From the IMG/VR virus record IMGVR_UViG_3300048905_000034, positions 1-63,250 of that record: 63,250 bases of DNA. One strand, 5' to 3'. The notes beneath the pieces were generated by a model that saw only the letters and a program-made list of their open reading frames with translations, was not told the DNA's origin and ran no database searches. Within the stretch, counting starts at the first letter, position 1; every line of letters begins with the position of its first letter. The position numbers and the translations under genes are program-made. Below, in pieces: positions 1 through 63,250 of the stretch. The stretch is from a virus.

Positions 1-127
1 GCCTTCAGCGGCAGGGGCAGGTCGCGGTGGGTCAGGCCGTTCTTGTCGAACGACCGCCCGTCGCCCGAGGGGACACCTTCGGGGGCAAGGACGCCGTACC
101 AAGGAACAGGTTCCAGCACCTCTTCCT
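1..127. repeat. Terminal duplication; identical to 63124-63250 (circular-assembly style overlap)
   Basis: Read directly: gccttcagcggcagggg...ccagcacctcttcct at both window ends; implies a 63,123-bp circular or permuted unit. Confidence 0.95.
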
Positions 128-917
128 CGGGGATCGTCTGCGGCTCGTCGTCGACTTCCTCCTCGGGATCGGGGAGGGCCGGATCGGGAGTGGTGGGGTC
201 TTCCTTGGCTGCTGCCGTGACGGACACGGATGGGTCCGTTGGCACCTGCGAGGGAGTGTCGGACCCATCCGATGCGGACGACTCTACCTGCTCCTCAGCC
301 GGGGCGGCAGTAAATTCTTCGGTCTTCACCTTGAACTCCTCAAGCATGGTCGGGCGTGCAACGCACCGGCAGTTGATCCAGATTTCGGGCGGGCCGACCG
401 GCTGCCCCGGATAGAGCAATTCGTAGCCGCCGACATCGAACGGCAGGCCGGATGGCACCGTCTCACCGTTGGTTTCCACATGCACCGGGCGGACGTTACT
501 GTCCTTCATGGTGACCCATTCGAGTCCGACAGCGCCGTCGGGGTCGGATGTGGTCGCGGCCTCGGTCCCGGCGTTGACCGAGTAAGTGGACAGCCACTTG
601 GTCATGCGCTCAGTCTGCGCGTCCCGCTGCTCGGCGGACATCTGCTTGGTCTTGCCAAGGGCTTCCCGCAGTTCCCGCTCGAACTCGGCGCGCATGTCGT
701 CGATGATCGGGTTCCACTGGTCGATTTCCTCGCGGGCCGTTTCGTCGAAGATGTCCAGCGCCATCGCAACGATCTGATCCTCCCACCGGGGGATGCCGAC
801 GCGGGCTAGGGAGGTGCGAACCACTTCCATGAACCGCTCGTCCGAGCGTTCGAGGATGCGGCGGCGTTCAGCGGCGAAGGTATCGACGTCGATGGTGAAG
901 CGGTCTGCGCGGATCAT
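1..917 (-). CDS. N-terminal MuF/SPP1-gp7-like head morphogenesis part of a MuF-protease fusion gene; continues in frame across the junction into 61698..63250
   Basis: ATG 917-915 overlaps the portal stop (ATGA). My translation MIRADRFTIDVDTF...VRPVHVETNG...PPEIWINCRCV has the MuF-type H...NCRC motif. 917-119=798 is divisible by 3, so it is in frame with the ORF starting at 63242. Absent from the track because there is no in-window stop. Confidence 0.8.
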   Translation of the reverse strand, partial: MIRADRFTIDVDTFAAERRRILERSDERFMEVVRTSLARVGIPRWEDQIVAMALDIFDETAREEIDQWNPIIDDMRAEFERELREALGKTKQMSAEQRDAQTERMTKWLSTYSVNAGTEAATTSDPDGAVGLEWVTMKDSNVRPVHVETNGETVPSGLPFDVGGYELLYPGQPVGPPEIWINCRCVARPTMLEEFKVKTEEFTAAPAEEQVESSASDGSDTPSQVPTDPSVSVTAAAKEDPTTPDPALPDPEEEVDDEPQTIPEEEVLEPVPWYGVLAPEGVPSGDGRSFDKNGLTHRDLPLPLK

Positions 918-2767
918 GCGGGAACCCTCTCTCCGGCCACGGTCATCTGGGAGGACATGAAGAGGGTGAAGGTGCCGAAGGTGTGCGGGGTCTGCTCCAC
1001 CAGCAACTGCGTGCAGTAGCTCTCCAGCACACCCTCCAGCCATATCGCCGGGATGCGGTGGCGTTCAGCGATAGCCGCGACGTGTGTCCACGCATCGTCC
1101 AGTAGGAACTCGGTGTCCTCGCTCCTGACGAACTTGTAGATGTCCACCGCCGCGCACGTCGGCTTCACCTGCATCTTGTTCTTCAGCTTGTTCCCGGCGC
1201 GCTCCAGCGCCCGCACCACGACCTGCTCGCAGGCGGCGATCAGGGCGGCGGCGCGGTTCTCGGGGAAGGCGGACGGGACATTGCCCCGGTCCCGGGCATC
1301 CCGGCGACGGTCGGAGACTTCCGGGTCGGGGATGCCGGTCTGAGGGTGTTCCTCCAGTGACGGCGTGGGCCTGCCCTCCGTGCCTGACGGTTGGTCGACC
1401 AACTGCGGGGTCACGTCGAGCTTGACCCCGAGGGCCTTCAGCGCCGCCTCGACCAGTTCCGGGGTGGTGGACCCGGAGGCAACCTTGCGCAGGTAGAACG
1501 CGATCCGGTCGTCGTCCTTCTGAGCGTCGTCGTCGCTGAAGCCGGTTTCGCGGCGCAGCGATTCGCCGTTGAGTTCGCCCCGGTCGTACAGTTCCAGCGC
1601 TTCCTTGGAACGGTTCGGGCGCAGGCGCATCTCGGAGGTGTCAGCCCCGATGGAGAAGGAGCGCAGCGTCGGGCCGGGGACATCATCGGCGAGCAGTGGG
1701 CGCAGGTAGCCCTGTGCGAGCGCGGTGGTGATGAGCTTCAGCAGCGGCTCAGCATGGGCCTTGATCGTGGATTCGTCGGCAGCCCACGCGCTCCAGTGGT
1801 TGGACTCGGACAGGCCCTGCAGGACTTCGGGCGGGATGTCCAGACCGAGGGCCAACCGGCGGATGGCTTCGTTGCGCAGCGCGATGGCCTGCTCGTCCAG
1901 TTGGGTCCAGAACGTCAGGTGCTTGATCGAGGCAATGGCTTCGGCGGGTGCCTTGATGACGATGGGCACCAGCGCGGAAGCGTCCTCGCGGTTCTGGATG
2001 GAGGTCTGCATGGCCTCGGCCAGCACCCGCATGAGGTCTTCGGCGTCGTTCGCCACCCTCTGCTCCTGCCCCTCGACGGGGGGAGGGGCAGGGAACGTCA
2101 TCTCGGACGGGACCAGCAGGATGCCAGCACCGGCAAGGCGGGAGTCGATCTGCGCCGCGACGTGCTGGGTGAGGCCGTAGATTTCGCCGAGGATCGGCAG
2201 GACCGCCTGCGCCGGGGAGGTGGCCTTCCAAGGCTTCTCGGGGTCCGGTCGCCAGATGCGGATGACGAGGACATCCTCGGGGTCCACGTCGAGGTCCTTG
2301 TTGTTGACCCGCCACTTGCCGCCATCGACCTTGGTGATCTGCGCGGGAGTGGCAATCTCCCAAATGTCGTCCTCGTCCCCGAACTCGTCAGGGTTCGGGT
2401 AGGAGACGACGTAGAGTTCCCCGGCGACGGTCATATGGATGCCGATTTGCCGAAGCATCTCTGCGCGACCATCGTCGTCGGAGAACAGCGACTCCATAAT
2501 CTCGACGGCGGGGCCGGTCTTCACCTGCTTCCGCTTGCCCGCCTTCTTTACCGAGGCGAACAGAACGGCCTTGGACAGCATCGCGCCGACGAAATCGCAC
2601 GAGTATCGGAACTCGCCGATGATGTGATACATCCGCCATGCTTCGTTCTGCCAAGCGATGGACTCGGCTATCCGGTGGTAGCTCTTTTGTCCGCTCTTGC
2701 CGATGCGCGCCGCCGAGGCGACCAGTGAGTTAGCCTGCGGAGTCTCGTCCCTGCGGGTGCGTGCCAT
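914..2767 (-). CDS. portal protein
   Basis: 617-aa ORF in the canonical TerL - portal - MuF order; size typical of portals. Confidence 0.85.
   Translation of the reverse strand: MARTRRDETPQANSLVASAARIGKSGQKSYHRIAESIAWQNEAWRMYHIIGEFRYSCDFVGAMLSKAVLFASVKKAGKRKQVKTGPAVEIMESLFSDDDGRAEMLRQIGIHMTVAGELYVVSYPNPDEFGDEDDIWEIATPAQITKVDGGKWRVNNKDLDVDPEDVLVIRIWRPDPEKPWKATSPAQAVLPILGEIYGLTQHVAAQIDSRLAGAGILLVPSEMTFPAPPPVEGQEQRVANDAEDLMRVLAEAMQTSIQNREDASALVPIVIKAPAEAIASIKHLTFWTQLDEQAIALRNEAIRRLALGLDIPPEVLQGLSESNHWSAWAADESTIKAHAEPLLKLITTALAQGYLRPLLADDVPGPTLRSFSIGADTSEMRLRPNRSKEALELYDRGELNGESLRRETGFSDDDAQKDDDRIAFYLRKVASGSTTPELVEAALKALGVKLDVTPQLVDQPSGTEGRPTPSLEEHPQTGIPDPEVSDRRRDARDRGNVPSAFPENRAAALIAACEQVVVRALERAGNKLKNKMQVKPTCAAVDIYKFVRSEDTEFLLDDAWTHVAAIAERHRIPAIWLEGVLESYCTQLLVEQTPHTFGTFTLFMSSQMTVAGERVPA
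1387..1406. repeat. PAL20 palindrome copy (degenerate left arm)
   Basis: acggttggtcgaccaactgc; inside the portal CDS, read as QLVDQP in a low-complexity C-terminal segment. Confidence 0.7.
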
Positions 2768-2772
2768 GGTGT

Positions 2773-3081
2773 CTATTCCCCATCATTCATAACTACGATT
2801 GCCGCTAGGTAGGAGACTGCCATCCAGCCGTTGAACAGCCACCACGAAATGTGCAGGTTGGAGAGCCACCCCCACAGAATCACCGGAGCGGCGATCCAGA
2901 TGGCCATACAGAAGGGGCAGTGGAACAGCGTCGACCATGGCCCATCGTCCGTTAGCGCATCCCACTTGGAGCGCACCCAAGCCGACGGCGGAAAGCTGTC
3001 CTGCGTCAGAAGGCGGGTCATCCGCGCCGTCGAGACAGTACCGACGATGACAGCACATATCACGACAACAATCTCCACCAT
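2773..3081 (-). CDS. small integral membrane protein (DUF1360-like)
   Basis: 102 aa, three hydrophobic helices, CPFC motif; sits between TerL and portal. Confidence 0.6.
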   Translation of the reverse strand: MVEIVVVICAVIVGTVSTARMTRLLTQDSFPPSAWVRSKWDALTDDGPWSTLFHCPFCMAIWIAAPVILWGWLSNLHISWWLFNGWMAVSYLAAIVVMNDGE

Positions 3082-3083
3082 GA

Positions 3084-4556
3084 CTACGAGAGTACCGGCT
3101 GTGTCGGCGATTGCTCTGCTGAGCCGCGTGGCTTGTAACCGAAAATGCTCCCAAGGGTGCCCATGGCAGTTGGTCGCCCAACTGCCTTGAGGGTCCGCCC
3201 GGAGGGAACGGCGATCTGCGCGGGGCCGGTGCGGGTGTTCAGCGCGGTAATTCCGTGGACCAGCGCATCCACCCGGTCAGGGGAATCGTTCATGTCCGGC
3301 ACCCATTCGGTCATCTGCGTCTCCAGATCGACGAAGGCCCGGACGTGATGAACCCGCTCCTGCTCGTACAGGCCGACGATGGGTTCAGCGCGGAGCACCT
3401 TGCCGCGCCGTGAATGCACAAGGTCCACCTTCCCGTCCTTGCGCTTGGTCCGCAGGGTGGAGAGAACCATCTCGCCGCCGTAGTTCTTCTCGGCCACGAT
3501 CAGGTCCGCCTCATACAGGTCGTACGCCCGCCAAGCCTCGGAGGCCCAGCCGTCCGGGGTGTAATGCCCGGAGTGGTCCGCGAGGACGTAGAAGTGATCG
3601 CCCATGATGCCGATGACGACGATGCCGGTTTCGTCACGCTTCTTCGAGGACGTGCCAGCGGGGTCGATAGCGACCACGATCCGGTCCATGTCCTTGTGGG
3701 TGATTTCGGCGATGGGCCGGTTGTCCTCGATCATGTTCCACTTCCACAGCGCACCCACGATGTCGTCGAGGACTTCGCCGTAGAGTTCCTGCAGGCCGAG
3801 CCGGGTGCCCTCGTACTTGGACAGGACCACGTTGCGGAACGTCGGCGCGAGGTTGTCCATATTGGCGTAGGTGGAGACAGTGACGGCCCGGGTGGTCGGG
3901 GTGTCGATCAGTTCCTTCAGCCACTTGGTCGGCAGCGGCGTGGTGGTGCATAGGACCAATGGCCTCTTGCCGAAGCGCAGGCCCATCATCATCATGTCCC
4001 AGACGGATTCGATCATCGGGTAGTGAGCAGGCTCATCGAGCCAGACCGCACCGTGGTTAGGCCCACGGAGGCGGTCAGGTTCCTCGCCGGTAAAGGCTTG
4101 GATTCGGTGCTCGTTGTAGCGGCCCTTGCCCGGGACGGTGATCCTGCGCTTGGACGGCTCCCACAGCGCGTTGACCTTCGCCTTCTCGAACGCCGCAAGC
4201 AGGCCGGACTCGCCTTCAACCATGATGTCGCGGACGTGGGGGAGGGTCGGGCCGATGATCGAGGTGTAGGCGATGGACTCGGACATCTTGCGAATCCACT
4301 CCGAGCCGCAGCGGGTCTTGCCCGAACCACGCCCGCCCTTCTGCAGCCACACCAGCCAGTCCGGGTCCTCCGGGGGCCACTGGTCACCACGGGCATGGCG
4401 GTAGTCGTACTCGTCGTGGGGCTGGCCGTCGCAGGAGCGACCCTTCTTGCAGTACCAGACCTGCCGGTCCTTCTCCATGGTCGCAACCATGGAGAGCAGC
4501 TTCTCCTTGGACTTCGGGTCCCAGTTCTTCCACTCGTCCAGATTCAGTTCCGGCAT
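3084..4556 (-). CDS. terL: terminase large subunit
   Basis: Walker A GGRGSGKT, Walker B VWLDE, RNaseH-like nuclease half (AIDPAGT...). Start moved to ATG 4556 (RBS GGAAAGG, no overlap); the track start 4592 is the alternative. Confidence 0.9.
   Translation of the reverse strand: MPELNLDEWKNWDPKSKEKLLSMVATMEKDRQVWYCKKGRSCDGQPHDEYDYRHARGDQWPPEDPDWLVWLQKGGRGSGKTRCGSEWIRKMSESIAYTSIIGPTLPHVRDIMVEGESGLLAAFEKAKVNALWEPSKRRITVPGKGRYNEHRIQAFTGEEPDRLRGPNHGAVWLDEPAHYPMIESVWDMMMMGLRFGKRPLVLCTTTPLPTKWLKELIDTPTTRAVTVSTYANMDNLAPTFRNVVLSKYEGTRLGLQELYGEVLDDIVGALWKWNMIEDNRPIAEITHKDMDRIVVAIDPAGTSSKKRDETGIVVIGIMGDHFYVLADHSGHYTPDGWASEAWRAYDLYEADLIVAEKNYGGEMVLSTLRTKRKDGKVDLVHSRRGKVLRAEPIVGLYEQERVHHVRAFVDLETQMTEWVPDMNDSPDRVDALVHGITALNTRTGPAQIAVPSGRTLKAVGRPTAMGTLGSIFGYKPRGSAEQSPTQPVLS
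3166..3185. repeat. PAL20 copy; G-variant on the transcribed (-) strand
   Basis: gcagttggtcgcccaactgc on +, which is the reverse complement of gcagttgggcgaccaactgc; inside the TerL 3' end, read as AVGRPTA. Confidence 0.9.
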
Positions 4557-4561
4557 CGCAC

Positions 4562-4948
4562 TTACCTTTCCGAGAGTTCTTGGATCAGCCAAGCGCCGTA
4601 GCCTTGGCCGTTGTCAGGAGCGGGGGATTGGGGCACGCGCTCGTCGACACCCTTTGGCTTTGCAGTGTGACGGATGACCTCAGTGAAAGCCATGCCGAGG
4701 TCCTTGGCGATGAACGCAGCAGTGGCGCGGCGGACGTAGCCGGTCATCCCGATGCCCCGGCGCTTGGCCGCTTCATCGAGGAGCACCCGGAACGGAACGT
4801 CGTAGTAAATCCACGTCCCGCTCTTTCGGGACTTCGCTGGCTTCTTCCCCGACTGCCGTGCCCGCACCCGGGCGATGGCGTTCTCCATCCAGAGCGGGTC
4901 CTCGTCCCGGTCGGACCACCCCTGCAGATCAGGGTTGTAGTTGACCAT
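4562..4948 (-). CDS. hypothetical protein, 128 aa (possible ribbon-helix-helix fold)
   Basis: ATG 4948 overlaps the TerS stop by 1 nt (TGATG); beta-strand then helices pattern IYYDVPFRVLLDEAAKRRGI. Confidence 0.55.
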   Translation of the reverse strand: MVNYNPDLQGWSDRDEDPLWMENAIARVRARQSGKKPAKSRKSGTWIYYDVPFRVLLDEAAKRRGIGMTGYVRRATAAFIAKDLGMAFTEVIRHTAKPKGVDERVPQSPAPDNGQGYGAWLIQELSER

Positions 4949-5484
4949 CAGTCCACAACATCCGCGTCGATGATGTCCGCTTCCTCGGCCTCGGGTTCCT
5001 TCCGGGCCAGCGCCATCATGTGCGCGACGTACTGCTGAAGGTGCTCGTCGGTCGGGGTGATCGCAACCTGTGTCGGTGCGTCCACGCCCCACAGGCGCAT
5101 GATGCGGTCGGTGATCGCCAGCGCCCTCGCGTTGTAGGCGAGGTGGTCCGGGTCCTTGGTATCCACGGCCTTGCCCATGGTGGACTGAAGCAGGCGGTTG
5201 AGCCGTTTGTCGGCGAGCACCCTTTGCTGGTCCCGGTCCTCGGGGGAGTCGGCGGACGCGGCCAGCACCCGCTCGACTGCCAGCCGTGCCCGGGTGGCAG
5301 ATGCGTAGCCGAGGGCCTTGGCGATGTTGGTGTACGAGGTGCCCGCGATACGCAGGGCCAGCGCGGACTCGGCCTTGGTCGCCGTCTCGGACATCACGAG
5401 GTCCGCGTTCGGGTCTTCCCCGGCTTCGATGGCCTTGGCGAACGCCTTGGCCCCGGTCATGATCCGGGCTTCCTTGTCACCCAT
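4948..5484 (-). CDS. terS: terminase small subunit
   Basis: 178 aa, HTH LRIAGTSYTNIAKALGYASATRA; lies upstream of TerL with one 128-aa ORF (4562..4948) between them. Confidence 0.7.
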   Translation of the reverse strand: MGDKEARIMTGAKAFAKAIEAGEDPNADLVMSETATKAESALALRIAGTSYTNIAKALGYASATRARLAVERVLAASADSPEDRDQQRVLADKRLNRLLQSTMGKAVDTKDPDHLAYNARALAITDRIMRLWGVDAPTQVAITPTDEHLQQYVAHMMALARKEPEAEEADIIDADVVD

Positions 5485-5632
5485 TGAGGTCGCTCCATAC
5501 GACGCAGCCGCAGAGACGGTAGTCGACGATCTTCTCCACCATCGACTGGGTCCGTACGTCCCAGACGACTGCTATTTCGGTGCGGCTGAGGGGGCCATGC
5601 CAGTTCTCTTCGGTTTCATGCCAGCCGTTCAC
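5477..5632 (-). CDS. hypothetical protein, 51 aa
   Basis: GTG 5632 overlaps the ParB-like stop (GTGA); the stop overlaps the TerS start; below the track's 60-aa cutoff. Confidence 0.45.
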   Translation of the reverse strand: MNGWHETEENWHGPLSRTEIAVVWDVRTQSMVEKIVDYRLCGCVVWSDLNG

Positions 5633-6210
5633 AGGTCAGCCGTCCTTGCCTGCTCCGGGTAGCGCTCGATCAGTTCGGCGAACAGGGTGTCCCGGTCGTC
5701 GCCGTTCTCGAAGTCCACCACCACCTGATAGATGCCGGACGGGGCGGCGTCCCCGAAGCCGCCGCCGTTGGGAATGTCGGGGTCCGCCATCATGTCCAGC
5801 AGCAGCCGCTGGTATGAGGCATCGTCGTAGCCGGTACCTGCCAGCCCAAGGTCCGAATCGGAGAGGTCCGTCAGGAGTGCTGCCAGTGCGGAGTCGTCGA
5901 GGATGGCGAGCTTGCCGGTGCGGTTGTCCGCGATCATGTAGCGGACAGCGCCGGAGTCGTCCATGTGGTCGACCCAGATGACCGGGATTTCCGTGGCCCC
6001 CAAGGCGTGGAGCGCCTGATAGCGGTGGTTGCCCGCGATGATGTTGCCGGTACGGGCATCGGCGGTGATGGCGGTGACGAAGCCGTTGACCTGAATGGAC
6101 TCGATCAGCGCATCGAGGTCGCCGTTGTTGGGGTTCTGCGCGTGCTGCTGGACCCTGTCGATTGGTACCAGAAGCGGGCGGACCCCCTCCGCGAATCGAA
6201 CTGCTTTCAT
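5629..6210 (-). CDS. ParB N-terminal domain (ParB/Srx-like) nuclease-family protein
   Basis: Motifs NPNNGD...SIQVNGF...IIAGNHRYQAL...IPV; no C-terminal HTH seen. Confidence 0.8.
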   Translation of the reverse strand: MKAVRFAEGVRPLLVPIDRVQQHAQNPNNGDLDALIESIQVNGFVTAITADARTGNIIAGNHRYQALHALGATEIPVIWVDHMDDSGAVRYMIADNRTGKLAILDDSALAALLTDLSDSDLGLAGTGYDDASYQRLLLDMMADPDIPNGGGFGDAAPSGIYQVVVDFENGDDRDTLFAELIERYPEQARTADL

Positions 6211-6341
6211 CGGTACTCTCCTACGAACAGGCAGCGCTTACAGTGCCAGTATTTTGCCGGGGCGGACGGGTGGGGCGACTTCTCGTGGAAGCCGAGGGCG
6301 CACAGGATGGGCCGCTCGTACCACTTGGTCAGTTGCTTCAC
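6207..6341 (-). CDS. hypothetical small Cys/His protein, 44 aa
   Basis: GTG 6341 overlaps the upstream stop; the stop overlaps the ParB-like ATG; ...CALGFH...HCKRC. Confidence 0.45.
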   Translation of the reverse strand: MKQLTKWYERPILCALGFHEKSPHPSAPAKYWHCKRCLFVGEYR

Positions 6342-6511
6342 TTCCGCTCCCGGGGGTACGCGGTCGGCCTGCCCTTGAACGATGCAAGGAGAGCGCGCAG
6401 TCCCTTACCGGCAGAGCCGTAGGTGCGGGCGAGGGACTCGACCTCCTGCTTGGTCAGGCGAACGCTGACGATTTCGGACCGTGCGGCCTGTCCAACGGCT
6501 GGTCTAGGCAT
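6338..6511 (-). CDS. hypothetical protein, 57 aa (possible RHH-type DNA binder)
   Basis: ATG 6511 preceded by GAAGGAGAA and by PAL20; SEIVSVRLTKQEVESLAR pattern. Confidence 0.6.
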   Translation of the reverse strand: MPRPAVGQAARSEIVSVRLTKQEVESLARTYGSAGKGLRALLASFKGRPTAYPRERK

Positions 6512-6731
6512 TGTTCTCCTTCGGCAGTTGGTCGCCCAACTGCTGCTTTTCGTGCCTGCCCGGGACGCGCAGGGATTGCGCGTAGGTGCTGATTCTGGAG
6601 GACAACGCCCATGCCGCATTGGCCCCGGCGTAGTCCCCACGGTTGCTGCGGTTGTTGCCGACACGCTCGACCTTCCGCACCAGCCCCATCAGGCGGCGGT
6701 AGCGCGGCAGGTTCTCATCCGGTACGTGCAT
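6504..6731 (-). CDS. hypothetical protein, 75 aa
   Basis: ATG 6731 with RBS GAGGAA; its 3' end reads through PAL20 as QLGDQL. Confidence 0.5.
   Translation of the reverse strand: MHVPDENLPRYRRLMGLVRKVERVGNNRSNRGDYAGANAAWALSSRISTYAQSLRVPGRHEKQQLGDQLPKENNA
6524..6543. repeat. PAL20 copy; G-variant on the transcribed (-) strand
   Basis: gcagttggtcgcccaactgc on +; 13 nt upstream (sense) of ATG 6511. Confidence 0.9.
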
Positions 6732-6876
6732 GGGTCGGTTCCTCGCAATCGTTGGTATATAGCCCCGAAGTGCCGCTGAGGATATTCCTTATCCCGCCCA
6801 CGTCGATCCGCCCGCACCCCCATTCGTTTTCCAGTACGAACAGCGCCTGCTTGATACGAGCTTCGGCATCACACAT
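6715..6876 (-). CDS. hypothetical protein, 53 aa
   Basis: Internal ATG 6876 of the track ORF 6715..6993, with strong RBS GAAGGGGAG 6 nt upstream. Confidence 0.5.
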   Translation of the reverse strand: MCDAEARIKQALFVLENEWGCGRIDVGGIRNILSGTSGLYTNDCEEPTHARTG

Positions 6877-7028
6877 CTGTGCTCCCCTTCGGCAAAGTGT
6901 ATTACGAAACCAATCATGCACCGGGGGAGGAGGCTTTGGTAGGGTTGTGACGCCCCGGTCGGGTTGGTGCGTCTGAGAACACGTGCCGAGCACGCCCCAT
7001 ACGTGTGATTCTGACCGGGCACCCCCTT

Positions 7029-7072
7029 AGAAACACGAAGGCCCCCGGCGCATCCTGCAGCGCGTCGGGGGC
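7029..7072 (-). terminator. intrinsic terminator-like hairpin after the nuclease gene
   Basis: Sense GCCCCCGACGCG-loop-GCGCCGGGGGC (11-bp stem, one wobble) followed by CTTCGTGTTTCT. Confidence 0.6.
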
Positions 7073-7081
7073 TTTCTTGGT

Positions 7082-7453
7082 TTAGCGCGTACCGCCGAAG
7101 TAGGGCTTGGCCAGCCCCTCCTCGATCAGGACCTCATCGAGCCAGCGCCCGTCGGGGAGCAGGATGCGCACCAGCCACCGCTTGTACTTGTCCTCGGGCC
7201 GGGGCTTGTACGTCTGGACCCTCACCGGCTTGCCGACCGGGCAAAGTTCCGCAGAGCGGGCCTTGGCTTCGCTGTAGTTCGTGTCCCCCCGCTCGGGGGT
7301 GTCGCAGCCCCAGATGCGGAACTCCAGCAGGTGCCGGGCGGTGGTGAAGACCCGGAAGCCGTTGTCCATTTCCTTCTCGACCCACATCCAGTCGGTGTCC
7401 CCGTCCACCCAGCGCTGCGGGATGCCGAGGTAGTCCCATCCGGCCTCAGTCAT
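7082..7453 (-). CDS. staphylococcal (micrococcal) nuclease-like thermonuclease
   Basis: DGDT...FRIWGCDTPERGD...RW motifs of the SNase fold; RBS GAGGGGGAG. Confidence 0.75.
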   Translation of the reverse strand: MTEAGWDYLGIPQRWVDGDTDWMWVEKEMDNGFRVFTTARHLLEFRIWGCDTPERGDTNYSEAKARSAELCPVGKPVRVQTYKPRPEDKYKRWLVRILLPDGRWLDEVLIEEGLAKPYFGGTR

Positions 7454-7608
7454 GACTCCCCCTCGATGACCTTGGCGACGATGTCGATGATGGCCTCAGC
7501 CTCAGCCAGATTGGGGTCGCTGCACAGCGGGGAGCAGTCGCAGGGGTAGTTGAGTCGCAGGAACCCGGCTACGCGGGAGATGGCCTGCTCGCGCTGGCGC
7601 TCATTCAC
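7450..7608 (-). CDS. hypothetical protein, 52 aa
   Basis: GTG 7608; coding-like frame ...RQREQAISRVAGFLRLNYPCDCSPLC...; the stop overlaps ATG 7453. Confidence 0.4.
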   Translation of the reverse strand: MNERQREQAISRVAGFLRLNYPCDCSPLCSDPNLAEAEAIIDIVAKVIEGES

Positions 7609-7750
7609 CGGAGCCGACCCAGATGCGGTCTGAGGTGATGCGGTCTGTGGTGATGGTGCCGTCCCAGTCGCTCAGGAACCCGTCCACGAAGGCTTGGGCG
7701 GCGGCCTCGTGGAATCCCGGCTGGCCCCGGCGCGGGCTGTCCTCAGTCAT
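7601..7750 (-). CDS. hypothetical protein, 49 aa
   Basis: Internal ATG 7750 of the track ORF 7601..7819; ATGA overlap with the upstream micro-ORF. Confidence 0.45.
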   Translation of the reverse strand: MTEDSPRRGQPGFHEAAAQAFVDGFLSDWDGTITTDRITSDRIWVGSGE

Positions 7751-7848
7751 GCCGCCACCGCGACAACCCAGAGGGTGCTGGCGATGATGGCCCCGAAGAT
7801 CACGGCCCAGACAAGCCACTCCAAAAACTCACGCATATGCTCGGTCAT
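7747..7848 (-). CDS. small membrane protein, 33 aa
   Basis: MTEHMREFLEWLVWAVIFGAIIASTLWVVAVAA; ATG 7848 overlaps the upstream stop. Confidence 0.5.
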   Translation of the reverse strand: MTEHMREFLEWLVWAVIFGAIIASTLWVVAVAA

Positions 7849-8279
7849 TCCGCACCTGCCCTGCACTCAGCGGCCTCTGCCTTCATTGGCATGGTCAATT
7901 CCTTCAGTTTAGGGTTCACGGCGTCCAGATCGGCGTTGGCTTTCTGGATTGCGGCCACGTCGAAGGTGCTGGCGGCGATCATTGCGTCGGACATGTAGCC
8001 CATGGCCTCGGCGGCGAGTCCGAAGCCCTGCTCGGAGAGGTCGAGGGCTTCCAGACAGGCGGCGGGGGTGCGGGGGACCTCCTTGGTGACCACCCGCTCG
8101 GGGCCGGGGACGTTCTTGATGACCTCGACGGGCTTGGGCTTGGCTGAGGCCGCACCAGCCGCCCCCAGAATCATCCCGCCGATGAGCAGGGCCACCGGGA
8201 ACACCAGTTTTTGCCGGTACCAAGGTTTGGGCCGTTCAAGCTTGGGCGGGAGTGGTGCTGGAGGTAGGTACGTGCTCAT
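7845..8279 (-). CDS. membrane-anchored protein, 144 aa
   Basis: One TM helix (LVFPVALLIGGMILGAAGAASA) after a Pro/Lys-rich N-terminus. Confidence 0.7.
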   Translation of the reverse strand: MSTYLPPAPLPPKLERPKPWYRQKLVFPVALLIGGMILGAAGAASAKPKPVEVIKNVPGPERVVTKEVPRTPAACLEALDLSEQGFGLAAEAMGYMSDAMIAASTFDVAAIQKANADLDAVNPKLKELTMPMKAEAAECRAGAE

Positions 8280-8423
8280 TTTGTCCCCGGTTTTCTGTGG
8301 AGTTTTGTGTAATACGTTTATTATGGCCGGGCACCGGGGGTTCCCACCCTCCTACGCCCCTTGGGGCAAAGAAATTTTTCAGAATGCCCCCCGTATTACG
8401 GAAACCTCCCGGGAAATTCCGGG

Positions 8424-8630
8424 TTATTGGAGAAACAGGCCCCGTTTTGTCCCGTCCTTTTCGACGATGGTGAAGGTGGCCCCCCGTTCTTGGGCCTCAT
8501 AGAGGTGGAGAAACAGTCGGACCCCCCGCCTGACCAGTTCGGTGAGGGTCGCCCCGGTGGATTCGGAGTGCCCGTCCATGGCCACTTTGAGGTCGGTCGG
8601 GATGTTGATGGTCAATCGGTGAAGTGTCAT
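8424..8630 (-). CDS. ribbon-helix-helix (CopG/Arc/MetJ-type) DNA-binding protein; first gene of the leftward arm
   Basis: LTINIPTDLKVAMDGHSESTGATLTELVRRGV is a beta-strand followed by two helices, typical of RHH. Confidence 0.75.
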   Translation of the reverse strand: MTLHRLTINIPTDLKVAMDGHSESTGATLTELVRRGVRLFLHLYEAQERGATFTIVEKDGTKRGLFLQ

Positions 8631-8636
8631 TCATAC

Positions 8637-8665
8637 ATTATATGACCGTTCATATGGGGTATGAA
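8637..8665 (-). promoter_or_regulatory. SigA-type promoter giving a leaderless RHH mRNA
   Basis: Sense TTCATA - 17 nt - TATAAT - 6 nt (gtatga) - ATG 8630. Confidence 0.5.
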
Positions 8666-8672
8666 CCACGTG

Positions 8673-8695
8673 GCAGTTGGTCGGGCAGTTGGTCG
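8673..8695. repeat. two tandem (direct) PAL20 half-sites
   Basis: gcagttggtcg g gcagttggtcg, 12-bp register, 8 bp upstream of the -35 of the leftward promoter. Confidence 0.85.
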
Positions 8696-8809
8696 AGGGT
8701 TTCCGTCATACGGATTCGATCCCAAAAGGAACTTGGATAGCGGGACGGGCAGCGTTACAGGAAGCGAAAAAATCGGGCGTTGCGGGGGGGTGCGGGGCCT
8801 CACCGGAAA

Positions 8810-8826
8810 TCAACCGATTTAGGTTG
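8810..8826. repeat. 17-bp repeat, copy 1 (TCAACCGATTTAGGTTG)
   Basis: Internal dyad CAACC-N6-GGTTG; an identical copy lies at 8889-8905. Confidence 0.85.
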
Positions 8827-8888
8827 CGATTAACCCGCATAACCTACACACCCGATACCGTCCGTATCGCATACCCAGTATGTACCTG

Positions 8889-8905
8889 TCAACCGATTTA
8901 GGTTG
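8889..8905. repeat. 17-bp repeat, copy 2 (TCAACCGATTTAGGTTG)
   Basis: Identical to 8810-8826; followed by a further GATTTAGG. Confidence 0.85.
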
Positions 8906-9017
8906 ATTTAGGGCCACTTTTATAACGATATGGTAACGAAACCCTTCCTAACTCTTGACATTCCTACCCGCACACTGTGTTCTGACTCTGCGGGCAATTC
9001 CTGCCCAGCAACCGGCG

Positions 9018-9037
9018 GCAGTTGGGCGACCAACTGC
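9018..9037. repeat. PAL20 copy, G-variant
   Basis: gcagttgggcgaccaactgc; 19 nt upstream of GTG 9057. Confidence 0.9.
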
Positions 9038-9056
9038 CAGAGCACAGGAGAACAAA

Positions 9057-9839
9057 GTGGCTACCAACACCAGCACCAGCAACACCAGCACAACCGCCGT
9101 AGTCGTACCCGCAAGCGCGGAAGCGGCACTGATCGAATCGAACGCGCTGGAAGCGCTCAAGCAGGCATACAAGCACCAGCAGGCGGAATTGACCCAGCAC
9201 GAGGACATCCGCAAGCAGGCGGAAGCGGCGAAGCAGACAGCCGCCGTGTGGATGGCGCGTATCGCCCACAGGGTAGCGACTCACCCGGCAGTTGCCACCA
9301 GTCGTTACCCGTACAACATCACGGGCGCGGCGAAGGCTTTGGATGTGCCTATCTCCACGTTCCGCCCGTATGCCCTTGCGGGTGAGGTGTTGGGGCGGAA
9401 GGATCGCGCCGGACTCCTGTCTGTTCCCGCGCTGGAAGACATCACCATTGTTGAAAAGTCTTTCGACGCAACGACTCGTGCGGAGCAGAAGGCTAAGCGC
9501 GTGAAGGCGGCCGCAAAGCAGGCACAGTTGGAAGCGAAGGCGAAGGAACTGGAAGCGCTGAAGGCGAAGCAGGGCGGCACTCCTGCCGCTCCTGCGGGTA
9601 CTCCTGCCGCTCCTGCTGGCGCTCCTGCCACTGCGGGTACTCCTGCCACTGCTGGCGCTCCTGCTGGCGCTCCTGCCGCTCCTGCCGGACCGTCCGTAAC
9701 GGATGACATCCTGCGGACCGCGCGGGAACTGGTGAAGATGTCGAAAGCACAGCGCGCTAACGACAAGCAGGCATGGGCGAAGACGCACGGCGAACTGGTG
9801 AAGGTGCTTGTCGAACTGTTCCCCGGGCTGAAGGTCTAG
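9057..9839 (+). CDS. first rightward gene: HTH-containing protein with coiled-coil and Pro/Ala tandem repeats, 260 aa
   Basis: GTG 9057 after AGGAGAACAAA; N-terminus VATN encoded by ggctaccaac; YNITGAAKALDVPISTFRPY is HTH-like. Confidence 0.65.
   Translation: MATNTSTSNTSTTAVVVPASAEAALIESNALEALKQAYKHQQAELTQHEDIRKQAEAAKQTAAVWMARIAHRVATHPAVATSRYPYNITGAAKALDVPISTFRPYALAGEVLGRKDRAGLLSVPALEDITIVEKSFDATTRAEQKAKRVKAAAKQAQLEAKAKELEALKAKQGGTPAAPAGTPAAPAGAPATAGTPATAGAPAGAPAAPAGPSVTDDILRTARELVKMSKAQRANDKQAWAKTHGELVKVLVELFPGLKV
9577..9688 (+). repeat. in-frame tandem repeats encoding (GTPAAPA / GAPATA)n
   Basis: Reiterated actcctgccgctcctgc / gctcctgccactgc units read directly. Confidence 0.8.
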
Positions 9840-9849
9840 CACCTAGCGA

Positions 9850-9881
9850 CTAGGCCCCAGCCCGGAAGGGTTGGGGCCTAG
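9850..9881 (+). terminator. hairpin after gene 9057..9839 (no T-tract)
   Basis: ctaggcccca - 12-nt loop - tggggcctag. Confidence 0.45.
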
Positions 9882-9903
9882 TCCCATGCCTGCCGTCCGG
9901 TCC

Positions 9904-9923
9904 GCCGTTGGTCGACCAACTCC
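9904..9923. repeat. PAL20 copy (2 mismatches)
   Basis: gccgttggtcgaccaactcc in the 9840-10215 non-coding gap. Confidence 0.7.
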
Positions 9924-9989
9924 CCCCCTCCCCCCTCCCCCCTGTCCCCCGTGTCCCCTGCACCCGTGTCCGTACCCGTTGGCGCTGGT

Positions 9990-10009
9990 GCAGTTGGTCG
10001 ACCGTTCGC
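9990..10009. repeat. PAL20 copy with a degenerate right arm
   Basis: gcagttggtcgaccgttcgc. Confidence 0.6.
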
Positions 10010-10022
10010 CGATTCGGCGTTC

Positions 10023-10096
10023 GTCGTCACGGAATTTCCGTCATAAAAAATGCCCGTTCCGTCATTGAATATCCGTCACTGAAAGGTCCCCGTCAT
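10023..10096 (+). repeat. iteron-like direct repeats of (T)CCGTCA(T/C)
   Basis: gtcgtcac 10023, ttccgtcat 10036, ttccgtcat 10057, atccgtcac 10071, ccccgtcat 10088; A-tract at 10045-10050. Confidence 0.65.
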
Positions 10097-10215
10097 GGCA
10101 CGTACTCCCAAGCCCCTACTGTCCGCCACCTTCACCGCATGGGTTGCTTCCCTTCCCGTAGGCACACGTCCTACGCGCTGAATGTCCGCCACTGAATCCG
10201 TCCCGAAAGGTCGCC

Positions 10216-10398
10216 ATGTCCGATACCCAGCCCACCACCGCCCCTACCTGCATGTATTGCGGGCGTGCCATTGAACAGGTCCCCGACATCTGGGTACCGG
10301 ACCGCTTCAACTGGGTCCATTCCGTCACCGGATACGGCGACTGCGGCGACAAGGGCGAACATGCGGATACGTCCGCATGGCCCACGAAAGGGGAGTAG
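10216..10398 (+). CDS. hypothetical Cys-containing protein, 60 aa
   Basis: Track ORF; RBS GAAAGG; CMYCGR...DCGD. Confidence 0.55.
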   Translation: MSDTQPTTAPTCMYCGRAIEQVPDIWVPDRFNWVHSVTGYGDCGDKGEHADTSAWPTKGE

Positions 10399-10415
10399 TC
10401 CGTCTTGTCATGGAC

Positions 10416-10445
10416 TTGACACGTCTTGTCAAATCATGATACGCT
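10416..10445 (+). promoter_or_regulatory. SigA-type promoter
   Basis: TTGACA - 18 nt - TACGCT (TANNNT); ATGCCCT box 19 nt further, then PAL20. Confidence 0.55.
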
Positions 10446-10482
10446 TGTGTCTTGCCGGTTCACCATGCCCTGAACCGGATCG

Positions 10483-10502
10483 GCGGTTGGTCGACCAACC
10501 GC
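10483..10502. repeat. PAL20 copy with a compensatory arm change
   Basis: gcggttggtcgaccaaccgc: A>G at position 3 and T>C at position 18 keep a perfect palindrome. Confidence 0.85.
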
Positions 10503-10513
10503 CAGCATCACCC

Positions 10514-10524
10514 GGCTACCAACC
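10514..10524 (+). repeat. GGCTACCAACC leader motif
   Basis: ggctaccaaccgaaagaag then ATG 10539. Confidence 0.8.
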
Positions 10525-10538
10525 GAAAGAAGTCCGTC

Positions 10539-10994
10539 ATGAAATCCTTCAGCACGCCCACCGTCCCCACCGTCGCAACACTCACAGCGGCCACCATCGG
10601 CCTCGCTATCGGATGGGCCATCATCGGCCCCACCCCGGACCCACGTACGGACCCACGTACCCCTGCCCCCACGGCCACCAGCGACTCCGCACCGCAGGAG
10701 GATGACCCCGGCTGGGACTGTGCCACCATGGGGAACCGCATCTGCGCTGATCCCGCCCATGTCCACGCCGCCGACGCATGGAAGGCATGGGACACGGCAG
10801 GGGGATGGCGCTACCTGAAGGCCGACCCCAACGTGGAGAACCGCGTGGACTACATCGGCACGGCCATACTCCCACCCAACGTGGACGAATCCCGTGGGTA
10901 CGGCGCTATCCCGTCACGTGATGGGTGGTACGTGTTCCGCGCTGTACCTGTCGACCTTGCCTACGTCACAACGTCCGCCATCGCAGGGAAGTAG
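10539..10994 (+). CDS. secreted/membrane protein, 151 aa
   Basis: Internal ATG of the track ORF 10452; N-terminal hydrophobic segment TVATLTAATIGLAIGWAIIG. Confidence 0.65.
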   Translation: MKSFSTPTVPTVATLTAATIGLAIGWAIIGPTPDPRTDPRTPAPTATSDSAPQEDDPGWDCATMGNRICADPAHVHAADAWKAWDTAGGWRYLKADPNVENRVDYIGTAILPPNVDESRGYGAIPSRDGWYVFRAVPVDLAYVTTSAIAGK

Positions 10995-11002
10995 GGAACG
11001 TC

Positions 11003-11206
11003 ATGCAGTGGATCGAAGCTACCCCGGCATATGGCCGCGACTACACCAACCAGAAGGCGGTACTCGCCGACTGGATGGCGGACAAGGACTTCGTGGAAAC
11101 CACCACGCGGTCCTATGTGAACCGCTCGCAGGCGCAACGGATGGGCCTGTCGGTCATCATCCGATACGACAAGAACCGCAAGGTCATGGACGTCTCCAAG
11201 AAGTAA
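11003..11206 (+). CDS. hypothetical protein, 67 aa
   Basis: ATG 11003 after GGGAAGTAGGGAAC; MQWIEATPAYGRDY... Confidence 0.6.
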   Translation: MQWIEATPAYGRDYTNQKAVLADWMADKDFVETTTRSYVNRSQAQRMGLSVIIRYDKNRKVMDVSKK

Positions 11207-11208
11207 CC

Positions 11209-11219
11209 GGCTACCAACC
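11209..11219 (+). repeat. GGCTACCAACC motif
   Basis: 3 nt after stop 11206, 8 nt before PAL20. Confidence 0.8.
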
Positions 11220-11227
11220 CACGGCCA

Positions 11228-11247
11228 GCAGTTGGGCGACCAACTGC
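11228..11247. repeat. PAL20 copy, G-variant, helix extended to 26 bp
   Basis: ccagcagttgggcgaccaactgctgg (11225-11250). Confidence 0.9.
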
Positions 11248-11268
11248 TGGCCACCGAAAGGAACCATC

Positions 11269-11604
11269 ATGAAAGACCTGCCCACCTCCACCACCGACCA
11301 GCCCCGTATCTCGCTGGAAGAGAAGGAGCGGATACTCGAAGCGCTGTCCATTGCGGTGGAACTCACGCCGCTGAACGCACCCGTCCTGATCGCCACCGCC
11401 TACATGGAAGGCGTGCCCATCGCCGCGCTGGCGAAGTGGTTCCGGGTTCCCCGCACCTTCATGCTGGACTTCGTGAACGTCCAGCTGATCGGCCATGCGG
11501 AGGTCACGCGCCTCACTAGGGCGACACGTGCCAAGGCATCGGCGATGAAGCGCGAAGAGGCCATGCGACAGCACCCGTCCAACGGCACCCGTCCCACCGA
11601 ATAA
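11269..11604 (+). CDS. hypothetical HTH-like protein, 111 aa
   Basis: ATG after GAAAGGAAC; MEGVPIAALAKWFRVPRTFMLDFV resembles a sigma-region-4-type HTH. Confidence 0.55.
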   Translation: MKDLPTSTTDQPRISLEEKERILEALSIAVELTPLNAPVLIATAYMEGVPIAALAKWFRVPRTFMLDFVNVQLIGHAEVTRLTRATRAKASAMKREEAMRQHPSNGTRPTE

Positions 11605-11617
11605 CCCACCCCGGCTG

Positions 11618-11637
11618 GCAGTTGGGCGACCAACTGC
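11618..11637. repeat. PAL20 copy, G-variant, helix extended to 28 bp
   Basis: gctggcagttgggcgaccaactgccagc (11614-11641). Confidence 0.9.
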
Positions 11638-11662
11638 CAGCCACCACCCCGAAGGAATCATC

Positions 11663-11857
11663 ATGGCTACCAACCGAACCCCCAAGCCCGCCACCCCCAA
11701 GCCCGCCGACCTGCCCCTGCCCGTCGTACCCGGCGACGCATGGGTCACGGCCCTGACCCAGCCCGCACCGCCTGAGCGCTTCCTCTGGTGCGACGAGTGC
11801 CACTACTGGCACGCCGAGGTCAACGAGTGCGCCTACACCAGCCGGGTAGGTCTGTGA
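11663..11857 (+). CDS. hypothetical protein, 64 aa (MATN N-terminus)
   Basis: RBS GAAGGAA; the start overlaps ggctaccaacc (11665-11675). Confidence 0.65.
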   Translation: MATNRTPKPATPKPADLPLPVVPGDAWVTALTQPAPPERFLWCDECHYWHAEVNECAYTSRVGL

Positions 11858-12072
11858 TGCCGCGCATGAAGGATTGCCCCGAGTGCAAGGCCAACTACAT
11901 CGCCCCGGAGGACTGGGACTACGCCAACGACGGCGCGTATCCCACCTCCACCAAGCGCGAGGAGAAGCGCGAGCACACGTACTGCGGCATGCGCCTCATG
12001 TCAGGAGGCGACTGGAAGAACCTCATTCTCACCCGGCGCGGTGGCGCGCTCATTCACAACGGAGGCAAGTGA
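11857..12072 (+). CDS. small Cys protein ending in LIHNGGK, 71 aa
   Basis: ATG overlaps the upstream stop (GTGATG); CPEC motif; 3' junction cassette at 12049-12074. Confidence 0.6.
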   Translation: MPRMKDCPECKANYIAPEDWDYANDGAYPTSTKREEKREHTYCGMRLMSGGDWKNLILTRRGGALIHNGGK

Positions 12073-12332
12073 TGGCAACGTATCCGGCGGGCACCAGCAT
12101 CGGCGAAATCACCCACTTCGACCGGGGCACCAAGGTCTGGTTCGGGTGCAAGGAGCACCCGCAGTACGAGTACATGTCCAAGCAACCGAGCGCATCGCAG
12201 TGGTTCCCCGCCAATGAGGCTGCGAAGGCGCTGCAGTGGGGTGCGGTGGACGAGTGCGCCCACAAGTACCCGAGCAGTGACGTGTGGGTCACCACCCGTG
12301 AGTACGACGACGGGCGGGAGACAGCCAAGTGA
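12072..12332 (+). CDS. hypothetical protein, 86 aa
   Basis: ATG overlaps the stop (TGATG), using the GGAGG inside the cassette. Confidence 0.6.
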   Translation: MATYPAGTSIGEITHFDRGTKVWFGCKEHPQYEYMSKQPSASQWFPANEAAKALQWGAVDECAHKYPSSDVWVTTREYDDGRETAK

Positions 12333-12445
12333 TTCTCTTCCACGAGGGCCGTCACTGGAAAGTCACCGGCAGCACATGGGTGCTGCTCACCAACCAAACC
12401 ACCACCGACCAGTTGGTCGACCAACTGCGGGAAGCAGGGGAATGA
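12329..12445 (+). CDS. hypothetical protein, 38 aa
   Basis: GTG overlaps the stop (GTGA); reads PAL20 as QLVDQL. Confidence 0.4.
   Translation: MILFHEGRHWKVTGSTWVLLTNQTTTDQLVDQLREAGE
12409..12428. repeat. PAL20 copy (1 mismatch)
   Basis: ccagttggtcgaccaactgc; 19 nt before ATG 12447. Confidence 0.85.
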
Positions 12446-12446
12446 T

Positions 12447-12731
12447 ATGTCCGTCTCACTCATCAAGGCCAAGGCCATAGCCCGTACCCCGGAGGCATAC
12501 AGCACCGAGGAACTGGACGACGCGCTGACCCGCATCGTCGAGGATGACCGCCTCTCGGAGGCGCAGGTCACCCGCATGCAGGCGAGGATCGACCCGGTCC
12601 TGCGTGCCCGTATCGCCCAGCGCCAGTCACGCATAGCATCAGCCGTAGTGTGGCCGGACATTCCCCGGTCACCCGCAGTTGGGCGACCAACTGCCGAGTC
12701 ATGCGAACAGAGGATACCCAGTGACCATTGA
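12447..12731 (+). CDS. hypothetical protein, 94 aa
   Basis: Track ORF; RBS GGGGAA; its 3' end reads PAL20 as AVGRPTA. Confidence 0.6.
   Translation: MSVSLIKAKAIARTPEAYSTEELDDALTRIVEDDRLSEAQVTRMQARIDPVLRARIAQRQSRIASAVVWPDIPRSPAVGRPTAESCEQRIPSDH
12675..12694. repeat. PAL20 copy, G-variant
   Basis: gcagttgggcgaccaactgc; 27 nt before GTG 12721. Confidence 0.9.
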
Positions 12732-12903
12732 ATACGGCGCACGCCTTCCCCGTTCCGGCGTCGTCTACATGAAAAGCGCAGACCTCCCCGTCGTGCAGGT
12801 GTGGCTGGAGGAGTTCTCCAGCGTCACCCCACTAGAGCTAGTGGTGCGGGAATGTTCGGAACTGAGTAAGGGTCACTGGGTCGCCGTCGCCACGGCCCCA
12901 TAA
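12721..12903 (+). CDS. hypothetical protein, 60 aa
   Basis: GTG after AGAGGA; in frame with the track ORF 12679. Confidence 0.5.
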   Translation: MTIEYGARLPRSGVVYMKSADLPVVQVWLEEFSSVTPLELVVRECSELSKGHWVAVATAP

Positions 12904-12907
12904 AGCC

Positions 12908-12953
12908 GGGTGCAGGTGAGGTCTTTCGGTTGGTAGCCCCCTCGCCTGCACCC
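12908..12953 (+). terminator. terminator-like hairpin with the conserved loop TTTCGGTTGGTAGCC
   Basis: 14-bp stem gggtgcaggtgagg / cctcgcctgcaccc (one G-U), 18-nt loop, then cttcacgttt. Confidence 0.65.
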
Positions 12954-12963
12954 CTTCACGTTT

Positions 12964-12989
12964 GGCTACCAACCACCCGGCTACCAACC
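12964..12989 (+). repeat. two tandem GGCTACCAACC motifs
   Basis: 12964-12974 and 12979-12989; exact complement of the hairpin loop at 12928-12938; followed by GAAGGAG and ATG 13004. Confidence 0.85.
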
Positions 12990-13003
12990 CGAAGGAGCAC
13001 ATC

Positions 13004-13330
13004 ATGGAATGGAACGAACAACTGGCCAAGGCCAAGGCCAACGGCAGGGAGTACGCGGACAACGGCATTGCCGGTGGCGAGAAGTCACCCGCCGAGTCGC
13101 CGCTGTCAGGGGAATGGGCGGGTGCGCTCACCCCACGGGACGTGGTCAACATGGCCGCTGGCGATGGCGCGTACGACAACGCGCAGGAGTTCGAGGTCAC
13201 GGACCTGTGCGACGCATGGGAGGACGGCTACCTGTCCGCGTCATGGCCCGAGCCTGCGGGTGAGGTGTGCGAGCACGGCATGTCCGCTTCGCTGTGCGGC
13301 GGACCGATGCACTGGTACGACCATGGCTGA
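13004..13330 (+). CDS. hypothetical acidic protein, 108 aa
   Basis: ATG 13004, RBS GAAGGAG 7 nt upstream. Confidence 0.65.
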   Translation: MEWNEQLAKAKANGREYADNGIAGGEKSPAESPLSGEWAGALTPRDVVNMAAGDGAYDNAQEFEVTDLCDAWEDGYLSASWPEPAGEVCEHGMSASLCGGPMHWYDHG

Positions 13331-13553
13331 GCAGGATACCCCGGTGCCCATGATGTCTACGGGCGTGCCCAGCACCCTCGGCAACTGGCATGCGATGTGC
13401 TTGGCCACGTTCGGCGATGGCTCAGCGGCCACGGCATTCATCAAGGCGAAGCTCGACGAGCAGGGCGCGGACATGGCCGTGCTCTCGGACGAGGGGCAGT
13501 TGCTCTACGCCCTCATGGTCATGCACTTCAACGGTGCGGAAGGTGGTTGCTGA
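13323..13553 (+). CDS. hypothetical protein, 76 aa
   Basis: ATG 13323 overlaps the end of the previous gene; in frame with the track ORF 12930. Confidence 0.55.
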   Translation: MAEQDTPVPMMSTGVPSTLGNWHAMCLATFGDGSAATAFIKAKLDEQGADMAVLSDEGQLLYALMVMHFNGAEGGC

Positions 13554-13565
13554 CTTCCCATCGAC

Positions 13566-13595
13566 TTGACAAGAGTGGTCAAGTCGTGATAGAAT
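13566..13595 (+). promoter_or_regulatory. SigA-type promoter
   Basis: TTGACA - 18 nt - TAGAAT; ATGCCCT box at 13614, PAL20 at 13631. Confidence 0.7.
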
Positions 13596-13630
13596 TAGAG
13601 TAGCGGGGGAAGTATGCCCTCGTACGGCCA

Positions 13631-13650
13631 GCAGTTGGGCGACCAACTGC
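13631..13650. repeat. PAL20 copy, G-variant, helix extended to 28 bp
   Basis: gccagcagttgggcgaccaactgctggc (13627-13654). Confidence 0.9.
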
Positions 13651-13657
13651 TGGCACC

Positions 13658-13668
13658 GGCTACCAACC
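13658..13668 (+). repeat. GGCTACCAACC motif
   Basis: ggctaccaaccgaataggaaac then ATG 13686. Confidence 0.8.
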
Positions 13669-13685
13669 GAATAGGAAACATCATC

Positions 13686-13928
13686 ATGGCTACCACCACC
13701 GGCCCCCTCACCGACCGTGAAATCCAGATGGCCCTGACCATCGACGACATCGAAACCCGGCGTGCCAGCATGCACCGTATGCTCACCAGTAACCGGTGGC
13801 TGCTTGCCACTGCGCTGGACGCCATCCGCAACGGCGACAGCCACGTGGCGGACGAATACGTCGACCGTTTCCTCACGCATCTTGATGCGGAAATCACCCA
13901 CCAGACCACCACCAAACCGACGGCTTGA
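13686..13928 (+). CDS. hypothetical protein, 80 aa (alternative start 13614)
   Basis: ATG 13686 after AGGAAAC; the in-frame upstream ATG 13614 would translate PAL20. Confidence 0.6.
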   Translation: MATTTGPLTDREIQMALTIDDIETRRASMHRMLTSNRWLLATALDAIRNGDSHVADEYVDRFLTHLDAEITHQTTTKPTA

Positions 13929-13931
13929 ACC

Positions 13932-14090
13932 ATGCGTACGCAACCCACCAGCGATGAATGCCCCTCACCCACCACCCGCATTGACCCTCACTGGCCGATG
14001 GGACCGGAGGTTATCGACCTCTTTGCCATCATCAGGGCGGAGGTCGCGGCCACTCTCGCGGCCATGGGAGGGCGTGATGAACGACGATGA
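13932..14090 (+). CDS. hypothetical protein, 52 aa
   Basis: ATG 13932; overlaps the next gene by 14 nt. Confidence 0.4.
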   Translation: MRTQPTSDECPSPTTRIDPHWPMGPEVIDLFAIIRAEVAATLAAMGGRDERR

Positions 14091-14307
14091 ACTGTTCTCC
14101 TCGGCTCACCACCGCGAGAAGGTGCAATGCACCATCTGCGGGAGGGCCGGGTACCCGGGTGGCTCATGGCAGGTTGCCTGCCGACGGGGCCACCCATGGG
14201 CATGCTCCTGCGGGCGCAGGTTCAACGGTCTTGCGAGCCTAGCCGGGCATCTTCGGCATGCCGGGCAGGATCACTTCACAGCTTCACGGCCCACCACGGG
14301 CCGATGA
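14077..14307 (+). CDS. zinc-finger protein (C2H2-like), 76 aa
   Basis: RBS GGGAGGG; CTICG...CSCGRRFNGLASLAGHLRH. Confidence 0.55.
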   Translation: MNDDELFSSAHHREKVQCTICGRAGYPGGSWQVACRRGHPWACSCGRRFNGLASLAGHLRHAGQDHFTASRPTTGR

Positions 14308-14310
14308 TCG

Positions 14311-14330
14311 GCAGTTGGGCGACCAACTGC
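14311..14330. repeat. PAL20 copy, G-variant
   Basis: Starts 3 nt after stop 14307. Confidence 0.9.
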
Positions 14331-14363
14331 AACCACCACCAAATTGAATAGGAGTTATCCGTA

Positions 14364-14756
14364 ATGATTGCTGCGACTTTCCACGGAACTAATCACTACA
14401 TACCGAATTACGATGAATCAAGCATCGAGGTATTCGAGAATATCGGGCATGCAATTTCCGCATTGTTCGCCCGCTATGAATCCCACGGTGAGGGAAACCT
14501 TGAAGCCCGCTACCTGAACGGTGGCAAGTGGCGCAGGCCCTTCCATGTGGAACTGGGCGACAGCTTCGAGTGCTACGTGATCCCCGACGACTTCGCCGCA
14601 CTGCCCGGGGACGACGCCATCACCCTCGAAGCGATGACCGCCGTGCATGCAGGGCTGTGGTCATACAAGCTCAGGCTCATGCGCCCATGGAATTTCCCCG
14701 GGGACACCCCCGATTCCAGTGTCGCCGTCGCTGTGGAGAAGCGGGTGGCACTGTGA
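14364..14756 (+). CDS. hypothetical protein, 130 aa
   Basis: Track ORF; RBS TAGGAG. Confidence 0.65.
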   Translation: MIAATFHGTNHYIPNYDESSIEVFENIGHAISALFARYESHGEGNLEARYLNGGKWRRPFHVELGDSFECYVIPDDFAALPGDDAITLEAMTAVHAGLWSYKLRLMRPWNFPGDTPDSSVAVAVEKRVAL

Positions 14757-15112
14757 ACCCGGCACTCAACGTCGCCTGCCCCACCTGCCATGTACGTGCA
14801 GGGGAGCCATGCACCCGGCCAACGGACACCACCCGCGTCGGCGTGGGGTACGTCCACCTCTCCCGGGAATCCCTCGGCAAGTACGGGATGCAGGACTTCA
14901 TGCTCACCTTCGGCCTCCAGTATGCGGAGGAAGAGCACCCGCGCTGGCCGGAGTGCAACCCGAAGGGCTGGGTGCGGATCACGGCCACGGACTATGAGGC
15001 TGCGCGGGCCATGGCCGTTGAGCGGTTCGGTCTGGACTGGTCTGTCCTCACCCCGTATTGGCGTTTCCAGTCACGGTACTTCCCTGCCGGGGAACTCATG
15101 GTGCTGCCATGA
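14753..15112 (+). CDS. hypothetical protein with an N-terminal CxxC...C motif, 119 aa
   Basis: GTG overlaps the stop (GTGA). Confidence 0.55.
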   Translation: MNPALNVACPTCHVRAGEPCTRPTDTTRVGVGYVHLSRESLGKYGMQDFMLTFGLQYAEEEHPRWPECNPKGWVRITATDYEAARAMAVERFGLDWSVLTPYWRFQSRYFPAGELMVLP

Positions 15113-15195
15113 AGCTGCGGTTGCTGTTCGCCGTCGCTATGGTGGGGTCCTTCCTCATGGGCTGGGCACTGGCCGACCTCACCCGCATGCCATGA
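15109..15195 (+). CDS. small membrane protein, 28 aa
   Basis: MKLRLLFAVAMVGSFLMGWALADLTRMP; ATGA overlaps at both ends. Confidence 0.45.
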   Translation: MKLRLLFAVAMVGSFLMGWALADLTRMP

Positions 15196-15611
15196 CCGAG
15201 TGGTGGGACAGTGCGGACGCCAGCAGGTACGGCCCGCGCTACTACGACCCCAAGGGCAGGCCCATGAGCATGCGCCGATGGGCGCAGTCGATGGGCAATG
15301 AACGGCACGTAGGCGAGAGCATCCTCCGCATACGTGGCCGGTGGTACCGGGTGTCCACCGTCTGGCTGGGGCTGGACCACAGCTTCTTCGGTGGCCCGCC
15401 GCTGATCTTCGAGACGATGATCTTCGGCGGCGACCGCGACACGGACCTCATGATGTGGCGCTACTCCACCGCAGACGAGGCCATGCGTGGGCACGTGCGT
15501 GCCGTGCGTTTTCTAAAAAGGAACGTGCGCGAGGCACGGCATCCACAACTTATCCACAACGGTCGGAAACCGACAGCAGTTGGTCGACCAACCGCCAACA
15601 GAAAGAAGTAA
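15192..15611 (+). CDS. hypothetical protein, 139 aa, with a LIHNGRKP tail followed by translated PAL20
   Basis: Internal ATG of the track ORF 14790; STVWLGLDHSFFGGPPLIFETMIFGG core. Confidence 0.6.
   Translation: MTEWWDSADASRYGPRYYDPKGRPMSMRRWAQSMGNERHVGESILRIRGRWYRVSTVWLGLDHSFFGGPPLIFETMIFGGDRDTDLMMWRYSTADEAMRGHVRAVRFLKRNVREARHPQLIHNGRKPTAVGRPTANRKK
15576..15595. repeat. PAL20 copy (1 mismatch)
   Basis: gcagttggtcgaccaaccgc; 19 nt before ATG 15615. Confidence 0.85.
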
Positions 15612-15614
15612 CCC

Positions 15615-16244
15615 ATGGCTACCAACCCAACCGCCGCCTCCAACACGTGGCTCAGTGACATCGTCACCGCAATGCGCCACCTCGGAGGGCAGGCAACCCT
15701 CAGCGAACTGTACGACGAGTTGATCCAGATGCGGCTGAACCTTCCCGACTCATGGAAGGAGGTCATCAGCCGGGTCATCCAGAACCATTCGTCGGACGCC
15801 AGCGATTTCAACCCGAGCTTCACCGACCTGTTCTACTCAGTGAGTGGCCTCGGCGCTGGGCGCTGGGGATTGCGGGGGGTCACCCCGGACAACCCTGCTA
15901 TCCCCTTCGTCGTCCACTATGCGCTGGACCTAGAGTCACCGCCCCTCATTGCATGCGAGGCACCGGACCCGATCAAGTGGTCGGCCAAGGCCAGCGAGGT
16001 CACATGCCGGGACTGCATGACACATGAGCAGTTCCCCCAGTCGGCACGGAAGGTGGAGGACATCACCGAACCGCCCACCATCACGGCAAACGACGTGCTC
16101 AGGGTGGCGGCGGACCTGATCGTCGATGCCAACTACGACTACACCAAGGCCATCGTCGCCATGACCAGCGAACTGCTTGGCGCTGGTCACGGCGACACCA
16201 TCCTCATGACCCGCATCCTGCGGTCACTGGCACAGGGAGATTGA
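15615..16244 (+). CDS. winged-helix (HARE-HTH / Mrr-N-like) domain protein, 209 aa
   Basis: N-terminus ...AMRHLGGQATLSELYDELIQ...W..VISRVIQNHSSD...GRWGLR; the start overlaps ggctaccaacc (15617-15627). Confidence 0.5.
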   Translation: MATNPTAASNTWLSDIVTAMRHLGGQATLSELYDELIQMRLNLPDSWKEVISRVIQNHSSDASDFNPSFTDLFYSVSGLGAGRWGLRGVTPDNPAIPFVVHYALDLESPPLIACEAPDPIKWSAKASEVTCRDCMTHEQFPQSARKVEDITEPPTITANDVLRVAADLIVDANYDYTKAIVAMTSELLGAGHGDTILMTRILRSLAQGD

Positions 16245-16246
16245 CC

Positions 16247-16753
16247 ATGATCTGCGGCAACGAAACCACCATGTTCGGCGGCGTAAGCACCTGCACCCGG
16301 GATGTCCGGCACCGGGGTGACCACCAGACCATGCCCATCGACGGGCGCATTACCCAGTGGAGTGTGAGTGGCGGCAGTCAGTGGTGGGTCACGGACCCAC
16401 GGCACCTTGGCTGGCAGGTCATCACGTGTCCCGAGTGTGGCGTGCGTCACATACCGGAGTCCAACAGGGTCACGAAAGGTGGGACCTCCTGCTTCCACTG
16501 TTGCTTCTGGGCGCACCGGTTGGCGCAGTACCTGAACGGCGAAGTCATGGTCATCGAAGGGACGTGCTACTCATGGGGCGCTGGGCATGGATTCGGTGGA
16601 CGGGAGTTCACCATCACCATGGAGGACGGAACCACCACTACCCGGCACGGCCTTTGGTGTGGCGGGGTCATCCCATGGGAATACCGGGAGGCGATGCCCG
16701 ACAACGCTACGTTCGGGAGTTGGTCGACCAACTGCGAGGAGGTCATGCCATGA
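16247..16753 (+). CDS. Cys-rich (zinc-ribbon) protein, 168 aa
   Basis: CPECG...CFHCC; its 3' end reads PAL20 as SWSTNC. Confidence 0.55.
   Translation: MICGNETTMFGGVSTCTRDVRHRGDHQTMPIDGRITQWSVSGGSQWWVTDPRHLGWQVITCPECGVRHIPESNRVTKGGTSCFHCCFWAHRLAQYLNGEVMVIEGTCYSWGAGHGFGGREFTITMEDGTTTTRHGLWCGGVIPWEYREAMPDNATFGSWSTNCEEVMP
16716..16735. repeat. PAL20 copy (1 mismatch)
   Basis: ggagttggtcgaccaactgc; 14 nt before ATG 16750. Confidence 0.85.
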
Positions 16754-17133
16754 GCCTCGACCCGGAGCCCATCGACTGGGCCGAGCGTCATGAGGAAAGA
16801 ATGCGGAGGATGCGTGCGGCGCTGGATGCGTTGACCGAAATGGTCGAAGCCACGTCGTGGAACGGGAACCAGTTGGTCGTTCAGCGTGGCGGCATCCGGT
16901 ACGGCGAGCACCAGTTCCAGTTCCCCCAGCGGGACACCCGGCAGGGTGAGGAGGTCTACGTCTACGACATCCTGCCGGGTGCCCGGGTCTATGTGCTGGA
17001 GGACGTGTTCACGGTGGACCGGGTGGATATGGACGGCCCCCTGCCCACGGTCTGGCTGAAGGAACTGCCGACCTCCCCGCTGTACTTCACCGAAGACGAA
17101 TCCATATATCTCGCCAACGAAACCGAGGACTAG
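16750..17133 (+). CDS. hypothetical protein, 127 aa
   Basis: ATGA overlap with the upstream stop. Confidence 0.6.
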   Translation: MSLDPEPIDWAERHEERMRRMRAALDALTEMVEATSWNGNQLVVQRGGIRYGEHQFQFPQRDTRQGEEVYVYDILPGARVYVLEDVFTVDRVDMDGPLPTVWLKELPTSPLYFTEDESIYLANETED

Positions 17134-17135
17134 CC

Positions 17136-18155
17136 ATGGAAATGCGAACACCCACCGACGTGCTCGCTCTCATCCCGACAGCGATGGAGCGCAAGCCCGA
17201 GGAACTTCTGGTCCTCATCTGCATCAAGGACAACGGCCTGCAAGCGATCCTCGGCATGCAACATTGCACTGACATAGGCGAAGCGGGTACCTACGCGGAA
17301 GCCGTCATCGAACAGATGGTGCAAATGAAACCGGACGCGCTGGTCATGGTGTTCTACACCGAGGAGGAATCCGACTGTAGCCATGAGCCATACGAGCACG
17401 TGGCCATCGTCCTGAAGGTGGCGGTCGAAACGCTCACCCCCATGGAGTGCCACCCCCCCATCCTCGTGAAGGGCGGGCGCTTTCACACCTACGGCACGGA
17501 CGAATGGCATGACCTTGACGAGGTGAAGCAGTCAGCAATGGCTGCGGACTTGGTGCTGCATGGGTTCCAGTTGGAACCAACCGGCCCGGTAATCCCCGAC
17601 CCGACGGCGGTGACCGATGACCTCACCGCACGTATCGACGATGCAGTGTCGTCCATCCCCGAGTTCCCGAAGTACATGACGGATACGTGGGCGACCCCGT
17701 ATGTGGTGGAGCTTCGGCAGTTGTACGACCACCTGCTGAACCGTGGGTTCGGTGCCACTGAAGATGAGGCGGTGCAAGTCATTGCCGCATTCCAATCCCC
17801 GACCCTTCGGGACCGGCTCATGGTGGACACGATCAGCCACACCGACAACGTCATGCAGTTCGGCGAAACGATCACCGGGCTGAGTGATGCGCCGCTGGAC
17901 CATAGCCGTCTGGTCACGGGGCTGGCCCTCATGGACAACCTCATGCAGTACACCGCTGACCGGCACCGGCTCCCCGTCCTCGTCACCTGCGCATGGTTCC
18001 ACTGGATGCTTGGCCGGACGCTGGATGCGGTCACGTACTGCGAGGAGGCGCTGAAGGTGGACCCGGAGTACGGGCTTGCCAAGGCGTTCGAGCGGTACAT
18101 CACTGACCTGATGCGGATACCCGTCCACGTTCTGCACTCGGACGGTCAGGAATGA
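17136..18155 (+). CDS. DUF4192-like protein, 339 aa
   Basis: N-terminus RTPTDVLALIPTAMERKPEELLVLICI and the length resemble the actinobacterial DUF4192 family (from memory, not searched). Confidence 0.5.
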   Translation: MEMRTPTDVLALIPTAMERKPEELLVLICIKDNGLQAILGMQHCTDIGEAGTYAEAVIEQMVQMKPDALVMVFYTEEESDCSHEPYEHVAIVLKVAVETLTPMECHPPILVKGGRFHTYGTDEWHDLDEVKQSAMAADLVLHGFQLEPTGPVIPDPTAVTDDLTARIDDAVSSIPEFPKYMTDTWATPYVVELRQLYDHLLNRGFGATEDEAVQVIAAFQSPTLRDRLMVDTISHTDNVMQFGETITGLSDAPLDHSRLVTGLALMDNLMQYTADRHRLPVLVTCAWFHWMLGRTLDAVTYCEEALKVDPEYGLAKAFERYITDLMRIPVHVLHSDGQE

Positions 18156-18355
18156 GGAAGCCGTGGAAGGCGCGGTGGGGGGAGGCGTCAGGGAAGGGTC
18201 ACTACACCAGCGTCATGCCGTTCCTCTACGGGGCGCGGTACGTGGTGTGCAAGGAACCGGGGTGCGGTCACGTCATCCGCAACACCCTCGTCTGGCCACC
18301 AATGGAGCCGCTGATCCACAAGGGAGGTAAGCCATGGCGAAGAGGAAGACGGTGA
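18152..18355 (+). CDS. small Cys protein carrying a LIHKGGKP motif, 67 aa
   Basis: Track ORF; cassette at 18311-18336. Confidence 0.5.
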   Translation: MRKPWKARWGEASGKGHYTSVMPFLYGARYVVCKEPGCGHVIRNTLVWPPMEPLIHKGGKPWRRGRR

Positions 18356-18486
18356 ACATCCACCTGAAGAACTATGGCCTGATCCTGCACATGCCACTGC
18401 GGGACTACCGCAGGCTCATGGCGCGGTACCAGCGTGAGGTACTGCGCCGAAAACCACTACTACACAACGGAGGTAAGCCACGGTGA
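18334..18486 (+). CDS. hypothetical basic protein, 50 aa, ending LLHNGGKPR
   Basis: ATG 18334 sits in the cassette RBS context; carries its own cassette at 18460-18485. Confidence 0.45.
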   Translation: MAKRKTVNIHLKNYGLILHMPLRDYRRLMARYQREVLRRKPLLHNGGKPR

Positions 18487-18704
18487 CAGAAGTTGGTCGA
18501 CCAACTGCAAAGCCCAAACCGCCGAGGGTGGCGCTATGGGTCACGGAAAAAGAACTGCGCATCATCGCCGAGAAGTTCGAGGGGTTCCGTGGATCGCTGG
18601 CTGATGCGATCAGCGAAGCCCACATCGAGGCGAGGAAGGCTCGGACCCAGCACAACAGGGCGCTGCGGCAGTACCGGCACGCAAGAAGGGATATGGCGTC
18701 ATGA
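18483..18704 (+). CDS. hypothetical protein, 73 aa (alternative GTG 18528)
   Basis: GTG overlaps the stop (GTGA); its 5' end reads PAL20 as EVGRPTA. Confidence 0.5.
   Translation: MTEVGRPTAKPKPPRVALWVTEKELRIIAEKFEGFRGSLADAISEAHIEARKARTQHNRALRQYRHARRDMAS
18489..18508. repeat. PAL20 copy (1 mismatch)
   Basis: gaagttggtcgaccaactgc. Confidence 0.85.
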
Positions 18705-18907
18705 CATTTGAGCACGACATCGTGGGCAGGATGACGGCGTTCGAGAACGGGGAACTGGACGACGATCAGGCATTGGAACTGTTCGGCGAACTCATCAAGA
18801 GCGGCATGGCATGGCAGTTGCAGGGTGCCTATGGGAGGACAGCCGGGGACCTCATTGCACGCGGCATCATCACACCCGAGGGTGAAGTGGTGGTGCGCGA
18901 TGAGTAA
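18701..18907 (+). CDS. hypothetical protein, 68 aa
   Basis: Track ORF; ATGA overlap. Confidence 0.6.
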   Translation: MTFEHDIVGRMTAFENGELDDDQALELFGELIKSGMAWQLQGAYGRTAGDLIARGIITPEGEVVVRDE

Positions 18908-19076
18908 GCACCGGCTGTCTGTCCTATGGGCAGACGATTCGCTGACGATCTTGGACTTACCATCCAAGGCTGCGGCCATCGACTGGCTGGCCACGCATGA
19001 CACCGACCGGCCCATACTCACAGCCAGCATCATCCCCGTCGAGGATGACGATGTCATCGAACAGGAGGAACCATGA
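18900..19076 (+). CDS. hypothetical protein, 58 aa
   Basis: Internal ATG of the track ORF 18825. Confidence 0.5.
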   Translation: MSKHRLSVLWADDSLTILDLPSKAAAIDWLATHDTDRPILTASIIPVEDDDVIEQEEP

Positions 19077-19546
19077 ATGCCGCCAAGCCCCGGCCACGGC
19101 CCTGCGCGTCCTGCCCCTACAGGCAGGGCGTGCCTTCCGGCGTCTGGGATGCCAGCGAGTACGTGAAGTTGCCGGAGTACGACGGCGAGACGTTCGACCA
19201 GCCGGTGGGGGCGTTCATGTGCCACCACAAGGACGGCGCAGTGTGTGCTGGCTGGCTCGGGTACGGTGATCCGACCCGTCTGCTGGCCGCACGCATTGGG
19301 GTCATGACCGGGCAACTGGACCCGTCCGTCATGGACTACAAGACCGACGTGCCACTGTTCTCATCCGGCGCTGAAGCTGCGGCCCATGGCATGCGGGACA
19401 TCCGACATCCCAGCGAGGATGCGGAGGAAGCCATGCGCAAGATCGTCGTCACGAGGAGTGTTGTCGGCGATGGGTTCCCGGTCTACTGCAACACCTGCGG
19501 TGGCAAGGACGGGCGTCATTCGTACCACTGTCACAACGACCGATAG
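19073..19546 (+). CDS. Cys-rich hypothetical protein, 157 aa
   Basis: CASCPYR...FMCHH...VCAGW plus a C-terminal CNTCGG...HCH. Confidence 0.6.
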   Translation: MNAAKPRPRPCASCPYRQGVPSGVWDASEYVKLPEYDGETFDQPVGAFMCHHKDGAVCAGWLGYGDPTRLLAARIGVMTGQLDPSVMDYKTDVPLFSSGAEAAAHGMRDIRHPSEDAEEAMRKIVVTRSVVGDGFPVYCNTCGGKDGRHSYHCHNDR

Positions 19547-19557
19547 GGGGTGAGGAA

Positions 19558-19794
19558 ATGTTGCGGGTCATCGTGCCGGTGCTGGTGATCCTCCTGCCCC
19601 CGCTGTTGGGGGGCATATGGCTCGTCCATGAAGTGAGGCTCTACCGCAGGGAGGAGGCATGGCGGCGGCGCAGACAACAGGTTGATGCGCTCCGCGTTGC
19701 GCTCTACAGGAGGGCTGCGGAACGGGATCGAGAGGCTGCCGAACGGGAAGCCTTCGACCGCAAATTGAAGGAGGAAGAAGATGGTGATGCGTAG
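19558..19794 (+). CDS. membrane protein with a charged coiled tail, 78 aa
   Basis: N-terminal TM helix VIVPVLVILLPPLLGGIWLV. Confidence 0.65.
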   Translation: MLRVIVPVLVILLPPLLGGIWLVHEVRLYRREEAWRRRRQQVDALRVALYRRAAERDREAAEREAFDRKLKEEEDGDA

Positions 19795-20218
19795 TGCAGT
19801 TGGGCGACCAACTGCTGTGGGCTTCGTTGTCGCGCTGATACTGAGTGCTTCGTTGGTGATGGGGTCAGGCACGGTAGCGTCCGCCCGTCCCCCCACCCCC
19901 GAGCAAGCCATCGAGGCGCTGGCCCCCGGTCAGCACGTGGTCCTCGGGAATGTGGTGGTGGCGCGTACGGTGCATGGCTTGGTGGTCGACGTGTTGGACC
20001 AGAGTCCGACCACTGCCTCGTTCTGCGGGGTGGCGCTGGCCTCGGCCATCTTCGGGATCGGGGCCGGGATTCTGGGTGTGATCGCTGCATCCACCGGCGG
20101 CTCGGGCACCGTCATGATCGCCGGGTATTTGCTGACCGGCGCGCAGGTCGGCGTCCTAGCTGGACTATCCGGTAGCTACGCCGCATTGCTGGCGTGGATC
20201 AGCCGCTTCATCTGTTGA
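19781..20218 (+). CDS. secreted/membrane protein, 145 aa
   Basis: RBS AAGGAGGAAG; signal-like N-terminus whose n-region is PAL20 read as AVGRPTA; C-terminal TM helices. Confidence 0.6.
   Translation: MVMRSAVGRPTAVGFVVALILSASLVMGSGTVASARPPTPEQAIEALAPGQHVVLGNVVVARTVHGLVVDVLDQSPTTASFCGVALASAIFGIGAGILGVIAASTGGSGTVMIAGYLLTGAQVGVLAGLSGSYAALLAWISRFIC
19796..19815. repeat. PAL20 copy, G-variant
   Basis: Starts 2 nt after stop 19794. Confidence 0.9.
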
Positions 20219-20231
20219 GAGAAGGAATGAA

Positions 20232-20360
20232 ATGGACCCCGTCACAGCATGGGCAATCATCATCATCGTCGGCCTGTTTCTGGTCGCGCTGACTATAGCT
20301 CTGGTCCGCAGGTGGGACCGGGAAAACCGGGCAAAGTACCCGGATCGAGAGAGGAAGTAG
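20232..20360 (+). CDS. small membrane protein, 42 aa
   Basis: MDPVTAWAIIIIVGLFLVALTIALVRRW...; RBS GAGAAGGAA. Confidence 0.5.
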   Translation: MDPVTAWAIIIIVGLFLVALTIALVRRWDRENRAKYPDRERK

Positions 20361-20366
20361 GGATAG

Positions 20367-20489
20367 ATGGGACGCCACTACGACTATCGGAAGCTGGGGA
20401 CCGGTCATCGGCACAAGCAAAGCGTCTGGGAGCAGGTGCGGGGGCTGGCCCGCGCCTACTACAGGCGCTGGAAAAGGGGGCAGAAGTGA
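20367..20489 (+). CDS. small basic protein, 40 aa
   Basis: ATG after GGAAGTAGGGA. Confidence 0.4.
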   Translation: MGRHYDYRKLGTGHRHKQSVWEQVRGLARAYYRRWKRGQK

Positions 20490-20495
20490 CATGAC

Positions 20496-20524
20496 TTGCC
20501 AAACCTCCCATCTTTATATAGACT
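20496..20524 (+). promoter_or_regulatory. SigA-type promoter
   Basis: TTGCCA - 17 nt - TAGACT; PAL20 35 nt downstream. Confidence 0.55.
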
Positions 20525-20559
20525 TGGGAAGTTGTCTCCAAACGTCTCCAAAGATAACC

Positions 20560-20579
20560 GCAGTTGGGCGACCAACTGC
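20560..20579. repeat. PAL20 copy, G-variant
   Basis: 31 nt before ATG 20611. Confidence 0.9.
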
Positions 20580-20610
20580 AATCACCAACCCATAAGGAAA
20601 CCCACATCTA

Positions 20611-20943
20611 ATGAATGCAGCTAAACGAGCAAAGTCCGGCAACGCGAGGGCTGGGGCACGTACCTCCCAGCAGACTCATATCGTGCAGGAAAGCCGCTAC
20701 GTTGATCCGCTTTCGGGTCGACCACGCAAGCTCGCTTCAGGCGCAATGACCGCAATCCAGCGCGAGTTCCAGAGCGGCATCCCCACTAGGGAACTGGCCG
20801 AACGCTACGGCGTATCGACCTCGCTGATATTGCAGGTCTGCTACTTCACGCCGAAGGGCGTTGCCCCTAAGCGTCCGCGCCCACTGGATCAGCGTCCGGT
20901 GGTCATGCCAGTAAGGAACGATGAAGGAGGGAACGCATCATGA
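20611..20943 (+). CDS. HTH DNA-binding protein, 110 aa
   Basis: GIPTRELAERYGVSTSLILQV helix-turn-helix; first gene after a promoter. Confidence 0.6.
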   Translation: MNAAKRAKSGNARAGARTSQQTHIVQESRYVDPLSGRPRKLASGAMTAIQREFQSGIPTRELAERYGVSTSLILQVCYFTPKGVAPKRPRPLDQRPVVMPVRNDEGGNAS

Positions 20944-21752
20944 AACAGCACATCAAACTGCAGGACGTAGTCGAGGCCAACAATCTGCTCATGTCTATGG
21001 GCGCGCAGGACCAACTGTCGGTCATTGCCTCAGCGGCCATCGAGAGAAGCCTTGAACTCCAGCACCGTATCGACCGCGCTGTCCGGTACGCGGAGGAGAG
21101 CCACACCAGTTCACTGCACGCCCGTCAGATTCTCCGCATACTCGATGGGTCCATCACCATCGACGATGAGAACAACGAGGTCATCCCCGAGCCGGTCATC
21201 AATCAGGGCACGCTTGACGCCGCTGTTTTCGACGCCGCCTACCCCCGGCTTGTCCAGCGACCACCACTGGAAGCACCACCAGCCAAGAGGTCACACCATG
21301 CCAAGAAAGAGGGCGGGCTGGGTGACCGGAACACCGCAGAGCGCAAAGCGTTCCGCGACTGGGTGGCTCAGCAGGGCATCGAACTTCCGCTGAATCAGAC
21401 GGTGCCTCAGCAACTGATAAACGAGTTCGATGAAGCGACGGACGGCCTCTATAGGCCCAAGCCGCGCAAGCCGTACACCTACAGCGGCAAGGGTCCACGC
21501 GGGAAGCTGAAGCCGGGTCACGGGCTGTCGGGGCGTACCGCTGAGGAGCGGTTGCACATTCGGAACTGGCTCACCGAGCAGGGCTACGACGTGAACCCAA
21601 CGGGACGCATCCCGCAGAGGTACCTCACCCACTACGACCAAGCCATGGAAGCGCTGAAGCAGTTGCAGGCGGAGAACCGGCGGAAGCAACAGGAGGCACG
21701 GTCAGGGCAGGAGCAGGAGCCGGAGCAGGACGACCATGCCCAAGGTGCGTAG
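20940..21752 (+). CDS. protein with two Lsr2-like C-terminal DNA-binding domains, 270 aa
   Basis: Two copies of R..AER..(I/F)R.W...QG.......G.(I/V)P..... : RNTAERKAFRDWVAQQGIEL... and RTAEERLHIRNWLTEQGYDVNPTGRIPQRYL. Confidence 0.6.
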   Translation: MKQHIKLQDVVEANNLLMSMGAQDQLSVIASAAIERSLELQHRIDRAVRYAEESHTSSLHARQILRILDGSITIDDENNEVIPEPVINQGTLDAAVFDAAYPRLVQRPPLEAPPAKRSHHAKKEGGLGDRNTAERKAFRDWVAQQGIELPLNQTVPQQLINEFDEATDGLYRPKPRKPYTYSGKGPRGKLKPGHGLSGRTAEERLHIRNWLTEQGYDVNPTGRIPQRYLTHYDQAMEALKQLQAENRRKQQEARSGQEQEPEQDDHAQGA

Positions 21753-21891
21753 ACGCGACGGGTGGTGGCGCAGTCTTGAACCATTCGACAGGCTGGTCAT
21801 GGTCTGCGCCATCCTCGCTGTCCCAGCCGTCATCGCGTACTGCTTGCTCGGCGCGGTCATCTGCGTCCTGTTCTTTGTCAGCAGGCTGTGA
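21736..21891 (+). CDS. small membrane protein, 51 aa
   Basis: MPKVRRRDGWW... followed by a TM helix. Confidence 0.5.
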   Translation: MPKVRRRDGWWRSLEPFDRLVMVCAILAVPAVIAYCLLGAVICVLFFVSRL

Positions 21892-22157
21892 TGGACGACG
21901 ACGGGAAGCGGGTAGTGCTCAGGATGAGAGCAGCTTTGCGGCTGCTCTCCCCTGACGACATCACGCCGATGGGCAGACGGATTCTGGAAAACATTCTGGA
22001 CGACGAAGAGGACTGGCCGACATCCGGCACGGAGGTGTGCAAGCACTGCTCCGAGTTGATCTACCAGACCGGGATGGGGCGCTGGCGTCACGCCAATGGC
22101 ATGTATACCTGCACCATCCAGATGCCACGGCCACTGCCCAAGGCCGAACCCAACTAA
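21891..22157 (+). CDS. hypothetical protein, 88 aa
   Basis: ATG overlaps the stop; CKHC...C motif. Confidence 0.55.
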   Translation: MDDDGKRVVLRMRAALRLLSPDDITPMGRRILENILDDEEDWPTSGTEVCKHCSELIYQTGMGRWRHANGMYTCTIQMPRPLPKAEPN

Positions 22158-22165
22158 GGAACACC

Positions 22166-22381
22166 ATGAAATTCAAGAAGGACACTAGGCAGGACCGCGC
22201 CGTGGTCACCATCACCCGGGAGGAGTACGTCTTCGAGGACGGTGAAATCTGGTGGCGGTACGGCAGTGAGTTCAAGGACCCGTACATCAGAGAGGTGAAG
22301 CGGGACAGCTGGGTGGTCAACAGCAAGACAGGTCAGTCTCGCCAGAGCGAACTAGACCGCAAGATCATGGGTGAGCGGTGA
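22166..22381 (+). CDS. hypothetical protein, 71 aa
   Basis: RBS TAAGGAAC. Confidence 0.55.
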   Translation: MKFKKDTRQDRAVVTITREEYVFEDGEIWWRYGSEFKDPYIREVKRDSWVVNSKTGQSRQSELDRKIMGER

Positions 22382-22530
22382 TGCGTGAGGTACTGGAACG
22401 GATTTTCATTGGCCTGAGTGAGGTCTTGGAGAGGGTCTACTACACCGGCTGGGGCTGTAAGCACGGCAAGCACCGCATGAAGTTCAGCGGGTGCATGTAC
22501 TGCGGGCAGACCACTGACCACCGGCTGTGA
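22381..22530 (+). CDS. small Cys protein, 49 aa
   Basis: TGATG overlap; GCKHGKH...CMYCG. Confidence 0.45.
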   Translation: MREVLERIFIGLSEVLERVYYTGWGCKHGKHRMKFSGCMYCGQTTDHRL

Positions 22531-22563
22531 CCGGATGACATGCCCGGTCACGCCTACCCAAAC

Positions 22564-22592
22564 TTGACAAACTACCTAATTCTTGATATAAT
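22564..22592 (+). promoter_or_regulatory. consensus SigA/sigma70 promoter
   Basis: TTGACA - 17 nt - TATAAT; ATGCCCT box at 22613, PAL20 at 22632. Confidence 0.8.
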
Positions 22593-22631
22593 GGTAGTAA
22601 GAGGGGAAAACTATGCCCTCAGTCTGGCCTA

Positions 22632-22651
22632 ACAGTTGGTCGACCAACTGC
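22632..22651. repeat. PAL20 copy (1 mismatch)
   Basis: acagttggtcgaccaactgc. Confidence 0.85.
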
Positions 22652-22660
22652 GGCACAAGA

Positions 22661-22954
22661 ATGGAGCACGGCATGACTCAGCACGTCGCCTACCGATGGA
22701 ACGGCAACGTCTACTGCGAAGACGACATCGTGGCAGAACTCACCCACCACTTCCCATGGCTTGCATGGGTGGAGGTCGGCAACCAGCCCGCGATGGATGA
22801 CGCCGAAGCGGAACTCAATGACATCGCTCATCTGTTCCACATCGACCGCACGGCACCACGTCAGGTGGCAGCCGTCGGCTTCCCCGAGTACGTGGGCGAA
22901 CACCCGGGCTTCTGCTCGTGGTGCAAGCGCTGGTTCAACAGCGACGACCACTAG
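22661..22954 (+). CDS. hypothetical protein, 97 aa (alternative start 22673)
   Basis: ATG 22673 has GGAG 7 nt upstream; C-terminal CSWC. Confidence 0.6.
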   Translation: MEHGMTQHVAYRWNGNVYCEDDIVAELTHHFPWLAWVEVGNQPAMDDAEAELNDIAHLFHIDRTAPRQVAAVGFPEYVGEHPGFCSWCKRWFNSDDH

Positions 22955-22976
22955 CTACCAACCGAAGGAAACAATC

Positions 22977-23174
22977 GTGACCGAAGATATACCCAACAAA
23001 CCCACCAACCCTGCCGTCACGCAGGCATACAAGGATGGTGGGTACACCGACAAGAATGGCCAAGTGTGGAGCCGTGGGATGGACGGGTGGTTCTGCGAAA
23101 TATCGAAGGACACCTCGATGCTCATTAGGCACCATGACTTCGTATCCATCATCGAGAAGGAGAACCCGGAATGA
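22977..23174 (+). CDS. hypothetical protein, 65 aa
   Basis: GTG after agctaccaaccGAAGGAAAC. Confidence 0.55.
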   Translation: MTEDIPNKPTNPAVTQAYKDGGYTDKNGQVWSRGMDGWFCEISKDTSMLIRHHDFVSIIEKENPE

Positions 23175-23503
23175 GCGACGGACCGGACGAGAAGGGCAAC
23201 TGGGCCATGCTGGCACCGCAGGTTCCCGACCGTGCCCCGAGTGTGGAGTCAGTAGAGGATGGGACCGAGGGCGGGTACACCGCCTCTCCTGCGGGCGATC
23301 ATCCGGTGTTCTCCCAGTGGACGCACTACAACCCGACGCTCGTGGAGGCGCTGGCCGCGCACGGTGCGGTACCTGAGCAGGAGGTGGTCGACCATCTGAG
23401 CGCACTGTTCAGTGAGGCGACGACCGACTCTCGTGTACCCCCGCTTGAGCGGCAGGCTGAGGCCGTGCGTCGGTACGTCGAAGAGTACGTGGCGGTGGGC
23501 TAA
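23171..23503 (+). CDS. hypothetical acidic protein, 110 aa
   Basis: Track ORF; ATGA overlap. Confidence 0.6.
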   Translation: MSDGPDEKGNWAMLAPQVPDRAPSVESVEDGTEGGYTASPAGDHPVFSQWTHYNPTLVEALAAHGAVPEQEVVDHLSALFSEATTDSRVPPLERQAEAVRRYVEEYVAVG

Positions 23504-23737
23504 ATGCCCTCGCTGCCACCGCTGCGCTGGAGGTTCGGGGCCAAGCGCTTCGGCACCTCCAGCGTGGCGCTCTCGGTGGACGGTCACGACATCGTCCACA
23601 TTTCAGAGATTGACGGTAACGGCAACGCCTTCGTCATCGTCTACAAGTCATCGCACCCTGATTCTCCGGTGCTGTTCAGCGGACGCATCAACATCAACGC
23701 CCACAAGGAGGGCCATGACGCGCTACAAAATCACTGA
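23504..23737 (+). CDS. hypothetical protein, 77 aa
   Basis: Track ORF, abuts the previous stop. Confidence 0.55.
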   Translation: MPSLPPLRWRFGAKRFGTSSVALSVDGHDIVHISEIDGNGNAFVIVYKSSHPDSPVLFSGRININAHKEGHDALQNH

Positions 23738-24023
23738 GTACAAGGACGGCGATCCCACGACTGAACGGGTCATCGAGGGCGCACCGAAGGACGTGCTGGA
23801 AGTCTTCTCTGCACTGATAACGGGCCTCGCCACGACTACCACCCGGGCGGCGACGTGCATCGCAGACGCGGAGAAGTCCCTGCCCCAACTCCCCATCGGT
23901 GCTGGCATCACTGCCATACCGAACGGCACACACTGCATCACCATCCACCGGCTGGTCGAGGGCATCAAGAACAGCCCGGTGCCTGCGCAGTGGCGTAACT
24001 CCGCAATGGGCACGCGCCCGTAG
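23715..24023 (+). CDS. hypothetical protein, 102 aa
   Basis: ATG after AGGAGGGCC. Confidence 0.6.
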   Translation: MTRYKITEYKDGDPTTERVIEGAPKDVLEVFSALITGLATTTTRAATCIADAEKSLPQLPIGAGITAIPNGTHCITIHRLVEGIKNSPVPAQWRNSAMGTRP

Positions 24024-24067
24024 CGCATCAAGCTCCGGCGAGACAGGTCTGTCTCGCTGGGATAGAG

Positions 24068-24118
24068 GTCCGTGCAGGGGAGATTTCGGTTGGTAGCCGT
24101 CCCTGCACGGACTTTTTT
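24068..24118 (+). terminator. canonical intrinsic terminator with the conserved loop TTTCGGTTGGTAGCC
   Basis: 12-bp stem gtccgtgcaggg / ccctgcacggac, then TTTTTT. Confidence 0.85.
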
Positions 24119-24139
24119 ATGTCATGTCATGAAGAATGG

Positions 24140-24168
24140 TCTACACATGGGAAGCCATAAGGTAGACT
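24140..24168 (+). promoter_or_regulatory. possible SigA-type promoter
   Basis: TCTACA - 17 nt - TAGACT. Confidence 0.4.
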
Positions 24169-24244
24169 TATACAGAGTGATCCGGTGGTGGTCATGCGCA
24201 AGGCATGGCAACCACCCCACACCATTAGAGGAGCAACACACACC

Positions 24245-24535
24245 ATGACTAGGAAGCTGGTCGGCAAACTTCCGCCGCGCGCATCCCGTGGCGAGGACTA
24301 TGACTGGGACGGCGCTGCGAGGCTTGCGGCCAACCACCCCACTGAGGCAGTCCTCGCCGCAGAACACGTACCCGAATCGCGTGTGAAATCCGTTCGCGGT
24401 TACACACGCTCCCCGTTCCACACCGCAACGGGACACATCGCCGTCGCCGTCAGAAACTCTACGGTCGAAGCAGACGGTATCCGCTACGGCGACGTATACT
24501 TTACATGGCAAACCAACGAGGAAGAGGGCATCTAA
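24245..24535 (+). CDS. hypothetical protein, 96 aa
   Basis: ATG after AGAGGAGCAAC. Confidence 0.6.
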   Translation: MTRKLVGKLPPRASRGEDYDWDGAARLAANHPTEAVLAAEHVPESRVKSVRGYTRSPFHTATGHIAVAVRNSTVEADGIRYGDVYFTWQTNEEEGI

Positions 24536-24538
24536 CCT

Positions 24539-25069
24539 ATGGCTTTACCTACCACCTTCGGAGAGTTCCGAGTAGTCGGTGATCCGAAGTTGAACTACAC
24601 AAAGGACGGCGGCATCCCCGTCGCCAACGTTCGGCTTGTGTGTAACGCACGCAGGAAGGACGCTCAGGGCGGATGGGAGGATGACCCCGACAAAGTTCTG
24701 TGGGCCAATGCCACCCTTTGGCGCAAGCCTGCGGAGAACTTGGTGAACTCCGTCCGCGATAAGGACCTCGTCCATGTCGTCGGCACCTTCTATGAGCGCC
24801 ACTTCGAGCACCAAGGCGTGAAGCGTACGTCCATTGAGATTGATGCGGTCAGCATCAGCCCCTCCCTGACGTTCCGCGCCACTCCCCACAGTGACCAACA
24901 GCAGGGCGCACAGCCCGCGCAGGGCGCACCGCAGGGACCGGCGGGGGGCTGGCCGAACAGCCAGCCGCAGGCTCCGTACGGACAGCCACAGAGCCAGCCA
25001 GCCTACGCCCAGCAGGGCGGACAGCAGGGTGGATGGCCTGAGCAGCCGTACCAGCAACCCCCGTTCTAA
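24539..25069 (+). CDS. ssb: single-stranded DNA-binding protein
   Basis: OB-fold N-terminal pattern, Gln/Gly/Pro-rich linker, C-terminal ...QQPPF tail. Confidence 0.85.
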   Translation: MALPTTFGEFRVVGDPKLNYTKDGGIPVANVRLVCNARRKDAQGGWEDDPDKVLWANATLWRKPAENLVNSVRDKDLVHVVGTFYERHFEHQGVKRTSIEIDAVSISPSLTFRATPHSDQQQGAQPAQGAPQGPAGGWPNSQPQAPYGQPQSQPAYAQQGGQQGGWPEQPYQQPPF

Positions 25070-25089
25070 CCAGTTGGTCGACCAACTCC
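25070..25089. repeat. PAL20 copy (2 mismatches)
   Basis: ccagttggtcgaccaactcc immediately after the ssb stop. Confidence 0.8.
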
Positions 25090-25129
25090 AAACCACATAA
25101 CCCACACACAAGTAGGAGACGCACTACCA

Positions 25130-25405
25130 ATGACGACTGAGACGCTTGAAGCAACCGCCGCTACGACCGGGGAAGGCGTAGAGGAAAACCTTCAGCAGAG
25201 GAAGAACCGCCTGCGCAATGAGGCCGAGCGCGAAGTCCTCAACAAGCACCGCGACGAACTGAACCAGATCACGGAGGCGAAGTTCGTGGAGCAGGGCCTG
25301 CCCTACACCCGCCGCCTGACGGAGCGTGAGAAGGCGCAGAAGAAGATCGAGGAAGTGCTCAACGAGCATCCCGAACTGCGCGAGGTGTACTCTGCCCAGC
25401 AGTAG
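25130..25405 (+). CDS. hypothetical coiled-coil protein, 91 aa
   Basis: RBS GTAGGAGAC. Confidence 0.65.
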   Translation: MTTETLEATAATTGEGVEENLQQRKNRLRNEAEREVLNKHRDELNQITEAKFVEQGLPYTRRLTEREKAQKKIEEVLNEHPELREVYSAQQ

Positions 25406-25414
25406 CCGGACATG

Positions 25415-25447
25415 ACGAAGGCCCCGTGTTTTAGACGGGGCCTTCGT
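25415..25447 (+). terminator. terminator-like hairpin
   Basis: acgaaggccccgt - gttttag - acggggccttcgt (13-bp stem); no 3' T-tract. Confidence 0.6.
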
Positions 25448-25461
25448 GCTCGGAACAACTT

Positions 25462-25472
25462 GGCTACCAACC
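25462..25472 (+). repeat. GGCTACCAACC motif
   Basis: 15 nt after the hairpin, in the 210-bp non-coding gap. Confidence 0.8.
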
Positions 25473-25660
25473 CTGAATGAACCGAATTTACCAGCAGTTC
25501 GTAGGAGCAAGGCTCACTAGAGGATCTTTCCGGTACTCCTAATTGTACCGGTTTTGCACAGCATTAGTACAACAGGAGGACACTTTGCAAGACACCACAG
25601 ATGCCCTATGGGGGGCACATCTGATGGCCAGCTACTACATGCACATGGGTGCGTGACTAG

Positions 25661-26413
25661 GTGTCATGGTTCAAGGTAGACGACCGGCTTCATTCGTCCC
25701 GCAAGCTCCTGAAAATCCCCCGCCGGTACCGGCTGGCATGCCTCGGCCTGTGGACAATGGCCGGGTCATGGAGTGCCGATCAGGAGACGGACGGGCACAT
25801 CCCCGACCACATGATCGAGGAGTGGGGAGCCTCCAAAACCCAAGTCGAATGGCTACTGAAGTCAGGTTTGTGGGAGTCCATCCCCGACGAAGATCAAAGT
25901 TACCCGGGGGTAACCGAGGCCGAAGTCCGATTTAGAAATTGGGCCGAGTACCAGCCCACGAAGGCAAAGAATGAACATACCCGAGAGAAAAACCGCGAGA
26001 AGCTGCGGCATTGGAGGGAACGTAACCGGGTTACAGATGAAGATGTAACCGGGTTACAGGATGGTTCGGACCCGGTTAGTAACCCCGCCCCCGTCCCGTC
26101 CCGTCCCGACCCGTCCCGTCCCGTCCATAAAGACTCGTCCAAAACGGACGAGGAGTTCGACCAGTGGTACTCCGGCTACCCCAAGAAGGAAGCCAAGGCT
26201 GCTGCGAAGAAAGCTTTCGCCACAGCGCGGAAGAATGTGGACTTTGATACACTTATGGCTGGGCTTGAGAGGTATGTGAAGTCAGTGAAGGGCAAAGACC
26301 GGCAGTACATCGCACTCCCTGCGTCATGGCTGAATGCCGGACGTTGGGAAGATGAGTTGGTCGCCCAACTGCCGGGGCCAAAGAATGACCCGTACTGGTG
26401 GGCTAACCAGTGA
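25661..26413 (+). CDS. replication initiator / replisome-organizer-like protein (DnaD-like C-terminus)
   Basis: GTG start; 250 aa; directly upstream of and overlapping the helicase gene; C-terminal KKAF..A...........PASWLNAGRWED pattern. Confidence 0.6.
   Translation: MSWFKVDDRLHSSRKLLKIPRRYRLACLGLWTMAGSWSADQETDGHIPDHMIEEWGASKTQVEWLLKSGLWESIPDEDQSYPGVTEAEVRFRNWAEYQPTKAKNEHTREKNREKLRHWRERNRVTDEDVTGLQDGSDPVSNPAPVPSRPDPSRPVHKDSSKTDEEFDQWYSGYPKKEAKAAAKKAFATARKNVDFDTLMAGLERYVKSVKGKDRQYIALPASWLNAGRWEDELVAQLPGPKNDPYWWANQ
25899..26084. repeat. cluster of GTAAC/GTTAC dyads inside the initiator gene (candidate origin)
   Basis: gttacccgggggtaac 25899-25914; gtaaccgggttac 26022-26034 and 26045-26057; ggttagtaacc 26074-26084; then (GTCCC)n 26092-26126. 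Confidence 0.55.
26353..26372. repeat. PAL20 copy, opposite-polarity (C) variant, degenerate
   Basis: tgagttggtcgcccaactgc; in the CDS, read as ELVAQL; 38 nt before GTG 26410. Confidence 0.75.
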
Positions 26414-27663
26414 GCACACTGACGCCTGACGAGTACGTGCTGGGCGCGTGCATGCTGGATCAGGGTGCGGTGCGTACGGCGGCGAACATCATTGGCCCCG
26501 AGGACTTCTGGTCACACGTCCACGGCGGGATGTTCCGGGCCATGATGAAGCTGGCATCCGATGGTGAGGTCATCGAACCCATCACGGTCCTGACACGGGC
26601 GCAGGAGGACGGCGTCCGGGGCGTGGAAATCACGAACCTGTTCAGGATGCTGGAGGGTACGGGGTCGGCGGCATCGGTGGAGTTCTACGCCGAGCAGGTC
26701 AAGGCAAACGCTGACCGGCACCGGTTGAAGTCCATCGCCACGAAGCTGATGCGCGAGGCCAGCGACCCGGCGTGGAAGCCAGCGATGGCGGCACAGTCAG
26801 CATCGGAGGGTCTGAAGAATCTTCAGGCCGGTGGCCCCCAGCGCATGCGGACCAAGACGCTGGAAGAGATTCTGGCTGACCCCGAGGACCACGACTGGCT
26901 GATCCCCGATCTGCTGGAACGGGGCGACCGGCTCATCATCACCGGCTACGAGGGCGGCGGCAAGACGACGTGGATCAGGCAGTTGGTCCTGTGCATGGCG
27001 GCTGGCATCCACCCCACCACGCTCAACCGGCTCGACAAGCCGCTGACCGTGCTGGTGGTGGACGCGGAGAACACCGAGTCCCAGTGGCGGGCGCAGACCC
27101 GGGGCATGGTGACCAACATGCGCCGGATGTCCGGGGTCAACCCGGCGGTATCCATTCATGTCCACGCGAGGGGAAGGATCGACATAACCAAGGACGCAAC
27201 ACTCGGAGAGATTCACCGGCTCGTGGACGAGCACGAGCCTCATGTGCTGGCCATCGGACCCATCTACAAGCTGGTGTCCACCGGCATCAACAACGACACG
27301 GAAGCTGCGCCGGTCATCACGGCGCTGGACTCCCTGCGTGACCGTGGGCTGGCCCTCATCATGGAGGGCCACTCGGTCAAGCCGAACGGACAGACGGGCC
27401 ACCGGGACCTTTCCCCGCGTGGTTCCGCAGCCCTGATGGGATGGCCCGAGTTCGGGTTCGGCATCACCCTCCCCGACCCGGAGGGTGACCCGAGCCTCCA
27501 CCGGATTGTGCGCTGGCGTGGCGACCGCGACACGGGGCGACAGTGGCCGCGTGACCTACGGCGGGGCGGACTGCTCCCTTGGACAGGGGACACCGTCAGC
27601 CGTGGGGCACAGAACCACATCAACAACGTGCAGGCGCAGGACCACTACGCCGCCTACAACTAA
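26410..27663 (+). CDS. dnaB: DnaB-like replicative helicase
   Basis: DnaB N-terminal domain pattern (EYVLGACMLDQGAV...PEDFWSHVHGGMFRAM), Walker A GYEGGGKTT. Confidence 0.8.
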   Translation: MSTLTPDEYVLGACMLDQGAVRTAANIIGPEDFWSHVHGGMFRAMMKLASDGEVIEPITVLTRAQEDGVRGVEITNLFRMLEGTGSAASVEFYAEQVKANADRHRLKSIATKLMREASDPAWKPAMAAQSASEGLKNLQAGGPQRMRTKTLEEILADPEDHDWLIPDLLERGDRLIITGYEGGGKTTWIRQLVLCMAAGIHPTTLNRLDKPLTVLVVDAENTESQWRAQTRGMVTNMRRMSGVNPAVSIHVHARGRIDITKDATLGEIHRLVDEHEPHVLAIGPIYKLVSTGINNDTEAAPVITALDSLRDRGLALIMEGHSVKPNGQTGHRDLSPRGSAALMGWPEFGFGITLPDPEGDPSLHRIVRWRGDRDTGRQWPRDLRRGGLLPWTGDTVSRGAQNHINNVQAQDHYAAYN

Positions 27664-27677
27664 GTGCTACCAGCCCA

Positions 27678-27697
27678 GCAGTTGGGCGACCAACTGC
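27678..27697. repeat. PAL20 copy, G-variant
   Basis: 14 nt after stop 27663, 17 nt before ATG 27715. Confidence 0.9.
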
Positions 27698-27714
27698 CGA
27701 ACGAAGGAACTGAA

Positions 27715-28173
27715 ATGACACGTGCAATCGTGATCCCAAACGACGGAAGCAAGCCCCTCCAGTGGGCCGACCACCCGGAGGGGGACTACAAGAACATGAC
27801 CGCCCTCGTCTTTGACGGCGACCGCGACGGCGGCACCTACTCCCTGTCCACCATCGGCCAAGGCGACCGGCAAGTCTCCATGTGGTACGACGACGAAGGA
27901 CTGTTCCGGCTGGATCAGGGGGAGAAGCTACCTGACATCATCAACCTGCGGGCGATGGAGCTATGGGCTTCCGTCTTCAACGAGGGCGAGGACAGGGACA
28001 TGGGCATCTTCGACTTCGTGGTCCCCCTCGTCGGCACCTACGTCATCACCGGGCCGGAGGATGGCGAGGGCAATTCCCTCGACGCCCCGGATTGGGTGAT
28101 GAACTTTCCATTCACTTGGCATGAGAAGTACGTCGTCGTCGACAAGGACGAAGAGGAACAGGAGAACCCATGA
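27715..28173 (+). CDS. hypothetical protein, 152 aa (DUF3846-like)
   Basis: RBS GAAGGAAC; pattern IVIPNDGSKPLQ...MWYDDEGLF. Confidence 0.5.
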   Translation: MTRAIVIPNDGSKPLQWADHPEGDYKNMTALVFDGDRDGGTYSLSTIGQGDRQVSMWYDDEGLFRLDQGEKLPDIINLRAMELWASVFNEGEDRDMGIFDFVVPLVGTYVITGPEDGEGNSLDAPDWVMNFPFTWHEKYVVVDKDEEEQENP

Positions 28174-28421
28174 ACGGCAACCCCCACGCAGCGAATGTCC
28201 TCGAAGGCATCCAGCGCATCGAGGGCATGATCGGCAGGCGCGAGCTTTACCAGCGCGACGGGCAGGGGATCATCCTCGAAGCACAGAGCAGGATGGCTAT
28301 GGCGCACGAACTCCGCACCCAGAACCTGCTGAGCTTCATCGCCACTGTGCCGATGACCGATGACAGCTACGCGCTCATCGTGGAGGACCTGAAGGGGCGG
28401 CTTGGTCATGGCGATCATTGA
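28170..28421 (+). CDS. hypothetical protein, 83 aa
   Basis: Track ORF; ATGA overlap. Confidence 0.6.
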   Translation: MNGNPHAANVLEGIQRIEGMIGRRELYQRDGQGIILEAQSRMAMAHELRTQNLLSFIATVPMTDDSYALIVEDLKGRLGHGDH

Positions 28422-28620
28422 GATAACCGGCGACATGATCGCCCGCTCCAAGCACATCGGGCTGGGCGATCCATGCGTCATCTGCGGCGGGAAGTTCGGG
28501 GTGGAGTTCGGCACCAAGGACGCCTGCCCCCACACACAGGACGAAGTTGCCGGTGTCCTAGCGAGGATCAAGGCCATGTCCCCGAAGCGGCGCGAAGCCT
28601 TACGGAAGGGGTTGGGGTGA
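28408..28620 (+). CDS. hypothetical Cys protein, 70 aa
   Basis: ATG 28408; CVICGG...C.H. Confidence 0.5.
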   Translation: MAIIEITGDMIARSKHIGLGDPCVICGGKFGVEFGTKDACPHTQDEVAGVLARIKAMSPKRREALRKGLG

Positions 28621-28991
28621 CGGAAGGTATCGTCGCCAGCAAGCGAGAGGCTGAGGTTTACGCTCTGCTTGCCACGCACACCACGAAGGGCCTCACCGTG
28701 CGTGAGGTGGAGGACTGGCTGGGCATCGGGCACGGCCCGGCGTCCTCCGCTCTCTCGATGCTCCACCGGTCTGGTCGTGTGGCCAGACTGATGGAGCGCC
28801 GCAGGGGTCAGCGGGTGTACGTGCTGAGGGGCTACGTCGCGGGCCGGGAGGAAACCTCCTCCCGGCCCCGGCGGTCCCAGCCCCACCCCAAGCACATGAC
28901 CAAGGATCAGGTGATGGCCGTGATGATGGACGTGGGCGTGCCGGAGGAGTCGTACCCGGACATCCGCAAAGTCCTGAACGCGCTGCCATGA
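28617..28991 (+). CDS. winged-helix (MarR-like) DNA-binding protein, 124 aa
   Basis: GTGA overlap; EAEVYALLATHTTKGLTVREVEDWLGIGHGPASSALSMLHRSGRV. Confidence 0.5.
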   Translation: MTEGIVASKREAEVYALLATHTTKGLTVREVEDWLGIGHGPASSALSMLHRSGRVARLMERRRGQRVYVLRGYVAGREETSSRPRRSQPHPKHMTKDQVMAVMMDVGVPEESYPDIRKVLNALP

Positions 28992-29194
28992 GCCACAACC
29001 CACGCGGCTGGTGCTCGAACAGGGAGTGCATTTGCTGGACGAAGCCGAACACCACGCCCTGCCATGAGTGGCAAGGGCACCGGGGAACGTATCGAAAGAA
29101 CGACATGGAAACGTGGCACGCAAAGTTCTGCGCGTACTGCGGGTTCGAGCGGAAGGATCACCGCCCGCTGATCCACAACGGGGGTAAGCCATGA
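28988..29194 (+). CDS. Cys/His-rich protein ending LIHNGGKP, 68 aa
   Basis: Track ORF; cassette at 29168-29194. Confidence 0.6.
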   Translation: MSHNPRGWCSNRECICWTKPNTTPCHEWQGHRGTYRKNDMETWHAKFCAYCGFERKDHRPLIHNGGKP

Positions 29195-29415
29195 TGGCGG
29201 GTTCTTACTCAGTCCGGTCAGCCAACGATGTGTTGGAACTGATCCGCGACGTGATGGTGGAGGACAACCGGTTCTTCATCCTGCTGGCCAAGCACCTACA
29301 GATCAGCCAGAAGCACCTGAGCCAGATCATGACGGGGAACGCGAAGCTGTCGGCGCAGCGCATGTTCGACATCCTCGAATACCTCGAACTGAATGTGTGG
29401 GTGGAGCGTCGGTGA
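29191..29415 (+). CDS. XRE-family HTH protein, 74 aa
   Basis: LAKHLQISQKHLSQIMTGNAKLS helix-turn-helix. Confidence 0.65.
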   Translation: MMAGSYSVRSANDVLELIRDVMVEDNRFFILLAKHLQISQKHLSQIMTGNAKLSAQRMFDILEYLELNVWVERR

Positions 29416-29852
29416 AGGTGCCGAGCCGGGGACCCAACAGCCCGTTCTCCAGTGGAGGCCGGACGCTGTTGGCCCGGACGTGCATCGCCTGCGGGAAGCT
29501 CGCGGACGGTGAGAGCTTCCCAACCCTGAACCGGGGCACCCCCAACGAGGCCCGCCGTAAGGTGTGCCACGACTGCTTCAACGCACGAAAGAAGCGGGAC
29601 CGGGAGGAGCGGGGAATTGGTCGCCCAACTGCCCGCCCGCCGGAGAACCTGCAGACCAGCGCGTACCGGCAGTGGTCGGTGGAGGATGACCAACGGATGC
29701 GCGACCTCATAGCTTCGGGCACTCCCTACGAGGACATCGCGGTGGCGCTGGGCCGGTCCCTGCGTGCCGTCTACAAGCGCCGCAGCATCCTTGGCATCAG
29801 CCGGGTCCGCCCGAGCCATAGGGTCCGCCAGCCGTGGAGGATCGAGCAATGA
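29412..29852 (+). CDS. zinc-ribbon plus Myb/SANT-like DNA-binding protein, 146 aa
   Basis: CIACG...CHDC N-terminal; WSVEDDQRMRDLIASGTPYEDIAVALGRSLRAVYKR C-terminal; PAL20 lies in the linker. Confidence 0.5.
   Translation: MKVPSRGPNSPFSSGGRTLLARTCIACGKLADGESFPTLNRGTPNEARRKVCHDCFNARKKRDREERGIGRPTARPPENLQTSAYRQWSVEDDQRMRDLIASGTPYEDIAVALGRSLRAVYKRRSILGISRVRPSHRVRQPWRIEQ
29613..29632. repeat. PAL20 copy, opposite-polarity (C) variant, degenerate
   Basis: ggaattggtcgcccaactgc read as IGRPTA. Confidence 0.7.
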
Positions 29853-30154
29853 GCGCGATCCCTACCGCTGCCCGGGACAAGGTGTGGGAGCGGCAGAACC
29901 GGCAATGCGCCCGGTGCGGGGGACGCGGCTACCAGATACACCACCGTCAGCGCAGGCGTGAGGGCGGGCATGCTGTGGGCAACCTCGTGGGGCTGTGCAG
30001 ATCGGATCACGAATGGGTCCACAAACACCCTGACAGGGCGAAGATGGACGGCTACATTGTCCCCATCAGTGTGGATGATCCGTCAGCAATTCCGATTCTC
30101 ACGTTCATGGGGTCGGTGCTATTCGACGACGACGGGGGCATCCACTTCGTGTGA
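29849..30154 (+). CDS. HNH endonuclease
   Basis: CARCGG...IHHR...GH..GNLVGLCRSDHEWVH. Confidence 0.8.
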   Translation: MSAIPTAARDKVWERQNRQCARCGGRGYQIHHRQRRREGGHAVGNLVGLCRSDHEWVHKHPDRAKMDGYIVPISVDDPSAIPILTFMGSVLFDDDGGIHFV

Positions 30155-30235
30155 AATGGGAGTGGTGCCCCCAATGTGAATTACATGGGCGCTGTGCCAG
30201 ACCGGCACCGTCCTTATCGAGAAGGGATCAACCGT

Positions 30236-30337
30236 ATGAATGAACTGCTGTTGCACAAGGACTGGTGCTGCTACATGACCGGCGGCTTCCACGGCAAGGA
30301 CTCGGGAGCTAACTGCTGCTGCGGGGCGGGCCACTGA
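30236..30337 (+). CDS. Cys-rich micro-protein, 33 aa
   Basis: MNELLLHKDWCCYMTGGFHGKDSGANCCCGAGH; RBS GAGAAGGGA; the stop overlaps the next ATG. Confidence 0.45.
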   Translation: MNELLLHKDWCCYMTGGFHGKDSGANCCCGAGH

Positions 30338-30561
30338 TGACAATGCCGCGCAGGTTCTTCACCAGCCTTGCCGCTAAGTACGACAAGCTGCGGCCACCGG
30401 CCAACACCCCGGAGTATGACCTCTGGATAGCCATGGTGGCAGGAACAGTGACCACCATTCAGGGTGAGTGGCAGTCCTTCAACCGTGACAGGTTCTTCGA
30501 CGAGGCGACGGGGAACAAGAAGAAAACGACCGGCGTACCGCTGGGTACTTCGGCACGGTAA
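30337..30561 (+). CDS. hypothetical protein, 74 aa
   Basis: Track ORF. Confidence 0.55.
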   Translation: MTMPRRFFTSLAAKYDKLRPPANTPEYDLWIAMVAGTVTTIQGEWQSFNRDRFFDEATGNKKKTTGVPLGTSAR

Positions 30562-30570
30562 GGAATGTCA

Positions 30571-30603
30571 GGGGTCGGGTAGATGATGTTTCTACCCGGC
30601 CCC
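30571..30603 (+). terminator. terminator-like hairpin
   Basis: ggggtcgggtag - loop - ctacccggcccc (one G-U); no T-tract. Confidence 0.45.
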
Positions 30604-30653
30604 GGGCGTTGTCCGCCATTTGGACGGATGTAACGAATTGGCAAGATATGGGA

Positions 30654-30659
30654 TATAAT
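30654..30659 (+). promoter_or_regulatory. -10 hexamer TATAAT placed 6 nt before ATG 30666 (leaderless geometry)
   Basis: tataat agatat ATG; same spacing as at the RHH gene; the -35 is poor. Confidence 0.4.
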
Positions 30660-30665
30660 AGATAT

Positions 30666-31319
30666 ATGACTACCACCCCCCAGAACCTCACATGGCACCA
30701 GCAACTAGCGCTGATGTCCCCCCTCAACCCCGCCCGCGTATCCAAGCGCGACAACATGTCCTACCTCGAAGCGTGGGACGTGAAGGCAAGCCTCATCAAG
30801 GTGTTCGGCTTCGGCGGGTTCTCCTCCGAACTGATCGAGTCAGAGATTCTCGATGTCCGCGAGGTCCCCAACCGGAGCAACCCCAACAAGATGAACCAGA
30901 AGGTCACGGCCAAGGCCGTCGTCCGCCTGACCATCCACCAGACCGGTGCCGTCTACACCGAAGCCGCAATCGCAGGCTCCATGCAACCGGACCTCACCGA
31001 GTCGATGGACATGGCCATCAAGTCCGCCGAGTCCGACGCCCTGAAGCGTGCGTCCATCTTCCTCGGTACGCAGTTCGGCCTGTCCCTCTACAACGCCGGG
31101 CGCACCACCGACATCGTCCAGCGCGTGTTCGCCCCGGATCAGCTGTGGCCCCGCCCCGACCCCAACGCCTTGCAGGACGAGGGCGAGAAGGCCGACCCGG
31201 CGGCAGAGGAAGCCGTCGTCGTCGACGAGAGCGAGTACAACACAACCCCCGAGCAGCGGGACGCGAACCAAGCCCTGCTGAACCGGGCGCTCCAAATGAA
31301 AGCCGCACAGACGGCCTAG
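30666..31319 (+). CDS. Rad52/22-family single-strand annealing protein
   Basis: ...KSAESDALKRASIFLGTQFGLSLYN... motif; paired with the exonuclease gene downstream. Confidence 0.6.
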   Translation: MTTTPQNLTWHQQLALMSPLNPARVSKRDNMSYLEAWDVKASLIKVFGFGGFSSELIESEILDVREVPNRSNPNKMNQKVTAKAVVRLTIHQTGAVYTEAAIAGSMQPDLTESMDMAIKSAESDALKRASIFLGTQFGLSLYNAGRTTDIVQRVFAPDQLWPRPDPNALQDEGEKADPAAEEAVVVDESEYNTTPEQRDANQALLNRALQMKAAQTA

Positions 31320-31338
31320 CAGTTGGTCGACCAACTGC
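31319..31338. repeat. PAL20 copy, perfect
   Basis: gcagttggtcgaccaactgc overlapping stop TAG 31317-31319. Confidence 0.95.
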
Positions 31339-31412
31339 TCCAATAGACCCCACAGGGGGCAGGTACCCCCCCAAGACGCCTGTCCCCTGTGGCCTTCCCC
31401 CGAGAGGACACC

Positions 31413-32465
31413 ATGTTTGATGACGAGGCAGAGGGTGACCTCCCAGCGGGACTCGTAGCGCTGATGGACACCGTGGACAGCGCGCCGGACATCGACCTTG
31501 TGAAGGTCGGCGAAGCCGCAGCCAACGCCTTCTACGAAGCTATCCAGAACGCCAGCAACAACACCGCCCGCTCGATGCAACAGCACGACTTCATGCTCGG
31601 CGTCAGCAACCTCGGGCACTGCAAGAACTACGCGGCGCTGATGATGAAGCAGATTCCGTTCTCCGATGTGCGGGACAAGACAGCCGCGTTCTTCGGGACA
31701 GTGGCCGGGGCAGCCATCGAAGCGCAGTTGAAGATCGACCACCCCGGCTGGGTGTTCCAAGAGAGTCTGTTCTTCCCGCTCCCCTCGGGCGGTGGTGTGG
31801 ATGCACACCCGGACCTCGTCATCCCGTTCGATGCACAGCAGCCAGAGCTTGGCTTCTACCAAGGCGTCTGGGACGGGAAGTCCAAGGCTGAACTGGAAAC
31901 CATCAAGAAGATTGGGCCATCCCAACAGCAGATTTACCAAGTCCACGCCTACGCCAAGGCAGCCATCGAGGCCGGACTTCTCAACCCCGCCTTCCCCATC
32001 GTGGTCGGGGATGTCTACTTCGACAGGTCCGGCAAGGACGTGATCCCCCATGCGGTGATGCACCTCTACACCGAGGATGTCATCACGTTCATCGACGAGT
32101 GGGTGAACGATGTGAAGTACGCCGTCATCCACCACGAGGATGCCAGCCGGGACATGCCGCGCGAGTGGTGCTGGTCCTACTGCGAGTACGCCACCGCCTG
32201 CCGGGGTAACGACACCGACGTGGAAGGGTTGCTGGAGGACCCCGACATCATCGCCGCCGTCGAGATGTGGGAGGAAGCCAAGGAACTGAAGGCGCAGGCC
32301 AAGAAGAAAGAGTTGGCCTTCAAGCGCACCCTCGACAACGTCACCGGATCAACAGGCACCTACAACATCCGGTGGACGGAGGTTGGCCCGGTGGAAACCA
32401 AGGCCAGCTTCCGCAGCGGATACAAGAAGCTCAGCATCACTAAGGTGCCGGGCGCGAAGAAGTAG
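31413..32465 (+). CDS. PD-(D/E)XK RecB-family / Cas4-like exonuclease
   Basis: GHC...D...DGKSK...QIYQVHAY (QxxxY) and C-terminal CWSYCEYATAC cysteine cluster. Confidence 0.7.
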   Translation: MFDDEAEGDLPAGLVALMDTVDSAPDIDLVKVGEAAANAFYEAIQNASNNTARSMQQHDFMLGVSNLGHCKNYAALMMKQIPFSDVRDKTAAFFGTVAGAAIEAQLKIDHPGWVFQESLFFPLPSGGGVDAHPDLVIPFDAQQPELGFYQGVWDGKSKAELETIKKIGPSQQQIYQVHAYAKAAIEAGLLNPAFPIVVGDVYFDRSGKDVIPHAVMHLYTEDVITFIDEWVNDVKYAVIHHEDASRDMPREWCWSYCEYATACRGNDTDVEGLLEDPDIIAAVEMWEEAKELKAQAKKKELAFKRTLDNVTGSTGTYNIRWTEVGPVETKASFRSGYKKLSITKVPGAKK

Positions 32466-32474
32466 GAGAGAACA

Positions 32475-32693
32475 ATGAACAACGGTCCACCGCTGAACCT
32501 GTTCGACTGGAACGTAATCGCGCAGATCGCAGTCATGATCGTCCTGTTCACCGTCGTCCTCATGATGCTCTTCCTGATGAAGGAAGCCTCAGCGCAGGCC
32601 GCGCACCGCCGCAATCTGGAGCGCATCGACAAGGAACGCTACGGGCGGCACCTCGGGGACGACGACGACGCGGCTCTCAAGGAGCATGGCTAA
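32475..32693 (+). CDS. small membrane protein, 72 aa
   Basis: TM helix IAQIAVMIVLFTVVLMMLFLM. Confidence 0.6.
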   Translation: MNNGPPLNLFDWNVIAQIAVMIVLFTVVLMMLFLMKEASAQAAHRRNLERIDKERYGRHLGDDDDAALKEHG

Positions 32694-33021
32694 GCAGAGG
32701 GGCGGCAACCCCGCCAAGGCCAATCAGGACCCGGCCATCACCAAGCTCGAAAAGACCGCCACCGCTTCCGTCGAACTCGTCAAGGACCTGCGGTTCCACC
32801 TGACGGAGGATGTCTACCTGCACCTGCGCGCAGGCTCCCTCGGCCTCCTGTGGGTGATGGCAGCCCTGACCGGCAAGCCCAGCCCAGCCGATGTCGTCGA
32901 CGCCGACGTACGGAGCATTGACCAGATCAAGGCTGACGTTTGGGAGGAAGCTGCGGTGGCATACCGCAAGCTCCACCCCGGGCCTTGGCCCACCAACCCA
33001 TACAAGCGGAGGAAGAGATGA
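32686..33021 (+). CDS. hypothetical protein, 111 aa
   Basis: Track ORF. Confidence 0.6.
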   Translation: MAKQRGGNPAKANQDPAITKLEKTATASVELVKDLRFHLTEDVYLHLRAGSLGLLWVMAALTGKPSPADVVDADVRSIDQIKADVWEEAAVAYRKLHPGPWPTNPYKRRKR

Positions 33022-33101
33022 CGATTGGCCGCTGTAACGGCTGTGGCGAGTACATCGACATGGTCAGCGACCACGGACCCGGATGCAAGAGGAGCCAATG
33101 A
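33018..33101 (+). CDS. zinc-ribbon micro-protein, 27 aa
   Basis: MTIGRCNGCGEYIDMVSDHGPGCKRSQ; ATGA overlaps at both ends. Confidence 0.4.
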   Translation: MTIGRCNGCGEYIDMVSDHGPGCKRSQ

Positions 33102-33382
33102 CCGAGTGGCAGGACACGCCCCTCCCCGGGATGGAGGACCTTCCGACCAAGCAGGTTAGGGAGCGGTCCAAGAAGGACGACGACGATGCCGAACACAAGA
33201 TCAAGTACCGCCGGTACGCGGGTGCCCGCACAATCGTCTGCCACGACTGCGGCTATGAGGGTGCCAAGGTTGTCCAGCCAGCGACCCACATCCGCATCTA
33301 CCAAGGCTTCGAGCGATACCTGTGCAGCGCCCACGCCACCCACCGACGGGACTTCACCGACAACAAGGAAAGGACACAATGA
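33098..33382 (+). CDS. hypothetical Cys/His protein, 94 aa
   Basis: CHDCG...CSAH. Confidence 0.55.
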   Translation: MTEWQDTPLPGMEDLPTKQVRERSKKDDDDAEHKIKYRRYAGARTIVCHDCGYEGAKVVQPATHIRIYQGFERYLCSAHATHRRDFTDNKERTQ

Positions 33383-33624
33383 CCGCGCACAACCACCCCC
33401 AGTTCGCGCTGATCCAAACCCCCAATGGGGATGCCGTGCTCAACGTAGACGACATCAGCCACGCCATCCCATTCTCGGCGGCGGACATGCACCCTGCGTT
33501 CGGTGAGAACACCAACACCGGAGGCGTGCGCGTCCACTTCAAGGCCAAGGGCAGCACGCATCTGGACCTGCCCGGGATCACCCCGATGGCGCTGGCCTCG
33601 GCCCTGAACGGAAGCCCGTTTTGA
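33379..33624 (+). CDS. hypothetical protein, 81 aa
   Basis: ATGA overlap. Confidence 0.55.
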   Translation: MTAHNHPQFALIQTPNGDAVLNVDDISHAIPFSAADMHPAFGENTNTGGVRVHFKAKGSTHLDLPGITPMALASALNGSPF

Positions 33625-33628
33625 CCCC

Positions 33629-33648
33629 GCAGACGGTCGACCAACTGC
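33629..33648. repeat. PAL20 copy (2 mismatches)
   Basis: gcagacggtcgaccaactgc, 5 nt after stop 33624. Confidence 0.75.
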
Positions 33649-33661
33649 CGGACGAAATCGA

Positions 33662-33814
33662 ATGAGGCGCGGGTCCTCGAAGACAGATGACCCGATAGTC
33701 CCGTGCGACCGGTGCGGGCAATCGGCCTACATTTCCGACAAGTGCTACTGGGGATGCGTGCATCCCACCTGCGCCAAGTGCATCCCGTTCTTCCGCCGCT
33801 GGCAGCACGCCTAA
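33662..33814 (+). CDS. Cys-rich micro-protein, 50 aa
   Basis: CDRCG...CYWGCVHPTCAKC. Confidence 0.45.
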   Translation: MRRGSSKTDDPIVPCDRCGQSAYISDKCYWGCVHPTCAKCIPFFRRWQHA

Positions 33815-33832
33815 CCGATAGGAACCAGAACC

Positions 33833-33958
33833 ATGGCTATGTCCATCACCATCGAAATCAAGCTTGACGAGTCCGGCACGTACACCACCGCTGAAGCCGC
33901 CGTCATTGGCGCGCTGTTCAACGACGTGTCCAGCCCCGCCGACGACCAGACCGCGTAA
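33833..33958 (+). CDS. hypothetical micro-protein, 41 aa
   Basis: RBS TAGGAACC. Confidence 0.4.
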   Translation: MAMSITIEIKLDESGTYTTAEAAVIGALFNDVSSPADDQTA

Positions 33959-33971
33959 CCGAAAGAGAAGT

Positions 33972-34211
33972 ATGCAGACCCGATTGAAGTTCACCCGCCT
34001 CGGTATCCCCGGGATGGGCAAGCCCAATGACGTAATCCTGAAGGGCAACGCCGACGACGACACAATCATCGCGGCGATCAAGGAGGTAGGCCGTCCCCGG
34101 CATGCCACGTCCAACATCCGCCTCGTCAAGAATGCAGGGCATATGACCCTTGCGTTCTACGTCGATGGCGGGAAGCTTGGCGAAGGAACAATACAGAGAG
34201 AATGGCCATGA
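33972..34211 (+). CDS. hypothetical protein, 79 aa
   Basis: RBS GAAAGAGAAG. Confidence 0.55.
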   Translation: MQTRLKFTRLGIPGMGKPNDVILKGNADDDTIIAAIKEVGRPRHATSNIRLVKNAGHMTLAFYVDGGKLGEGTIQREWP

Positions 34212-34477
34212 CAGAGCTACCAACCCCCGAGCACATCACATACGAATGGATCGAGCGCGAGTCGCAGCTGTTGTCCTGCCGCGCCACCATTGACCGGACA
34301 CGACTGCAGGCATGGATCGACAGGCAGCCTGCTTTCACCATCAAGCCCGAGGAACTCGACGCCGATGACATCGCGGATTACCTCGATACCCACCCCGAGG
34401 ACTCCCTCAGTATTCGGCGGTTGCCCGGGGACGAGGTCTTGATCGAACCCTTCAACGCCAAAGTAGTCCAGCCGTGA
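34202..34477 (+). CDS. hypothetical acidic protein, 91 aa
   Basis: Track ORF. Confidence 0.55.
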   Translation: MAMTELPTPEHITYEWIERESQLLSCRATIDRTRLQAWIDRQPAFTIKPEELDADDIADYLDTHPEDSLSIRRLPGDEVLIEPFNAKVVQP

Positions 34478-34605
34478 AGCTCCTCCTGCGGTGCATCCTC
34501 TTCGGGCACCGCTGGGAGGAGCGCCCGCCCCACAGAATGTTCGACCTCAATGATTTCGACTGCTCCAGATGTGGGGCATACAAGCGGCAAGGAATCTACC
34601 AATGA
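34474..34605 (+). CDS. hypothetical micro-protein, 43 aa
   Basis: GTGA overlap; H..C..C motif. Confidence 0.4.
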   Translation: MKLLLRCILFGHRWEERPPHRMFDLNDFDCSRCGAYKRQGIYQ

Positions 34606-35162
34606 ACTACCTCACCAGCCCGGTGGTCCCCATCTACATCGCTGTGGTCGCCACGGCGGGCACCGTCATCATCGTCGCCGTGATGGCGAGGCGCAGCAGG
34701 AAGCGCGAGGCTGAGGCGGAACGGAAGCGCATGGAGGAGCGCGTGCGCCTGCGCCTCGCCGCAGAGCGCGAGCGATACCCGTCAGGACGGCTCCGTGCCC
34801 CCAAGGACCCCATCCGACGGGTCGACGTGGTGCCCCGCAGTGCCCGGACGGGAATGTACCGGCCCCAAGGCAAGCGGCCCAGCACGCCAGCCCGCATTAG
34901 CGCCCCGGCTGCTCCCTCACAGCGCAGGACCGATGAGGGTATGGACCTGACGGGCATGCTGACCGCTGGCTGGCTGCTCAGCGGCTTGGTCAACAATGAC
35001 ACCAGCCGGAACGACAGCCCGAGCTACGATCCCAGTCCCAGCTACGACCCGTCCCCCAGCCCCAGCTATGACAGCGGCTCGTCGTCCAGCTACGACAGCG
35101 GGTCGAGTTCGTCCAGCGACAGCGGCGGCGGCTTCGGCGGCGGCGACAGCGGGAGCTTCTGA
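34602..35162 (+). CDS. membrane protein with a Ser/Pro/Tyr/Asp repeat tail, 186 aa
   Basis: N-terminal TM helix; repeats SPSYDPSPSYDPSPSPSYDSGSSSSYDSGSSSSSD. Confidence 0.6.
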   Translation: MNYLTSPVVPIYIAVVATAGTVIIVAVMARRSRKREAEAERKRMEERVRLRLAAERERYPSGRLRAPKDPIRRVDVVPRSARTGMYRPQGKRPSTPARISAPAAPSQRRTDEGMDLTGMLTAGWLLSGLVNNDTSRNDSPSYDPSPSYDPSPSPSYDSGSSSSYDSGSSSSSDSGGGFGGGDSGSF

Positions 35163-35329
35163 TGGAACGTGAGGACCTGTACGAGGCAGCGGTGCGCGCC
35201 GTCCTCGATCTGTGCGATGAGGCCGAGGACGACGCATCAGATGAGCGTCCAGTTCCTGCAGTGGTTACCACCATGGACCTGCGCAAGGTCATCAAGGACG
35301 CCCTGCTAATGGATCAGGAGGAGGCATGA
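35162..35329 (+). CDS. hypothetical acidic protein, 55 aa
   Basis: TGATG overlap. Confidence 0.45.
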   Translation: MEREDLYEAAVRAVLDLCDEAEDDASDERPVPAVVTTMDLRKVIKDALLMDQEEA

Positions 35330-35424
35330 AGCGCCTGATACTTACCTGCGCCTGCATCATCGGCGCAGGACTCCTGCTGGGCTTCCTCGCCTTCCTCCTG
35401 TCCCTGTGGATGATTAGGCCATGA
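35326..35424 (+). CDS. small membrane protein, 32 aa
   Basis: MKRLILTCACIIGAGLLLGFLAFLLSLWMIRP. Confidence 0.45.
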   Translation: MKRLILTCACIIGAGLLLGFLAFLLSLWMIRP

Positions 35425-35546
35425 CCAAGCCACCCCGCCACACGCACCTCACCCGGGACATCAAGCCCCGTGGTGAGTGCCCAGCCTGTGATGCCGCTTG
35501 GAAGGTCATGGACGAATCGGAGTGGATCAGGAAATCCGATGGATGA
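35421..35546 (+). CDS. hypothetical micro-protein, 41 aa
   Basis: ATGA overlap; CPAC. Confidence 0.4.
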   Translation: MTKPPRHTHLTRDIKPRGECPACDAAWKVMDESEWIRKSDG

Positions 35547-35646
35547 CGACTACTACGATGACTACTGGGATGACCGGGTCTGCTCATACCCGTGCCACGT
35601 CTGCGGTGAGACTGACCCAGATGAGGAAGATAGTAAGGATGCTTAG
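35539..35646 (+). CDS. acidic zinc-ribbon micro-protein, 35 aa
   Basis: MDDDYYDDYWDDRVCSYPCHVCGETDPDEEDSKDA. Confidence 0.4.
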   Translation: MDDDYYDDYWDDRVCSYPCHVCGETDPDEEDSKDA

Positions 35647-35652
35647 CACTTG

Positions 35653-36018
35653 ATGGAGTGGAAGCTCTACCTGCATGAGGCGAACCACCTCAATGCCAAC
35701 ATGCGTCTGCACTGGAGGCCGGAGAACGACCGCAAACAGGTCCTCCGTGCCCTCGGGCGGGCGCATGGCCGGAAGCTCGGCAAGCATGAGAAGGTTCGGA
35801 TCGAGGTGGCAGTTTCCTACCCCCGCAACAAGTCGCGCGACGTGAACAACCTGCAACCGACGATGAAGTATTACATCGACGGGCTGGTGGACGGAGGCAA
35901 GGGCATCCTGCCGGACGACTCCGACGAGTACGTGGTCGGCCCGTTCATGACCCACTCCGGCCAGCGCAGCGACCGCGTCGGGCACTACCTGTTCGACATC
36001 ACCATGACGGACATCTAG
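35653..36018 (+). CDS. rusA: RusA-like Holliday junction resolvase
   Basis: RDVNNLQPTMKYYIDGLVDGG..ILPDDSDEYV matches the D.DN..K...D.L...DD signature. Confidence 0.75.
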   Translation: MEWKLYLHEANHLNANMRLHWRPENDRKQVLRALGRAHGRKLGKHEKVRIEVAVSYPRNKSRDVNNLQPTMKYYIDGLVDGGKGILPDDSDEYVVGPFMTHSGQRSDRVGHYLFDITMTDI

Positions 36019-36037
36019 CAGTTGGTCGACCAACTGC
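36018..36037. repeat. PAL20 copy, perfect
   Basis: Overlaps the rusA stop. Confidence 0.95.
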
Positions 36038-36041
36038 CAGC

Positions 36042-36083
36042 GAACCCCCCACTTCCTAGAGGGCACTCGGAAGTGGGGGGTTC
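36042..36083. terminator. bidirectional terminator at the convergence of the two arms
   Basis: 15-bp stem gaaccccccacttcc / ggaagtggggggttc, 12-nt loop, tcttgt after. Confidence 0.75.
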
Positions 36084-36132
36084 TCTTGTACCCGGCACAG
36101 GAGACGCGCCCACGCCGGGAGCCTTCATCTTC

Positions 36133-36429
36133 TCAGGGTTTTACCGGGGAACCGGGACGGGTCGGCCTGTAACCCACCGCAAGACCCATGGACACGAGGT
36201 TGATCGCGGTGATGATGACGTTCATTGCCTGCGCCGACTTACCCGCGTCCAGCCATCCAAAGATCGGGAGCAACCCGAAGATCATCAGGCACAGGGCGTT
36301 GAAGGCAAGGCAGCCCACGTACACGACAGTCCGGGTTCTGGCCGAAACGTATGGCGGGGTGCCGGTGGCCTCGTCAGCTTCAACAGCCTCCCCGTTTGCC
36401 GCCACGTGTCGTCCTTCTGCATCAGCCAT
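36133..36429 (-). CDS. holin-like two-TM membrane protein, 98 aa
   Basis: ATG 36429 after GCAGAGGGAGAAAAAG; last gene of the late arm. Confidence 0.5.
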   Translation of the reverse strand: MADAEGRHVAANGEAVEADEATGTPPYVSARTRTVVYVGCLAFNALCLMIFGLLPIFGWLDAGKSAQAMNVIITAINLVSMGLAVGYRPTRPGSPVKP

Positions 36430-36728
36430 TACTTTTTCTCCCTCTGCTCTACCTTGTCGGGCCATGGAGGTATGCGGTGCATCGTGACCCCTGCCTGCAC
36501 CAGTCGCAGGCGCAGGACGCCCGCGTACTCTTCAAGCTTGCGGCGCAATTCCGCTTCAGTTTCCGAACGGCGCTCGGACTCAGCCAGCCGGTCAAGGATC
36601 GACTGGTTGTGTACCTTCTCAGTCTGCGCGCGCCCGGTACGCCATGCGATGAGGCCATCGACAAGCTTCGGGATGATGACTGAGAAGCCTCCCACCCCGA
36701 TGATGGCGGTCCACATCTCAGGCGTCAT
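36429..36728 (-). CDS. membrane-anchored coiled-coil protein, 99 aa (lysis-associated?)
   Basis: N-terminal TM helix WTAIIGVGGFSVIIPKLV followed by charged helices. Confidence 0.5.
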   Translation of the reverse strand: MTPEMWTAIIGVGGFSVIIPKLVDGLIAWRTGRAQTEKVHNQSILDRLAESERRSETEAELRRKLEEYAGVLRLRLVQAGVTMHRIPPWPDKVEQREKK

Positions 36729-36734
36729 GGCGGC

Positions 36735-37175
36735 TCACATCCGGGGGTCTAGGTAGGCCCATTGGATACGGAGGTACCTCTTGAAGATGTCCCCGAGGGC
36801 AGCAAACAGAAGGGCGACAATTAGCCAGATCGTATAGGAGGTGGCCTTGCCAGAGAATGCGAAGGATATGCAGGCGGGCAACAACAGCACCCACCCCAGA
36901 CCCACAACAAGTAGGGCTACCCGCTCAAGCCACCAGTTGCCGAACAGGACCGCAAAGCCCCCCATAATCCCGCCGACGACAAGGATGGTGCCGACAACCA
37001 CCGACAGCACTGGCCCGATTTGTCCCGTCAGGATATTCGGAATGCCCCCGAACGCAGCGAGGAAACCTGCGGCTGCAGCCATGAAGTTCGTGATGACCTG
37101 TGCGGCGTTGATTGCCTTCGGTTCTCGGAACATCATTAGCGTTTTTGGCTTGCCGCCACGCCCCAGCTTGCTCAC
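36735..37175 (-). CDS. four-TM membrane protein, holin-like, 146 aa
   Basis: GTG start after AGGGGG; multiple hydrophobic helices. Confidence 0.5.
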   Translation of the reverse strand: MSKLGRGGKPKTLMMFREPKAINAAQVITNFMAAAAGFLAAFGGIPNILTGQIGPVLSVVVGTILVVGGIMGGFAVLFGNWWLERVALLVVGLGWVLLLPACISFAFSGKATSYTIWLIVALLFAALGDIFKRYLRIQWAYLDPRM

Positions 37176-37255
37176 ATCTGCCCCCTATTCAGACACTGTA
37201 AAACACCACGGCCCAGCGCGGTGGTACATTGCGAGATTTTGACTGCCCTCATTTG

Positions 37256-37275
37256 GCAGTTGGTCGACCAACTGC
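37256..37275. repeat. PAL20 copy, perfect
   Basis: Intergenic between 37287 and 37175. Confidence 0.95.
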
Positions 37276-37286
37276 GGGTTGGAAGG

Positions 37287-37547
37287 CTACTCCGCATGGC
37301 CTTCGCCTTGGCCCGATGCCGCTAGGCGGCGCTCCAGTTCGGAGACGGTGGCTTCAAGCTTCATGATCCTGCGGCGCAGTTGGATGTTGGTGAACTGTTC
37401 GTCGGCAGCCCTCTGCTGGTACTCCTGTATGTACCCCACAAGATCGGCATTCTGCTCGGCGATGGCCCGGACCGTGTCCTCGTTGTTCTGCGGTTCCGAA
37501 GGTGTTTCAGACATTGGCGTCTCCTGTGCTGTGGGTGGGGCTGACAT
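37287..37547 (-). CDS. coiled-coil protein, 86 aa
   Basis: Track ORF after the fibre gene. Confidence 0.55.
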   Translation of the reverse strand: MSAPPTAQETPMSETPSEPQNNEDTVRAIAEQNADLVGYIQEYQQRAADEQFTNIQLRRRIMKLEATVSELERRLAASGQGEGHAE

Positions 37548-37571
37548 TGGCGATTTTACTGGCGATCCCGT

Positions 37572-40500
37572 TTACGACTCCAGCACATCGAGGCGTTCCA
37601 GCACCTCCGCCAGCGTTTCGGCCAGCACCTCGCCCCTCTGCTGCAGGAGCTTGATCTGCGCCAGCGCCAGCCGGTCGTACATCAGGCCCTCGACCTCGCC
37701 GTCCTCCCCGTAGACCACGAAGGCGTCGCCGCCTGCGGCCAGCACGTCCTCGGCGATGGCACCCGGGATGCGCTTGAGTGAGATCGCGTCGAAGCGCTGC
37801 TGGTCCGTCTCGCTGAGGGGGGCGGGCTTGTCGTAGAAGCTGCTGTACTCCTCCGCTGCAGCGAGGTCGATCCAGTTCTTCACATCGACGTCGAGCAGTG
37901 TCTCGGGCAGTTCCATGACCTCGGGCAGAATCTTGTACTTCGACGCCGAGGTCGAGCGGAACATGCCGCCGTCCGTGGTGATCCAGACGTTGGCGCTGTT
38001 ACCGGTGGTCTTGCTGTAGATGCCGGGAGCCTGCGTGTAGAAGCTGCCGGACTCAAACCTGACGTTGCCGCCCGCCGCCGTCAGGGTGATCTGGTCGCCC
38101 TTCAACTGCATCGAGTGGTAGCCATCCACCGGGGACCATGCGCCCATGATGAAGGGCTGCTCGATGCGCATGTTCTGGACGGAGTTCGCGCCGAGGGAGA
38201 GCACGAGGTCGCCTTCAACGCGGACGAAGCCGGGGTTGCTGGCCTGCCCCACGATGGAGCGGTCAGGTGCCCTGTGAACAAGCTCCGGGTCCCCCGCTAT
38301 CGAGTAGCGCATGAACGTCGACGCCTCGTTGACGCTGGTGCCGCCGCCGTAGGAGTACACGATGGCAGGCAGGCCCCAGATGGACGAGTTGACGAGTTGG
38401 ATGCCTCTGGTGCCGGGCCGGGAGGTCATCAGGTCGCCGACCATCATGTTCGCCCCGGCGGCACCGCCAATGTCCACGATGATGTTGCCGCTGCCGTCGT
38501 ACTGGCGGAAGCCGTTGGCGGTGTTGATCTTGATGCCACGGCTCGCAGTGGTGACGGTCTGGAACGTGGCACCCGTGATGGTGTGCTTGGACGTGATCGC
38601 ACTGGCCTTCAACTGGCCGGTGTCCACCGCGTCGTTGATGAGGATGCCGCCGCGCAGCGTGCCGATCCACGCGGTATCCGCCGTCAGGTCGTTGACATCA
38701 ATCTCGTCGCCGCCGAGCTTCTTGAAGTGGAGGATGTCCGTCCACATCTCGTCGGTGACGGTCAGGTGCTTGGCGAGGATGCCGCCATCCACGATGAGAT
38801 TGGCATCCACCTTCTTGCGGAAGTACATGCCGTCGTTGTAGAGCGACACCCAGCCCGTTGTGCCACGGTGCTCGATGCGCGCACCCATCTTGATGACGTT
38901 GGCCGGGATGGTGAACTCCCACACCGGGATGCGCTCAGTTGCCGGGGTGGTCAGGTTCGGGGTGATGGTCGCGGAGGACCAGCCAGACGTAGTGCCGTCG
39001 TCCTTCACGAAGGTGACGTACATCTTCGTGGTGATCCCCGCGTCGTTGGCGTAGAACCGACCGGAGAACTCGTACTTCTCGCCCGCGATCACCGGAAGCC
39101 AGTTCGTCTTGTCCGCCACGCCGGGGGTGGAGTCGTAGTCGAGCAGGTTCAGGTAGCCCACGCTCGGCCACGACGGGGTGGCGTTGCCGTAGCGGAGCGC
39201 CTGCATCCCGACGCCGGAGACGTAGGTGTCCCAGCCGGTCGCGTTGCCGAACTTCTTCGCCCGGGACTCCGGCGCTTGGAACAGCGGGTCGGGGACCATG
39301 TTCGTCCCGGCAGTGACCACCAGCATGTCCGTGGTGATCTTGCGGGAGTTGACCACGTCGGTCCACAGCTTGTCGATCACTGCGGAGTTGATGGATGCCG
39401 CGCTGGCGACCAGCTTCTCGACCCCGAGGTTCTGGATCAGCGAAGCCTCGGCCACCCGGCGGAACTGGATGTCGTCGATGTACGCGAAACCGGCGGTGTG
39501 GTCCGACTGAATTTGGATGTAGAACGACGTGTCCCCGGCGAGCGCCGTGACTGTCATCTCAACGGGCGTCCACACGCTGCGGGTGATCGCGTTGAACGGG
39601 GCGGACAAGATGTGCGTGGTGCCCTGATCGCCGAAGCGAATCTTTGAGCCGCCGGAGGTGCCGTTGAACGAGGCGTCGATGTACGCCCAGAACTTCACGT
39701 TCCACTGCTCCCCCTCCTTCACCCGGGTGTCGTTGGTGAACAGCGAGGACTGCGTGCCGGTGCCCGGACCCAGCCGCAGGGAGGACGTGCCGAACTTCTT
39801 CTGCGTGGTGGTGATCGTGTGCAGGGCGTTGAGAGTCCACGGGACCGCGCTCGCGTCCTCGAAGTCCGAGCCGATGGCGATGTTGGCAAAGTCGCCGACG
39901 AGAAGCTGCTTCGCCGTCACCGCATTCGTCGCCAGCGCCAGCGAAGTGATGGAGCCGTTGACGATCATCGACGCTTCGGTCATCCGGTACATGGCCATCG
40001 ACCCGGGTGTGATGGACGCGGTTCCGACATACCCGCCGAACCGGATTTCCGGGAGCACCCAGTACGCGGTGTCTGGGACAACCGTGTCGTAGCTGTAGGT
40101 TCCCGAAGTGGTGAACGGGGTGTTCGTCGGGGACGCGGCGGCGACTGTCGCGGAGCCGTCCTTGGTGCGGAACGTGAACCGGAGGTCGCCGTTGAAGCCG
40201 CTGCCCCCGGCCACGATCCCCGCGTCGATCCGCCACCGCTCGCCGGGCCGCACCGGAATCCAGCTAGCGAACGTCGTCGAGGTCTGGGTGACGCCAGTGG
40301 GGCGGAAGTAGTAGTTGCCGGTCGTCGGCATGGCGGCGTCGAAGTTGCCGGTTGTCGCGTTCACCGACCAGACGGATGACGTGCTGGTGGAGTTCGCTAT
40401 CCGCAACGCCGTCATGGCGGGCTGGACGAACACCGGGTCGGGGATAACGTTCAGCCCGAACCCGGCCATCAGCCGGTCCACGGACAGGGTGCCGATGGTG

Positions 40501-42434
40501 ACGTACTTGCCGTCGAGCGTACCCACGGTCGCCTTGCCAAGGTCCAGCGACGCGAGGACCTGATTGCCGAGGGTCTGGGACCCCCACGACCCGGTGGAGG
40601 GGCCGGTCTTGGTCCACCTGTACTGCGCGGTGATCGGCGCGGTCGGGGACGCCTGAATGAACACGGTGTCGCCGTCGGCCCAGCCGGTGCCCGAAGGCAG
40701 AGCCGCCATATACATCATGTTGTTCTTGCCGCTCGCGCTGGTCTGCGCGAGTCCGGCGGCAGTGTTCGCGTCCCCGGCGAGGTTGAACGCCGTGTCAGCC
40801 TTGGACTGCGCCAGCGCGGCATTGTCCAGCGCGGTCTTCGCGGTGGTGACATCGCGCATTGACACGTCACTCCACTGCACCAACGTCCCGGAGGTGGTCA
40901 GTGCGTCGAGCCGCATACGGTACGCAATCTTGGCGATCCCGGCGGGCACCGTGTAGTAGCCGACCATCCGCTGCCACGTCGTGGTCAGCGCGGTCGCCGC
41001 AAGGGTGACCTGCGCGGGGAACGTCGCAACACCGCTGGTGTCAGTGACGATGCACGCAAGCCGCACGTCCCCTGCGGTCGGCAGGGTGCCGGAAACCCGG
41101 ACCCACCCGGCGATTTCCCAGATTTGGCCCTGAGTGACGGGCTGCTGGTAGTCGGAGGCGACCTGCACCAGTGTCCCGTTGGCGGTCATCTGGAGCACGT
41201 TTGCGCCGCGATGCGCGTCGGCAACCGCAGGGAAGGTGGTGGACGCGGGGAACGACTGCGAGTCCCAGCGTTCCGAGCCGAGGGCGAACGTGGAGTCGGG
41301 CACCGTGTTCTGTGCCTGCGCGGTCGCGGCATCAGCCACAGCCTTCGCCTTGTCCGCCGCCGTCTGCGCGGTCCCAGCCTTCCCGTCGGCAGTCGCCGCG
41401 TTAGCCAGCGCCGTCGAGGCGTTCGAGTACGCCGTCGTCACGGTGGTGCTCAGCGAGGTGTCCAGCTTCGCCAACGAGACAGCTTGGTTCGCCAGCTTGT
41501 TCTGGTCCACGGCGTTGTTCTGAAGCTTCGCCGTATTGACGGCCTGATCCGCCAGCGCTGCCGTAGCGACCGTGCCGATGGTGAGCTTGGCACCGTCGAG
41601 GACGGACTGGATGATGTCCACGTCCACCAGCGGCACCGGGATCAGCGAAATCTGCGTGGACCACGGGCCGATATTGCCAGAGGTGTCCACGGCGCGGAGC
41701 CGGAAGTAGTGCGGGACGTTGTAGGCGCTCTTGGGCACCATCGTGAACGTCGGATCAGCCGAGTAGTAGGTGTCGATGATCGTCGTGGGGGAGGAGGACA
41801 GCCCGAACGCCAGTTCTACCCGCTCCAGATCGGCAGGCATCAGCCCGCCACCAGCGGCCAAGCCGTCCCACGCGACCTTCATCGTCGCCAGCACCACCGT
41901 CCCGACCGGGGTCGAGGTCTGCGGCGGCGGGGTGGTGTCCGAGACGATGGTGACCTGAAGTTCAGCCGACCACTGCCCGGGGCGGGTGAAGTTTCCGGCT
42001 GAGGCGCGGGCCTTGAACTTCCACTTCGAGCCGGGGGTGAAATCCATCGCCATCAGCGACGGGCCATCGGAGGTGGCGACGATGTTGAAGGTAGGTTCCG
42101 TCGGTACCCAACTTGCGTCGTGGGCCTGCGCGGCAAGCTGGTAGTTCGTGACGGTCAGCGGCTCGGCGGTGGTGGAGAGCGTGACCGCCGGGAATCCGAT
42201 GATGACCCGGCCCCGGTGGTAGCCCCTCACGTCGATGTAGGTCGAGGTCTGGGCGACTAGCTCAACCGGGGCAGTTGGCTGGAGGTTCTTGTAGCTGTCC
42301 ACCTCGTCGCGGACGACCTGCGCCTCATCGGTGGCGTGCGAGATGGCGACCTGCACGCCGCTCTTGTTGGCCTTGAGGGCGCGCTCGACGGCCTTCTGCC
42401 ATTCGGCCAAGTTACGTGGGTGCTGCATGGACAC
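37572..42434 (-). CDS. giant tail fibre / minor tail protein with a C-terminal S74-type intramolecular chaperone, 1620 aa
   Basis: The C-terminus ...STSASKYKILPEV...IPGAIAEDV...GLMYDRLALAQIKLLQQ resembles the peptidase S74 autoprocessing domain. Confidence 0.7.
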   Translation of the reverse strand: MSMQHPRNLAEWQKAVERALKANKSGVQVAISHATDEAQVVRDEVDSYKNLQPTAPVELVAQTSTYIDVRGYHRGRVIIGFPAVTLSTTAEPLTVTNYQLAAQAHDASWVPTEPTFNIVATSDGPSLMAMDFTPGSKWKFKARASAGNFTRPGQWSAELQVTIVSDTTPPPQTSTPVGTVVLATMKVAWDGLAAGGGLMPADLERVELAFGLSSSPTTIIDTYYSADPTFTMVPKSAYNVPHYFRLRAVDTSGNIGPWSTQISLIPVPLVDVDIIQSVLDGAKLTIGTVATAALADQAVNTAKLQNNAVDQNKLANQAVSLAKLDTSLSTTVTTAYSNASTALANAATADGKAGTAQTAADKAKAVADAATAQAQNTVPDSTFALGSERWDSQSFPASTTFPAVADAHRGANVLQMTANGTLVQVASDYQQPVTQGQIWEIAGWVRVSGTLPTAGDVRLACIVTDTSGVATFPAQVTLAATALTTTWQRMVGYYTVPAGIAKIAYRMRLDALTTSGTLVQWSDVSMRDVTTAKTALDNAALAQSKADTAFNLAGDANTAAGLAQTSASGKNNMMYMAALPSGTGWADGDTVFIQASPTAPITAQYRWTKTGPSTGSWGSQTLGNQVLASLDLGKATVGTLDGKYVTIGTLSVDRLMAGFGLNVIPDPVFVQPAMTALRIANSTSTSSVWSVNATTGNFDAAMPTTGNYYFRPTGVTQTSTTFASWIPVRPGERWRIDAGIVAGGSGFNGDLRFTFRTKDGSATVAAASPTNTPFTTSGTYSYDTVVPDTAYWVLPEIRFGGYVGTASITPGSMAMYRMTEASMIVNGSITSLALATNAVTAKQLLVGDFANIAIGSDFEDASAVPWTLNALHTITTTQKKFGTSSLRLGPGTGTQSSLFTNDTRVKEGEQWNVKFWAYIDASFNGTSGGSKIRFGDQGTTHILSAPFNAITRSVWTPVEMTVTALAGDTSFYIQIQSDHTAGFAYIDDIQFRRVAEASLIQNLGVEKLVASAASINSAVIDKLWTDVVNSRKITTDMLVVTAGTNMVPDPLFQAPESRAKKFGNATGWDTYVSGVGMQALRYGNATPSWPSVGYLNLLDYDSTPGVADKTNWLPVIAGEKYEFSGRFYANDAGITTKMYVTFVKDDGTTSGWSSATITPNLTTPATERIPVWEFTIPANVIKMGARIEHRGTTGWVSLYNDGMYFRKKVDANLIVDGGILAKHLTVTDEMWTDILHFKKLGGDEIDVNDLTADTAWIGTLRGGILINDAVDTGQLKASAITSKHTITGATFQTVTTASRGIKINTANGFRQYDGSGNIIVDIGGAAGANMMVGDLMTSRPGTRGIQLVNSSIWGLPAIVYSYGGGTSVNEASTFMRYSIAGDPELVHRAPDRSIVGQASNPGFVRVEGDLVLSLGANSVQNMRIEQPFIMGAWSPVDGYHSMQLKGDQITLTAAGGNVRFESGSFYTQAPGIYSKTTGNSANVWITTDGGMFRSTSASKYKILPEVMELPETLLDVDVKNWIDLAAAEEYSSFYDKPAPLSETDQQRFDAISLKRIPGAIAEDVLAAGGDAFVVYGEDGEVEGLMYDRLALAQIKLLQQRGEVLAETLAEVLERLDVLES

Positions 42435-42458
42435 TTAGAGTCCCCTTTCCATCGTGGT

Positions 42459-43580
42459 CTAACTGCCGATTGGAGCCGGGGACAGCGTCACCTGAATGAC
42501 TTCGTCAGATTCGGCGGTCTCTTCAACGGTCATGCTATCCAGCTTCTGCATCTGGGAAACCGAACGACCCGGCAGCATAGCGGCCAAGGGCACCCACACG
42601 CCCGGGACAAGGTCCTCAATACTCAGGACCCCCGCCGGGTTCAGGGAGGTGTTGTCGGGGATGCGGACGACAATCGGGGGCCGCTTCGACTGCGACCAGA
42701 TGCGCGAAGCCTGCGAGTTCATCTCCGTCACAGTCGGGCCGCTGTCGGGGTTGTTCGGATCGTTGACGGGGTCGTCGGGTCCACCAGTGGTTTCGTCGTA
42801 GGCGTCCTGCACCATCTCCCATTCCCCGTAGTACGGGTCCACCAGACCGTAACTGCCGTGATGGCCCTTACCGTCGGTGATGTAGACCTGCGTGGCCAAC
42901 TCCATCCCGTACTGGGTGATGATCGGGTCGCCGAGGAAGTCGTCAGCGGTCACTTGCGCGGTCCGCCCGATGGGCTGGTGGACATCCCAAAACAGGATGC
43001 GCCGCCCCACCACGGTGTAGTCCATGCCACCCCGGGCCGCGTAGGCGTCAAGGTGGTCGAACACCGACATTTCATAGGGAAGCGTCCGGGCGGTGGTGCG
43101 GGCGTCCGTGCGCGGGGTGATGTAGAGGTACTGGATGTGCTGCAGGACGTTGATCGGCGGGTCCAGCGCCTCCTTCCGTGCCAGTTCAGCATCCAGAATG
43201 CGCTTGACGCGGTCCAGCACGTAGGTGGTGTTCGGGTACCGGTTGTCGTACTCCGCACGCATCGCCGTGCGGTTGACGTAGTGCATCACATCGTGGGCCG
43301 TGATCTGCACGCTATCGCCCCGATACGCAACCCTTGTCACCGGCCCTTCCCAGACCCGCACCGTGCCCCGGAAGATCACCAGTTCCACGCGCCCGGCCTC
43401 GATCATGCCCAACTGCTCGGCGCACTTCCGTCCCGGGGTCGCCACAAAGACATCTGCGGTGGAGATGTCATCGCGGGTCCTGCCCCACCTGACTCTGGTC
43501 AGCGGGGTGATTGCAATTAGTTCCCGGAGTCCACCCCGGTCGTAGATGTAAGCGGTGTGCTGCTGGCAGCTAAGCGCCAT
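42459..43580 (-). CDS. minor tail protein (Tal-position)
   Basis: 373 aa, second gene after the tape measure. Confidence 0.6.
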   Translation of the reverse strand: MALSCQQHTAYIYDRGGLRELIAITPLTRVRWGRTRDDISTADVFVATPGRKCAEQLGMIEAGRVELVIFRGTVRVWEGPVTRVAYRGDSVQITAHDVMHYVNRTAMRAEYDNRYPNTTYVLDRVKRILDAELARKEALDPPINVLQHIQYLYITPRTDARTTARTLPYEMSVFDHLDAYAARGGMDYTVVGRRILFWDVHQPIGRTAQVTADDFLGDPIITQYGMELATQVYITDGKGHHGSYGLVDPYYGEWEMVQDAYDETTGGPDDPVNDPNNPDSGPTVTEMNSQASRIWSQSKRPPIVVRIPDNTSLNPAGVLSIEDLVPGVWVPLAAMLPGRSVSQMQKLDSMTVEETAESDEVIQVTLSPAPIGS

Positions 43581-44791
43581 TACTCCCTCACCGCCGTCTC
43601 CAGCATTACCGTGATCCCGGTTTGGCCCGGGAGCATGTCAGCGGTCATGGTGTAGGAGCCAGCGCAGCCCAGCGAGGGCCACGTCACCGGCATCCCGTCC
43701 GAGCCGTACACCAACTGACCGCCAACGACGGTCTTGCCGTTGGACTTCAGCACTTTGATTTCCCGACGGATGCTGTCGATGGTCATTGTCGCGTTCGGTG
43801 GAATGTACGAAATCAGGAACTCCCCCTCGTGGCCGCAGCCGCTGAGGGTGCCCCCGCCGTAGAAGCGCAGCCGCACCTGCGACGCCCCGCCTGCCCCGGT
43901 CGTAATGGTCAGGATCGGCGCAACCCTGCCCCACCGGGTCACATCCGCTGAGAGAACCGCCATGGTGGAGCGCCGCCAACTGGTCACCTTGATTACGTTC
44001 GGCGGGGTGATTCGCGGTGGCGACGGCGGCTGGGTGATAGCGGTGTAGAAGGGGTCAGCGATGAACTCGGTGTAGGGGTTGGTTGATACCCAGCAGTCTT
44101 CCCCCGCAGGGTCCGTGAAGGAAGAACCGCTCGCCAGCGTCAACGAGCCATTCGTTGTCTTTGGTGTCCATGCCCACGGCACCCCGGCAGAGAACAGGAA
44201 CTCAACCTCCCGCATCGCGCAGTAGTGGGACGGCATCGTCTTGACCACCTTGGCGTTATCCAGCACCTCCACCCGGACGAAAGTGCGCATCAGGTTGGCG
44301 TCCGAAGCCCCCAGCAGGGGAGCCGCCGCATACAGCCGCAGGTCGTTGTCGGTGCAGGCCCCCAACGCCTGCCCGCAGTCCCCGGAGGACAGGACATCCT
44401 TGAGCCACGCAAGCCCCTCGTTCATGGCCTTGTCGTCCTTGGCGAATGCGGTCAGCCGCACCTTGATTTCCCGGGAACTGTAGCGGGGCTTGGAGTGGAC
44501 CGCACCGTTCCCCCCAAGCTGCTGCGCGGACACAGTGCGGGACGAGTCGTCCGCACCAGCCAGCACCGTTGGCATGAACCCGTAGAAATCCCCGGAGACG
44601 GCCCGGGACGCCACATACCAAGGAGCCGCGTCCGCTGCCGGGGACACGTAGGTCCCATGCCCGCGTGCGGTGCGCAGGCCCGGGTACGTGAGCTTCACAT
44701 CCAACTGGGGCACGAATGCCTTCAGGTACGTCGCGGTGCGGGCGGCGTTGAGGATTTCCGTGCCTGCATATTCGAGCCATCCGTCGTACAT
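43580..44791 (-). CDS. minor tail protein (distal-tail position)
   Basis: 403 aa, immediately after the tape measure. Confidence 0.6.
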   Translation of the reverse strand: MYDGWLEYAGTEILNAARTATYLKAFVPQLDVKLTYPGLRTARGHGTYVSPAADAAPWYVASRAVSGDFYGFMPTVLAGADDSSRTVSAQQLGGNGAVHSKPRYSSREIKVRLTAFAKDDKAMNEGLAWLKDVLSSGDCGQALGACTDNDLRLYAAAPLLGASDANLMRTFVRVEVLDNAKVVKTMPSHYCAMREVEFLFSAGVPWAWTPKTTNGSLTLASGSSFTDPAGEDCWVSTNPYTEFIADPFYTAITQPPSPPRITPPNVIKVTSWRRSTMAVLSADVTRWGRVAPILTITTGAGGASQVRLRFYGGGTLSGCGHEGEFLISYIPPNATMTIDSIRREIKVLKSNGKTVVGGQLVYGSDGMPVTWPSLGCAGSYTMTADMLPGQTGITVMLETAVRE

Positions 44792-44800
44792 GGTGCCGTC

Positions 44801-47800
44801 CTACATCCGTGAGTTGGTCGAGAAAGCATCGGACAGCGCATCGGTAACGGTCCCGGCGATGATCCAAGGGTCGGTGGCCTGAGTGTGGACCTGCACTGCA
44901 CCTTCGGCGATGTTGAACGCGCGGGAGGTGGAATCGGCAGTTGGTCGACCAACTGCCGAGAATGCTCCGCCAACCGTAACCTCAGAAGTGGGCACGGTGA
45001 ACGCCCCGAGGGTGCCCAGCGCGTTGTGTACGCTGTCGCGGTTCGCCTTCAGCCCATCTGCCAGCCCCTGCGCCGCATCCGCGCCAGCCACGTACATGAC
45101 CGACTTGGACAGGTCGGCTGTGACGCTGTCCGTGACCAGCGCCGTGATGGTCTGCAGGGTGTTCAGCAGCGGGTCCATCTTGGATTCCAGTCCCCGCTGG
45201 AGGCCACCCATGATGGCTTCACCGGCAGGCACCAGCAGCTTCGCGTCGTAGTCCAGCGGACCCTTGTTCGCCCTGATCCAAGCCGCGATGCCGCCGACGA
45301 AGTCCGTCACCGCGCCCCACGAGGACCGCAGACCGCTCAGGAAGCCGCCCATGATGCTTGAACCCGCACCCCAGAGCAGGTACGACAGTCCGCCAAGCGC
45401 ACCAGCGATCCGGCCCGGGAGTCCAGAGATGTAGCCCATGATGTCGTTGGCCTTGTTCATCACCAAGCTGACGAAGTTCATGAACGCACCGGACAGGGAG
45501 TTCCACATCTGCGCCATGGCGCTCTGGACATTCCCGATCATGGACGTGCCCATGCCTTGAACGTCGCCCTTCATATTGCCGGACTTGTCCCGAACCGTAC
45601 CGGTGAACTGGTTCCACTTGTCGCTGAGGGTGCCACCAACGGTGCCCCAGAAGCCGCTCCAGTTCCGGGACACATCGCTTCCGAAGTTGCTGATGTTGTT
45701 GCGGATTTCCCCGGCCTTCGTGGAGGTGGTGTTCGTGAACTCCCCCCACTTCTGGCCCAGCGTGTTGCCCACGTCGCCCCAGAATCCGTTCCAGCCGTTC
45801 GTTACGTCCCCTGCCCAGCCCTCGATGCCGGACTTGATTTCCCCGGCCTTGCCGCTGACGGTTGTCTTGAACTCTTCCCACTTCGTGGACAGCGTCGTAC
45901 CGGTGTCGGTCCAGAACTGGGACCAGCCGGTCTGGAATCCCTCCCACGCCGAAGTCACGCCCGTCTTCAGTTCCTCGAACTTGGTGCTGACCGTGGTCTT
46001 GAACTCTTCCCACTTGGTCCCAAGGGTCGTGCCAACGTCCGTCCAGAAGGTAGACCAGCCGGTCTTGAACTCCTCCCACTTACCAGCAAGGCCGTCCACC
46101 ACTTCTTGGAACTTGGTGGTGACGGTGGTCTTGATTTCCTCCCACTTCGCCCCGACCGAGGCAGCGAAGTCGCCGAAGCCGTTGAGGAAGCCCGCGACAA
46201 TATCGCCAGCTATGCCGAACATCAGGGTGGACGGCGACTGGATGCCGAAGAACCTCTTCATGTCCTCGACCCAGCCGGTGAAGCCCTGCCCGATCTTCTC
46301 CCATGCGTTGACATCCTTGCCGGTCAGGCCCTGAATGAAGCCGTTCCACAGGTCAGCGCCGATCTGCGCCCAGTCAAGGTTTGCCACCCAGTCCTTGATG
46401 GGCTTCCAGACGTTGGTTTCCAGCCAGTTGTTGACCGTCGCGTTGATGCCTTCAGCCCACTGGTTGACATCGCCCATCATGCCGCCGAAGCCGCCCCAGA
46501 AGCTCTGCCAGAACGCCTGTCCGTTGGTGTCGCTGCGGTTGCTGCTCTCCCCGCCGCCGCCGCTGGTGAGCCAGTCGGACACAGCCTTCCACGCGGTATC
46601 CCACGCCTCGCGGATGGGCCTGAAGATGGTGTTCTCGAACCAGTCGTTGACGGTCTGGTTGATGTCGCCGATGTTGCCCTCAGACCAGAAGCTGTTCCAG
46701 AGGGCCGGGAAATTGACCTGACCATTGCCATCGCCACGGTTGCTGCTCTCATGGTCACCGCCGCTCTTGAACCAGTCGGTCACGGAGGTCATCGCCGTGT
46801 TCCACGCATCACGTACGGGCTTGAACACGTTGTTCTCAAACCAGTCATTGACGGTCTTGTTGATGGACTCAACGTTCGCGTCACCAAGGTGCAGGACATC
46901 GTTGGTGATCCAGTTCATGATGGCAGGGCCGAGGCCGTAGTCCTTCGTATCGCTCTTGAAGGACTCGGGGATGGTGGTCTGCCACCACTCGTTGATGCGG
47001 CGCATGTCGTTTTCCCAGCCGGTGCGGATGGGCTTGAAGATGCTGTCCTCGAACCACTTGTTCACGACGGCGTCGAGGTTGTCGATCTTCCTGCCCTGAT
47101 CGTCGAAGAACTCCTTGATGCCGTTGGACAGGTCGATGTTGGCCGACTGGAGGCTGGGCAGGATGTTGTCGAACAGGTTGCGGAAAGCCTCCACGACCCA
47201 GTGGTCAACCTTGTCGGAGAGGTCGTTCATCTCCGGGTTGCTGCCGGTGAACAGTTCGACGGTCTTCCGAATCTGGTCCTTGATGTTCTTGTCCAGCGCC
47301 TTGAACATCGCCTGCGATGTCGGATCGTCGTAGTTGATCGAACCCATGCCCTGCGTCAGGGCGGCTCCGAGGCCGGGCGCGAGCGTGTCGACGAGCTTCT
47401 TCGCTGCGATGCCCAAGCCGTAGCTGAGGTCGCCGACCAGAATCTCCTTCATCACCTCGCCCCACTTGATCTTGTTCGTCTTGCCGAAGGAGTCCAGCTT
47501 CCTCTGCTGCTCGTCGAGGTTCGCCTTCGCCTGCTCCATGCTGAAGGAACCAAAGAGGATTCCCCAGTCCTCCGGGCGGGCCTCCAACTTGGCGATCCGC
47601 ATGGCGGCGGCGAGGGAGTCGAAGCCCTTGCCGACCTTCTCCACGAGGGACTGAAGCGTCGGGGTGAACAGGGCGAACAGGCTCCCCAGCGGGGCCAGCA
47701 ATTCGGTGGCGAACTGCACCGCCTTCGGCAGGGTCTCCGTGGCGAGGGTCTTGATGGTCGGGCCGAGGTCCTCGACCATCTTGGCGATCACCGGCCCGGC

Positions 47801-50524
47801 CTTGTCGACGAAGCCGTTGAACGCCGGGATCAGGTTGCCCTTCATTCCGGCGACAATCGGGGCAACGATGAACTTGTCGAACGCCTCCAAGATCGGCTTG
47901 AACTTCTCGACGACGTTGGTGGCCGCGTCCGAAAGCGGGTCCAGCAGGGTCTGGACCTTGGTCGACATCGTGTCCAGCACCGGGGCCAAGTTCACCGTGA
48001 AGGCGGTGGCGATCTTGGCGACGGACACAACGATCTTGCCGAGCAGGGTCAGCATGTTGCCGATGGAATCCGCGAACGGCTTGATCGCCGGTTCCAACGT
48101 GGCGATTGCGTCCGCGATCCCGCCAGTGAAATCCGTGATGCCCTTCTGGACGGTGGGGTTTGTGAGAATCTGCCCGATGTAGCCGATGATGTCGGCGACG
48201 GCGTCGCCAAGATCGCTCAGCGCGATCTTCACCGACGGCATGACGGACTGAATGGCCGGGCCAAGGTCGTAGAGCGCGTCGCCGATCTTCTCCGCTTCAA
48301 TCCGCATACCGGAGAACAGCATGACCATGGTGTCTTGGAAGCCCTTCTCCTGCATCGTCTTTGCGATGTCTTGGAGGGCGGTGGCGAACGCATCCAGCCC
48401 GCCGGACCCGGCCCTGCGGGCGGCGTCGACGATGGCGTTGAAGATTCCCATGGTGCCGTCGATGGCGCGGCCCATGTCCTTGAAGCCCTTGATGCCGCGC
48501 TCGATCCACTTGTCGATATGCCCGTCCTTCTCAGCCTTCTTGATGAAGTCGTCGAAGTTGGTGCCGAGCTTGTTGATCCAGTCGGCGAAGCGGCCGAAAT
48601 ACTTGGAGCCGACGAGGCCGAGCCGCGCCCAAGCGTCGATGAATGCCTTGACGCCCACGTGGGACTTGTCCATCGCATCGTTCATGCGCTGGAACATCAG
48701 GTTCATCTTGTCCGGGCCGGTGCTGCTGGTGATCCCGTCGAGGATTGCACCGAACAGGCGGCCCTCAGCGGCGGCGACCTTCTTCAGGTTCTTCTGAAGC
48801 GTGGGGAGCATGACGTTGGAGAAGCGGTCCATGGCAGGCTTGAGACCCTTGTCCAACTCGTTGAACATGTCCTCCTTCCACTGCTTCAGTTCCTTCTTGT
48901 ACTTCAGCGCCATGCCCTGCAGCGCGGTCATTCCGACGTAGGCCATGATGCCGAAGCCGGTGGCGAAGGCGGGGATGAGTGCGCTCAGCCCACTGATGCT
49001 CTGGCCGAGGTCGTCGACGATGACGAACAGCGACTGCAGCGCGGAGCCACCGATGGAGGCGACGGCGGAAAGCTTCATCGTCAGGTTGGACGCGGACACG
49101 GCAATGCGGTCGAGGTTGTGGATGAAGTCGAAGCCCTGCCGGATCATGTCGCCGAAGACGTTCAGCCCGGCGAAGCCCTGAAGGTGCTCGCGCACGCCCT
49201 GCAACTTGGAACTGACGCCCGAAACGAAGCCGCCGAAGCGTGAGGCGGCGTTGCGCAGGCTGGCGAACGCGCGGGTGCCTTCGCCCCTCATCTGCTGGAA
49301 CCGGCCATTGACCAGACCGATCTTGCCCATGATGCGGCTCAGTTCACCATCGGTCATCCGACCGAGGTTGTGCATCTGGAAGGCAGTCTCGCTGATCCTG
49401 TCCCGCATCTCCCTGACGTTCCGGGCACCGCGCTCGAAGTGCGAAAAGTCGTTGGTGTCCATCGCTCGCGCGAGATTGCGGAAGTTGTTCTCCAGTTCCT
49501 GAAAGTGGAAGTTCCGGGCCATGCCGGAGAGCGAGGCGTTGTAGTCGTCCTGCGCCTTCCGCAGCCGGTTCGTCTCATCCAGCGCGTCCTTCATGGCCTT
49601 GGACTTGGCGTTCTGGTCGTCGATGAACTGGTTGATCTGGGCGTGCAGGACATCGGCCATGTCCTGCGACATCCGCTTCTGGTCCTGCATGGCGGCGGTG
49701 ACATCATAGATGCGGGCGCGGGCCTGATGCAGGTTGTCGAAGCTCTTGGCGAAGCCCTCCATGTCCACCGAGGTCATCACCTCGGCGAGCTTCTTGAAGT
49801 CCGCCTCCATATCCTTGATGGCGTTGTTCTTGCGCATGCCCTCGAACGTGCGCGCCCACGCCTTGTTCATGTCGATGGCTTCCTGCATCGTCTTGGCGCG
49901 ACGCTGCATCCACTCTTCGTTCATGCGGTGGGCGTCTTCTTGAAGCTTCGCCAGATTCTCCTCCGCCTTGGCGAAGGCTTCCTGTATCCGGCCTTCCTCC
50001 TGCTGCTTGAGGAACTCCTTATCCTGCATGCCGGAGAGTGTCTGCTGGAGTTCAATCAGCCTGCGCTGGTGATCCTCCTGCTTCTGCATCCCCGCCACAA
50101 CCTCATGGAGGCGACCGACCATGCGGTCGAACTCGTCGTTGGCGAGCTTCGTGCCATCAGCGATTTGTTCGCCGGTCTTCTTGCCGTCTTCACCGATCTC
50201 GTCAATGAGGTGGTCCGTGTCCCGCATCTCGCGCAGGAACTCGGTGATCTTCTGGCGGGCATCGTCGAGGCTCCGGGGATTGAACTCCCCGATCAGGCGG
50301 TCCCAGTCGACCTGCTTCTCGGAGTACATCGCGTTGACGATGTCGCCCCACTTGCCGTTCACGTCCTGCTGGACGCGCTTTCCCCATGCGTCCGCGAACT
50401 GGTCGGCTTGCTCACGCGCGGCCTTCTGGACATCCCCCCGGGCACCCTCAAGGTCCCGACGGAAATTTTTGAGGTCACCGTGGACATCAATGTATGCGTC
50501 CGCTACTTCGCGCCCGATGCCCAC
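44801..50524 (-). CDS. tape measure protein
   Basis: 1907 aa, helical/Gly-rich, Trp-rich internal repeats, follows the chaperone pair. Confidence 0.9.
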   Translation of the reverse strand: MGIGREVADAYIDVHGDLKNFRRDLEGARGDVQKAAREQADQFADAWGKRVQQDVNGKWGDIVNAMYSEKQVDWDRLIGEFNPRSLDDARQKITEFLREMRDTDHLIDEIGEDGKKTGEQIADGTKLANDEFDRMVGRLHEVVAGMQKQEDHQRRLIELQQTLSGMQDKEFLKQQEEGRIQEAFAKAEENLAKLQEDAHRMNEEWMQRRAKTMQEAIDMNKAWARTFEGMRKNNAIKDMEADFKKLAEVMTSVDMEGFAKSFDNLHQARARIYDVTAAMQDQKRMSQDMADVLHAQINQFIDDQNAKSKAMKDALDETNRLRKAQDDYNASLSGMARNFHFQELENNFRNLARAMDTNDFSHFERGARNVREMRDRISETAFQMHNLGRMTDGELSRIMGKIGLVNGRFQQMRGEGTRAFASLRNAASRFGGFVSGVSSKLQGVREHLQGFAGLNVFGDMIRQGFDFIHNLDRIAVSASNLTMKLSAVASIGGSALQSLFVIVDDLGQSISGLSALIPAFATGFGIMAYVGMTALQGMALKYKKELKQWKEDMFNELDKGLKPAMDRFSNVMLPTLQKNLKKVAAAEGRLFGAILDGITSSTGPDKMNLMFQRMNDAMDKSHVGVKAFIDAWARLGLVGSKYFGRFADWINKLGTNFDDFIKKAEKDGHIDKWIERGIKGFKDMGRAIDGTMGIFNAIVDAARRAGSGGLDAFATALQDIAKTMQEKGFQDTMVMLFSGMRIEAEKIGDALYDLGPAIQSVMPSVKIALSDLGDAVADIIGYIGQILTNPTVQKGITDFTGGIADAIATLEPAIKPFADSIGNMLTLLGKIVVSVAKIATAFTVNLAPVLDTMSTKVQTLLDPLSDAATNVVEKFKPILEAFDKFIVAPIVAGMKGNLIPAFNGFVDKAGPVIAKMVEDLGPTIKTLATETLPKAVQFATELLAPLGSLFALFTPTLQSLVEKVGKGFDSLAAAMRIAKLEARPEDWGILFGSFSMEQAKANLDEQQRKLDSFGKTNKIKWGEVMKEILVGDLSYGLGIAAKKLVDTLAPGLGAALTQGMGSINYDDPTSQAMFKALDKNIKDQIRKTVELFTGSNPEMNDLSDKVDHWVVEAFRNLFDNILPSLQSANIDLSNGIKEFFDDQGRKIDNLDAVVNKWFEDSIFKPIRTGWENDMRRINEWWQTTIPESFKSDTKDYGLGPAIMNWITNDVLHLGDANVESINKTVNDWFENNVFKPVRDAWNTAMTSVTDWFKSGGDHESSNRGDGNGQVNFPALWNSFWSEGNIGDINQTVNDWFENTIFRPIREAWDTAWKAVSDWLTSGGGGESSNRSDTNGQAFWQSFWGGFGGMMGDVNQWAEGINATVNNWLETNVWKPIKDWVANLDWAQIGADLWNGFIQGLTGKDVNAWEKIGQGFTGWVEDMKRFFGIQSPSTLMFGIAGDIVAGFLNGFGDFAASVGAKWEEIKTTVTTKFQEVVDGLAGKWEEFKTGWSTFWTDVGTTLGTKWEEFKTTVSTKFEELKTGVTSAWEGFQTGWSQFWTDTGTTLSTKWEEFKTTVSGKAGEIKSGIEGWAGDVTNGWNGFWGDVGNTLGQKWGEFTNTTSTKAGEIRNNISNFGSDVSRNWSGFWGTVGGTLSDKWNQFTGTVRDKSGNMKGDVQGMGTSMIGNVQSAMAQMWNSLSGAFMNFVSLVMNKANDIMGYISGLPGRIAGALGGLSYLLWGAGSSIMGGFLSGLRSSWGAVTDFVGGIAAWIRANKGPLDYDAKLLVPAGEAIMGGLQRGLESKMDPLLNTLQTITALVTDSVTADLSKSVMYVAGADAAQGLADGLKANRDSVHNALGTLGAFTVPTSEVTVGGAFSAVGRPTADSTSRAFNIAEGAVQVHTQATDPWIIAGTVTDALSDAFSTNSRM
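44937..44956. repeat. PAL20 copy, perfect (24-bp helix 44935-44958)
   Basis: Inside the tape measure 3' end, read as AVGRPTA. Confidence 0.95.
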
Positions 50525-50536
50525 GGTGACCTCTTT

Positions 50537-50812
50537 CTACAGGTACTTCAGTTGATCCATCTCATCTTCCCCGTCGTCCCAGCTATTGTCTGGGTGTCCG
50601 GGGAGTGGCCGGTCCAGTTCCTCCAGCCACCGTTCTGCATCCTCTTGGCTAAGGCGCTCCAGCGCCCAGTGCTCTACGACGCTGAGGAAGCGCGAGAACG
50701 GGAGGCTGAGGATGTCGATGCCTTGGCCCGAGAACTGGCCGTCGATGCGCGTCCAGTTGACCGTGGCCGTGCTGGTGAGTCGGACAGTTCTCGGGTAGGG
50801 CGGGCCGACCAC
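50537..50812 (-). CDS. -1 frame extension of the tail assembly chaperone (GT-like, programmed frameshift expected)
   Basis: The ORF in the -1 frame overlaps the last 138 nt of the G-like ORF; slippery site not located. Confidence 0.5.
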   Translation of the reverse strand: MVGPPYPRTVRLTSTATVNWTRIDGQFSGQGIDILSLPFSRFLSVVEHWALERLSQEDAERWLEELDRPLPGHPDNSWDDGEDEMDQLKYL

Positions 50813-51123
50813 TCCTCAGTGACGGCCTCGAACAGTTCCATGATGCCGCCCTCGCCGCCAACGTCGAACGAATCATTGCGGTCGAGCAGACGGCCCTGCA
50901 GGTACCTCGCAGTTTCGTCGTCGGCCATCTCGAAGAACAGCTGGATGAAGGTGCCCATGGTCCGTACGTCCATGTTGCGGCCACCCATGCTGAGCATGAT
51001 GGCCTGCTGGCCGGTGGACGGCTCGAAGAAGGTGATGTCCCTTCCGTCGTGCTTGAAGGTGATCTTGGATTCCTCGTCGACCTCGCCGAGGGAATCCTTG
51101 GCTGCTGTTACAAACTCTTTCAC
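50674..51123 (-). CDS. tail assembly chaperone (G-like)
   Basis: GTG 51123 after AGGAAGAGGG; sits directly upstream of the tape measure. Confidence 0.6.
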   Translation of the reverse strand: MKEFVTAAKDSLGEVDEESKITFKHDGRDITFFEPSTGQQAIMLSMGGRNMDVRTMGTFIQLFFEMADDETARYLQGRLLDRNDSFDVGGEGGIMELFEAVTEEWSARPTRELSDSPARPRSTGRASTASSRAKASTSSASRSRASSAS

Positions 51124-51152
51124 GTGCCCTCTTCCTACTTTGCGTCTGATTG

Positions 51153-51172
51153 GCAGTTGGTCGACCAACTGC
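51153..51172. repeat. PAL20 copy, perfect
   Basis: Intergenic; 16 nt before the RBS of the chaperone gene. Confidence 0.95.
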
Positions 51173-51189
51173 CGTCCAACAGCCTCAGA

Positions 51190-51732
51190 CTACCGGGGTG
51201 GGAATCCGTTCGCCCTCATCGCCGTGCGAAGGGCAGCCCTCATAAAGGGCTTCGGCTTCTGCCCGGCGACTGACTGGGCTTGGAAGAACCCCTTGACGCC
51301 CTTCTTTTCGCGCCCCTTCCACGCCGCGTACAGTTCCGAACCGGCACCCTTGGAGCGGCTGGAAAACTGCCCCCTTGGATGGCGTGGAACCAGCAGGTAA
51401 CCCCACGGCCCAGTGGCGGTGATGGGTCCGGTCGTGCCCTCCATGAAGTACCAGACGTGCTTGGTGTTGTTGTAGAACTCCGCTGTCGCGGTCAGCGGGC
51501 CGGTGTCCTTGGCGCGGTTCCACTTGTTGCCACGGGTTAGGCGACCGGAGCGGTTGTGGCTACCGTTCCGACTGCCGTATGTGCCACGGGCGAGGATCAG
51601 CGAAGCCTCTATGCTGGCATCCCGCGCAACGTCGTTGATGTGACCACGGACAGGGCCACCGATGCGGATGAATGACTGCACAGCCGGTTCGTGGATGAAA
51701 AGGCGGCTGCTGCCCCTAGCCATCGTCGTCAT
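51190..51732 (-). CDS. head-tail connector protein (HK97 gp10-like position)
   Basis: 180 aa; position only. Confidence 0.4.
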   Translation of the reverse strand: MTTMARGSSRLFIHEPAVQSFIRIGGPVRGHINDVARDASIEASLILARGTYGSRNGSHNRSGRLTRGNKWNRAKDTGPLTATAEFYNNTKHVWYFMEGTTGPITATGPWGYLLVPRHPRGQFSSRSKGAGSELYAAWKGREKKGVKGFFQAQSVAGQKPKPFMRAALRTAMRANGFPPR

Positions 51733-52216
51733 CTCCCACTGTCAGTGACCACGTACCGCCGACAGCCCCACCCTCCGGCCCGTTGGGGACGTAGCCTCCG
51801 AGGATGACGAAGTCGATGGACTTGGCGGCGCGCTGAATGGCGTCCTTCATCAGCATCATGTCGTCCGCGAGGTCCAGCGCGGAGTTCATGTGGGTCAGCG
51901 CATCCGGCAGTTCCACATTCATCCCGTCCGACTCGGGGATCGGCGCAGGACGAATGATGCCGACCTCAATGCTGTGCGCCAGCGTTGATGCGCAGTTGTC
52001 CACAGATACGTCCGCGCTGGGGAACGCCACGCTGGGGTTGGAACCAGTGTGCCGCACCCATGCCATCCCCATGCACCCATCGCCGCCGACGTAGTCCACC
52101 GGGACGGCAGTGCCCGGGTACACGGTGACGGCACACATCGAGTCAAGCTGGTCTGCATCACGCAGCACCGCGATCAGTTCCTGCAGCAGTACCGCGAGCA
52201 TTTCGCGCAGTTGCAT
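51716..52216 (-). CDS. head-tail connector / tail terminator-like protein, 166 aa
   Basis: ATG 52216 (TAATG overlap); position only. Confidence 0.4.
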   Translation of the reverse strand: MQLREMLAVLLQELIAVLRDADQLDSMCAVTVYPGTAVPVDYVGGDGCMGMAWVRHTGSNPSVAFPSADVSVDNCASTLAHSIEVGIIRPAPIPESDGMNVELPDALTHMNSALDLADDMMLMKDAIQRAAKSIDFVILGGYVPNGPEGGAVGGTWSLTVGDDDDG

Positions 52217-52959
52217 TACGGTGCCTTCCACGTGACGGCGTGCTGGCGGGGCAGGTCTGGCGAGTACACCTCGGGCCGCGTTCGCATGCCGTACGGGTTC
52301 CACTGCATCAGGTAGGCATCCACTTCCCTGATGCCGGTGGTGCCGTCGGGGAACATGCCGGTGGACAGTTCCATGCTGATGCCCTGCCGGGACACGGTGG
52401 TGACGTTCGCAGGCAGACGGCACTTCTTGTCCGCAGTGATCGCCTTCAGGAACTCGTCCGCCAGCAGGCCGCCGACGTACTGACCCATCGCGTCGACCTC
52501 GTGGCCGTTCAGGTAGGTGACGGTGAAGTTCCGGCCCGAGCAGGGGGGCCAGCCGTTCCCGTCGATACGGACAAGTCGGTTTCCGTCCTCCACTTGGTAG
52601 GTGCTGGGATCAAGAACCACGCCATTGATCTTGACCTCGTCGATGCGGCCAACCGGTGCTTTGAGGCGGACAGCCGGAGCACTGCTGCAGCCGCAGCCAA
52701 CAGCGCAGTAGCAGTTCGCGTACGCCCCGGAGTCCAGCAGGACCGGGTGGAACGGCAGCAGGGAGTGGCCCGCCATGTACGGGGCCGGGGAAGCGCAGGT
52801 GCTGGAGCACGGCATGACGGTGATGGGCAGCCCTCCCACCCGGTTCAGGGTAAGGAACCGGAGGGTGTTCGCGGCGTACGTCTCTGCGAGCGCAACAATG
52901 TCGGCATCGTAGGTGGTGATGTCGATGCTGGCGGGCCAGTCAATCGGCCAAGCGTCCAT
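52216..52959 (-). CDS. head-to-tail adaptor-like protein, 247 aa
   Basis: Cys-rich centre (CYCAVGCGC); position upstream of the connector genes. Confidence 0.4.
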   Translation of the reverse strand: MDAWPIDWPASIDITTYDADIVALAETYAANTLRFLTLNRVGGLPITVMPCSSTCASPAPYMAGHSLLPFHPVLLDSGAYANCYCAVGCGCSSAPAVRLKAPVGRIDEVKINGVVLDPSTYQVEDGNRLVRIDGNGWPPCSGRNFTVTYLNGHEVDAMGQYVGGLLADEFLKAITADKKCRLPANVTTVSRQGISMELSTGMFPDGTTGIREVDAYLMQWNPYGMRTRPEVYSPDLPRQHAVTWKAP

Positions 52960-52970
52960 GATGGACTCTC

Positions 52971-53612
52971 CTAGAGTGTGGGGACCGTTGTGGTCAGTAT
53001 GTCGTTGGCAAGAAAGGAAGCCCGGTAGGCAGTGCCGTCAGCGGCAAAGACGTTTTCGACATTAGTGGGATCAACGTCGGTGATGGTGACATCGGCATAG
53101 TAGGAGGCGCTGTTGAACGTGCCATCGGTGTTGTCTGAGGTGTACGGCGTGTACTTGAACGTGCCCTGCATGTTCCCCGGCAGGCTCGGGGAGACGGGAA
53201 CCACGACGGGGCCGTAGACGAAGTCACCATTGCCGTCACCGTTGTCGAAGTAGCGCGTGGTTGCCGGGTAGCCGCCGTTCGGGTACTGGATGGCGACCTT
53301 GTAGAACTGGCCCACCGTCGGGACGAACGGCTGGGCAAGGGTGACGGCAGTCCACTGGTCCGGGCCGGACGGGGCGGGGATGGTGACATCGGCCACCACC
53401 TTGCCAAGGTTGTTGCCCGCCGCGCTCAACCACCAGATGGACCCGATGCGCGGAGTGGTGTCGTAGTCAGCACCATGCCCGGAGAGGTAGCGCAACTGGG
53501 TGATCCACACCGGGGCTGTGACCTTGAACGTGGTGGCGACAATGACCGGTCCGCCCTTGTCGTATGCCTGCACCAGCGGCGTGGTGCCGGGAAACAGATG
53601 GTAGATCGTCAC
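52971..53612 (-). CDS. minor tail protein (DUF4082-like)
   Basis: N-terminal FKVTAPVWITQLRYL pattern. Confidence 0.45.
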   Translation of the reverse strand: MTIYHLFPGTTPLVQAYDKGGPVIVATTFKVTAPVWITQLRYLSGHGADYDTTPRIGSIWWLSAAGNNLGKVVADVTIPAPSGPDQWTAVTLAQPFVPTVGQFYKVAIQYPNGGYPATTRYFDNGDGNGDFVYGPVVVPVSPSLPGNMQGTFKYTPYTSDNTDGTFNSASYYADVTITDVDPTNVENVFAADGTAYRASFLANDILTTTVPTL

Positions 53613-54532
53613 GGGACTGCCTTGAACCAGACATCACCGTTGACCATGTTCGTCGGCTTCGTGGTGCCGCCGATCCATGACACCGATCCGGTGGTGGTGG
53701 GGCGGACCTCGGAGCCGGTGATGACCTTGATGGAGGCGGGGAGGGTGGCGACCTTGGCGGCGACTTCCGCTGTGACCGCAGCGGGCAGGGCGGCGCTGAC
53801 TGCCGCCGTGGCCGCGCCCGGGACCTGTGCCGTGACCGCCGTGGAGACAGCACCCGGTACTGCCGCGTTCACTGCCGTAGAGACGGCACCGGGAACTGCC
53901 GCGTTCACTGCGGAGGGGACGGCGGCGGCAACCTCAGTGGACACCGCGCTCGGGACGGCTGCCGACACCGCGCTGGAAACTGCGGACGGGAGCGCCGCGT
54001 TCACCGCAGTGGTGACAGCACCGGGGACCTGAGCGGAGACAGCGGCAGGGACAGCGGCATTCACAGCGGCGGTGACCTGCGGCCCCACATCAATGCCATT
54101 CGCAAACTCGGCGGCCACAGCGGCGGCCACAGCGGGCGCGATCTGACCGGCCAGCGCGGAGGAGACAGCCGCCGCCAGCGCCACCGACCAGTTCTCCGGC
54201 AGAGGACCGGCGGACTGGCCGGTCAACGGGGCCACCTGCGTGAGGGTGTTGATGTCCAGCGGGGTGCCGGAGTTCGGCACCGAGTAGTAACGCTTCTCGT
54301 GCGGCAGGCCGAACAGTTCGTAGGTGACCTCCCACGCCCAGTCCACCGTGGTCGGATCGACCGTGACGGAAGTGGCACCGGCAACGAGCTTCACCCGGAA
54401 CGGCATCGGCAAAACCAGCGCGGCACCGTTGGTGGACCAGCCCCTGACCGGCGTCCAGCGCAGATACCCACGGGCAGGCTTGAGCGTGCCGGTGGAATCC
54501 GGCCTCATGATCTGTGCTTGGACGACGGTCAC
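53609..54532 (-). CDS. minor tail protein with Ala/Val-rich tandem repeats, 307 aa
   Basis: GTG 54532 after TAAGG; repeats (AAVPGAVSTAVN)n. Confidence 0.55.
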   Translation of the reverse strand: MTVVQAQIMRPDSTGTLKPARGYLRWTPVRGWSTNGAALVLPMPFRVKLVAGATSVTVDPTTVDWAWEVTYELFGLPHEKRYYSVPNSGTPLDINTLTQVAPLTGQSAGPLPENWSVALAAAVSSALAGQIAPAVAAAVAAEFANGIDVGPQVTAAVNAAVPAAVSAQVPGAVTTAVNAALPSAVSSAVSAAVPSAVSTEVAAAVPSAVNAAVPGAVSTAVNAAVPGAVSTAVTAQVPGAATAAVSAALPAAVTAEVAAKVATLPASIKVITGSEVRPTTTGSVSWIGGTTKPTNMVNGDVWFKAVP

Positions 54533-54542
54533 GGCGATGGCC

Positions 54543-55280
54543 TTACTTGAAGCTGACGGTGGTGGGCAGGGCACCCTTGACGGCGCTGGCGATTGATTCG
54601 AGGAGCTTGGCCTGATCGAACGGCTGCCCCGTGGAGACGGCGGCGAGCGCACCGACCAGCTTCTCGATCTGGATGTTCTGCGCGGCGACAGTCTCACGCA
54701 GCGGCTTGATCTGCTGGCGAACGATGCGGTCGGTCATTGCACCCAGCAGGGTTCCAGCCCATTCACCGCGACCGAGTTCGATGTTCTGGATGAGAGGGAT
54801 GCCGGGACCGCCCCAGACTGCCTCGTTGATGTCCTTCTTGGTTTGTGCGTCGAGAGCCATTTCGTACCATTCCTTCTGGGTGATGATGACCGGGGTGATG
54901 ACCGGGGTGCCCTGAATGTCCTCGGTCCAGCCTCGGTACGTCAGGGTCATTCCGTATTTGGCGTAGTACCGCTCCAAGTCCGCGAGGTCCGGGTGGTGGT
55001 GCGGGACGGTGCCGAGGTCGGACGTGGAGTACACGCTCCCGTCGGGCAGGCGCAGGACAACGTGCCCGGCAGGCTCGTTGGCCAGCGCGTACCAGACCGG
55101 CACGGCGACACCAGCCGGGAAGTTGCGGTCCCGGTGCTGGGTCTTGGAGTTGTTCCACCCGGCGGTAGCGGTGCCGTAGCCGGGAACAGCGGGCTGGCCG
55201 AAGGTGCGGCGCACGTATTCGAGGCACCACCCCGGCTTGCAGGAGATGTTCGGATTGGGGGTGATCCTCTGGGTAAACAC
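54543..55280 (-). CDS. cysteine-peptidase type (CHAP / NlpC-P60-like) cell-wall hydrolase; putative endolysin or tail lysin
   Basis: GTG after GAGGAGGG; N-terminal Cys (CKPGWCLEYV) and GHVVL His motif. Confidence 0.55.
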   Translation of the reverse strand: MFTQRITPNPNISCKPGWCLEYVRRTFGQPAVPGYGTATAGWNNSKTQHRDRNFPAGVAVPVWYALANEPAGHVVLRLPDGSVYSTSDLGTVPHHHPDLADLERYYAKYGMTLTYRGWTEDIQGTPVITPVIITQKEWYEMALDAQTKKDINEAVWGGPGIPLIQNIELGRGEWAGTLLGAMTDRIVRQQIKPLRETVAAQNIQIEKLVGALAAVSTGQPFDQAKLLESIASAVKGALPTTVSFK

Positions 55281-55300
55281 TCAGTCCCTCCTCGGGGCCA

Positions 55301-55320
55301 GCAGTTGGTCGACCAACTGC
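55301..55320. repeat. PAL20 copy, perfect
   Basis: Intergenic; 8 nt before the lysin RBS. Confidence 0.95.
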
Positions 55321-55343
55321 CGAAATTTTATCCTGCGGTCCCG

Positions 55344-56861
55344 TTAGGTGAACTTGGGCAGGACGACACGGATGTTCGAGGTCATAAAGCCCCGTACGCC
55401 GAGCGCCGCGAGCCGGTCCCGGTCAGCGATGGTCGAAACAGCCCACGTGATGACGGGCTTGTTGTTCGCAACCCCGGCGGCAACGATGCGCTGTTGCCAT
55501 GCGGTCGGTGCGCCGACCTCAACGCCGAGCATGTCGATGTCCGTCCGTGCCGCCAGTCCTTCGACATCGTCGTACAGCGGATCGCCGTAGATGTAGTAGC
55601 CCCACGTGCTCATCCCAAGCGCCTTCGCGTTCGTGAAGCCGGTGGCGTTGATCGAAGCCTTCCAGACGATCCGGGCCGGGTTGTCGGTGTTCGCCATAAT
55701 CAGGTCGCGGAGGTTCTGCTGCCACACCCCGCCAATCTTTGGCTCGATGAACAGCACCTGATTCTTGGCGAACTTCGCCAGCACAGCGTCGAGCCTCGTG
55801 AACGGCTGGACCGGCTGGGACGGGTTGTCCGTGTCCGTGGTCCGGTGCGTCAGCGCTTGCAGTTGCGCCCACGTCGCGGAGCCGACGGTGAGGGCCGTGC
55901 CGGTCGTGCGGGTGGTGGTGGTGTCGTGGTTGCACACCAGCACCCCGTCCGAGGTGGGCACCACAGAAATCTCCAGCGCCTTCATTCCCCAGTTCGCCGC
56001 ACCCGTGTAGGAGCGCATCGTATGCTCGGGCCAGTTGCCGCCGGAGCCACGGTGCGCGATGTAGAACTGCGGGGTGGAGAGCAGGTCGGTGATCGTGTAC
56101 TTGCCGTACACCGGGTCCGCAGGCAGGGTGACAGGAACCTCGGCGGTGCCGTTCCAGAGCTTCGCGGTCAGCGGAGCCAGTACGGTGCCGTCCCAGCGCT
56201 GAAGCGGCGTCTCAGGCACCCCGGGGGGAGTGACCGGAGGCAGGCCAAGCTGGATCGAGTAGCCGTTTGCGGTCTGCGTGTTCGGGTAAGTGACCGTGAC
56301 GTTGCCGGAGTTGCCGGTGGTCGGCATGTCCTTGTAGCCGACCCACAGCGTTTCGAGGTAGGTCGATACCGGCTGTGCCTTGAAGACCCACTCGGTCGCC
56401 CCAGTGACGGAGGCAATACCCGTCTCCTGCACCGAGGTCCGCTCGGTGGAGATGACCAGCACCTCAGTGCCGGGCACGGTGGTGGTGATGGAGTAGGCGA
56501 TGTTCTGCGTGGTGTTGCCGGAACCGTCAGCGCGGGCGTGCGGTGCCCCGGTGATCCAGCCGGTGTCCGCCACACCACGGAGCCACACCAGCACGTACTG
56601 CACAGCGGAGGGGTGGGTGAAGGTGTAGCTGGTTTCCCCGACGAGACGCTTCTTGGCGAAGATGTGCGTCGTCATCGTGCCGGTGACGTAGCCGGGGCTG
56701 ACGATGTTGACCCAGCCGGAGGGCGGGGTGATCGTCTGGGAGGTCGCACCAGCGAACACCACCACCATCCAGTCATCGGTGGCGATGCTGACATCCGGGG
56801 TGAGGACGGTGTTGGAGGTAGTGGTAGTGCCGCTGTTGTAGCCGACCCGGCTGACGGCCAT
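55344..56861 (-). CDS. structural protein with a C-terminal glycerophosphodiester phosphodiesterase (GDPD) domain
   Basis: AHRGSGGNWPEHTMRSY...ALEISVVPTSDGVLVCNHD. Confidence 0.75.
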   Translation of the reverse strand: MAVSRVGYNSGTTTTSNTVLTPDVSIATDDWMVVVFAGATSQTITPPSGWVNIVSPGYVTGTMTTHIFAKKRLVGETSYTFTHPSAVQYVLVWLRGVADTGWITGAPHARADGSGNTTQNIAYSITTTVPGTEVLVISTERTSVQETGIASVTGATEWVFKAQPVSTYLETLWVGYKDMPTTGNSGNVTVTYPNTQTANGYSIQLGLPPVTPPGVPETPLQRWDGTVLAPLTAKLWNGTAEVPVTLPADPVYGKYTITDLLSTPQFYIAHRGSGGNWPEHTMRSYTGAANWGMKALEISVVPTSDGVLVCNHDTTTTRTTGTALTVGSATWAQLQALTHRTTDTDNPSQPVQPFTRLDAVLAKFAKNQVLFIEPKIGGVWQQNLRDLIMANTDNPARIVWKASINATGFTNAKALGMSTWGYYIYGDPLYDDVEGLAARTDIDMLGVEVGAPTAWQQRIVAAGVANNKPVITWAVSTIADRDRLAALGVRGFMTSNIRVVLPKFT

Positions 56862-56862
56862 G

Positions 56863-57114
56863 TTAGGCGGTCCTGAGAATGACCGTACCTGCCGGGGTGC
56901 CCGGCGGGACGGGATCGGACGGGCCGAGGATCAGCGTGTATGCGCCGACCTTGCCATCCACGTAGGTCTTGGCGCTGTTCAGCGCCGTGGTCGCCTTCGT
57001 CTGCGCGTCAGTCGCGGCGGTGGCGAGGGTGTCGACGTGCTTGGAAGTGATGTGGTCGAGCAGTGTCTGGCCCCATACATCACCGGGCTGGACTGCGGGT
57101 GCTGGTGTAGCCAT
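56863..57114 (-). CDS. hypothetical structural protein, 83 aa
   Basis: Track ORF, tightly packed. Confidence 0.5.
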   Translation of the reverse strand: MATPAPAVQPGDVWGQTLLDHITSKHVDTLATAATDAQTKATTALNSAKTYVDGKVGAYTLILGPSDPVPPGTPAGTVILRTA

Positions 57115-57149
57115 GACGCTCTCCTGCTGTTCAAGAATGGGGGGTAATA

Positions 57150-57189
57150 GGCTGGCGGGAAACGGTTGCTACCCCGTTCCCCGCCAGCC
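57150..57189 (-). terminator. terminator-like hairpin after the major tail gene
   Basis: 16-bp stem (one mismatch); sense-strand loop GGTAGCAA. Confidence 0.55.
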
Positions 57190-57261
57190 CCAGTGACTCA
57201 GGCGCTATTGGCCAAATGTTCCGGTCCCGAAGTCACCTTGGCCGAAGTCCGCGCCCGGAAT

Positions 57262-58155
57262 CTACGTGGTCGTGACGTTGACGGTCTTGGTCGAGGTGCC
57301 ACGCCGACCGGTGATCGTGTAGGTGCCCGGAGCCGCGTAGACCTTGGTGAACGAGCCGGTGGCGGCGTAGTCGTACGTGCCGTCGCCGAAGTCGTAGAAC
57401 ACCGGATCGGCACCCGTAGGTACCGGTGCGATGGCCACAGACATGCCCGTCGGGGTTGCGGTGAGGCTGGTGAGAGCAGCACCTGACGGGTTGAGGGCCG
57501 GGATGCTGCCTTCGTAGGCCGTCGGAGGAGCGACGGTCGTGGTGAGCCAGCGGCGGTGCTCGGTAGCCGCGACGGCGTCCTTCAGAACAGCAGGGGCACC
57601 GGCAACCGACTGGACGGCGTACGGACCCTTGCCCCATGCAGAACCGCCACGAGTGGTCAGTCCGGTCACGGTGAAGGTGATGGCCGCGTTCTCGATGGTC
57701 ACATCGCCAACAATGCCGCCACGCAGGAACGGGGTGAGGACGTAGCCGTACTCGCCCGGGTTCTTGGAACCCAGCCACAGTTCCAGCGCGAAGTTCACCG
57801 TTGCGAGGTCCACGCTGGTGGTTTCGGTGAAGCCAATGGCTACGCCGTTGTCATCCGTGAGCACGTGGTTGCCGGTGAGCATCTCGAACAGCCGGTAGTC
57901 CACCTCGCAGAAGGTGGCCTCAACGGTGAATCCGCTGATCGTGGGGACCGCAGACTCAGCCACGCATGCCTCGCCAGCGGCGTTGGTGACAGTGATTGCC
58001 TCGCCGTCCTGCGTGACCGTGGTGTAGGCGACGGTAATGAAGCCCTTGGTGACGATTGCGGAGTTCTGTCCGTATACGACGTTACCTGCGGCGTCGAGTA
58101 CGGTTGCCCGCATCCGCCGACCGCGAAGGTACGAAGTGTTCTTCGACTTTGCCAT
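57262..58155 (-). CDS. major tail protein with a C-terminal PKD/Ig-like domain
   Basis: N-terminal ...LRGRRMRATVLDAAGNVV pattern; C-terminal FYDFGDGTYDY...GTYTITG PKD motif. Confidence 0.55.
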   Translation of the reverse strand: MAKSKNTSYLRGRRMRATVLDAAGNVVYGQNSAIVTKGFITVAYTTVTQDGEAITVTNAAGEACVAESAVPTISGFTVEATFCEVDYRLFEMLTGNHVLTDDNGVAIGFTETTSVDLATVNFALELWLGSKNPGEYGYVLTPFLRGGIVGDVTIENAAITFTVTGLTTRGGSAWGKGPYAVQSVAGAPAVLKDAVAATEHRRWLTTTVAPPTAYEGSIPALNPSGAALTSLTATPTGMSVAIAPVPTGADPVFYDFGDGTYDYAATGSFTKVYAAPGTYTITGRRGTSTKTVNVTTT

Positions 58156-58533
58156 TTACTTGCCTTCCTCGGTGTCGGCCTTGCGGGCCTTGGTCTTCCG
58201 CTCGGGCTTAGCCTCTTCGGCGTCAGCCTGAGCAGCATCCTCAGCATTGGCCTTGGCCGCCGCCTCAGTCTCTTCATCCGCAGCCTTGGCTTCGGGGGAC
58301 TTCTCAGCCTCGTGCGGTGCAGCGTCGGGGAGGACGTTGGCCTGCTCCGTGGAGTCGGCCTCCCCTTCTTCGAGGATGGACGCGGGGACGATGTAGCCGA
58401 ACGAGGTGGTGATGACCTCGTTGGCTTCCAGCCCCGCTGCTTCGGCGCGCTCGATGAGGTTGCGGGCCTTTTCCTCAGACCGTCCTGAGACGTATGCCTG
58501 ATCTTCGTTTAGGTGCTCGCCTGCTTTAGTCAT
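58156..58533 (-). CDS. acidic hypothetical head-associated protein, 125 aa
   Basis: Track ORF between the capsid-like and tail genes. Confidence 0.45.
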   Translation of the reverse strand: MTKAGEHLNEDQAYVSGRSEEKARNLIERAEAAGLEANEVITTSFGYIVPASILEEGEADSTEQANVLPDAAPHEAEKSPEAKAADEETEAAAKANAEDAAQADAEEAKPERKTKARKADTEEGK

Positions 58534-58545
58534 TTCAAACTCCTG

Positions 58546-59643
58546 TTAGATTCCGACGAGGATCGCCGCTGCAAAACATTCCACGGTTGCCACGTAGGTG
58601 GCTTCCGCGAGGGCGTAGGTCCGGTTGGCTTTGATGTCCTTGGCGCTGTATTCCTCGATAGGTCCCCGCCAGATGTTGACCTGTCCGGTGATATACAGCC
58701 ACCCCGCAGTGGCACCAGCGGTCCTTGAGTTAGGACCGGCAGTGCCGTACCCGCCGCCATTGGCGACAGGCGTTCCGTGGATCGTCTGCAGGACCCCGCC
58801 GTCCCCGACCACAAGGTCAGGGAGGATCAGCGTGGTGGCCAGACGGTTCCCGTGGATCAGCGGAAGCCCCGAGTAGTTGTTCGCAGCGTGCTGCTCCAGC
58901 AGTCCGAGGGCGTAGCGCAGGTTGGTGACCGGCGTTCCCGGTGTGGGCGTGAGGTCGGTTGCAACGGGGTTCAGGAGAAGCTCCTGAATCTTGGCTTCCA
59001 CCCCGTAGCTCTCGTTGGCCTTGTACGCCCGGATCGCCTCCGCTGCCGAGTTGTCATTGACGAGCAGGTCGTCCTCAACACCCCGGTAGAGCGAAAACGG
59101 GCTGGCCGTAACCACGGTCTGCTTGTCAAAGACCTTGTCAGCCGCAGGCGTGTTGCCCGCTGTGCTGGTGGCAGGCACCGTCGCAGCGGTACCGGCACTG
59201 CCGGTATCCGTGTACGTCAGGACCTGTCCCAGTGTGGCGACGAGGACGTTCTGCGCATTCGAGGCGGTTCCCCGGTAGACCTTGTACCGCTCTGCTCCGG
59301 CGACCGCCGTCCAGTTCAGTACCTGCGTGCCATTGGCAGCAATGGCTACGTTGACTTGGTTGGAGCCGACCGTTTCGCCATAGCCGGTAACAGCCGTGAC
59401 CTTCCAGTAGTACGTCGCAGCAGCGAACGTACCCCCGGAGGTTGCGGTTGTGCCGGTAGAAAGAGTCGGCGGGGCAAGTGCTCCGCCGACAGCAGGAACA
59501 ACGCGGTTCTTTCCGCACAGGTACGTCTCATACGCCAGTCCGTTGTAGAGAACGCCGCCTGCGCCGTCAGTTTCCGTGAGGGACACGACCGACAGCAAAC
59601 CACCCTTTGCTGGTGCAAGCGGTGGTGCTTCGATAATTCTCAT
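58546..59643 (-). CDS. second capsid-like structural protein with an inserted FN3-like domain, 365 aa
   Basis: YYWKVTAVTGYGETV...LNWTAVAGAERYKVYRG is FN3-like; the flanks look HK97-fold-like to me (weak). Confidence 0.4.
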   Translation of the reverse strand: MRIIEAPPLAPAKGGLLSVVSLTETDGAGGVLYNGLAYETYLCGKNRVVPAVGGALAPPTLSTGTTATSGGTFAAATYYWKVTAVTGYGETVGSNQVNVAIAANGTQVLNWTAVAGAERYKVYRGTASNAQNVLVATLGQVLTYTDTGSAGTAATVPATSTAGNTPAADKVFDKQTVVTASPFSLYRGVEDDLLVNDNSAAEAIRAYKANESYGVEAKIQELLLNPVATDLTPTPGTPVTNLRYALGLLEQHAANNYSGLPLIHGNRLATTLILPDLVVGDGGVLQTIHGTPVANGGGYGTAGPNSRTAGATAGWLYITGQVNIWRGPIEEYSAKDIKANRTYALAEATYVATVECFAAAILVGI

Positions 59644-59674
59644 GGCCTACCCCCTTTCCGAAGGTTGCTTGGCG

Positions 59675-59709
59675 TTGAGGGGGTCGGTGGGCCGCACCGA
59701 CCCCCTCAA
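59675..59709 (-). terminator. hairpin after the major capsid gene
   Basis: Perfect 15-bp stem ttgagggggtcggtg / caccgaccccctcaa. Confidence 0.55.
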
Positions 59710-59723
59710 AATCAAGGTGGTCC

Positions 59724-61400
59724 TTACGGGAAGAGGTTGGTGGCGATGCTGGCAGCAGCGGTCTTACCGTTGGCAACCAGCGGGATGCGGATGGCGCGAC
59801 CGGTGTTGCAGGGGTTGGTCACGACGATGCCCTGCTCAGTGAACAGGTGGACGTAGTCGTTCTTCTTCAGGTTCACGGAGTCGTACACGGTGTCCAGCGT
59901 GAGGACATCGGTAACGCCACGCACGAAGGTGCCAGCCGGGTACATGTAGGCATCGACCGTGGTCGGGTACTTGGTGGCGATACCGGCAGTGGTGACATCC
60001 ACGTTCTGCCAGTAGGCGAGCCACTGCACGCGCAGGTTGCGGGCAGTGAACCATGCGGTGATCTGCTCGTCGGAGACGTTGAGCAGGTCGACGCCGGTAC
60101 GGTTGGCGAGGTCAGCCTTGATGACACCCTTGACCCAGCGGGGCAGGACGACTTCGAGGGTCTGCTTCTCACCGAGGGCGTTGCGCTGGCGCTCGCCGTA
60201 GGCCACAACGTCGAGGATGTGGAGCACGTCGAGGGCGTTGCCGAAGCCGCCCGGGACGCTGACGGGAGCGCCGGTGTAGGCGGCGATGCCAGCGAGGGTC
60301 TTGGCGTGCAGCTTGTACTGGTGTGCGACGAGGGCCAGTTCGGTGTAACGCTCGATGACCTCGGGCCAGCCAGCGCGGAGCAGAAGACCGGCTTCGATCA
60401 TCACACCGACAGCGTCAAGGCGCTTCTCAACGAAGGCGGGGACGGTGGGCCGCAGGGAGGTCTTCTGGACAACTCCGGCCTCAGCGACAGCTTCGGTCAT
60501 GTCCCAGAAGCCGGTGGACGAAGCCAGCACAGAGGCGAAGTCCGGTCCCTTGGTGTACTGGACGCCACCACGGGTGATGGTCACCTCGGGGAGGTTGATA
60601 AGACCATCCGTGGTTTCACCGCCACAGAAGTCCATGATCTGCTCGGACGGAGCGCCCCAGCCACCGGCAGCAACGAGGGAGCCACCTTCAAGGCGGGACT
60701 CCTTCGCGGCATCGAGCAGCATTTCAAGGTCGCGGCCCCGGTACTCGTTCTGGTTGAACGTGTTCTCCGGCAGGTTGATGACCACAGCGCCGTTGCGGGC
60801 GTGGGTTCCCTGCGGGGCACCCTTCGGGAGGTTGTTCAGGGACACACCGATGGCCTTGGCGGCTTCGGACAGGTTGGCGAACTTCTGGCCAGCCGGGAAG
60901 GACGGAACGTCCGCTGCGGCGGTGAGAGAAGCGCGAGGTGCTTCGGGCATCGGAGCCTTCTTCTGGGAGTCGGGGGTGTTGCGGGCTGCGCGGGAAGCGA
61001 AGGAACGCCGTGCGCTGGCGGTGTCCACTGCGGGGGAGGCGGGGGGAGCGGTTTCGACTTCCTCCGTGACTTCCTCCTCCTCTTCCTTCTTGGGTTCTTC
61101 CTCTACTACTTCTTCTTCCTTCTCGGCTTCCTCCTCGGCGGGGGCGGTCGTGAAGGCGGAACGGGAAGCTTCAAGAGCGTGGGCGCGGGCTTCGGCAGCC
61201 GTCTTGCGCTCGCTGAGTACGCGGGAAGCGTTGGAGTGGAACTCGTAGAGCGCGCCGAGGTCGGCGACCTGCTCATCGGTGATCTTGGAATCGTCGATGG
61301 CGGCGAGGGCCTGACCGGCGGCGAATGCGCCTTCTACGGCTTCGGTGAGGGCGGGGGTATCGAGCGAGTCGATGTCCGCAGGAATTACGAATGCACCCAT
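59724..61400 (-). CDS. major capsid protein with an N-terminal scaffold/delta-like acidic domain
   Basis: 558 aa; ~170-aa coiled, Glu-rich N-terminus, then a capsid-like body; follows the protease. Confidence 0.75.
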   Translation of the reverse strand: MGAFVIPADIDSLDTPALTEAVEGAFAAGQALAAIDDSKITDEQVADLGALYEFHSNASRVLSERKTAAEARAHALEASRSAFTTAPAEEEAEKEEEVVEEEPKKEEEEEVTEEVETAPPASPAVDTASARRSFASRAARNTPDSQKKAPMPEAPRASLTAAADVPSFPAGQKFANLSEAAKAIGVSLNNLPKGAPQGTHARNGAVVINLPENTFNQNEYRGRDLEMLLDAAKESRLEGGSLVAAGGWGAPSEQIMDFCGGETTDGLINLPEVTITRGGVQYTKGPDFASVLASSTGFWDMTEAVAEAGVVQKTSLRPTVPAFVEKRLDAVGVMIEAGLLLRAGWPEVIERYTELALVAHQYKLHAKTLAGIAAYTGAPVSVPGGFGNALDVLHILDVVAYGERQRNALGEKQTLEVVLPRWVKGVIKADLANRTGVDLLNVSDEQITAWFTARNLRVQWLAYWQNVDVTTAGIATKYPTTVDAYMYPAGTFVRGVTDVLTLDTVYDSVNLKKNDYVHLFTEQGIVVTNPCNTGRAIRIPLVANGKTAAASIATNLFP

Positions 61401-61504
61401 GGCAATTACTCCTTATGGGGGACGCAGGAACGTGTGGATAATTCAGATCTGATCGACACACGGCCTACGGCCAAGGAGAGTGCCCTGCTGGGACAAATCC
61501 TAGA

Positions 61505-61546
61505 GGTAAAACAGACACGCCGTCCATGTGGAGGACGGCGTGTCTG
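61505..61546 (-). terminator. canonical intrinsic terminator upstream of the capsid gene
   Basis: Sense CAGACACGCCGTCC-TCCACAT-GGACGGCGTGTCTG then TTTTA. Confidence 0.8.
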
Positions 61547-61551
61547 GGTTA

Positions 61552-61695
61552 CTACTGCTTCTGGTAGCTGCCGCCGCGTCGGGCGACCGCCGCTTTGGCT
61601 TCAATTTCGGAACTGAACACCTTCACGGTGCCGTCCCCAAGGGTCGCCTTGTAGGTGACCTTCGCGGCCTGCTTGGTTCCGCAGTTACATGGCAT
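61552..61695 (-). CDS. hypothetical protein, 47 aa
   Basis: MPCNCGTKQAAKVTYKATLGDGTVKVF...; RBS GAAGGGAAG. Confidence 0.5.
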   Translation of the reverse strand: MPCNCGTKQAAKVTYKATLGDGTVKVFSSEIEAKAAVARRGGSYQKQ

Positions 61696-61697
61696 GG

Positions 61698-63250
61698 TTA
61701 CTTCCCTTCGATGGTGGCGAATGCGCTCTTGGCCCGAGTGACCTGAAGCTGCCGGAACTTGGCCCTGACCTCGTTGAACCGATCCAGCGAACTCGTGGGA
61801 ATCTCCACGGTGTCCCCGGAATCCTGCCCATCGTGCAACGGAATCGCAGCGGCAACCAGCGAAAGCTGCTCCCCGCCGGAGGCCACCAGCATCGAGGGGC
61901 GGGGGATCGGGAATCCCGGGACGTTGACCGCGAGGGCGGCGATCAGTTCCATTTCATCCTGACCGGGGCGGACCTGCCTCCAGTCCCCGGAGATTGCAGC
62001 CGCCCGCAGTGCGTGGACCTGCTCATCGCTGATGTTGGGGCGCAGGACCCCGGCTACCCAAATGCCGTGCTCATCCTCACCTGCGGTCACGTCAGCGACG
62101 GCGGTGGAGGTCGAGTCGTAGTGGGAGACTGCGGCGCGGAGGCGTGCCCGACCGTCAGCGTGTCCGCCTCCGAGGGTGATCTGGCCGACCGCAACGGGTC
62201 CGAGGTCCGTCTGCACTTCGCCGGTCAGGAAGAAGGCGTAGTTCGTGGACGAGTGCGGCGCGGTGGTGCATTCGCCTTCCTCCTCCCCGATGGGCAGGCC
62301 GATGTGGCAGGTGTCCCATGTGGCTACGTGGCCGTACACCCGCCCGTCCTCCGCGACCGTGAACGGCGTCGGGCCGGTCAGTTCCGGGTTCTTGAAGTAG
62401 CCCCCGGGAAGCAATGCGGGTTCTACTGCTGCTGTCAGTGCCATTTCAACCGTTCCTCCTGAGTGGTGTCGTCCGCCGCCTTCACGCCCCGGCCATACGC
62501 CGAGCGCCCGGTAGTGCAGGTTGGCACACAGGCCCGCCAGCCACTGGGGATTCTGGACGTACTTGGCAAGCTGCAGGCGGCAGCGGTTGAAGTCGCCCGG
62601 GACGCCCCAAGCGATCTTCAACGCGCCCCGGCCATCCACCCAGTAGGACGTGATCCTGTGCGTGGGCTTGGGTTCGGTGATCCACCCGGGGCCGTCCATC
62701 GTCTTGATGGGCGGGATGTCGTAAACGTCCGTCTCAGAGGCGGCTGTTCCACGTGAAACATCGTCAGGTGAATTTGGTGAATCTTGTGAATCTCCCGGCA
62801 GTTGGTCGACCAACTGCTGATCCGCCCAGCGGCCCAGCCCGACGAAGGCTTCCGCGAAGGCGGGGATGGCGCAGATTGTGGCTGCGCAGATTCGCCCGGT
62901 GGCCGACATCGAGGAACCGTCCTCGGACATCGTCGCCTGCATGTCGTCGATGTCGACGGACACCCCGCTCCACATGCCTTCGGCCAGCATGCGGACAGTC
63001 TCGTAGGCTGCCTCCGACTGATCGAACACGCCCTCGCCCTTGACGAGGCCATCCTCGCGGAAGATGTTGTCGATGCGGCCAACGATGACCGAACCCTTGT
63101 GGCCCTCGTCATCCACGAACATCGCCTTCAGCGGCAGGGGCAGGTCGCGGTGGGTCAGGCCGTTCTTGTCGAACGACCGCCCGTCGCCCGAGGGGACACC
63201 TTCGGGGGCAAGGACGCCGTACCAAGGAACAGGTTCCAGCACCTCTTCCT
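61698..63250 (-). CDS. C-terminal part of the MuF-protease fusion: HK97-type (S78-like) prohead protease domain plus a further ~330-aa domain
   Basis: ...GHKGSVIVGRIDNI...GVSVDID...ICAIPAFAEA; open at the window end and in frame with 1..917; total 780 aa on the circular map. Confidence 0.75.
   Translation of the reverse strand, partial: EEVLEPVPWYGVLAPEGVPSGDGRSFDKNGLTHRDLPLPLKAMFVDDEGHKGSVIVGRIDNIFREDGLVKGEGVFDQSEAAYETVRMLAEGMWSGVSVDIDDMQATMSEDGSSMSATGRICAATICAIPAFAEAFVGLGRWADQQLVDQLPGDSQDSPNSPDDVSRGTAASETDVYDIPPIKTMDGPGWITEPKPTHRITSYWVDGRGALKIAWGVPGDFNRCRLQLAKYVQNPQWLAGLCANLHYRALGVWPGREGGGRHHSGGTVEMALTAAVEPALLPGGYFKNPELTGPTPFTVAEDGRVYGHVATWDTCHIGLPIGEEEGECTTAPHSSTNYAFFLTGEVQTDLGPVAVGQITLGGGHADGRARLRAAVSHYDSTSTAVADVTAGEDEHGIWVAGVLRPNISDEQVHALRAAAISGDWRQVRPGQDEMELIAALAVNVPGFPIPRPSMLVASGGEQLSLVAAAIPLHDGQDSGDTVEIPTSSLDRFNEVRAKFRQLQVTRAKSAFATIEGK
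62798..62817. repeat. PAL20 copy, perfect
   Basis: Inside the polyprotein, read as QLVDQL, in the linker after the S78-like domain. Confidence 0.95.
63124..63250. repeat. Terminal duplication (copy of 1-127)
   Basis: Identical by direct comparison. Confidence 0.95.

Follow-up and report, generated by a model that had tools for sequence, protein, structure and literature searches.

Start-associated inverted repeats much like those analysed here are known from mycobacteriophages of Cluster O and Microbacterium phages of Cluster EG (PMC4351075, PMC7302621). The initial annotation of the window (the whole stretch of 63,250 nucleotides) had not recognised its 20-bp palindrome as a described element, which is correct for the sequence, which is new, but not for the kind, which is already known from these actinobacteriophages with a putative function. 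An analogy with Cluster A stoperators had also been drawn. It fits as regards the number of copies, where they are placed and how they are coupled to the direction of transcription. Stoperators, however, are short and lack symmetry, and they belong to temperate phages, in which an immunity repressor binds them; the window sites are symmetric and the searches revealed no integrase, so that membership in the stoperators fails. Judging from sequence comparisons, the window sites most likely bind a phage-encoded regulator.

The window begins and ends with the same 127 bases, giving the 63,123-bp unit noted earlier, and the window represents a complete siphophage genome, apparently lytic in lifestyle, in which a MuF/protease fusion gene spans the window ends. 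The phage is uncultured and related to the Cluster AP phages of Arthrobacter, its kin including Arthrobacter phages Tank and AWGoat, and about 34 metagenomic relatives share 65-85% nucleotide identity with it. Scanning the whole window gave 31 distinct sites (Table 1) with at most three mismatches to GCAGTTGGKCGACCAACTGC, an extreme excess over the 0.03 sites expected by chance (mean of 100 dinucleotide-preserving shuffles of the window; maximum 2). This confirms the annotated number of 31 and sets it clearly apart from shuffled sequence, and the exact copies were also found as listed: seven TCGA-centred perfect palindromes, nine GCGA copies on the + strand and two reverse complements (3166, 6524). 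Both tandem half-sites (8673, 8685) were likewise found and lie in the divergent control region. The list of copies with one to three mismatches was mostly right, except that site 9990 has four and that site 17717, with three, had been omitted. A host REP element, raised as a possible identity, is ruled out: among 185,579 species genomes the motif gave 12 single hits only and was nowhere repeated.

Table 1. Palindrome copies and associated features of the window.
Feature	Position	Strand	Remarks
Copy in portal gene	1387..1406	-	sense strand GCAGTTGGTCGACCAACCGT, 2 mismatches; perfect GCGA copy at same place in L003
Perfect GCGA-centred copy in large terminase gene, last 27-33 codons	3166..3185	-	
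ParB_N-domain protein	5629..6210		
Perfect GCGA-centred copy, AAGGAG ribosome-binding site and ATG 12 nt downstream	6524..6543	-	syntenic copies in L042, L063
Small ribbon-helix-helix (RHH)-like protein, first gene of leftward arm	8424..8615	-	read from sequence
Leftward sigma-70-like promoter TTCATA-17-TATAAT, for RHH gene and structural arm	8637..8665	-	consensus match only
Tandem direct half-sites GCAGTTGGTCGG-GCAGTTGGTCGA	8673..8696	+	8 nt upstream of leftward promoter's -35 box
Perfect GCGA copy, leader of first early gene, start codon 19 nt on	9018..9037	+	site at same place in L050, L078, L079, L080, L082
First early gene, 260 aa, predicted helix-turn-helix at residues 88-114	9057..9839	+	
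Degenerate copy, 2 mismatches, after first early gene	9904..9923	+	unrelated hairpin before, C-rich run after
Decayed hybrid site GCAGTTGGTCGACCGTTCGC	9990..10009	+	left half intact; 4 mismatches in right half
GCGGTTGGTCGACCAACCGC, both arms changed symmetrically	10483..10502	+	37 nt after -10 box of TTGACA-18-TACGCT promoter
Perfect GCGA copy between stop codon and ribosome-binding site	11228..11247	+	flanks GGCCA/TGGCC, dyad extended to 13 bp
Perfect GCGA copy	11618..11637	+	dyad extended by flanks
1-mismatch copy, ATG 18 nt downstream	12409..12428	+	
Perfect GCGA copy, GTG start codon 26 nt downstream	12675..12694	+	
Perfect GCGA copy	13631..13650	+	35 nt after -10 box, promoter TTGACA-18-TAGAAT (13566-13595)
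Perfect GCGA copy, stop codon 3 nt before, ATG 33 nt after	14311..14330	+	
1-mismatch copy overlapping upstream ORF end	15576..15595	+	encodes AVGRPT; 19 nt to ATG at 15615
1-mismatch copy, 14 nt to ATG at 16750	16716..16735	+	
3-mismatch copy within DUF4192 gene	17717..17736	+	conserved in L078 at 19288
1-mismatch copy at ORF codons 3-9, upstream stop codon immediately before	18489..18508	+	
Perfect GCGA copy, codons 6-12 of membrane-protein ORF, upstream stop codon 1 nt before	19796..19815	+	
Perfect GCGA copy	20560..20579	+	35 nt after -10 box of promoter 20496-20524
1-mismatch copy	22632..22651	+	39 nt after -10 box of consensus promoter 22564-22592
2-mismatch copy adjoining SSB gene stop codon, next ATG 40 nt on	25070..25089	+	
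Degenerate copy, reversed centre (sense-strand TCGC), 3' end of replication initiator gene	26353..26372	+	
Perfect GCGA copy, 14 nt past primase/helicase gene stop codon, 17 nt to next ATG	27678..27697	+	
Degenerate copy, reversed centre, within HTH-protein gene	29613..29632	+	encodes GIGRPT; GCGA there in L040
Perfect palindrome overlapping Rad52-like recombinase gene stop codon	31319..31338	+	
Hybrid site GCAGACGG/CCAACTGC, stop codon 4 nt before	33629..33648	+	
Perfect palindrome overlapping stop codon of last early gene (RusA-like)	36018..36037	+	
Bidirectional terminator, distinct from palindrome	36045..36082		just after site 36018
Perfect palindrome, late arm, stop codon 11 nt before	37256..37275	-	
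Perfect palindrome in tape measure gene, stop codon 136 nt further on	44937..44956	-	encodes AVGRPT
Perfect palindrome between two tail genes, tail assembly chaperone gene starts 29 nt later	51153..51172	-	
Perfect palindrome between GDPD-domain gene and next gene, 20 nt ahead of latter's start codon	55301..55320	-	
Perfect palindrome deep in MuF/protease fusion gene	62798..62817	-	encodes QLVDQL

On our own rough gene map, 18 of the 31 sites occur in the interval from a stop codon to the following start, six extend into the final codons of the preceding ORF and two fall within an ORF's first 12 codons, just after the upstream stop. The layout described at first, of stop codon, palindrome, ribosome-binding site and start, thus holds broadly, with 12-40 nt from motif end to start codon, but not for the remaining five sites, which are deep within genes (portal, DUF4192, HTH, tape measure and MuF/protease). 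Classical termination is unsupported, as the annotation had said: on the sense strand the sites are not followed by a T-tract, and for termination the phage uses canonical terminators distinct from them.

Of the two roles originally offered, operator network or RNA hairpins, the comparative evidence favours the former, and we regard it as the probable, though far from certain, interpretation that the palindromes act in double-stranded DNA as operators to which a dimeric regulator encoded by the phage binds. The metagenomic relatives carry the exact motif sequence at the same positions while their flanks have diverged, and this extends to intragenic sites whose encoded amino acids change: at 62798 the nucleotides are retained in L003, L006, L025 and L055 though the encoded residues differ. 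From the GCAGTTGG/CCAACTGC of the window, the homologous element of the Tank-type phages, GGGGTCGG/CCGACCCC, is separated by three palindrome-preserving pair swaps, made on both arms; in Beagle/Ranunculus and in the EG phages of Microbacterium the arms have different sequences again, peculiar to these phages. Window-type and Tank-type elements sit at homologous tape measure codons, that is, at the position of site 44937, where Tank, AWGoat and Ranunculus have lineage-specific elements; the Rad52-like gene stop codon is abutted by its own element in each of these three phages, and so is the position of site 36018 occupied in all three and in Beagle. The operator reading is favoured because all copies of a genome change together within a lineage, because the arms are conserved while the 4-bp centre is more variable (very variable in AWGoat), and because in the distant relatives L079 and L080 most sites are hybrids of half-site variants, 13 of 16 and 10 of 12 respectively not being self-complementary; the sites are thus modular at the level of half-sites. 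One such alternative half-site, GCAGACGG, recurs in several genomes, and L078 carries GCAGTTGGTCGACCGTCTGC at places corresponding to site 9990. The tandem direct half-sites by the leftward -35 box can form no hairpin, yet they are conserved in four genomes (as GCAGTTGGTCGG-GCAGACGGTCG in L050, L080 and L082), which also counts for an operator, as does the spacing at four sigma-70-like early promoters, each with an element 35-39 nt beyond its -10 box. In Tank, AWGoat, Ranunculus and Beagle their own element follows such promoters by 39-57 nt (49-57 nt in seven of eight cases).

Other features would suit a mainly RNA-level element, a hairpin in polycistronic mRNAs with an 8-bp stem and a GCGA or UCGA loop, which we consider possible but rather unlikely. 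Its role would be to shield processed 3' or 5' ends, to attenuate weakly, or, next to the ribosome-binding site, to be the operator at which an RNA-binding repressor of translation encoded by the phage acts. Such a hairpin would fit sites placed between stop codon and ribosome-binding site, either 12-40 nt from the start codon or abutting the stop. With respect to transcription the centre shows a strand bias (GCGA to TCGC 11:2 in the window, G..A to T..C 21:1 in Tank), giving a GNRA-type centre on the sense strand in both arms of the two genomes; this counts against an operator, since a symmetric dimer on DNA does not need strand bias. At least three extra complementary flanking pairs are found at 5 of 31 sites against 2% expected, and extended stems with differing flanks occur at 11228, 11618, 13631, 29613 and 44937, that at 11618 covarying with a relative (GGCTG/CAGCC in the window, GGCCC/GGGCC in relatives). 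Also counted against an operator are these complementary flanks, the symmetric sites being somewhat commoner than expected if half-sites paired at random (P = 0.005 in the window, P = 0.04 in L079), and the unrelated 17-bp hairpin that the window has after the major tail gene, where relatives carry the palindrome; unrelated stable hairpins hold equivalent positions after both the major tail and the major capsid genes. A roadblock within the tape measure gene would, moreover, have to be leaky late in infection. The copy after the last early gene, just ahead of the terminator, is placed similarly to the T7 R1.3 RNase III site. Against the hairpin stands the conservation of the stem sequence itself, beyond pairing, over the 31 sites and diverged relatives. 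The separate 5' hairpin already present in early leaders is variable in sequence, and the one after the capsid gene evolves through covariation with G-U pairs; plain RNA hairpins here are therefore not sequence-conserved, unlike the palindrome. A hairpin also agrees poorly with the non-self-complementary majority of sites in L079 and L080, with tandem half-sites unable to fold, and with sites far within translated genes. The recurrent variants (T18 to C in the window lineage; CGCCGG..CCGGCA, 19:1, in Ranunculus) produce A-C mismatches on the sense strand, folding energies of the sites do not prefer that strand, and neither a T-tract nor an Rfam family matching the motif was found.

For a DNA operator, the leading candidate binder is the product of the first early gene, with the RHH-like protein second. 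The first early gene is found in every lineage, and the sole invariant block of its product is the helix-turn-helix NITGAAKxL...VxT(L/F)RPY, modelled confidently (pLDDT ~96). Where its second helix begins, the residues vary with the motif type, a link confounded with phylogeny. Foldseek returned nothing significant for this protein (best E = 2.2), and Pfam and PHROGs nothing for either candidate; the RHH-like protein has homologues at the same place in L050, L078, L080 and L082. As we picture it, a symmetric dimer would bind the palindrome, each subunit reading one half-site GCAG(TT)GGTCG. Made early, the protein would bind at about +28 to +32 of the early promoters and at about one third of gene junctions, where it would block RNA polymerase and so damp or shut off early transcription, that of its own gene included, via site 9018. 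At the tandem half-sites, which span about -43 to -66 relative to the leftward promoter, the same protein may activate or otherwise control the structural-gene arm, which would amount to an early-to-late switch. The transcribed site could also fold into an 8-bp hairpin, and the strand-biased GNRA-type centres suggest a secondary tuning at the RNA level.

Multi-copy palindromic sites are typical of ParB/parS and KorB/OB, and the ParB_N-domain protein of the window is conserved in Tank and AWGoat. The palindromes might load or organise this protein, or be replication or packaging signals, but we find such other DNA transactions highly improbable. The protein has no recognisable DNA-reading domain past its ParB_N domain, the asymmetries of the sites follow the direction of transcription in both genome arms, and their placement goes with promoters and with stop and start codons.

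Some copies form subfamilies of identical sequence (nine GCGA in the window, sets with GCAA and with GTAA in Tank, 19 asymmetric in Ranunculus), as for a selfish or recombination repeat, either a REP- or MITE-like mobile palindrome or a linker for cassette exchange, with no regulatory role of its own. Among the phage genes are those for a Rad52-like recombinase and an exonuclease, and in Cluster O insertions and deletions are reported to be delimited by the repeats (PMC4351075). We nevertheless hold this explanation to be improbable: searches of the phage genes found no transposase, RAYT or integrase, host genomes do not repeat the motif, a fixed promoter spacing is unexpected for a selfish insert, and positions are stable over lineages while the sequence shifts in all copies together. 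Homology between the window and its relatives ends near motifs 17 times, many of them duplicates, only slightly above the 10.2 +/- 3.1 expected by chance, and this slight excess mostly reflects gene boundaries in general.

Scanning the window with GCAGTTGGKCGACCAACTGC, at up to 3 mismatches, recovered 31 distinct sites, against a mean of 0.03 in dinucleotide-preserving shuffles. The exact copies listed in the initial annotation were found where it had placed them; among its degenerate copies, credited with 1-3 mismatches, the one at 9990 actually has 4, and a 3-mismatch site at 17717 had been omitted. The 20-bp palindrome has a 14-bp core, AGTTGG-N-CG-N-CCAACT, which is intact in 28 of the 31 sites. 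Asymmetry is confined to the variable centre positions 9 and 12 (N): 18 sites are symmetric, and the asymmetric centres read GCGA on the sense strand by 11:2. A rough gene map puts 18 of the 31 sites in the gap separating a stop codon from the following start. Another 6 overlap the end of the preceding ORF, 2 occupy codons among the first 12 of an ORF, immediately beyond the preceding stop codon, and 5 are well within genes; 12-40 nt separate the end of the motif from the start codon. There are 23 sites for about 75 called genes in the early arm and 8 for about 40 in the late arm. This per-gene density is similar, so the closer packing of sites in the early arm is largely a matter of gene size, its genes being smaller. 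Translated palindromes at 15576, 18489, 19796, 29613 and 44937 share one reading frame, (A/E/G)(V/I)GRPT; intragenic copies in the cultured phages Tank and AWGoat encode GVGYPT, GIGVPT and GVGTPT.

Comparison of the window ends showed that bases 1-127 are identical to 63124-63250, which bears out the genome unit of 63,123 bp proposed earlier. The 127-base repeat resembles the overlap left when a contig is assembled as a circle, which makes the window one complete genome; the MuF/protease gene (778 aa) spans the junction at the window end. Coding bias divides the genome into two arms: small early genes on the + strand at about 9.0-36.0 kb, and a - strand arm extending from 8.6 kb across the window ends as far as 36.1 kb, with the genes for terminase, portal, capsid, tail and lysis. 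The portal protein is 55% identical to those of the Arthrobacter phages Tank and Wilde, which have been placed in Cluster AP (PMC5513430), and 41-43% identical to those of Microbacterium Cluster EG phages. Gene order agrees with that of Tank and AWGoat, the block 52971-57114 has no counterpart in either, and the nucleotide-level match to cultured phages is limited to a short terminase stretch. No integrase was found in Pfam and PHROG scans of about 50 proteins. Features other than the palindrome are collected in the table.

Table. Additional features located in the window.
Feature	Position	Strand	Remarks
Second palindrome, CAACCGATTTAGGTTG, two exact copies	8811-8826, 8890-8905		440-bp divergent control region
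GGCTACCAAC, example positions	10514, 11209, 12964, 12979, 13658		
Lsr2 DNA-binding domain match	20940-21752		early protein; second similar stretch visible by eye
Canonical bidirectional terminator	36045-36082		12-bp stem where the two arms converge, directly after palindrome copy 36018
GDPD-domain protein (glycerophosphodiester phosphodiesterase)	55344-56861		505 aa, lysin position
Unrelated 17-bp hairpin after major tail gene	57150-57195	-	palindrome there in six related contigs
15-bp hairpin with Tank-type arms, GAGGGGGTCGGTG-CGGCC-CACCGACCCCCTC	59682-59714	-	after major capsid gene; followed by a small CUUCGG hairpin adjoining a ribosome-binding site
Canonical terminator	61512-61546	-	14-bp stem + TTTT, between small post-protease gene and major capsid gene

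About 40 related contigs, with 65-94% identity to the window, came from scans of IMG/VR and metagenomes; protein look-ups contributed further, long relatives, namely L078 and L079, whose contigs measure 63.6 and 64.3 kb, together with L080 and L082. The motif is found at matching positions in the related contigs, usually unchanged while the flanks have diverged, with syntenic copies in about 34 related contigs of 65-85% identity. At the MuF/protease palindrome the nucleotide sequence is preserved even though the residues it encodes vary (QLVDQL, QVGDQL, QLGDQS), which indicates selection on the DNA or RNA sequence.

Other related phages carry motifs of their own. GGTCGG-N4-CCGACC (Tank-type palindrome, GGGGTCGG) occurs 29 times in Tank and about 48 times in AWGoat, and is also present in Rizwana, SilentRX and BruhMoment. 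The non-coding 7% of the genome holds 20 of the 29 Tank copies and 31 of the 48 AWGoat copies, and these lie 19-36 nt upstream of a start codon or abut a stop codon. In the region fetched, Beagle and Ranunculus have 23-29 copies of AAC-YGCCGG-N4-CCGGCA-GTAA, and the EG phage OneinaGillian bears the published EG repeat (PMC7302621). Near the end of the tape measure gene, window-type and Tank-type elements occupy homologous codons (AVGRPT, GVGYPT, GIGVPT), and the two types differ by three both-arm swaps, at positions 2/19, 3/18 and 6/15. Judged by these homologous positions, the window-type and Tank-type motifs are the same element. Ranunculus has its own element at the same spot, and four more positions are shared across lineages: after the last early gene, the recombinase gene and the major tail gene, and upstream of the first early gene. 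By this comparison, the element positions are old and all copies have changed together in each lineage, which points to a sequence-specific partner acting in trans. We have moderate confidence in the reading that the palindromes are operators for a phage-encoded dimeric regulator.

The palindrome could instead act primarily as an RNA hairpin. The hairpin after the major capsid gene, syntenic with the family copy of Tank, shows compensatory changes and sense-strand G-U pairs in the related contigs L061, L055 and L036 and thus behaves as a genuine RNA structure, whereas in the palindrome it is the sequence that is fixed. The 5' leader hairpins also vary in sequence between promoters, and the palindrome does not. 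A primary RNA role would be consistent with the strand bias of the asymmetric centres, which is found in Tank as well (G..A, 21:1), and with at least 3 extra flanking pairs at 5 of the 31 sites versus 2% expected, the extension at 11618 covarying with a relative. It would also fit the locus after the major tail gene, where the window has an unrelated hairpin and its relatives have the palindrome. However, 13 of 16 sites in L079 and 10 of 12 in L080 are not self-complementary: they mix half-site variants composed of GCAG, then AC, AT, TT, GT or CT, then GG. The alternative half-site GCAGACGG recurs in several genomes, including at window position 33629, although symmetric sites are still somewhat commoner than predicted by random half-site pairing. 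The tandem direct half-sites (8673-8696) cannot fold, yet they are kept beside the -35 box of a leftward promoter (8637..8665), both in the window and in the related contigs L050, L080 and L082, as GCAGTTGGTCGG-GCAGACGGTCG. Recurrent variants of the palindrome produce sense-strand A-C mismatches (T18 to C in the window lineage; 19:1 in Ranunculus), a further point in favour of DNA recognition. Placement argues in the same direction, as each of the four sigma-70-like early promoters of the window has a site 35-39 nt after its -10 box; in other lineages the distance from such promoters to the lineage's own element is 39-57 nt (49-57 nt in 7 of 8 cases). Folding energy showed no sense-strand preference in the window, Tank or AWGoat, and this test did not discriminate. 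Taken together, recognition of double-stranded DNA by a dimeric protein is a better explanation than an RNA hairpin, and we consider a primary RNA role rather unlikely. The strand-biased centres and occasional long stems are probably secondary effects of the transcribed hairpin.

Explanations other than an operator or a primary RNA role seem improbable even when combined. A host repeat of the REP or MITE-like kind was rejected, an inherited host REP element having been raised in the initial annotation; across 185,579 genomes (one per species, 596 Gb) the motif is not a repeat and gave 12 unrelated single matches, the level expected by chance, and no transposase was detected among the roughly 50 proteins scanned with Pfam and PHROG. 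A tRNA-linked element was rejected since the window has no tRNA genes, and no Rfam 15 family matched at or above its gathering score anywhere in the window. As already surmised, the sites are not classical terminators: no site has a T-tract on the sense strand, a terminator scan flagged palindrome 6524 alone, on the antisense strand, and canonical terminators exist separately. Sites of the T7 RNase III type would be expected to have stems of about 20 bp or more, whereas those of the palindrome are 8 bp, reaching 13 bp at two sites only. Promoters for a phage RNA polymerase or sigma factor were discarded because no such gene was found, and this reading is also opposed by the copy after the last early gene, which has nothing downstream to transcribe. 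Considered as recombination junctions, the motifs gave a weak enrichment of nearby homology ends between the window and its relatives (17 vs 10.2 +/- 3.1). Isolated half-sites showed no genome-wide enrichment, the tandem pair excepted.

Two proteins are candidates for binding the sites. The first early gene (9057-9839, + strand), encoding a predicted helix-turn-helix (HTH) protein, has a counterpart in every lineage, with 13-36% identity between lineages, and the palindrome lies in its own leader in every relative examined. An invariant block, NITGAAKxL...VxT(L/F)RPYxxAG, is present in 19 window-type homologues, and an AlphaFold model predicts that it forms a helix (88-95), a turn and a second helix (99-114), with pLDDT of about 96. 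Foldseek returned nothing significant for this protein (best E-value 2.2), the weak matches being mostly HTH regulators. The second helix starts with I/V-S/A/G-T in window-type phages, with K/Q-N-T in all five Tank-type phages, although their proteins are only 24-36% identical across subgroups, and with RRR in the Beagle type. These opening residues go with motif type, a suggestive correspondence that is confounded with descent. The second candidate is the ribbon-helix-helix-like protein (8424-8615, - strand) adjoining the tandem half-sites; its beta-strand differs among phages with the same motif, and the protein was not seen in Tank-type phages. A winged-helix protein (28617-28991) was rejected as a co-varying binder, its putative recognition helix being near-identical across differing motifs and the protein being absent from Tank. 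The Lsr2-like protein was set aside because the Lsr2 domain binds AT-rich DNA.

Repeats of comparable design have been described in Cluster O mycobacteriophages, with more than 30 copies per genome of the 17-bp inverted repeat TGTTCGGNNNCCGAACA (PMC4351075), and in Cluster EG Microbacterium phages, with 8-10 copies per genome of the 18-bp inverted repeat GATCAACCNNGGTTGATC, located 14-22 bp upstream of start codons (PMC7302621). The window element resembles both in its invariant arms and short, variable centre, in its location mostly in short intergenic regions with some copies within genes, in being kept within the cluster despite flank divergence and absent from the host genome, and in belonging to phages that appear lytic; its copy number is similar to that of Cluster O, EG having fewer. 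It differs in arm sequence and length (8 + 4 + 8), and its centre is strand-biased, whereas no meaningful orientation was found for Cluster O (PMC4351075). All descriptive features of the class are present (invariant arms with a fixed centre, copy excess, start-proximal placement, conservation among relatives), and thus the window motif belongs to the Cluster O/EG-type inverted repeats, with a new sequence. The Cluster O and EG papers assign no function to the repeats and describe no tandem half-sites (PMC4351075, PMC7302621), and the Cluster AP description does not mention repeats (PMC5513430); on this sequence or on Cluster AP repeats, the literature offered nothing beyond the Cluster O and EG descriptions. 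The fixed promoter spacing and the between-lineage homology of the element are reported here only.

Functional parallels come from other phages. The stoperators of Cluster A (L5 gp71 sites) are asymmetric sites of 13-14 bp, bound by the immunity repressor of temperate phages; tens of copies lie at gene boundaries genome-wide, in an orientation coupled to transcription, and they are proposed to block RNA polymerase. The window motif shares their copy number, gene-boundary placement, lineage-specific consensus and proposed action, and co-evolution with a binding protein would be expected of both; its orientation may likewise be coupled to transcription, the 11:2 bias of the asymmetric centres standing beside 18 symmetric sites. 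But its sites are 20-bp palindromes in a phage without a detected integrase. In the Streptomyces phage phiC31, conserved inverted repeats (CIRs) are early intergenic operators of the c repressor, its own gene included. These too are highly conserved palindromes repeated in early intergenic regions of an actinophage; phiC31, however, is temperate, its repeat has another sequence, and its operator role is experimentally proven, whereas the window sites are candidate operators. REP elements, the stable tetraloop hairpins of T4 and the RNase III sites of T7 conserve structure or loop rather than stem sequence; REPs, unlike the window motif, are repeats of the host that have a transposase of their own, and RNase III sites need much longer stems. 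The likeness to such RNA elements lies in stable tetraloop hairpins at gene junctions, one of them after the last gene of an operon. By analogy, the window network would work like stoperators or phiC31 CIRs, while being a member of neither.

It is tempting to speculate further, although we hold the complete scheme to be doubtful, that a single first-early HTH protein runs the early-to-late programme of a lytic actinophage. Bound by this protein, the approximately 31 palindromes would be promoter-proximal and intercistronic roadblocks, and the tandem direct half-sites would give it an activator site at the late promoter. Across related phages, its co-evolution with the sites would have produced at least four specificities that are mutually orthogonal (GTTGG, GTCGG, GCCGG and ATCAACC types), and the transcribed palindrome would double as a tuned mRNA hairpin. 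If true, this scheme would amount to a set of orthogonal regulator-operator pairs of natural origin, and would account for the repeats of Clusters O, EG and AP, which have long lacked an explanation. The operator model, if true, would supply short orthogonal operator-regulator pairs for Actinobacteria and would exemplify roadblock control on a genome-wide scale in lytic phages. Since 2015, similar repeats have been recorded in several clusters of actinobacteriophages, and there are now new handles on their function: a defined half-site, its tandem arrangement at the structural-arm promoter, a fixed post-promoter position, a homologous series of elements with both arms changed together, and two candidate binding proteins. 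Culturable relatives exist in Tank, AWGoat and Beagle, on Arthrobacter.

Several other repeats accompany the palindrome. Copies related to CAACCGATTTAGGTTG of the control region occur in L078, and L050, L080 and L082 have CTACTTGGT-like or GTACCTGTTTTTG-like repeats at this location instead; these repeats may belong to an origin or serve as operators for a different regulator. GGCTACCAAC is present 11 times (9059-25471); 9 of these are on the + strand of the early arm, where well under one copy is expected. Four copies begin genes (ATGGCTACCAAC, encoding MATN...), the others adjoin palindromes or ribosome-binding sites, and the reverse complement, GTTGGTAGCC, resembles the inner part of the half-site. 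TTCCGTCA / TCCGTCAT is repeated at 8701, 10036, 10057, 10320 and 10533 (control region and non-coding 9840-10215), and a C-rich run starts at 9924 inside the long non-coding stretch. A second Tank-type dyad, GGTCGGTGCGCCGACC at 55503-55518 within the GDPD-domain gene, may be due to chance. In three early leaders, at 10465, 13614 and 22613, ATGCCCT(C/G) stands shortly before the palindrome, and in two of the three a Shine-Dalgarno-like GGGGAA precedes this sequence. The frames through the palindrome differ, one being a 2-codon mini-ORF, and ATGCCCT(C/G) probably serves as a leader element and not as a gene start. Finally, in Tank (45249), AWGoat (42973) and Ranunculus (31545) a strong -10 box lies 6-7 nt ahead of the start of the recombinase gene, and in these relatives the gene is probably expressed from a leaderless mRNA.

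Follow-up and report, generated by a model that had tools for sequence, protein, structure and literature searches.

An 18-base palindrome with lineage-specific arms in an Arthrobacter-type phage and its possible role as a genome-wide operator

Introduction

Cluster O mycobacteriophages such as Corndog carry more than 30 copies per genome of a 17-bp dyad-symmetric repeat, whose 7-bp inverted arms end in GG/CC and flank a short, variable spacer (PMC4351075). The repeat is denser in the non-structural arm, with about one third of the copies in coding regions; these phages have no integrase and contain a gene for a ParB-like domain, and a dimeric DNA-binding protein was predicted to recognize the repeat (PMC4351075). 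In Cluster A mycobacteriophages, stoperators are 13-14 bp long, asymmetric and aligned with the direction of transcription; they occur by the dozen throughout the genome, mostly in short intergenic gaps, and are bound by the immunity repressor of these temperate phages. Their motif co-evolves with the phage protein, and they are thought to stop transcription elongation (PMC4351075; for their evolution, PMC6550527). Multi-copy dyad repeats of actinobacteriophages, including that of Cluster O, have been without an assigned function for a decade.

The temperate Streptomyces phage phiC31, whose repressor has been identified, has 17-bp inverted repeats (CIRs) at many intergenic positions, where a phage regulator binds. 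In plasmid RK2, the ParB-family protein KorB reads 12 OB sites and controls many operons. The C(UUCG)G hairpins of T4 and the RNase III sites of T7 are intercistronic mRNA hairpins with stems that vary between sites. Bacterial REP elements are sequence-uniform within a genome, have copies in host genomes and are associated with a RAYT transposase. The nut/boxB antitermination site is an RNA hairpin shortly after early promoters, present in few copies per genome and read by a lineage-specific protein. Rickettsia palindromic elements (RPEs), which are 100-150 bp long, insert at scattered positions and are seen there as indels. Shuffling of modules has been proposed for lambdoid boundary sequences and T4-type promoter/stem-loop cassettes.

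Here, we describe an 18-base palindrome found about 30 times in a 63-kb Arthrobacter-type phage genome. By analogy, it resembles stoperators or the Cluster O repeats.

Results

The window, which is the whole stretch of 63,250 nucleotides that was analysed, contains 29 copies of the consensus CAGTTGG-KCGM-CCAACTG at two or fewer mismatches over 18 bp (Table 1). Scanning with the 16-bp core and up to three mismatches gave 33 matches against 0.25 expected, a number reached by none of 100 shuffles, so the initial annotation, which had reported a recurrent palindrome, was right on this point, including the copies at 1388-1405 and 3167-3184. The arms are invariant and the 4-bp centre varies, in the window within KCGM; single half-sites are not enriched elsewhere in the genome. 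The three frames read QLVDQL, (A)VGRPT(A) and SWSTNC on either strand, as had been described. The palindrome is also stop-free in all frames, as claimed, but this property is unremarkable since a random palindrome of the same length, at 63% G+C, lacks stops with a probability of P = 0.62. Searches of bacterial genomes gave only single chance matches, with no multi-copy family in host-type genomes, and no Rfam match was obtained.

Seventeen of the 29 copies are intergenic in a genome that is about 90% coding (P = 4e-10); thus the coding copies (10-12 of 29, with all three frames in use) are a minority. Most copies lie at gene boundaries or after promoters. The early region, where the boundaries of small genes are densely occupied, has 21 copies (0.76 per kb) vs. 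eight (0.23 per kb) in the late region. Each of the five predicted SigA-like early promoters has a copy about 30 nt downstream, and the distance from the -10 element to the copy is fixed at 42-46 nt. The copies at 10484 and 13632 are more likely to lie in 5' leaders than in open reading frames as each is followed by an in-frame ATG that has a ribosome-binding site; the main gene behind the latter probably starts at 13686. The direct half-site repeat at 8672..8695 is exact in two relatives (two copies in L016, one in L222) within differing flanks, and it is unable to form a hairpin.

Table 1. Copies of the palindrome and related half-site repeats in the window
Position	Strand	Location	Details
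1388..1405	-	Portal gene 914-2767, codons 455-460	QLVDQP; 1 mismatch; CGGTTGGTCGACCAACTG
3167..3184	-	TerL gene 3084-4556, C-terminal tail, 83 nt before stop	AVGRPTA; CAGTTGGTCGCCCAACTG; sense-strand centre GCGA
6525..6542	-	Last codons of 75-aa gene 6504-6731	Gene has homologues in relatives; orthologous site in L019 reads CAGACGGCCGACCGTCTG
8672..8695	+	Just upstream of -35 of leftward promoter driving leaderless RHH gene 8424-8630	Direct (tandem) half-site repeat, GGCAGTTGGTCG x2
9019..9036	+	5' leader of first early gene (9057-9839)	~30 nt after promoter (TTGACA at 8955)
9905..9922	+	Non-coding stretch 9839-10216	2 mismatches
9991-10008		Near copy 9905..9922	Extra half-site plus centre
10484..10501	+	5' leader after promoter; gene start 10539	Compensated pair (CGG...CCG)
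11229..11246	+	Intergenic	Flanks ggccag/ctggcc lengthen palindrome to 30 bp; -28.7 kcal/mol
11619..11636	+	Intergenic	Other complementary flanks, ggctgg/ccagcc; L222 orthologue gggtgg/ccaccc, a compensated change
12410..12427	+	Probably 3' end of 38-aa ORF 12329-12445	Gene model uncertain
12676..12693	+	3' end of small gene 12447-12731	AVGRPTA frame; gene has homologues in relatives
13632..13649	+	~30 nt after promoter	TTGACA-18-TAGAAT (13566-13595)
14312..14329	+	Intergenic, between stop codon and ribosome-binding site of gene 14364	
15577..15594	+	Last codons of long ORF ending at 15611	
16717..16734	+	Last codons of gene 16247-16753	SWSTNC frame
18490..18507	+	Very start of ORF 18483-18704, or its leader	Uncertain
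19797..19814	+	Membrane-protein gene 19781-20218, codons 6-12	Strong ribosome-binding site
20561..20578	+	Leader of gene 20611	After promoter-like site 20496-20524
22633..22650	+	~35 nt after perfect promoter	TTGACA-17-TATAAT (22564-22592); orthologous site retained in L129
23381..23398	+	Within gene 23171-23503	Degenerate, GAGGTGGTCGACCATCTG; identical in L129 with different flanks
25071..25088	+	Intergenic, directly 3' of SSB gene	
26354..26371	+	3' end of replication initiator gene 25661-26413 (PHROG 2447), 38 nt before DnaB gene	ELVAQL
27679..27696	+	Intergenic, 3' of DnaB gene	
29614..29631	+	Linker of HTH protein 29397-29852	3 mismatches; may be a decayed site
31320..31337	+	Directly after stop of Rad52-like gene	Separate long hairpin 31350-31392 next
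33630..33647	+	Intergenic	Hybrid, CAGACGG..CCAACTG
36019..36036	+	End of rightward operon	Separate terminator-like hairpin 36042-36083 next
37257..37274	-	Intergenic, leftward operon	Perfect copy in homologous region of L001
44938..44955	-	Tape measure gene 44801-50524, 137 nt before stop	AVGRPTA
51154..51171	-	Intergenic, before gene 50674-51123	
55302..55319	-	Intergenic, after GDPD-domain gene	
62799..62816	-	MuF-protease gene (crosses window junction), directly after conserved GRWAD block	QLVDQL

Translation of the palindrome inside named genes, as the initial annotation had it, is upheld for the portal, TerL, tape measure, MuF-protease and replication initiator genes for the small genes 6504-6731 and 12447-12731, and for the copies at 15577, 16717 and 19797; it is uncertain at 12410 and 18490, and at 29614 it concerns a copy with three mismatches. 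The portal open reading frame is collinear with the portal of the cultured relative Tank (608/617 aa), and the copy lies within a hypervariable linker between conserved blocks. In TerL, the Pfam nuclease domain extends to aa 437, and the conserved LGSxFGYKPR motif is found downstream of the copy.

The same annotation had likened the palindrome to RPEs and to an insertion that coding DNA tolerates. Taken as a small selfish palindromic element, like an RPE or MITE, it would insert at any site and be accepted in frame within genes. The absence of stop codons, translation in about 10-12 genes in three frames, and a portal copy that is present or absent among close relatives would fit such an element. 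However, no indel of the expected 6-9 aa was found against homologues: the portal segment has the same length in three relatives without the palindrome there (L006, L014, and L016), and so does the TerL segment in L019, L012, and L015. Coding copies are conserved in position across distant lineages that use different arms, the family is strongly enriched in intergenic DNA and linked to promoters, and a length of 18-22 bp is far below that of RPEs. No transposase or RAYT-type gene was noticed in a non-exhaustive scan of the proteins, and bacterial genomes hold no such family. These features make insertion of a selfish element very improbable. Membership of the REP/RAYT class was considered separately and is not supported: matches in bacterial genomes are single and due to chance, and the non-exhaustive protein scan showed no RAYT gene.

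What did hold was the proposal that it is the nucleotide sequence that is conserved. The copies use all three frames, and relatives without the palindrome in portal and TerL have unrelated peptides at those positions, not the same peptide; conservation is therefore not at the protein level. Of all copies, that in the portal gene is the least stable, being perfect in L003, decayed in L222 (a 92% relative) and missing from others. L222, L014, L016, and L020 share the TerL site, which L011 and L017 lack. In the tape measure and MuF-protease genes, the copies are old and have kept a fixed position. They occupy the same alignment columns in the same frame in distant relatives, where each lineage has its own arms (GGGTCGG, TGTTGG, TATCGG, or CAGACGG). 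The tape measure column thus reads GVGYPTL in Tank and GIGVPTP in the cultured relative AWGoat, each from its own palindrome, and the MuF-protease column reads QVVDQL, QVGDQL, VLDDQQ, VSGDRQ or QTVDQL according to the arms of the lineage. At three coding positions, the protein sequence follows the nucleotide motif.

Arms differ even between relatives with portals that are 82-86% identical. AWGoat has 32 perfect copies of GGTCGG-N4-CCGACC with widely variable loops. Complementarity between the arms is dispensable, as hybrid, non-complementary arms occur in relatives: CAGACGG..CCAACTG is present in the window, L006, L019, and L222; the form CAGGTGG..CCAACTG, with one G.A mismatch, is recurrent; and in L223 and L224 there is free variation at positions 4-5 and 14-15, which are often unpaired, with CAG..GG.CGA.CC..CTG retained.

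Between cistrons and in 5' leaders, the palindrome could act in the transcript, as a stem-loop of 7-13 bp with a tetraloop that stabilizes or punctuates polycistronic mRNA as an exonuclease barrier, processing site or attenuator; gene conversion, or an RNA-binding protein specific for the hairpin, would then account for its uniform sequence. We regard this as possible but doubtful. The predicted hairpins have energies of -13 to -29 kcal/mol, and a common layout of stop codon, hairpin, C/A-rich spacer, ribosome-binding site and start codon is consistent with such a role. Strand-specific features point the same way: a GNRA centre lies on the sense strand at 22 of 23 asymmetric sites in Tank (P about 1e-3 even against a 2:1 base-composition null), and arms compatible with G.U pairing lie on the sense strand by 11:3 in AWGoat. 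The window also has a GNRA bias (11:2), but it is not significant after correction for base composition (P = 0.14). Some flanks are variable yet complementary, giving stems of 11-13 bp with one compensated change (in L222), and copies after the capsid and tail genes of Tank and AWGoat have extended stems and short U-rich tails. On the other hand, for a purely structural element one would expect the opposite of invariant arms with variable loops; relatives often have hybrid or mismatched arms, the direct repeat of the half-site, which is conserved, is unable to fold, and Rfam has no match. The window copies also have no U-tract, and separate generic hairpins adjoin three copies.

Intrinsic terminators were considered as a class of their own and rejected; the hairpin is present without a T-run, and a terminator scan called 0 sites. 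Long terminator-like hairpins of an ordinary kind adjoin the copies at 31320 and 36019 and the L222 site after the major tail gene, and the palindrome is therefore not simply the terminator.

The repeats may alternatively be boundary sequences that promote, and are kept uniform by, homologous recombination or gene conversion, so that small early genes are shuffled as modules and any regulatory effect is secondary. The density of copies at the boundaries of small early genes, the Rad52-like annealing protein and exonuclease encoded by the phage, the gain and loss of sites between close relatives, and hybrid arms that resemble exchange products between alleles are all consistent with this. Recombination does not account for the fixed promoter spacing, the old coding sites in the tape measure and MuF-protease genes or the conserved half-site repeat, and 18 bp is very short for homologous exchange; we consider it unlikely.

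Discussion

The palindrome is perhaps best explained as a lineage-specific recognition site for a putative trans-acting factor, most likely a dimeric phage DNA-binding protein, an explanation to which we give about even weight. Several observations suggest that the sites function as operators: the arms are invariant and the centre varies; arms are lineage-specific at orthologous sites, including coding ones; arms may be non-complementary; the conserved direct repeat cannot fold; the spacing from promoters is fixed; ordinary hairpins of the terminator kind adjoin three copies; half-sites are not enriched elsewhere; and host-type genomes hold no multi-copy family. Recognition is probably of duplex DNA and sequence-specific, with a dimer reading two half-sites of 7 bp (CAGnnGG) that are separated by about one helical turn. 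The sites would form a genome-wide operator network, about 30 nt past each early promoter and at many gene boundaries within the early operon, with few in the late operon, to which the direct repeat beside the leftward promoter would also belong. We infer that the bound protein would block or modulate elongation from the early promoters and may also act on the leftward promoter, which, as with the stoperators of Cluster A, would aid the timing of early and late gene expression. If genes are long or leave no gap between them, the site would have to fall in coding DNA. Only variable linkers and tails would tolerate it there, and the lack of stop codons in all frames makes this possible. Sites in the late operon would, if they are operators, hinder late transcription too, and the strand-specific features of Tank (GNRA) and AWGoat (G.U) and the complementary flanks also speak against operators.

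A candidate reader is the product of the first early gene (9057-9839), which has the same place in Tank and AWGoat and is predicted to contain a helix-turn-helix and a long coiled coil (pLDDT above 90). Arm classes differ in the residues that open its second helix, a difference confounded with phylogeny, and a fold search with this protein gave nothing significant (best E = 1.1). Arm type is not linked to the ParB-like protein of the phage. The proteins scanned included no integrase that was recognized, and the annotations of Tank and AWGoat list none, which makes an immunity repressor of the classical kind unlikely; the phage appears to be lytic.

A more speculative, improbable extension is that the palindromes are a fast-diverging, genome-wide identity code, read by a phage protein, that separates self from the DNA or transcripts of the host or of co-infecting relatives. 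Relatives with different arms would then be mutually incompatible, in a manner like heteroimmunity, and at fixed positions a regulatory code would visibly take precedence over the protein sequence.

This phage group offers a comparative handle on such repeats, with many relatives that have different arms at the same positions, a fixed promoter distance and a conserved half-site repeat beside a promoter. Since Tank and AWGoat are cultured and have about 30 sites each, binding, transcript mapping and arm-swap genetics are directly testable. The repeats are also a warning for annotation, as such motifs impose short peptides (VGxPT, QLVDQL) on structural proteins.

Compared with known systems, the palindrome shares with RPEs its in-frame translation as part of conserved genes, but its core is 18 bp (30 bp or less with flanks), there are no indels, and positions are conserved or at boundaries. 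Stable tetraloop hairpins between cistrons recall those of T4 and T7, and uniformity recalls REP elements, but neither the varying stems of the former nor the RAYT gene and host copies of the latter were seen here. With nut/boxB the picture is mixed: a position about 30 nt past five promoters fits such a site, and about 30 copies, variable loops and, in relatives, non-pairing arms do not. KorB-OB is likewise a multi-site palindromic operator network, but of a plasmid, and here the ParB-like protein is unlinked to arm type. The phiC31 CIRs are also multi-site inverted repeats in an actinophage genome, but that phage is temperate with an identified repressor, whereas the reader here is only putative. 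Like stoperators, the sites are short, numerous throughout the genome and mostly intergenic, but they are palindromic with a weak strand bias in the centre alone, and no integrase or repressor was found. The likeness to the Cluster O repeat extends to near-invariant 7-bp arms, a short variable spacer, about 30 copies spread genome-wide with a denser non-structural arm, 10-12 of 29 copies in coding DNA, a gene for a ParB-like domain, and no integrase found. Lineage-specific arms at orthologous coding positions and promoter linkage are not reported for Cluster O (PMC4351075). The Cluster O sequence, TGTTCGGNNNCCGAACA, has TGTTCGG arms and a 3-bp spacer, whereas here the spacer is 4 bp and the arms are different, although one relative (L012) uses TGTTGG; the resemblance is therefore one of kind and not membership of the same site family.

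Abundance and location of the palindrome

The 18-bp palindrome CAGTTGG-KCGM-CCAACTG (two 7-bp arms around a 4-bp centre) is real and far above chance. With up to three mismatches allowed, its 16-bp core had 33 matches in the window against 0.25 expected, and 29 copies had two or fewer mismatches over 18 bp. Most copies carry an extra G 5' and an extra C 3' of the core.

As the initial annotation proposed, the palindrome reads QLVDQL, VGRPT or SWSTN in its three frames on either strand, and copies are translated in the portal, TerL, tape measure, MuF-protease and replication initiator genes, each of them flanked on either side by sequence that aligns with homologues. Coding copies also occur in several small genes, mostly as the last codons and once as codons 6-12. 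Since all three frames are used, conservation acts on the DNA, and the nucleotide-level reading of the initial annotation holds. The palindrome is indeed free of stop codons, but this is unremarkable because the probability that a chance 18-bp palindrome of such G+C content has none is P = 0.62. Likewise, several copies do lie inside genes, but 17 of the 29 are intergenic although about 90% of the genome is coding (P = 4e-10). Alignments and Pfam domain limits suggest that the coded segments are linkers; PDB sequence searches with portal, TerL and TerS gave no match and hence no mapping of these segments onto solved structures.

Genome organization and relatives

The exact 127-bp repeat of the window ends indicates a complete circular phage assembly with a true length of 63,123 bp and 63% G+C. 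The MuF-protease gene (about 780 aa) spans the assembly junction. The nearest cultured relatives are the Arthrobacter phages Tank, AWGoat, Rizwana and SilentRX (portal identity 53-55%), but IMG/VR and JGI contigs are far closer (73-95%); a helicase-based search found no relatives among viral contigs. One gene product is called RNase E by PHROG 645 and the Tank record. It was considered as an RNA-processing partner and rejected, as its homologue is a terminase small subunit in the newer AWGoat annotation, a label that its position fits.

Features of the window (L222 is the contig of a 92% relative)
Feature	Position (strand)	Remark
End repeat	1-127; 63124-63250	Exact overlap
Structural genes	1-8204; 37287-63250	Leftward
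Terminase small subunit	4948-5484	PHROG 645
SNase-like nuclease	7082-7453	Upstream of packaging genes
Divergent control region	8204-9057	Lower G+C
Ribbon-helix-helix (RHH) gene	8424-8630 (-)	Leaderless; -10 TATAAT at 8637-8642
Operator-like inverted repeats	8630-8668	TTCATAC..GTATGAA; CTATAC..GTATAG in L222
Early operon	9057-36018	Rightward
First early gene	9057-9839	Candidate reader
Non-coding gap	9839-10216	380 bp
C-rich stretch cccccctcccccctcccccctgtcccccgtgtcccc	9923-9990	Half-site and centre follow at 9991
Genes starting ATGGCTACCAACC (M-A-T-N), among others	9057, 11663, 13686, 15615	Early genes
Other ATGGCTACCAACC/GGCTACCAACCGAA positions	10514, 11209, 12979, 13658, 22953	
Short frames starting ATGCCCTC	13614-13631; 22658-22678	Between promoter and palindrome
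Lsr2-like DNA-binding domain protein	20940-21752	Early operon
Terminator-like hairpin	31350-31392	After Rad52-like gene
Terminator-like hairpin	36042-36083	Early-operon end
GDPD-domain protein	55344-56861	Position of endolysin in relatives' annotation
Terminator-like hairpin	57150-57189 (-)	After major tail gene
Hairpin with arms GGGGGTCGG..CCGACCCCC	59675-59709 (-)	After major capsid gene

Coding sites are old and fixed in position

The coding copies had been likened to Rickettsia palindromic elements, as insertions tolerated in coding DNA. That reading is wrong; the sites are old and fixed in position, and alignment with relatives revealed no insertion of palindrome length at the portal and TerL copies. 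In the portal, the conserved blocks ELVEAALKxLGV and EGRPxPS flank the hypervariable linker that contains the palindrome. Three relatives (L006, L014 and L016), which use the same palindrome elsewhere, carry an equally long but unrelated segment at this place, and in others it is 2-3 aa shorter. L003 has a perfect version of this copy and L222 a decayed one; other relatives lack it. At the AVGRPT position of the TerL tail, L019, L012 and L015 have GEPLQT-like peptides of equal length. The tape measure genes of the window, Tank and AWGoat each contain the phage's own palindrome in the same columns and frame (AVGRPTA, GVGYPTL and GIGVPTP, respectively), 122-137 nt before the stop codon. In the MuF-protease gene, the site immediately follows the conserved GRWAD block; its frame is constant across window-like lineages, and each lineage uses its own arms, encoding QLVDQL, QVVDQL, QVGDQL, VLDDQQ, VSGDRQ or QTVDQL. 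The coding sites thus change in step with the intergenic sites of their own genome.

Arms differ among lineages

Tank has 29 copies of GGGTCGG-N4-CCGACCC, and the same arms recur in AWGoat, in 32 perfect copies and further one-mismatch forms. Other relatives use TGTTGG..CCAACA (L012 and L013), TATCGG..CCGATA (L015), CAGACGG..CCGTCTG (L019) or TGACGA-CCGG-TCGTCA (L021 and L023). Over 67 distinct sites, changes occurred on both sides in six of seven arm pairs (nine of ten pairs with flanks included), and the covariation score was 0.46 compared with 0.19 in shuffles, none of 500 of which reached 0.46. This covariation does not separate DNA from RNA, since an inverted repeat bound as duplex predicts the same result. 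Pooling the identity of palindrome versus flank over relatives gave no information, as a site is either there or missing. A genome scan found neither a host family nor a prophage, and bacterial genomes contain no family of this type; a metagenome scan with a degenerate pattern was swamped by single chance matches, with only four window-related loci.

AWGoat (L220/L221) has a second class of about 14 sites with one altered arm, GGGTCGG-N4-CCGATCC (e.g., 60966-65435), most of which face the same way with respect to transcription. Downstream of the major capsid gene, the window's hairpin has Tank-type arms rather than those of the window, as it does in L222, and may be an ancestral site that stayed unchanged while the rest changed.

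Promoters, terminators and the control region

Typically a stop codon is followed by the palindrome, then by a C/A-rich spacer, and finally by a ribosome-binding site and start codon. SigA-like promoters precede five copies (9019, 10484, 13632, 20561 and 22633) at a fixed spacing: relative to the copy, the -35 element begins the promoter at -64 to -69 and the -10 element follows at -42 to -46. Perfect or near-perfect promoters account for two of the five. A direct repeat, two copies of GGCAGTTGGTCG, lies just upstream of the -35 element of the leaderless RHH-gene promoter and is kept in L016 and L222 with differing flanks.

No copy has a T-run, the terminator scan called none of them, and an Rfam scan of the whole window matched no family. 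Long generic hairpins with 15-16 bp stems directly adjoin copies 31320 and 36019, as well as the site that follows the major tail gene in L222. Replacement of the window's palindrome after that gene by such a hairpin was rejected, as L222 has both.

The C-rich stretch in the non-coding gap could be an origin. The ATGGCTACCAACC gene starts and the string GGCTACCAACCGAA, repeated in leaders, are a second, shorter repeat family. The short frames starting ATGCCCTC each have their own ribosome-binding site; one frame of this type terminates with TAA directly at the palindrome, and similar ATGCC strings occur upstream of copies 9905 and 10484.

A duplex DNA site or an RNA hairpin

The leading model, to which we give an even chance, is that a putative reader protein recognizes the palindrome as duplex DNA. 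The arms are invariant and the centre variable, hybrid arms exist, and one asymmetric form, which contains a G.A mismatch, is found repeatedly. Positions 4-5 and 14-15 differ freely between sites and are often unpaired in L223 and L224, whose sites retain CAG..GG.CGA.CC..CTG. The conserved GGCAGTTGGTCG repeat by the RHH promoter was likewise counted for a duplex site.

A stem-loop function in the RNA, whether as the chief competing model or as an additional layer, is less likely; several observations favor a role of the transcribed strand. Of 23 asymmetric Tank sites, 22 have a sense-strand GNRA centre, and P is still about 1e-3 when A>T skew is taken to predict a ratio of 2:1; in the window the figure is 11 of 13, but the same null gives P = 0.14. 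The AWGoat C-to-T arm variant that keeps a sense-strand G.U pair is commoner than its mirror form (11:3). Complementary flanks that differ in sequence extend the stems of a few copies, up to 13 bp and -28.7 kcal/mol, and one of these copies has a compensated change in L222.

A candidate reader protein

For the putative reader, the ParB-like protein, two RHH proteins and TerS were rejected as specificity factors because they did not follow arm type. The leaderless RHH gene product shares 93% identity with its L017 counterpart and 48% with that of L016; the half-site repeat is missing from the L017 control region but retained in L016. The first early gene product is a candidate reader, and we regard it as a lead rather than a finding. 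Its gene directly follows the first promoter with its site, and Tank (gp105) and AWGoat (gp104) have homologues at the corresponding position. AlphaFold predicted a helix (88-95), a turn, a second helix (99-114) and then an extended coiled coil; by 10-residue block means, pLDDT exceeds 90 across residues 41-110. The second helix starts with I/V-S/A/G-T in CAGnnGG phages, K/Q-N-T in two GGGTCGG phages, Y-A-T in L015 and R-S-S in L012. A fold search with this candidate returned only non-significant HTH-domain matches (best E = 1.1).

Relation to known phage repeats

The palindrome belongs to a type of phage repeat that has been described but not explained. Its nearest published counterpart is the 17-bp repeat of Cluster O mycobacteriophages, TGTTCGG-N3-CCGAACA, which has 34 copies, about a third of them in coding DNA; its function is unknown and a dimeric DNA-binding reader was predicted (PMC4351075). 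Cluster A stoperators have a similar distribution, but they are asymmetric and repressor-bound. The Tank repeat is unmentioned in the 2017 paper on Arthrobacter phages. New here are the lineage-specific arms at orthologous positions, conserved structural genes included, the fixed distance between sites and early promoters, the half-site repeat conserved beside a promoter, and the dispensability of arm complementarity.
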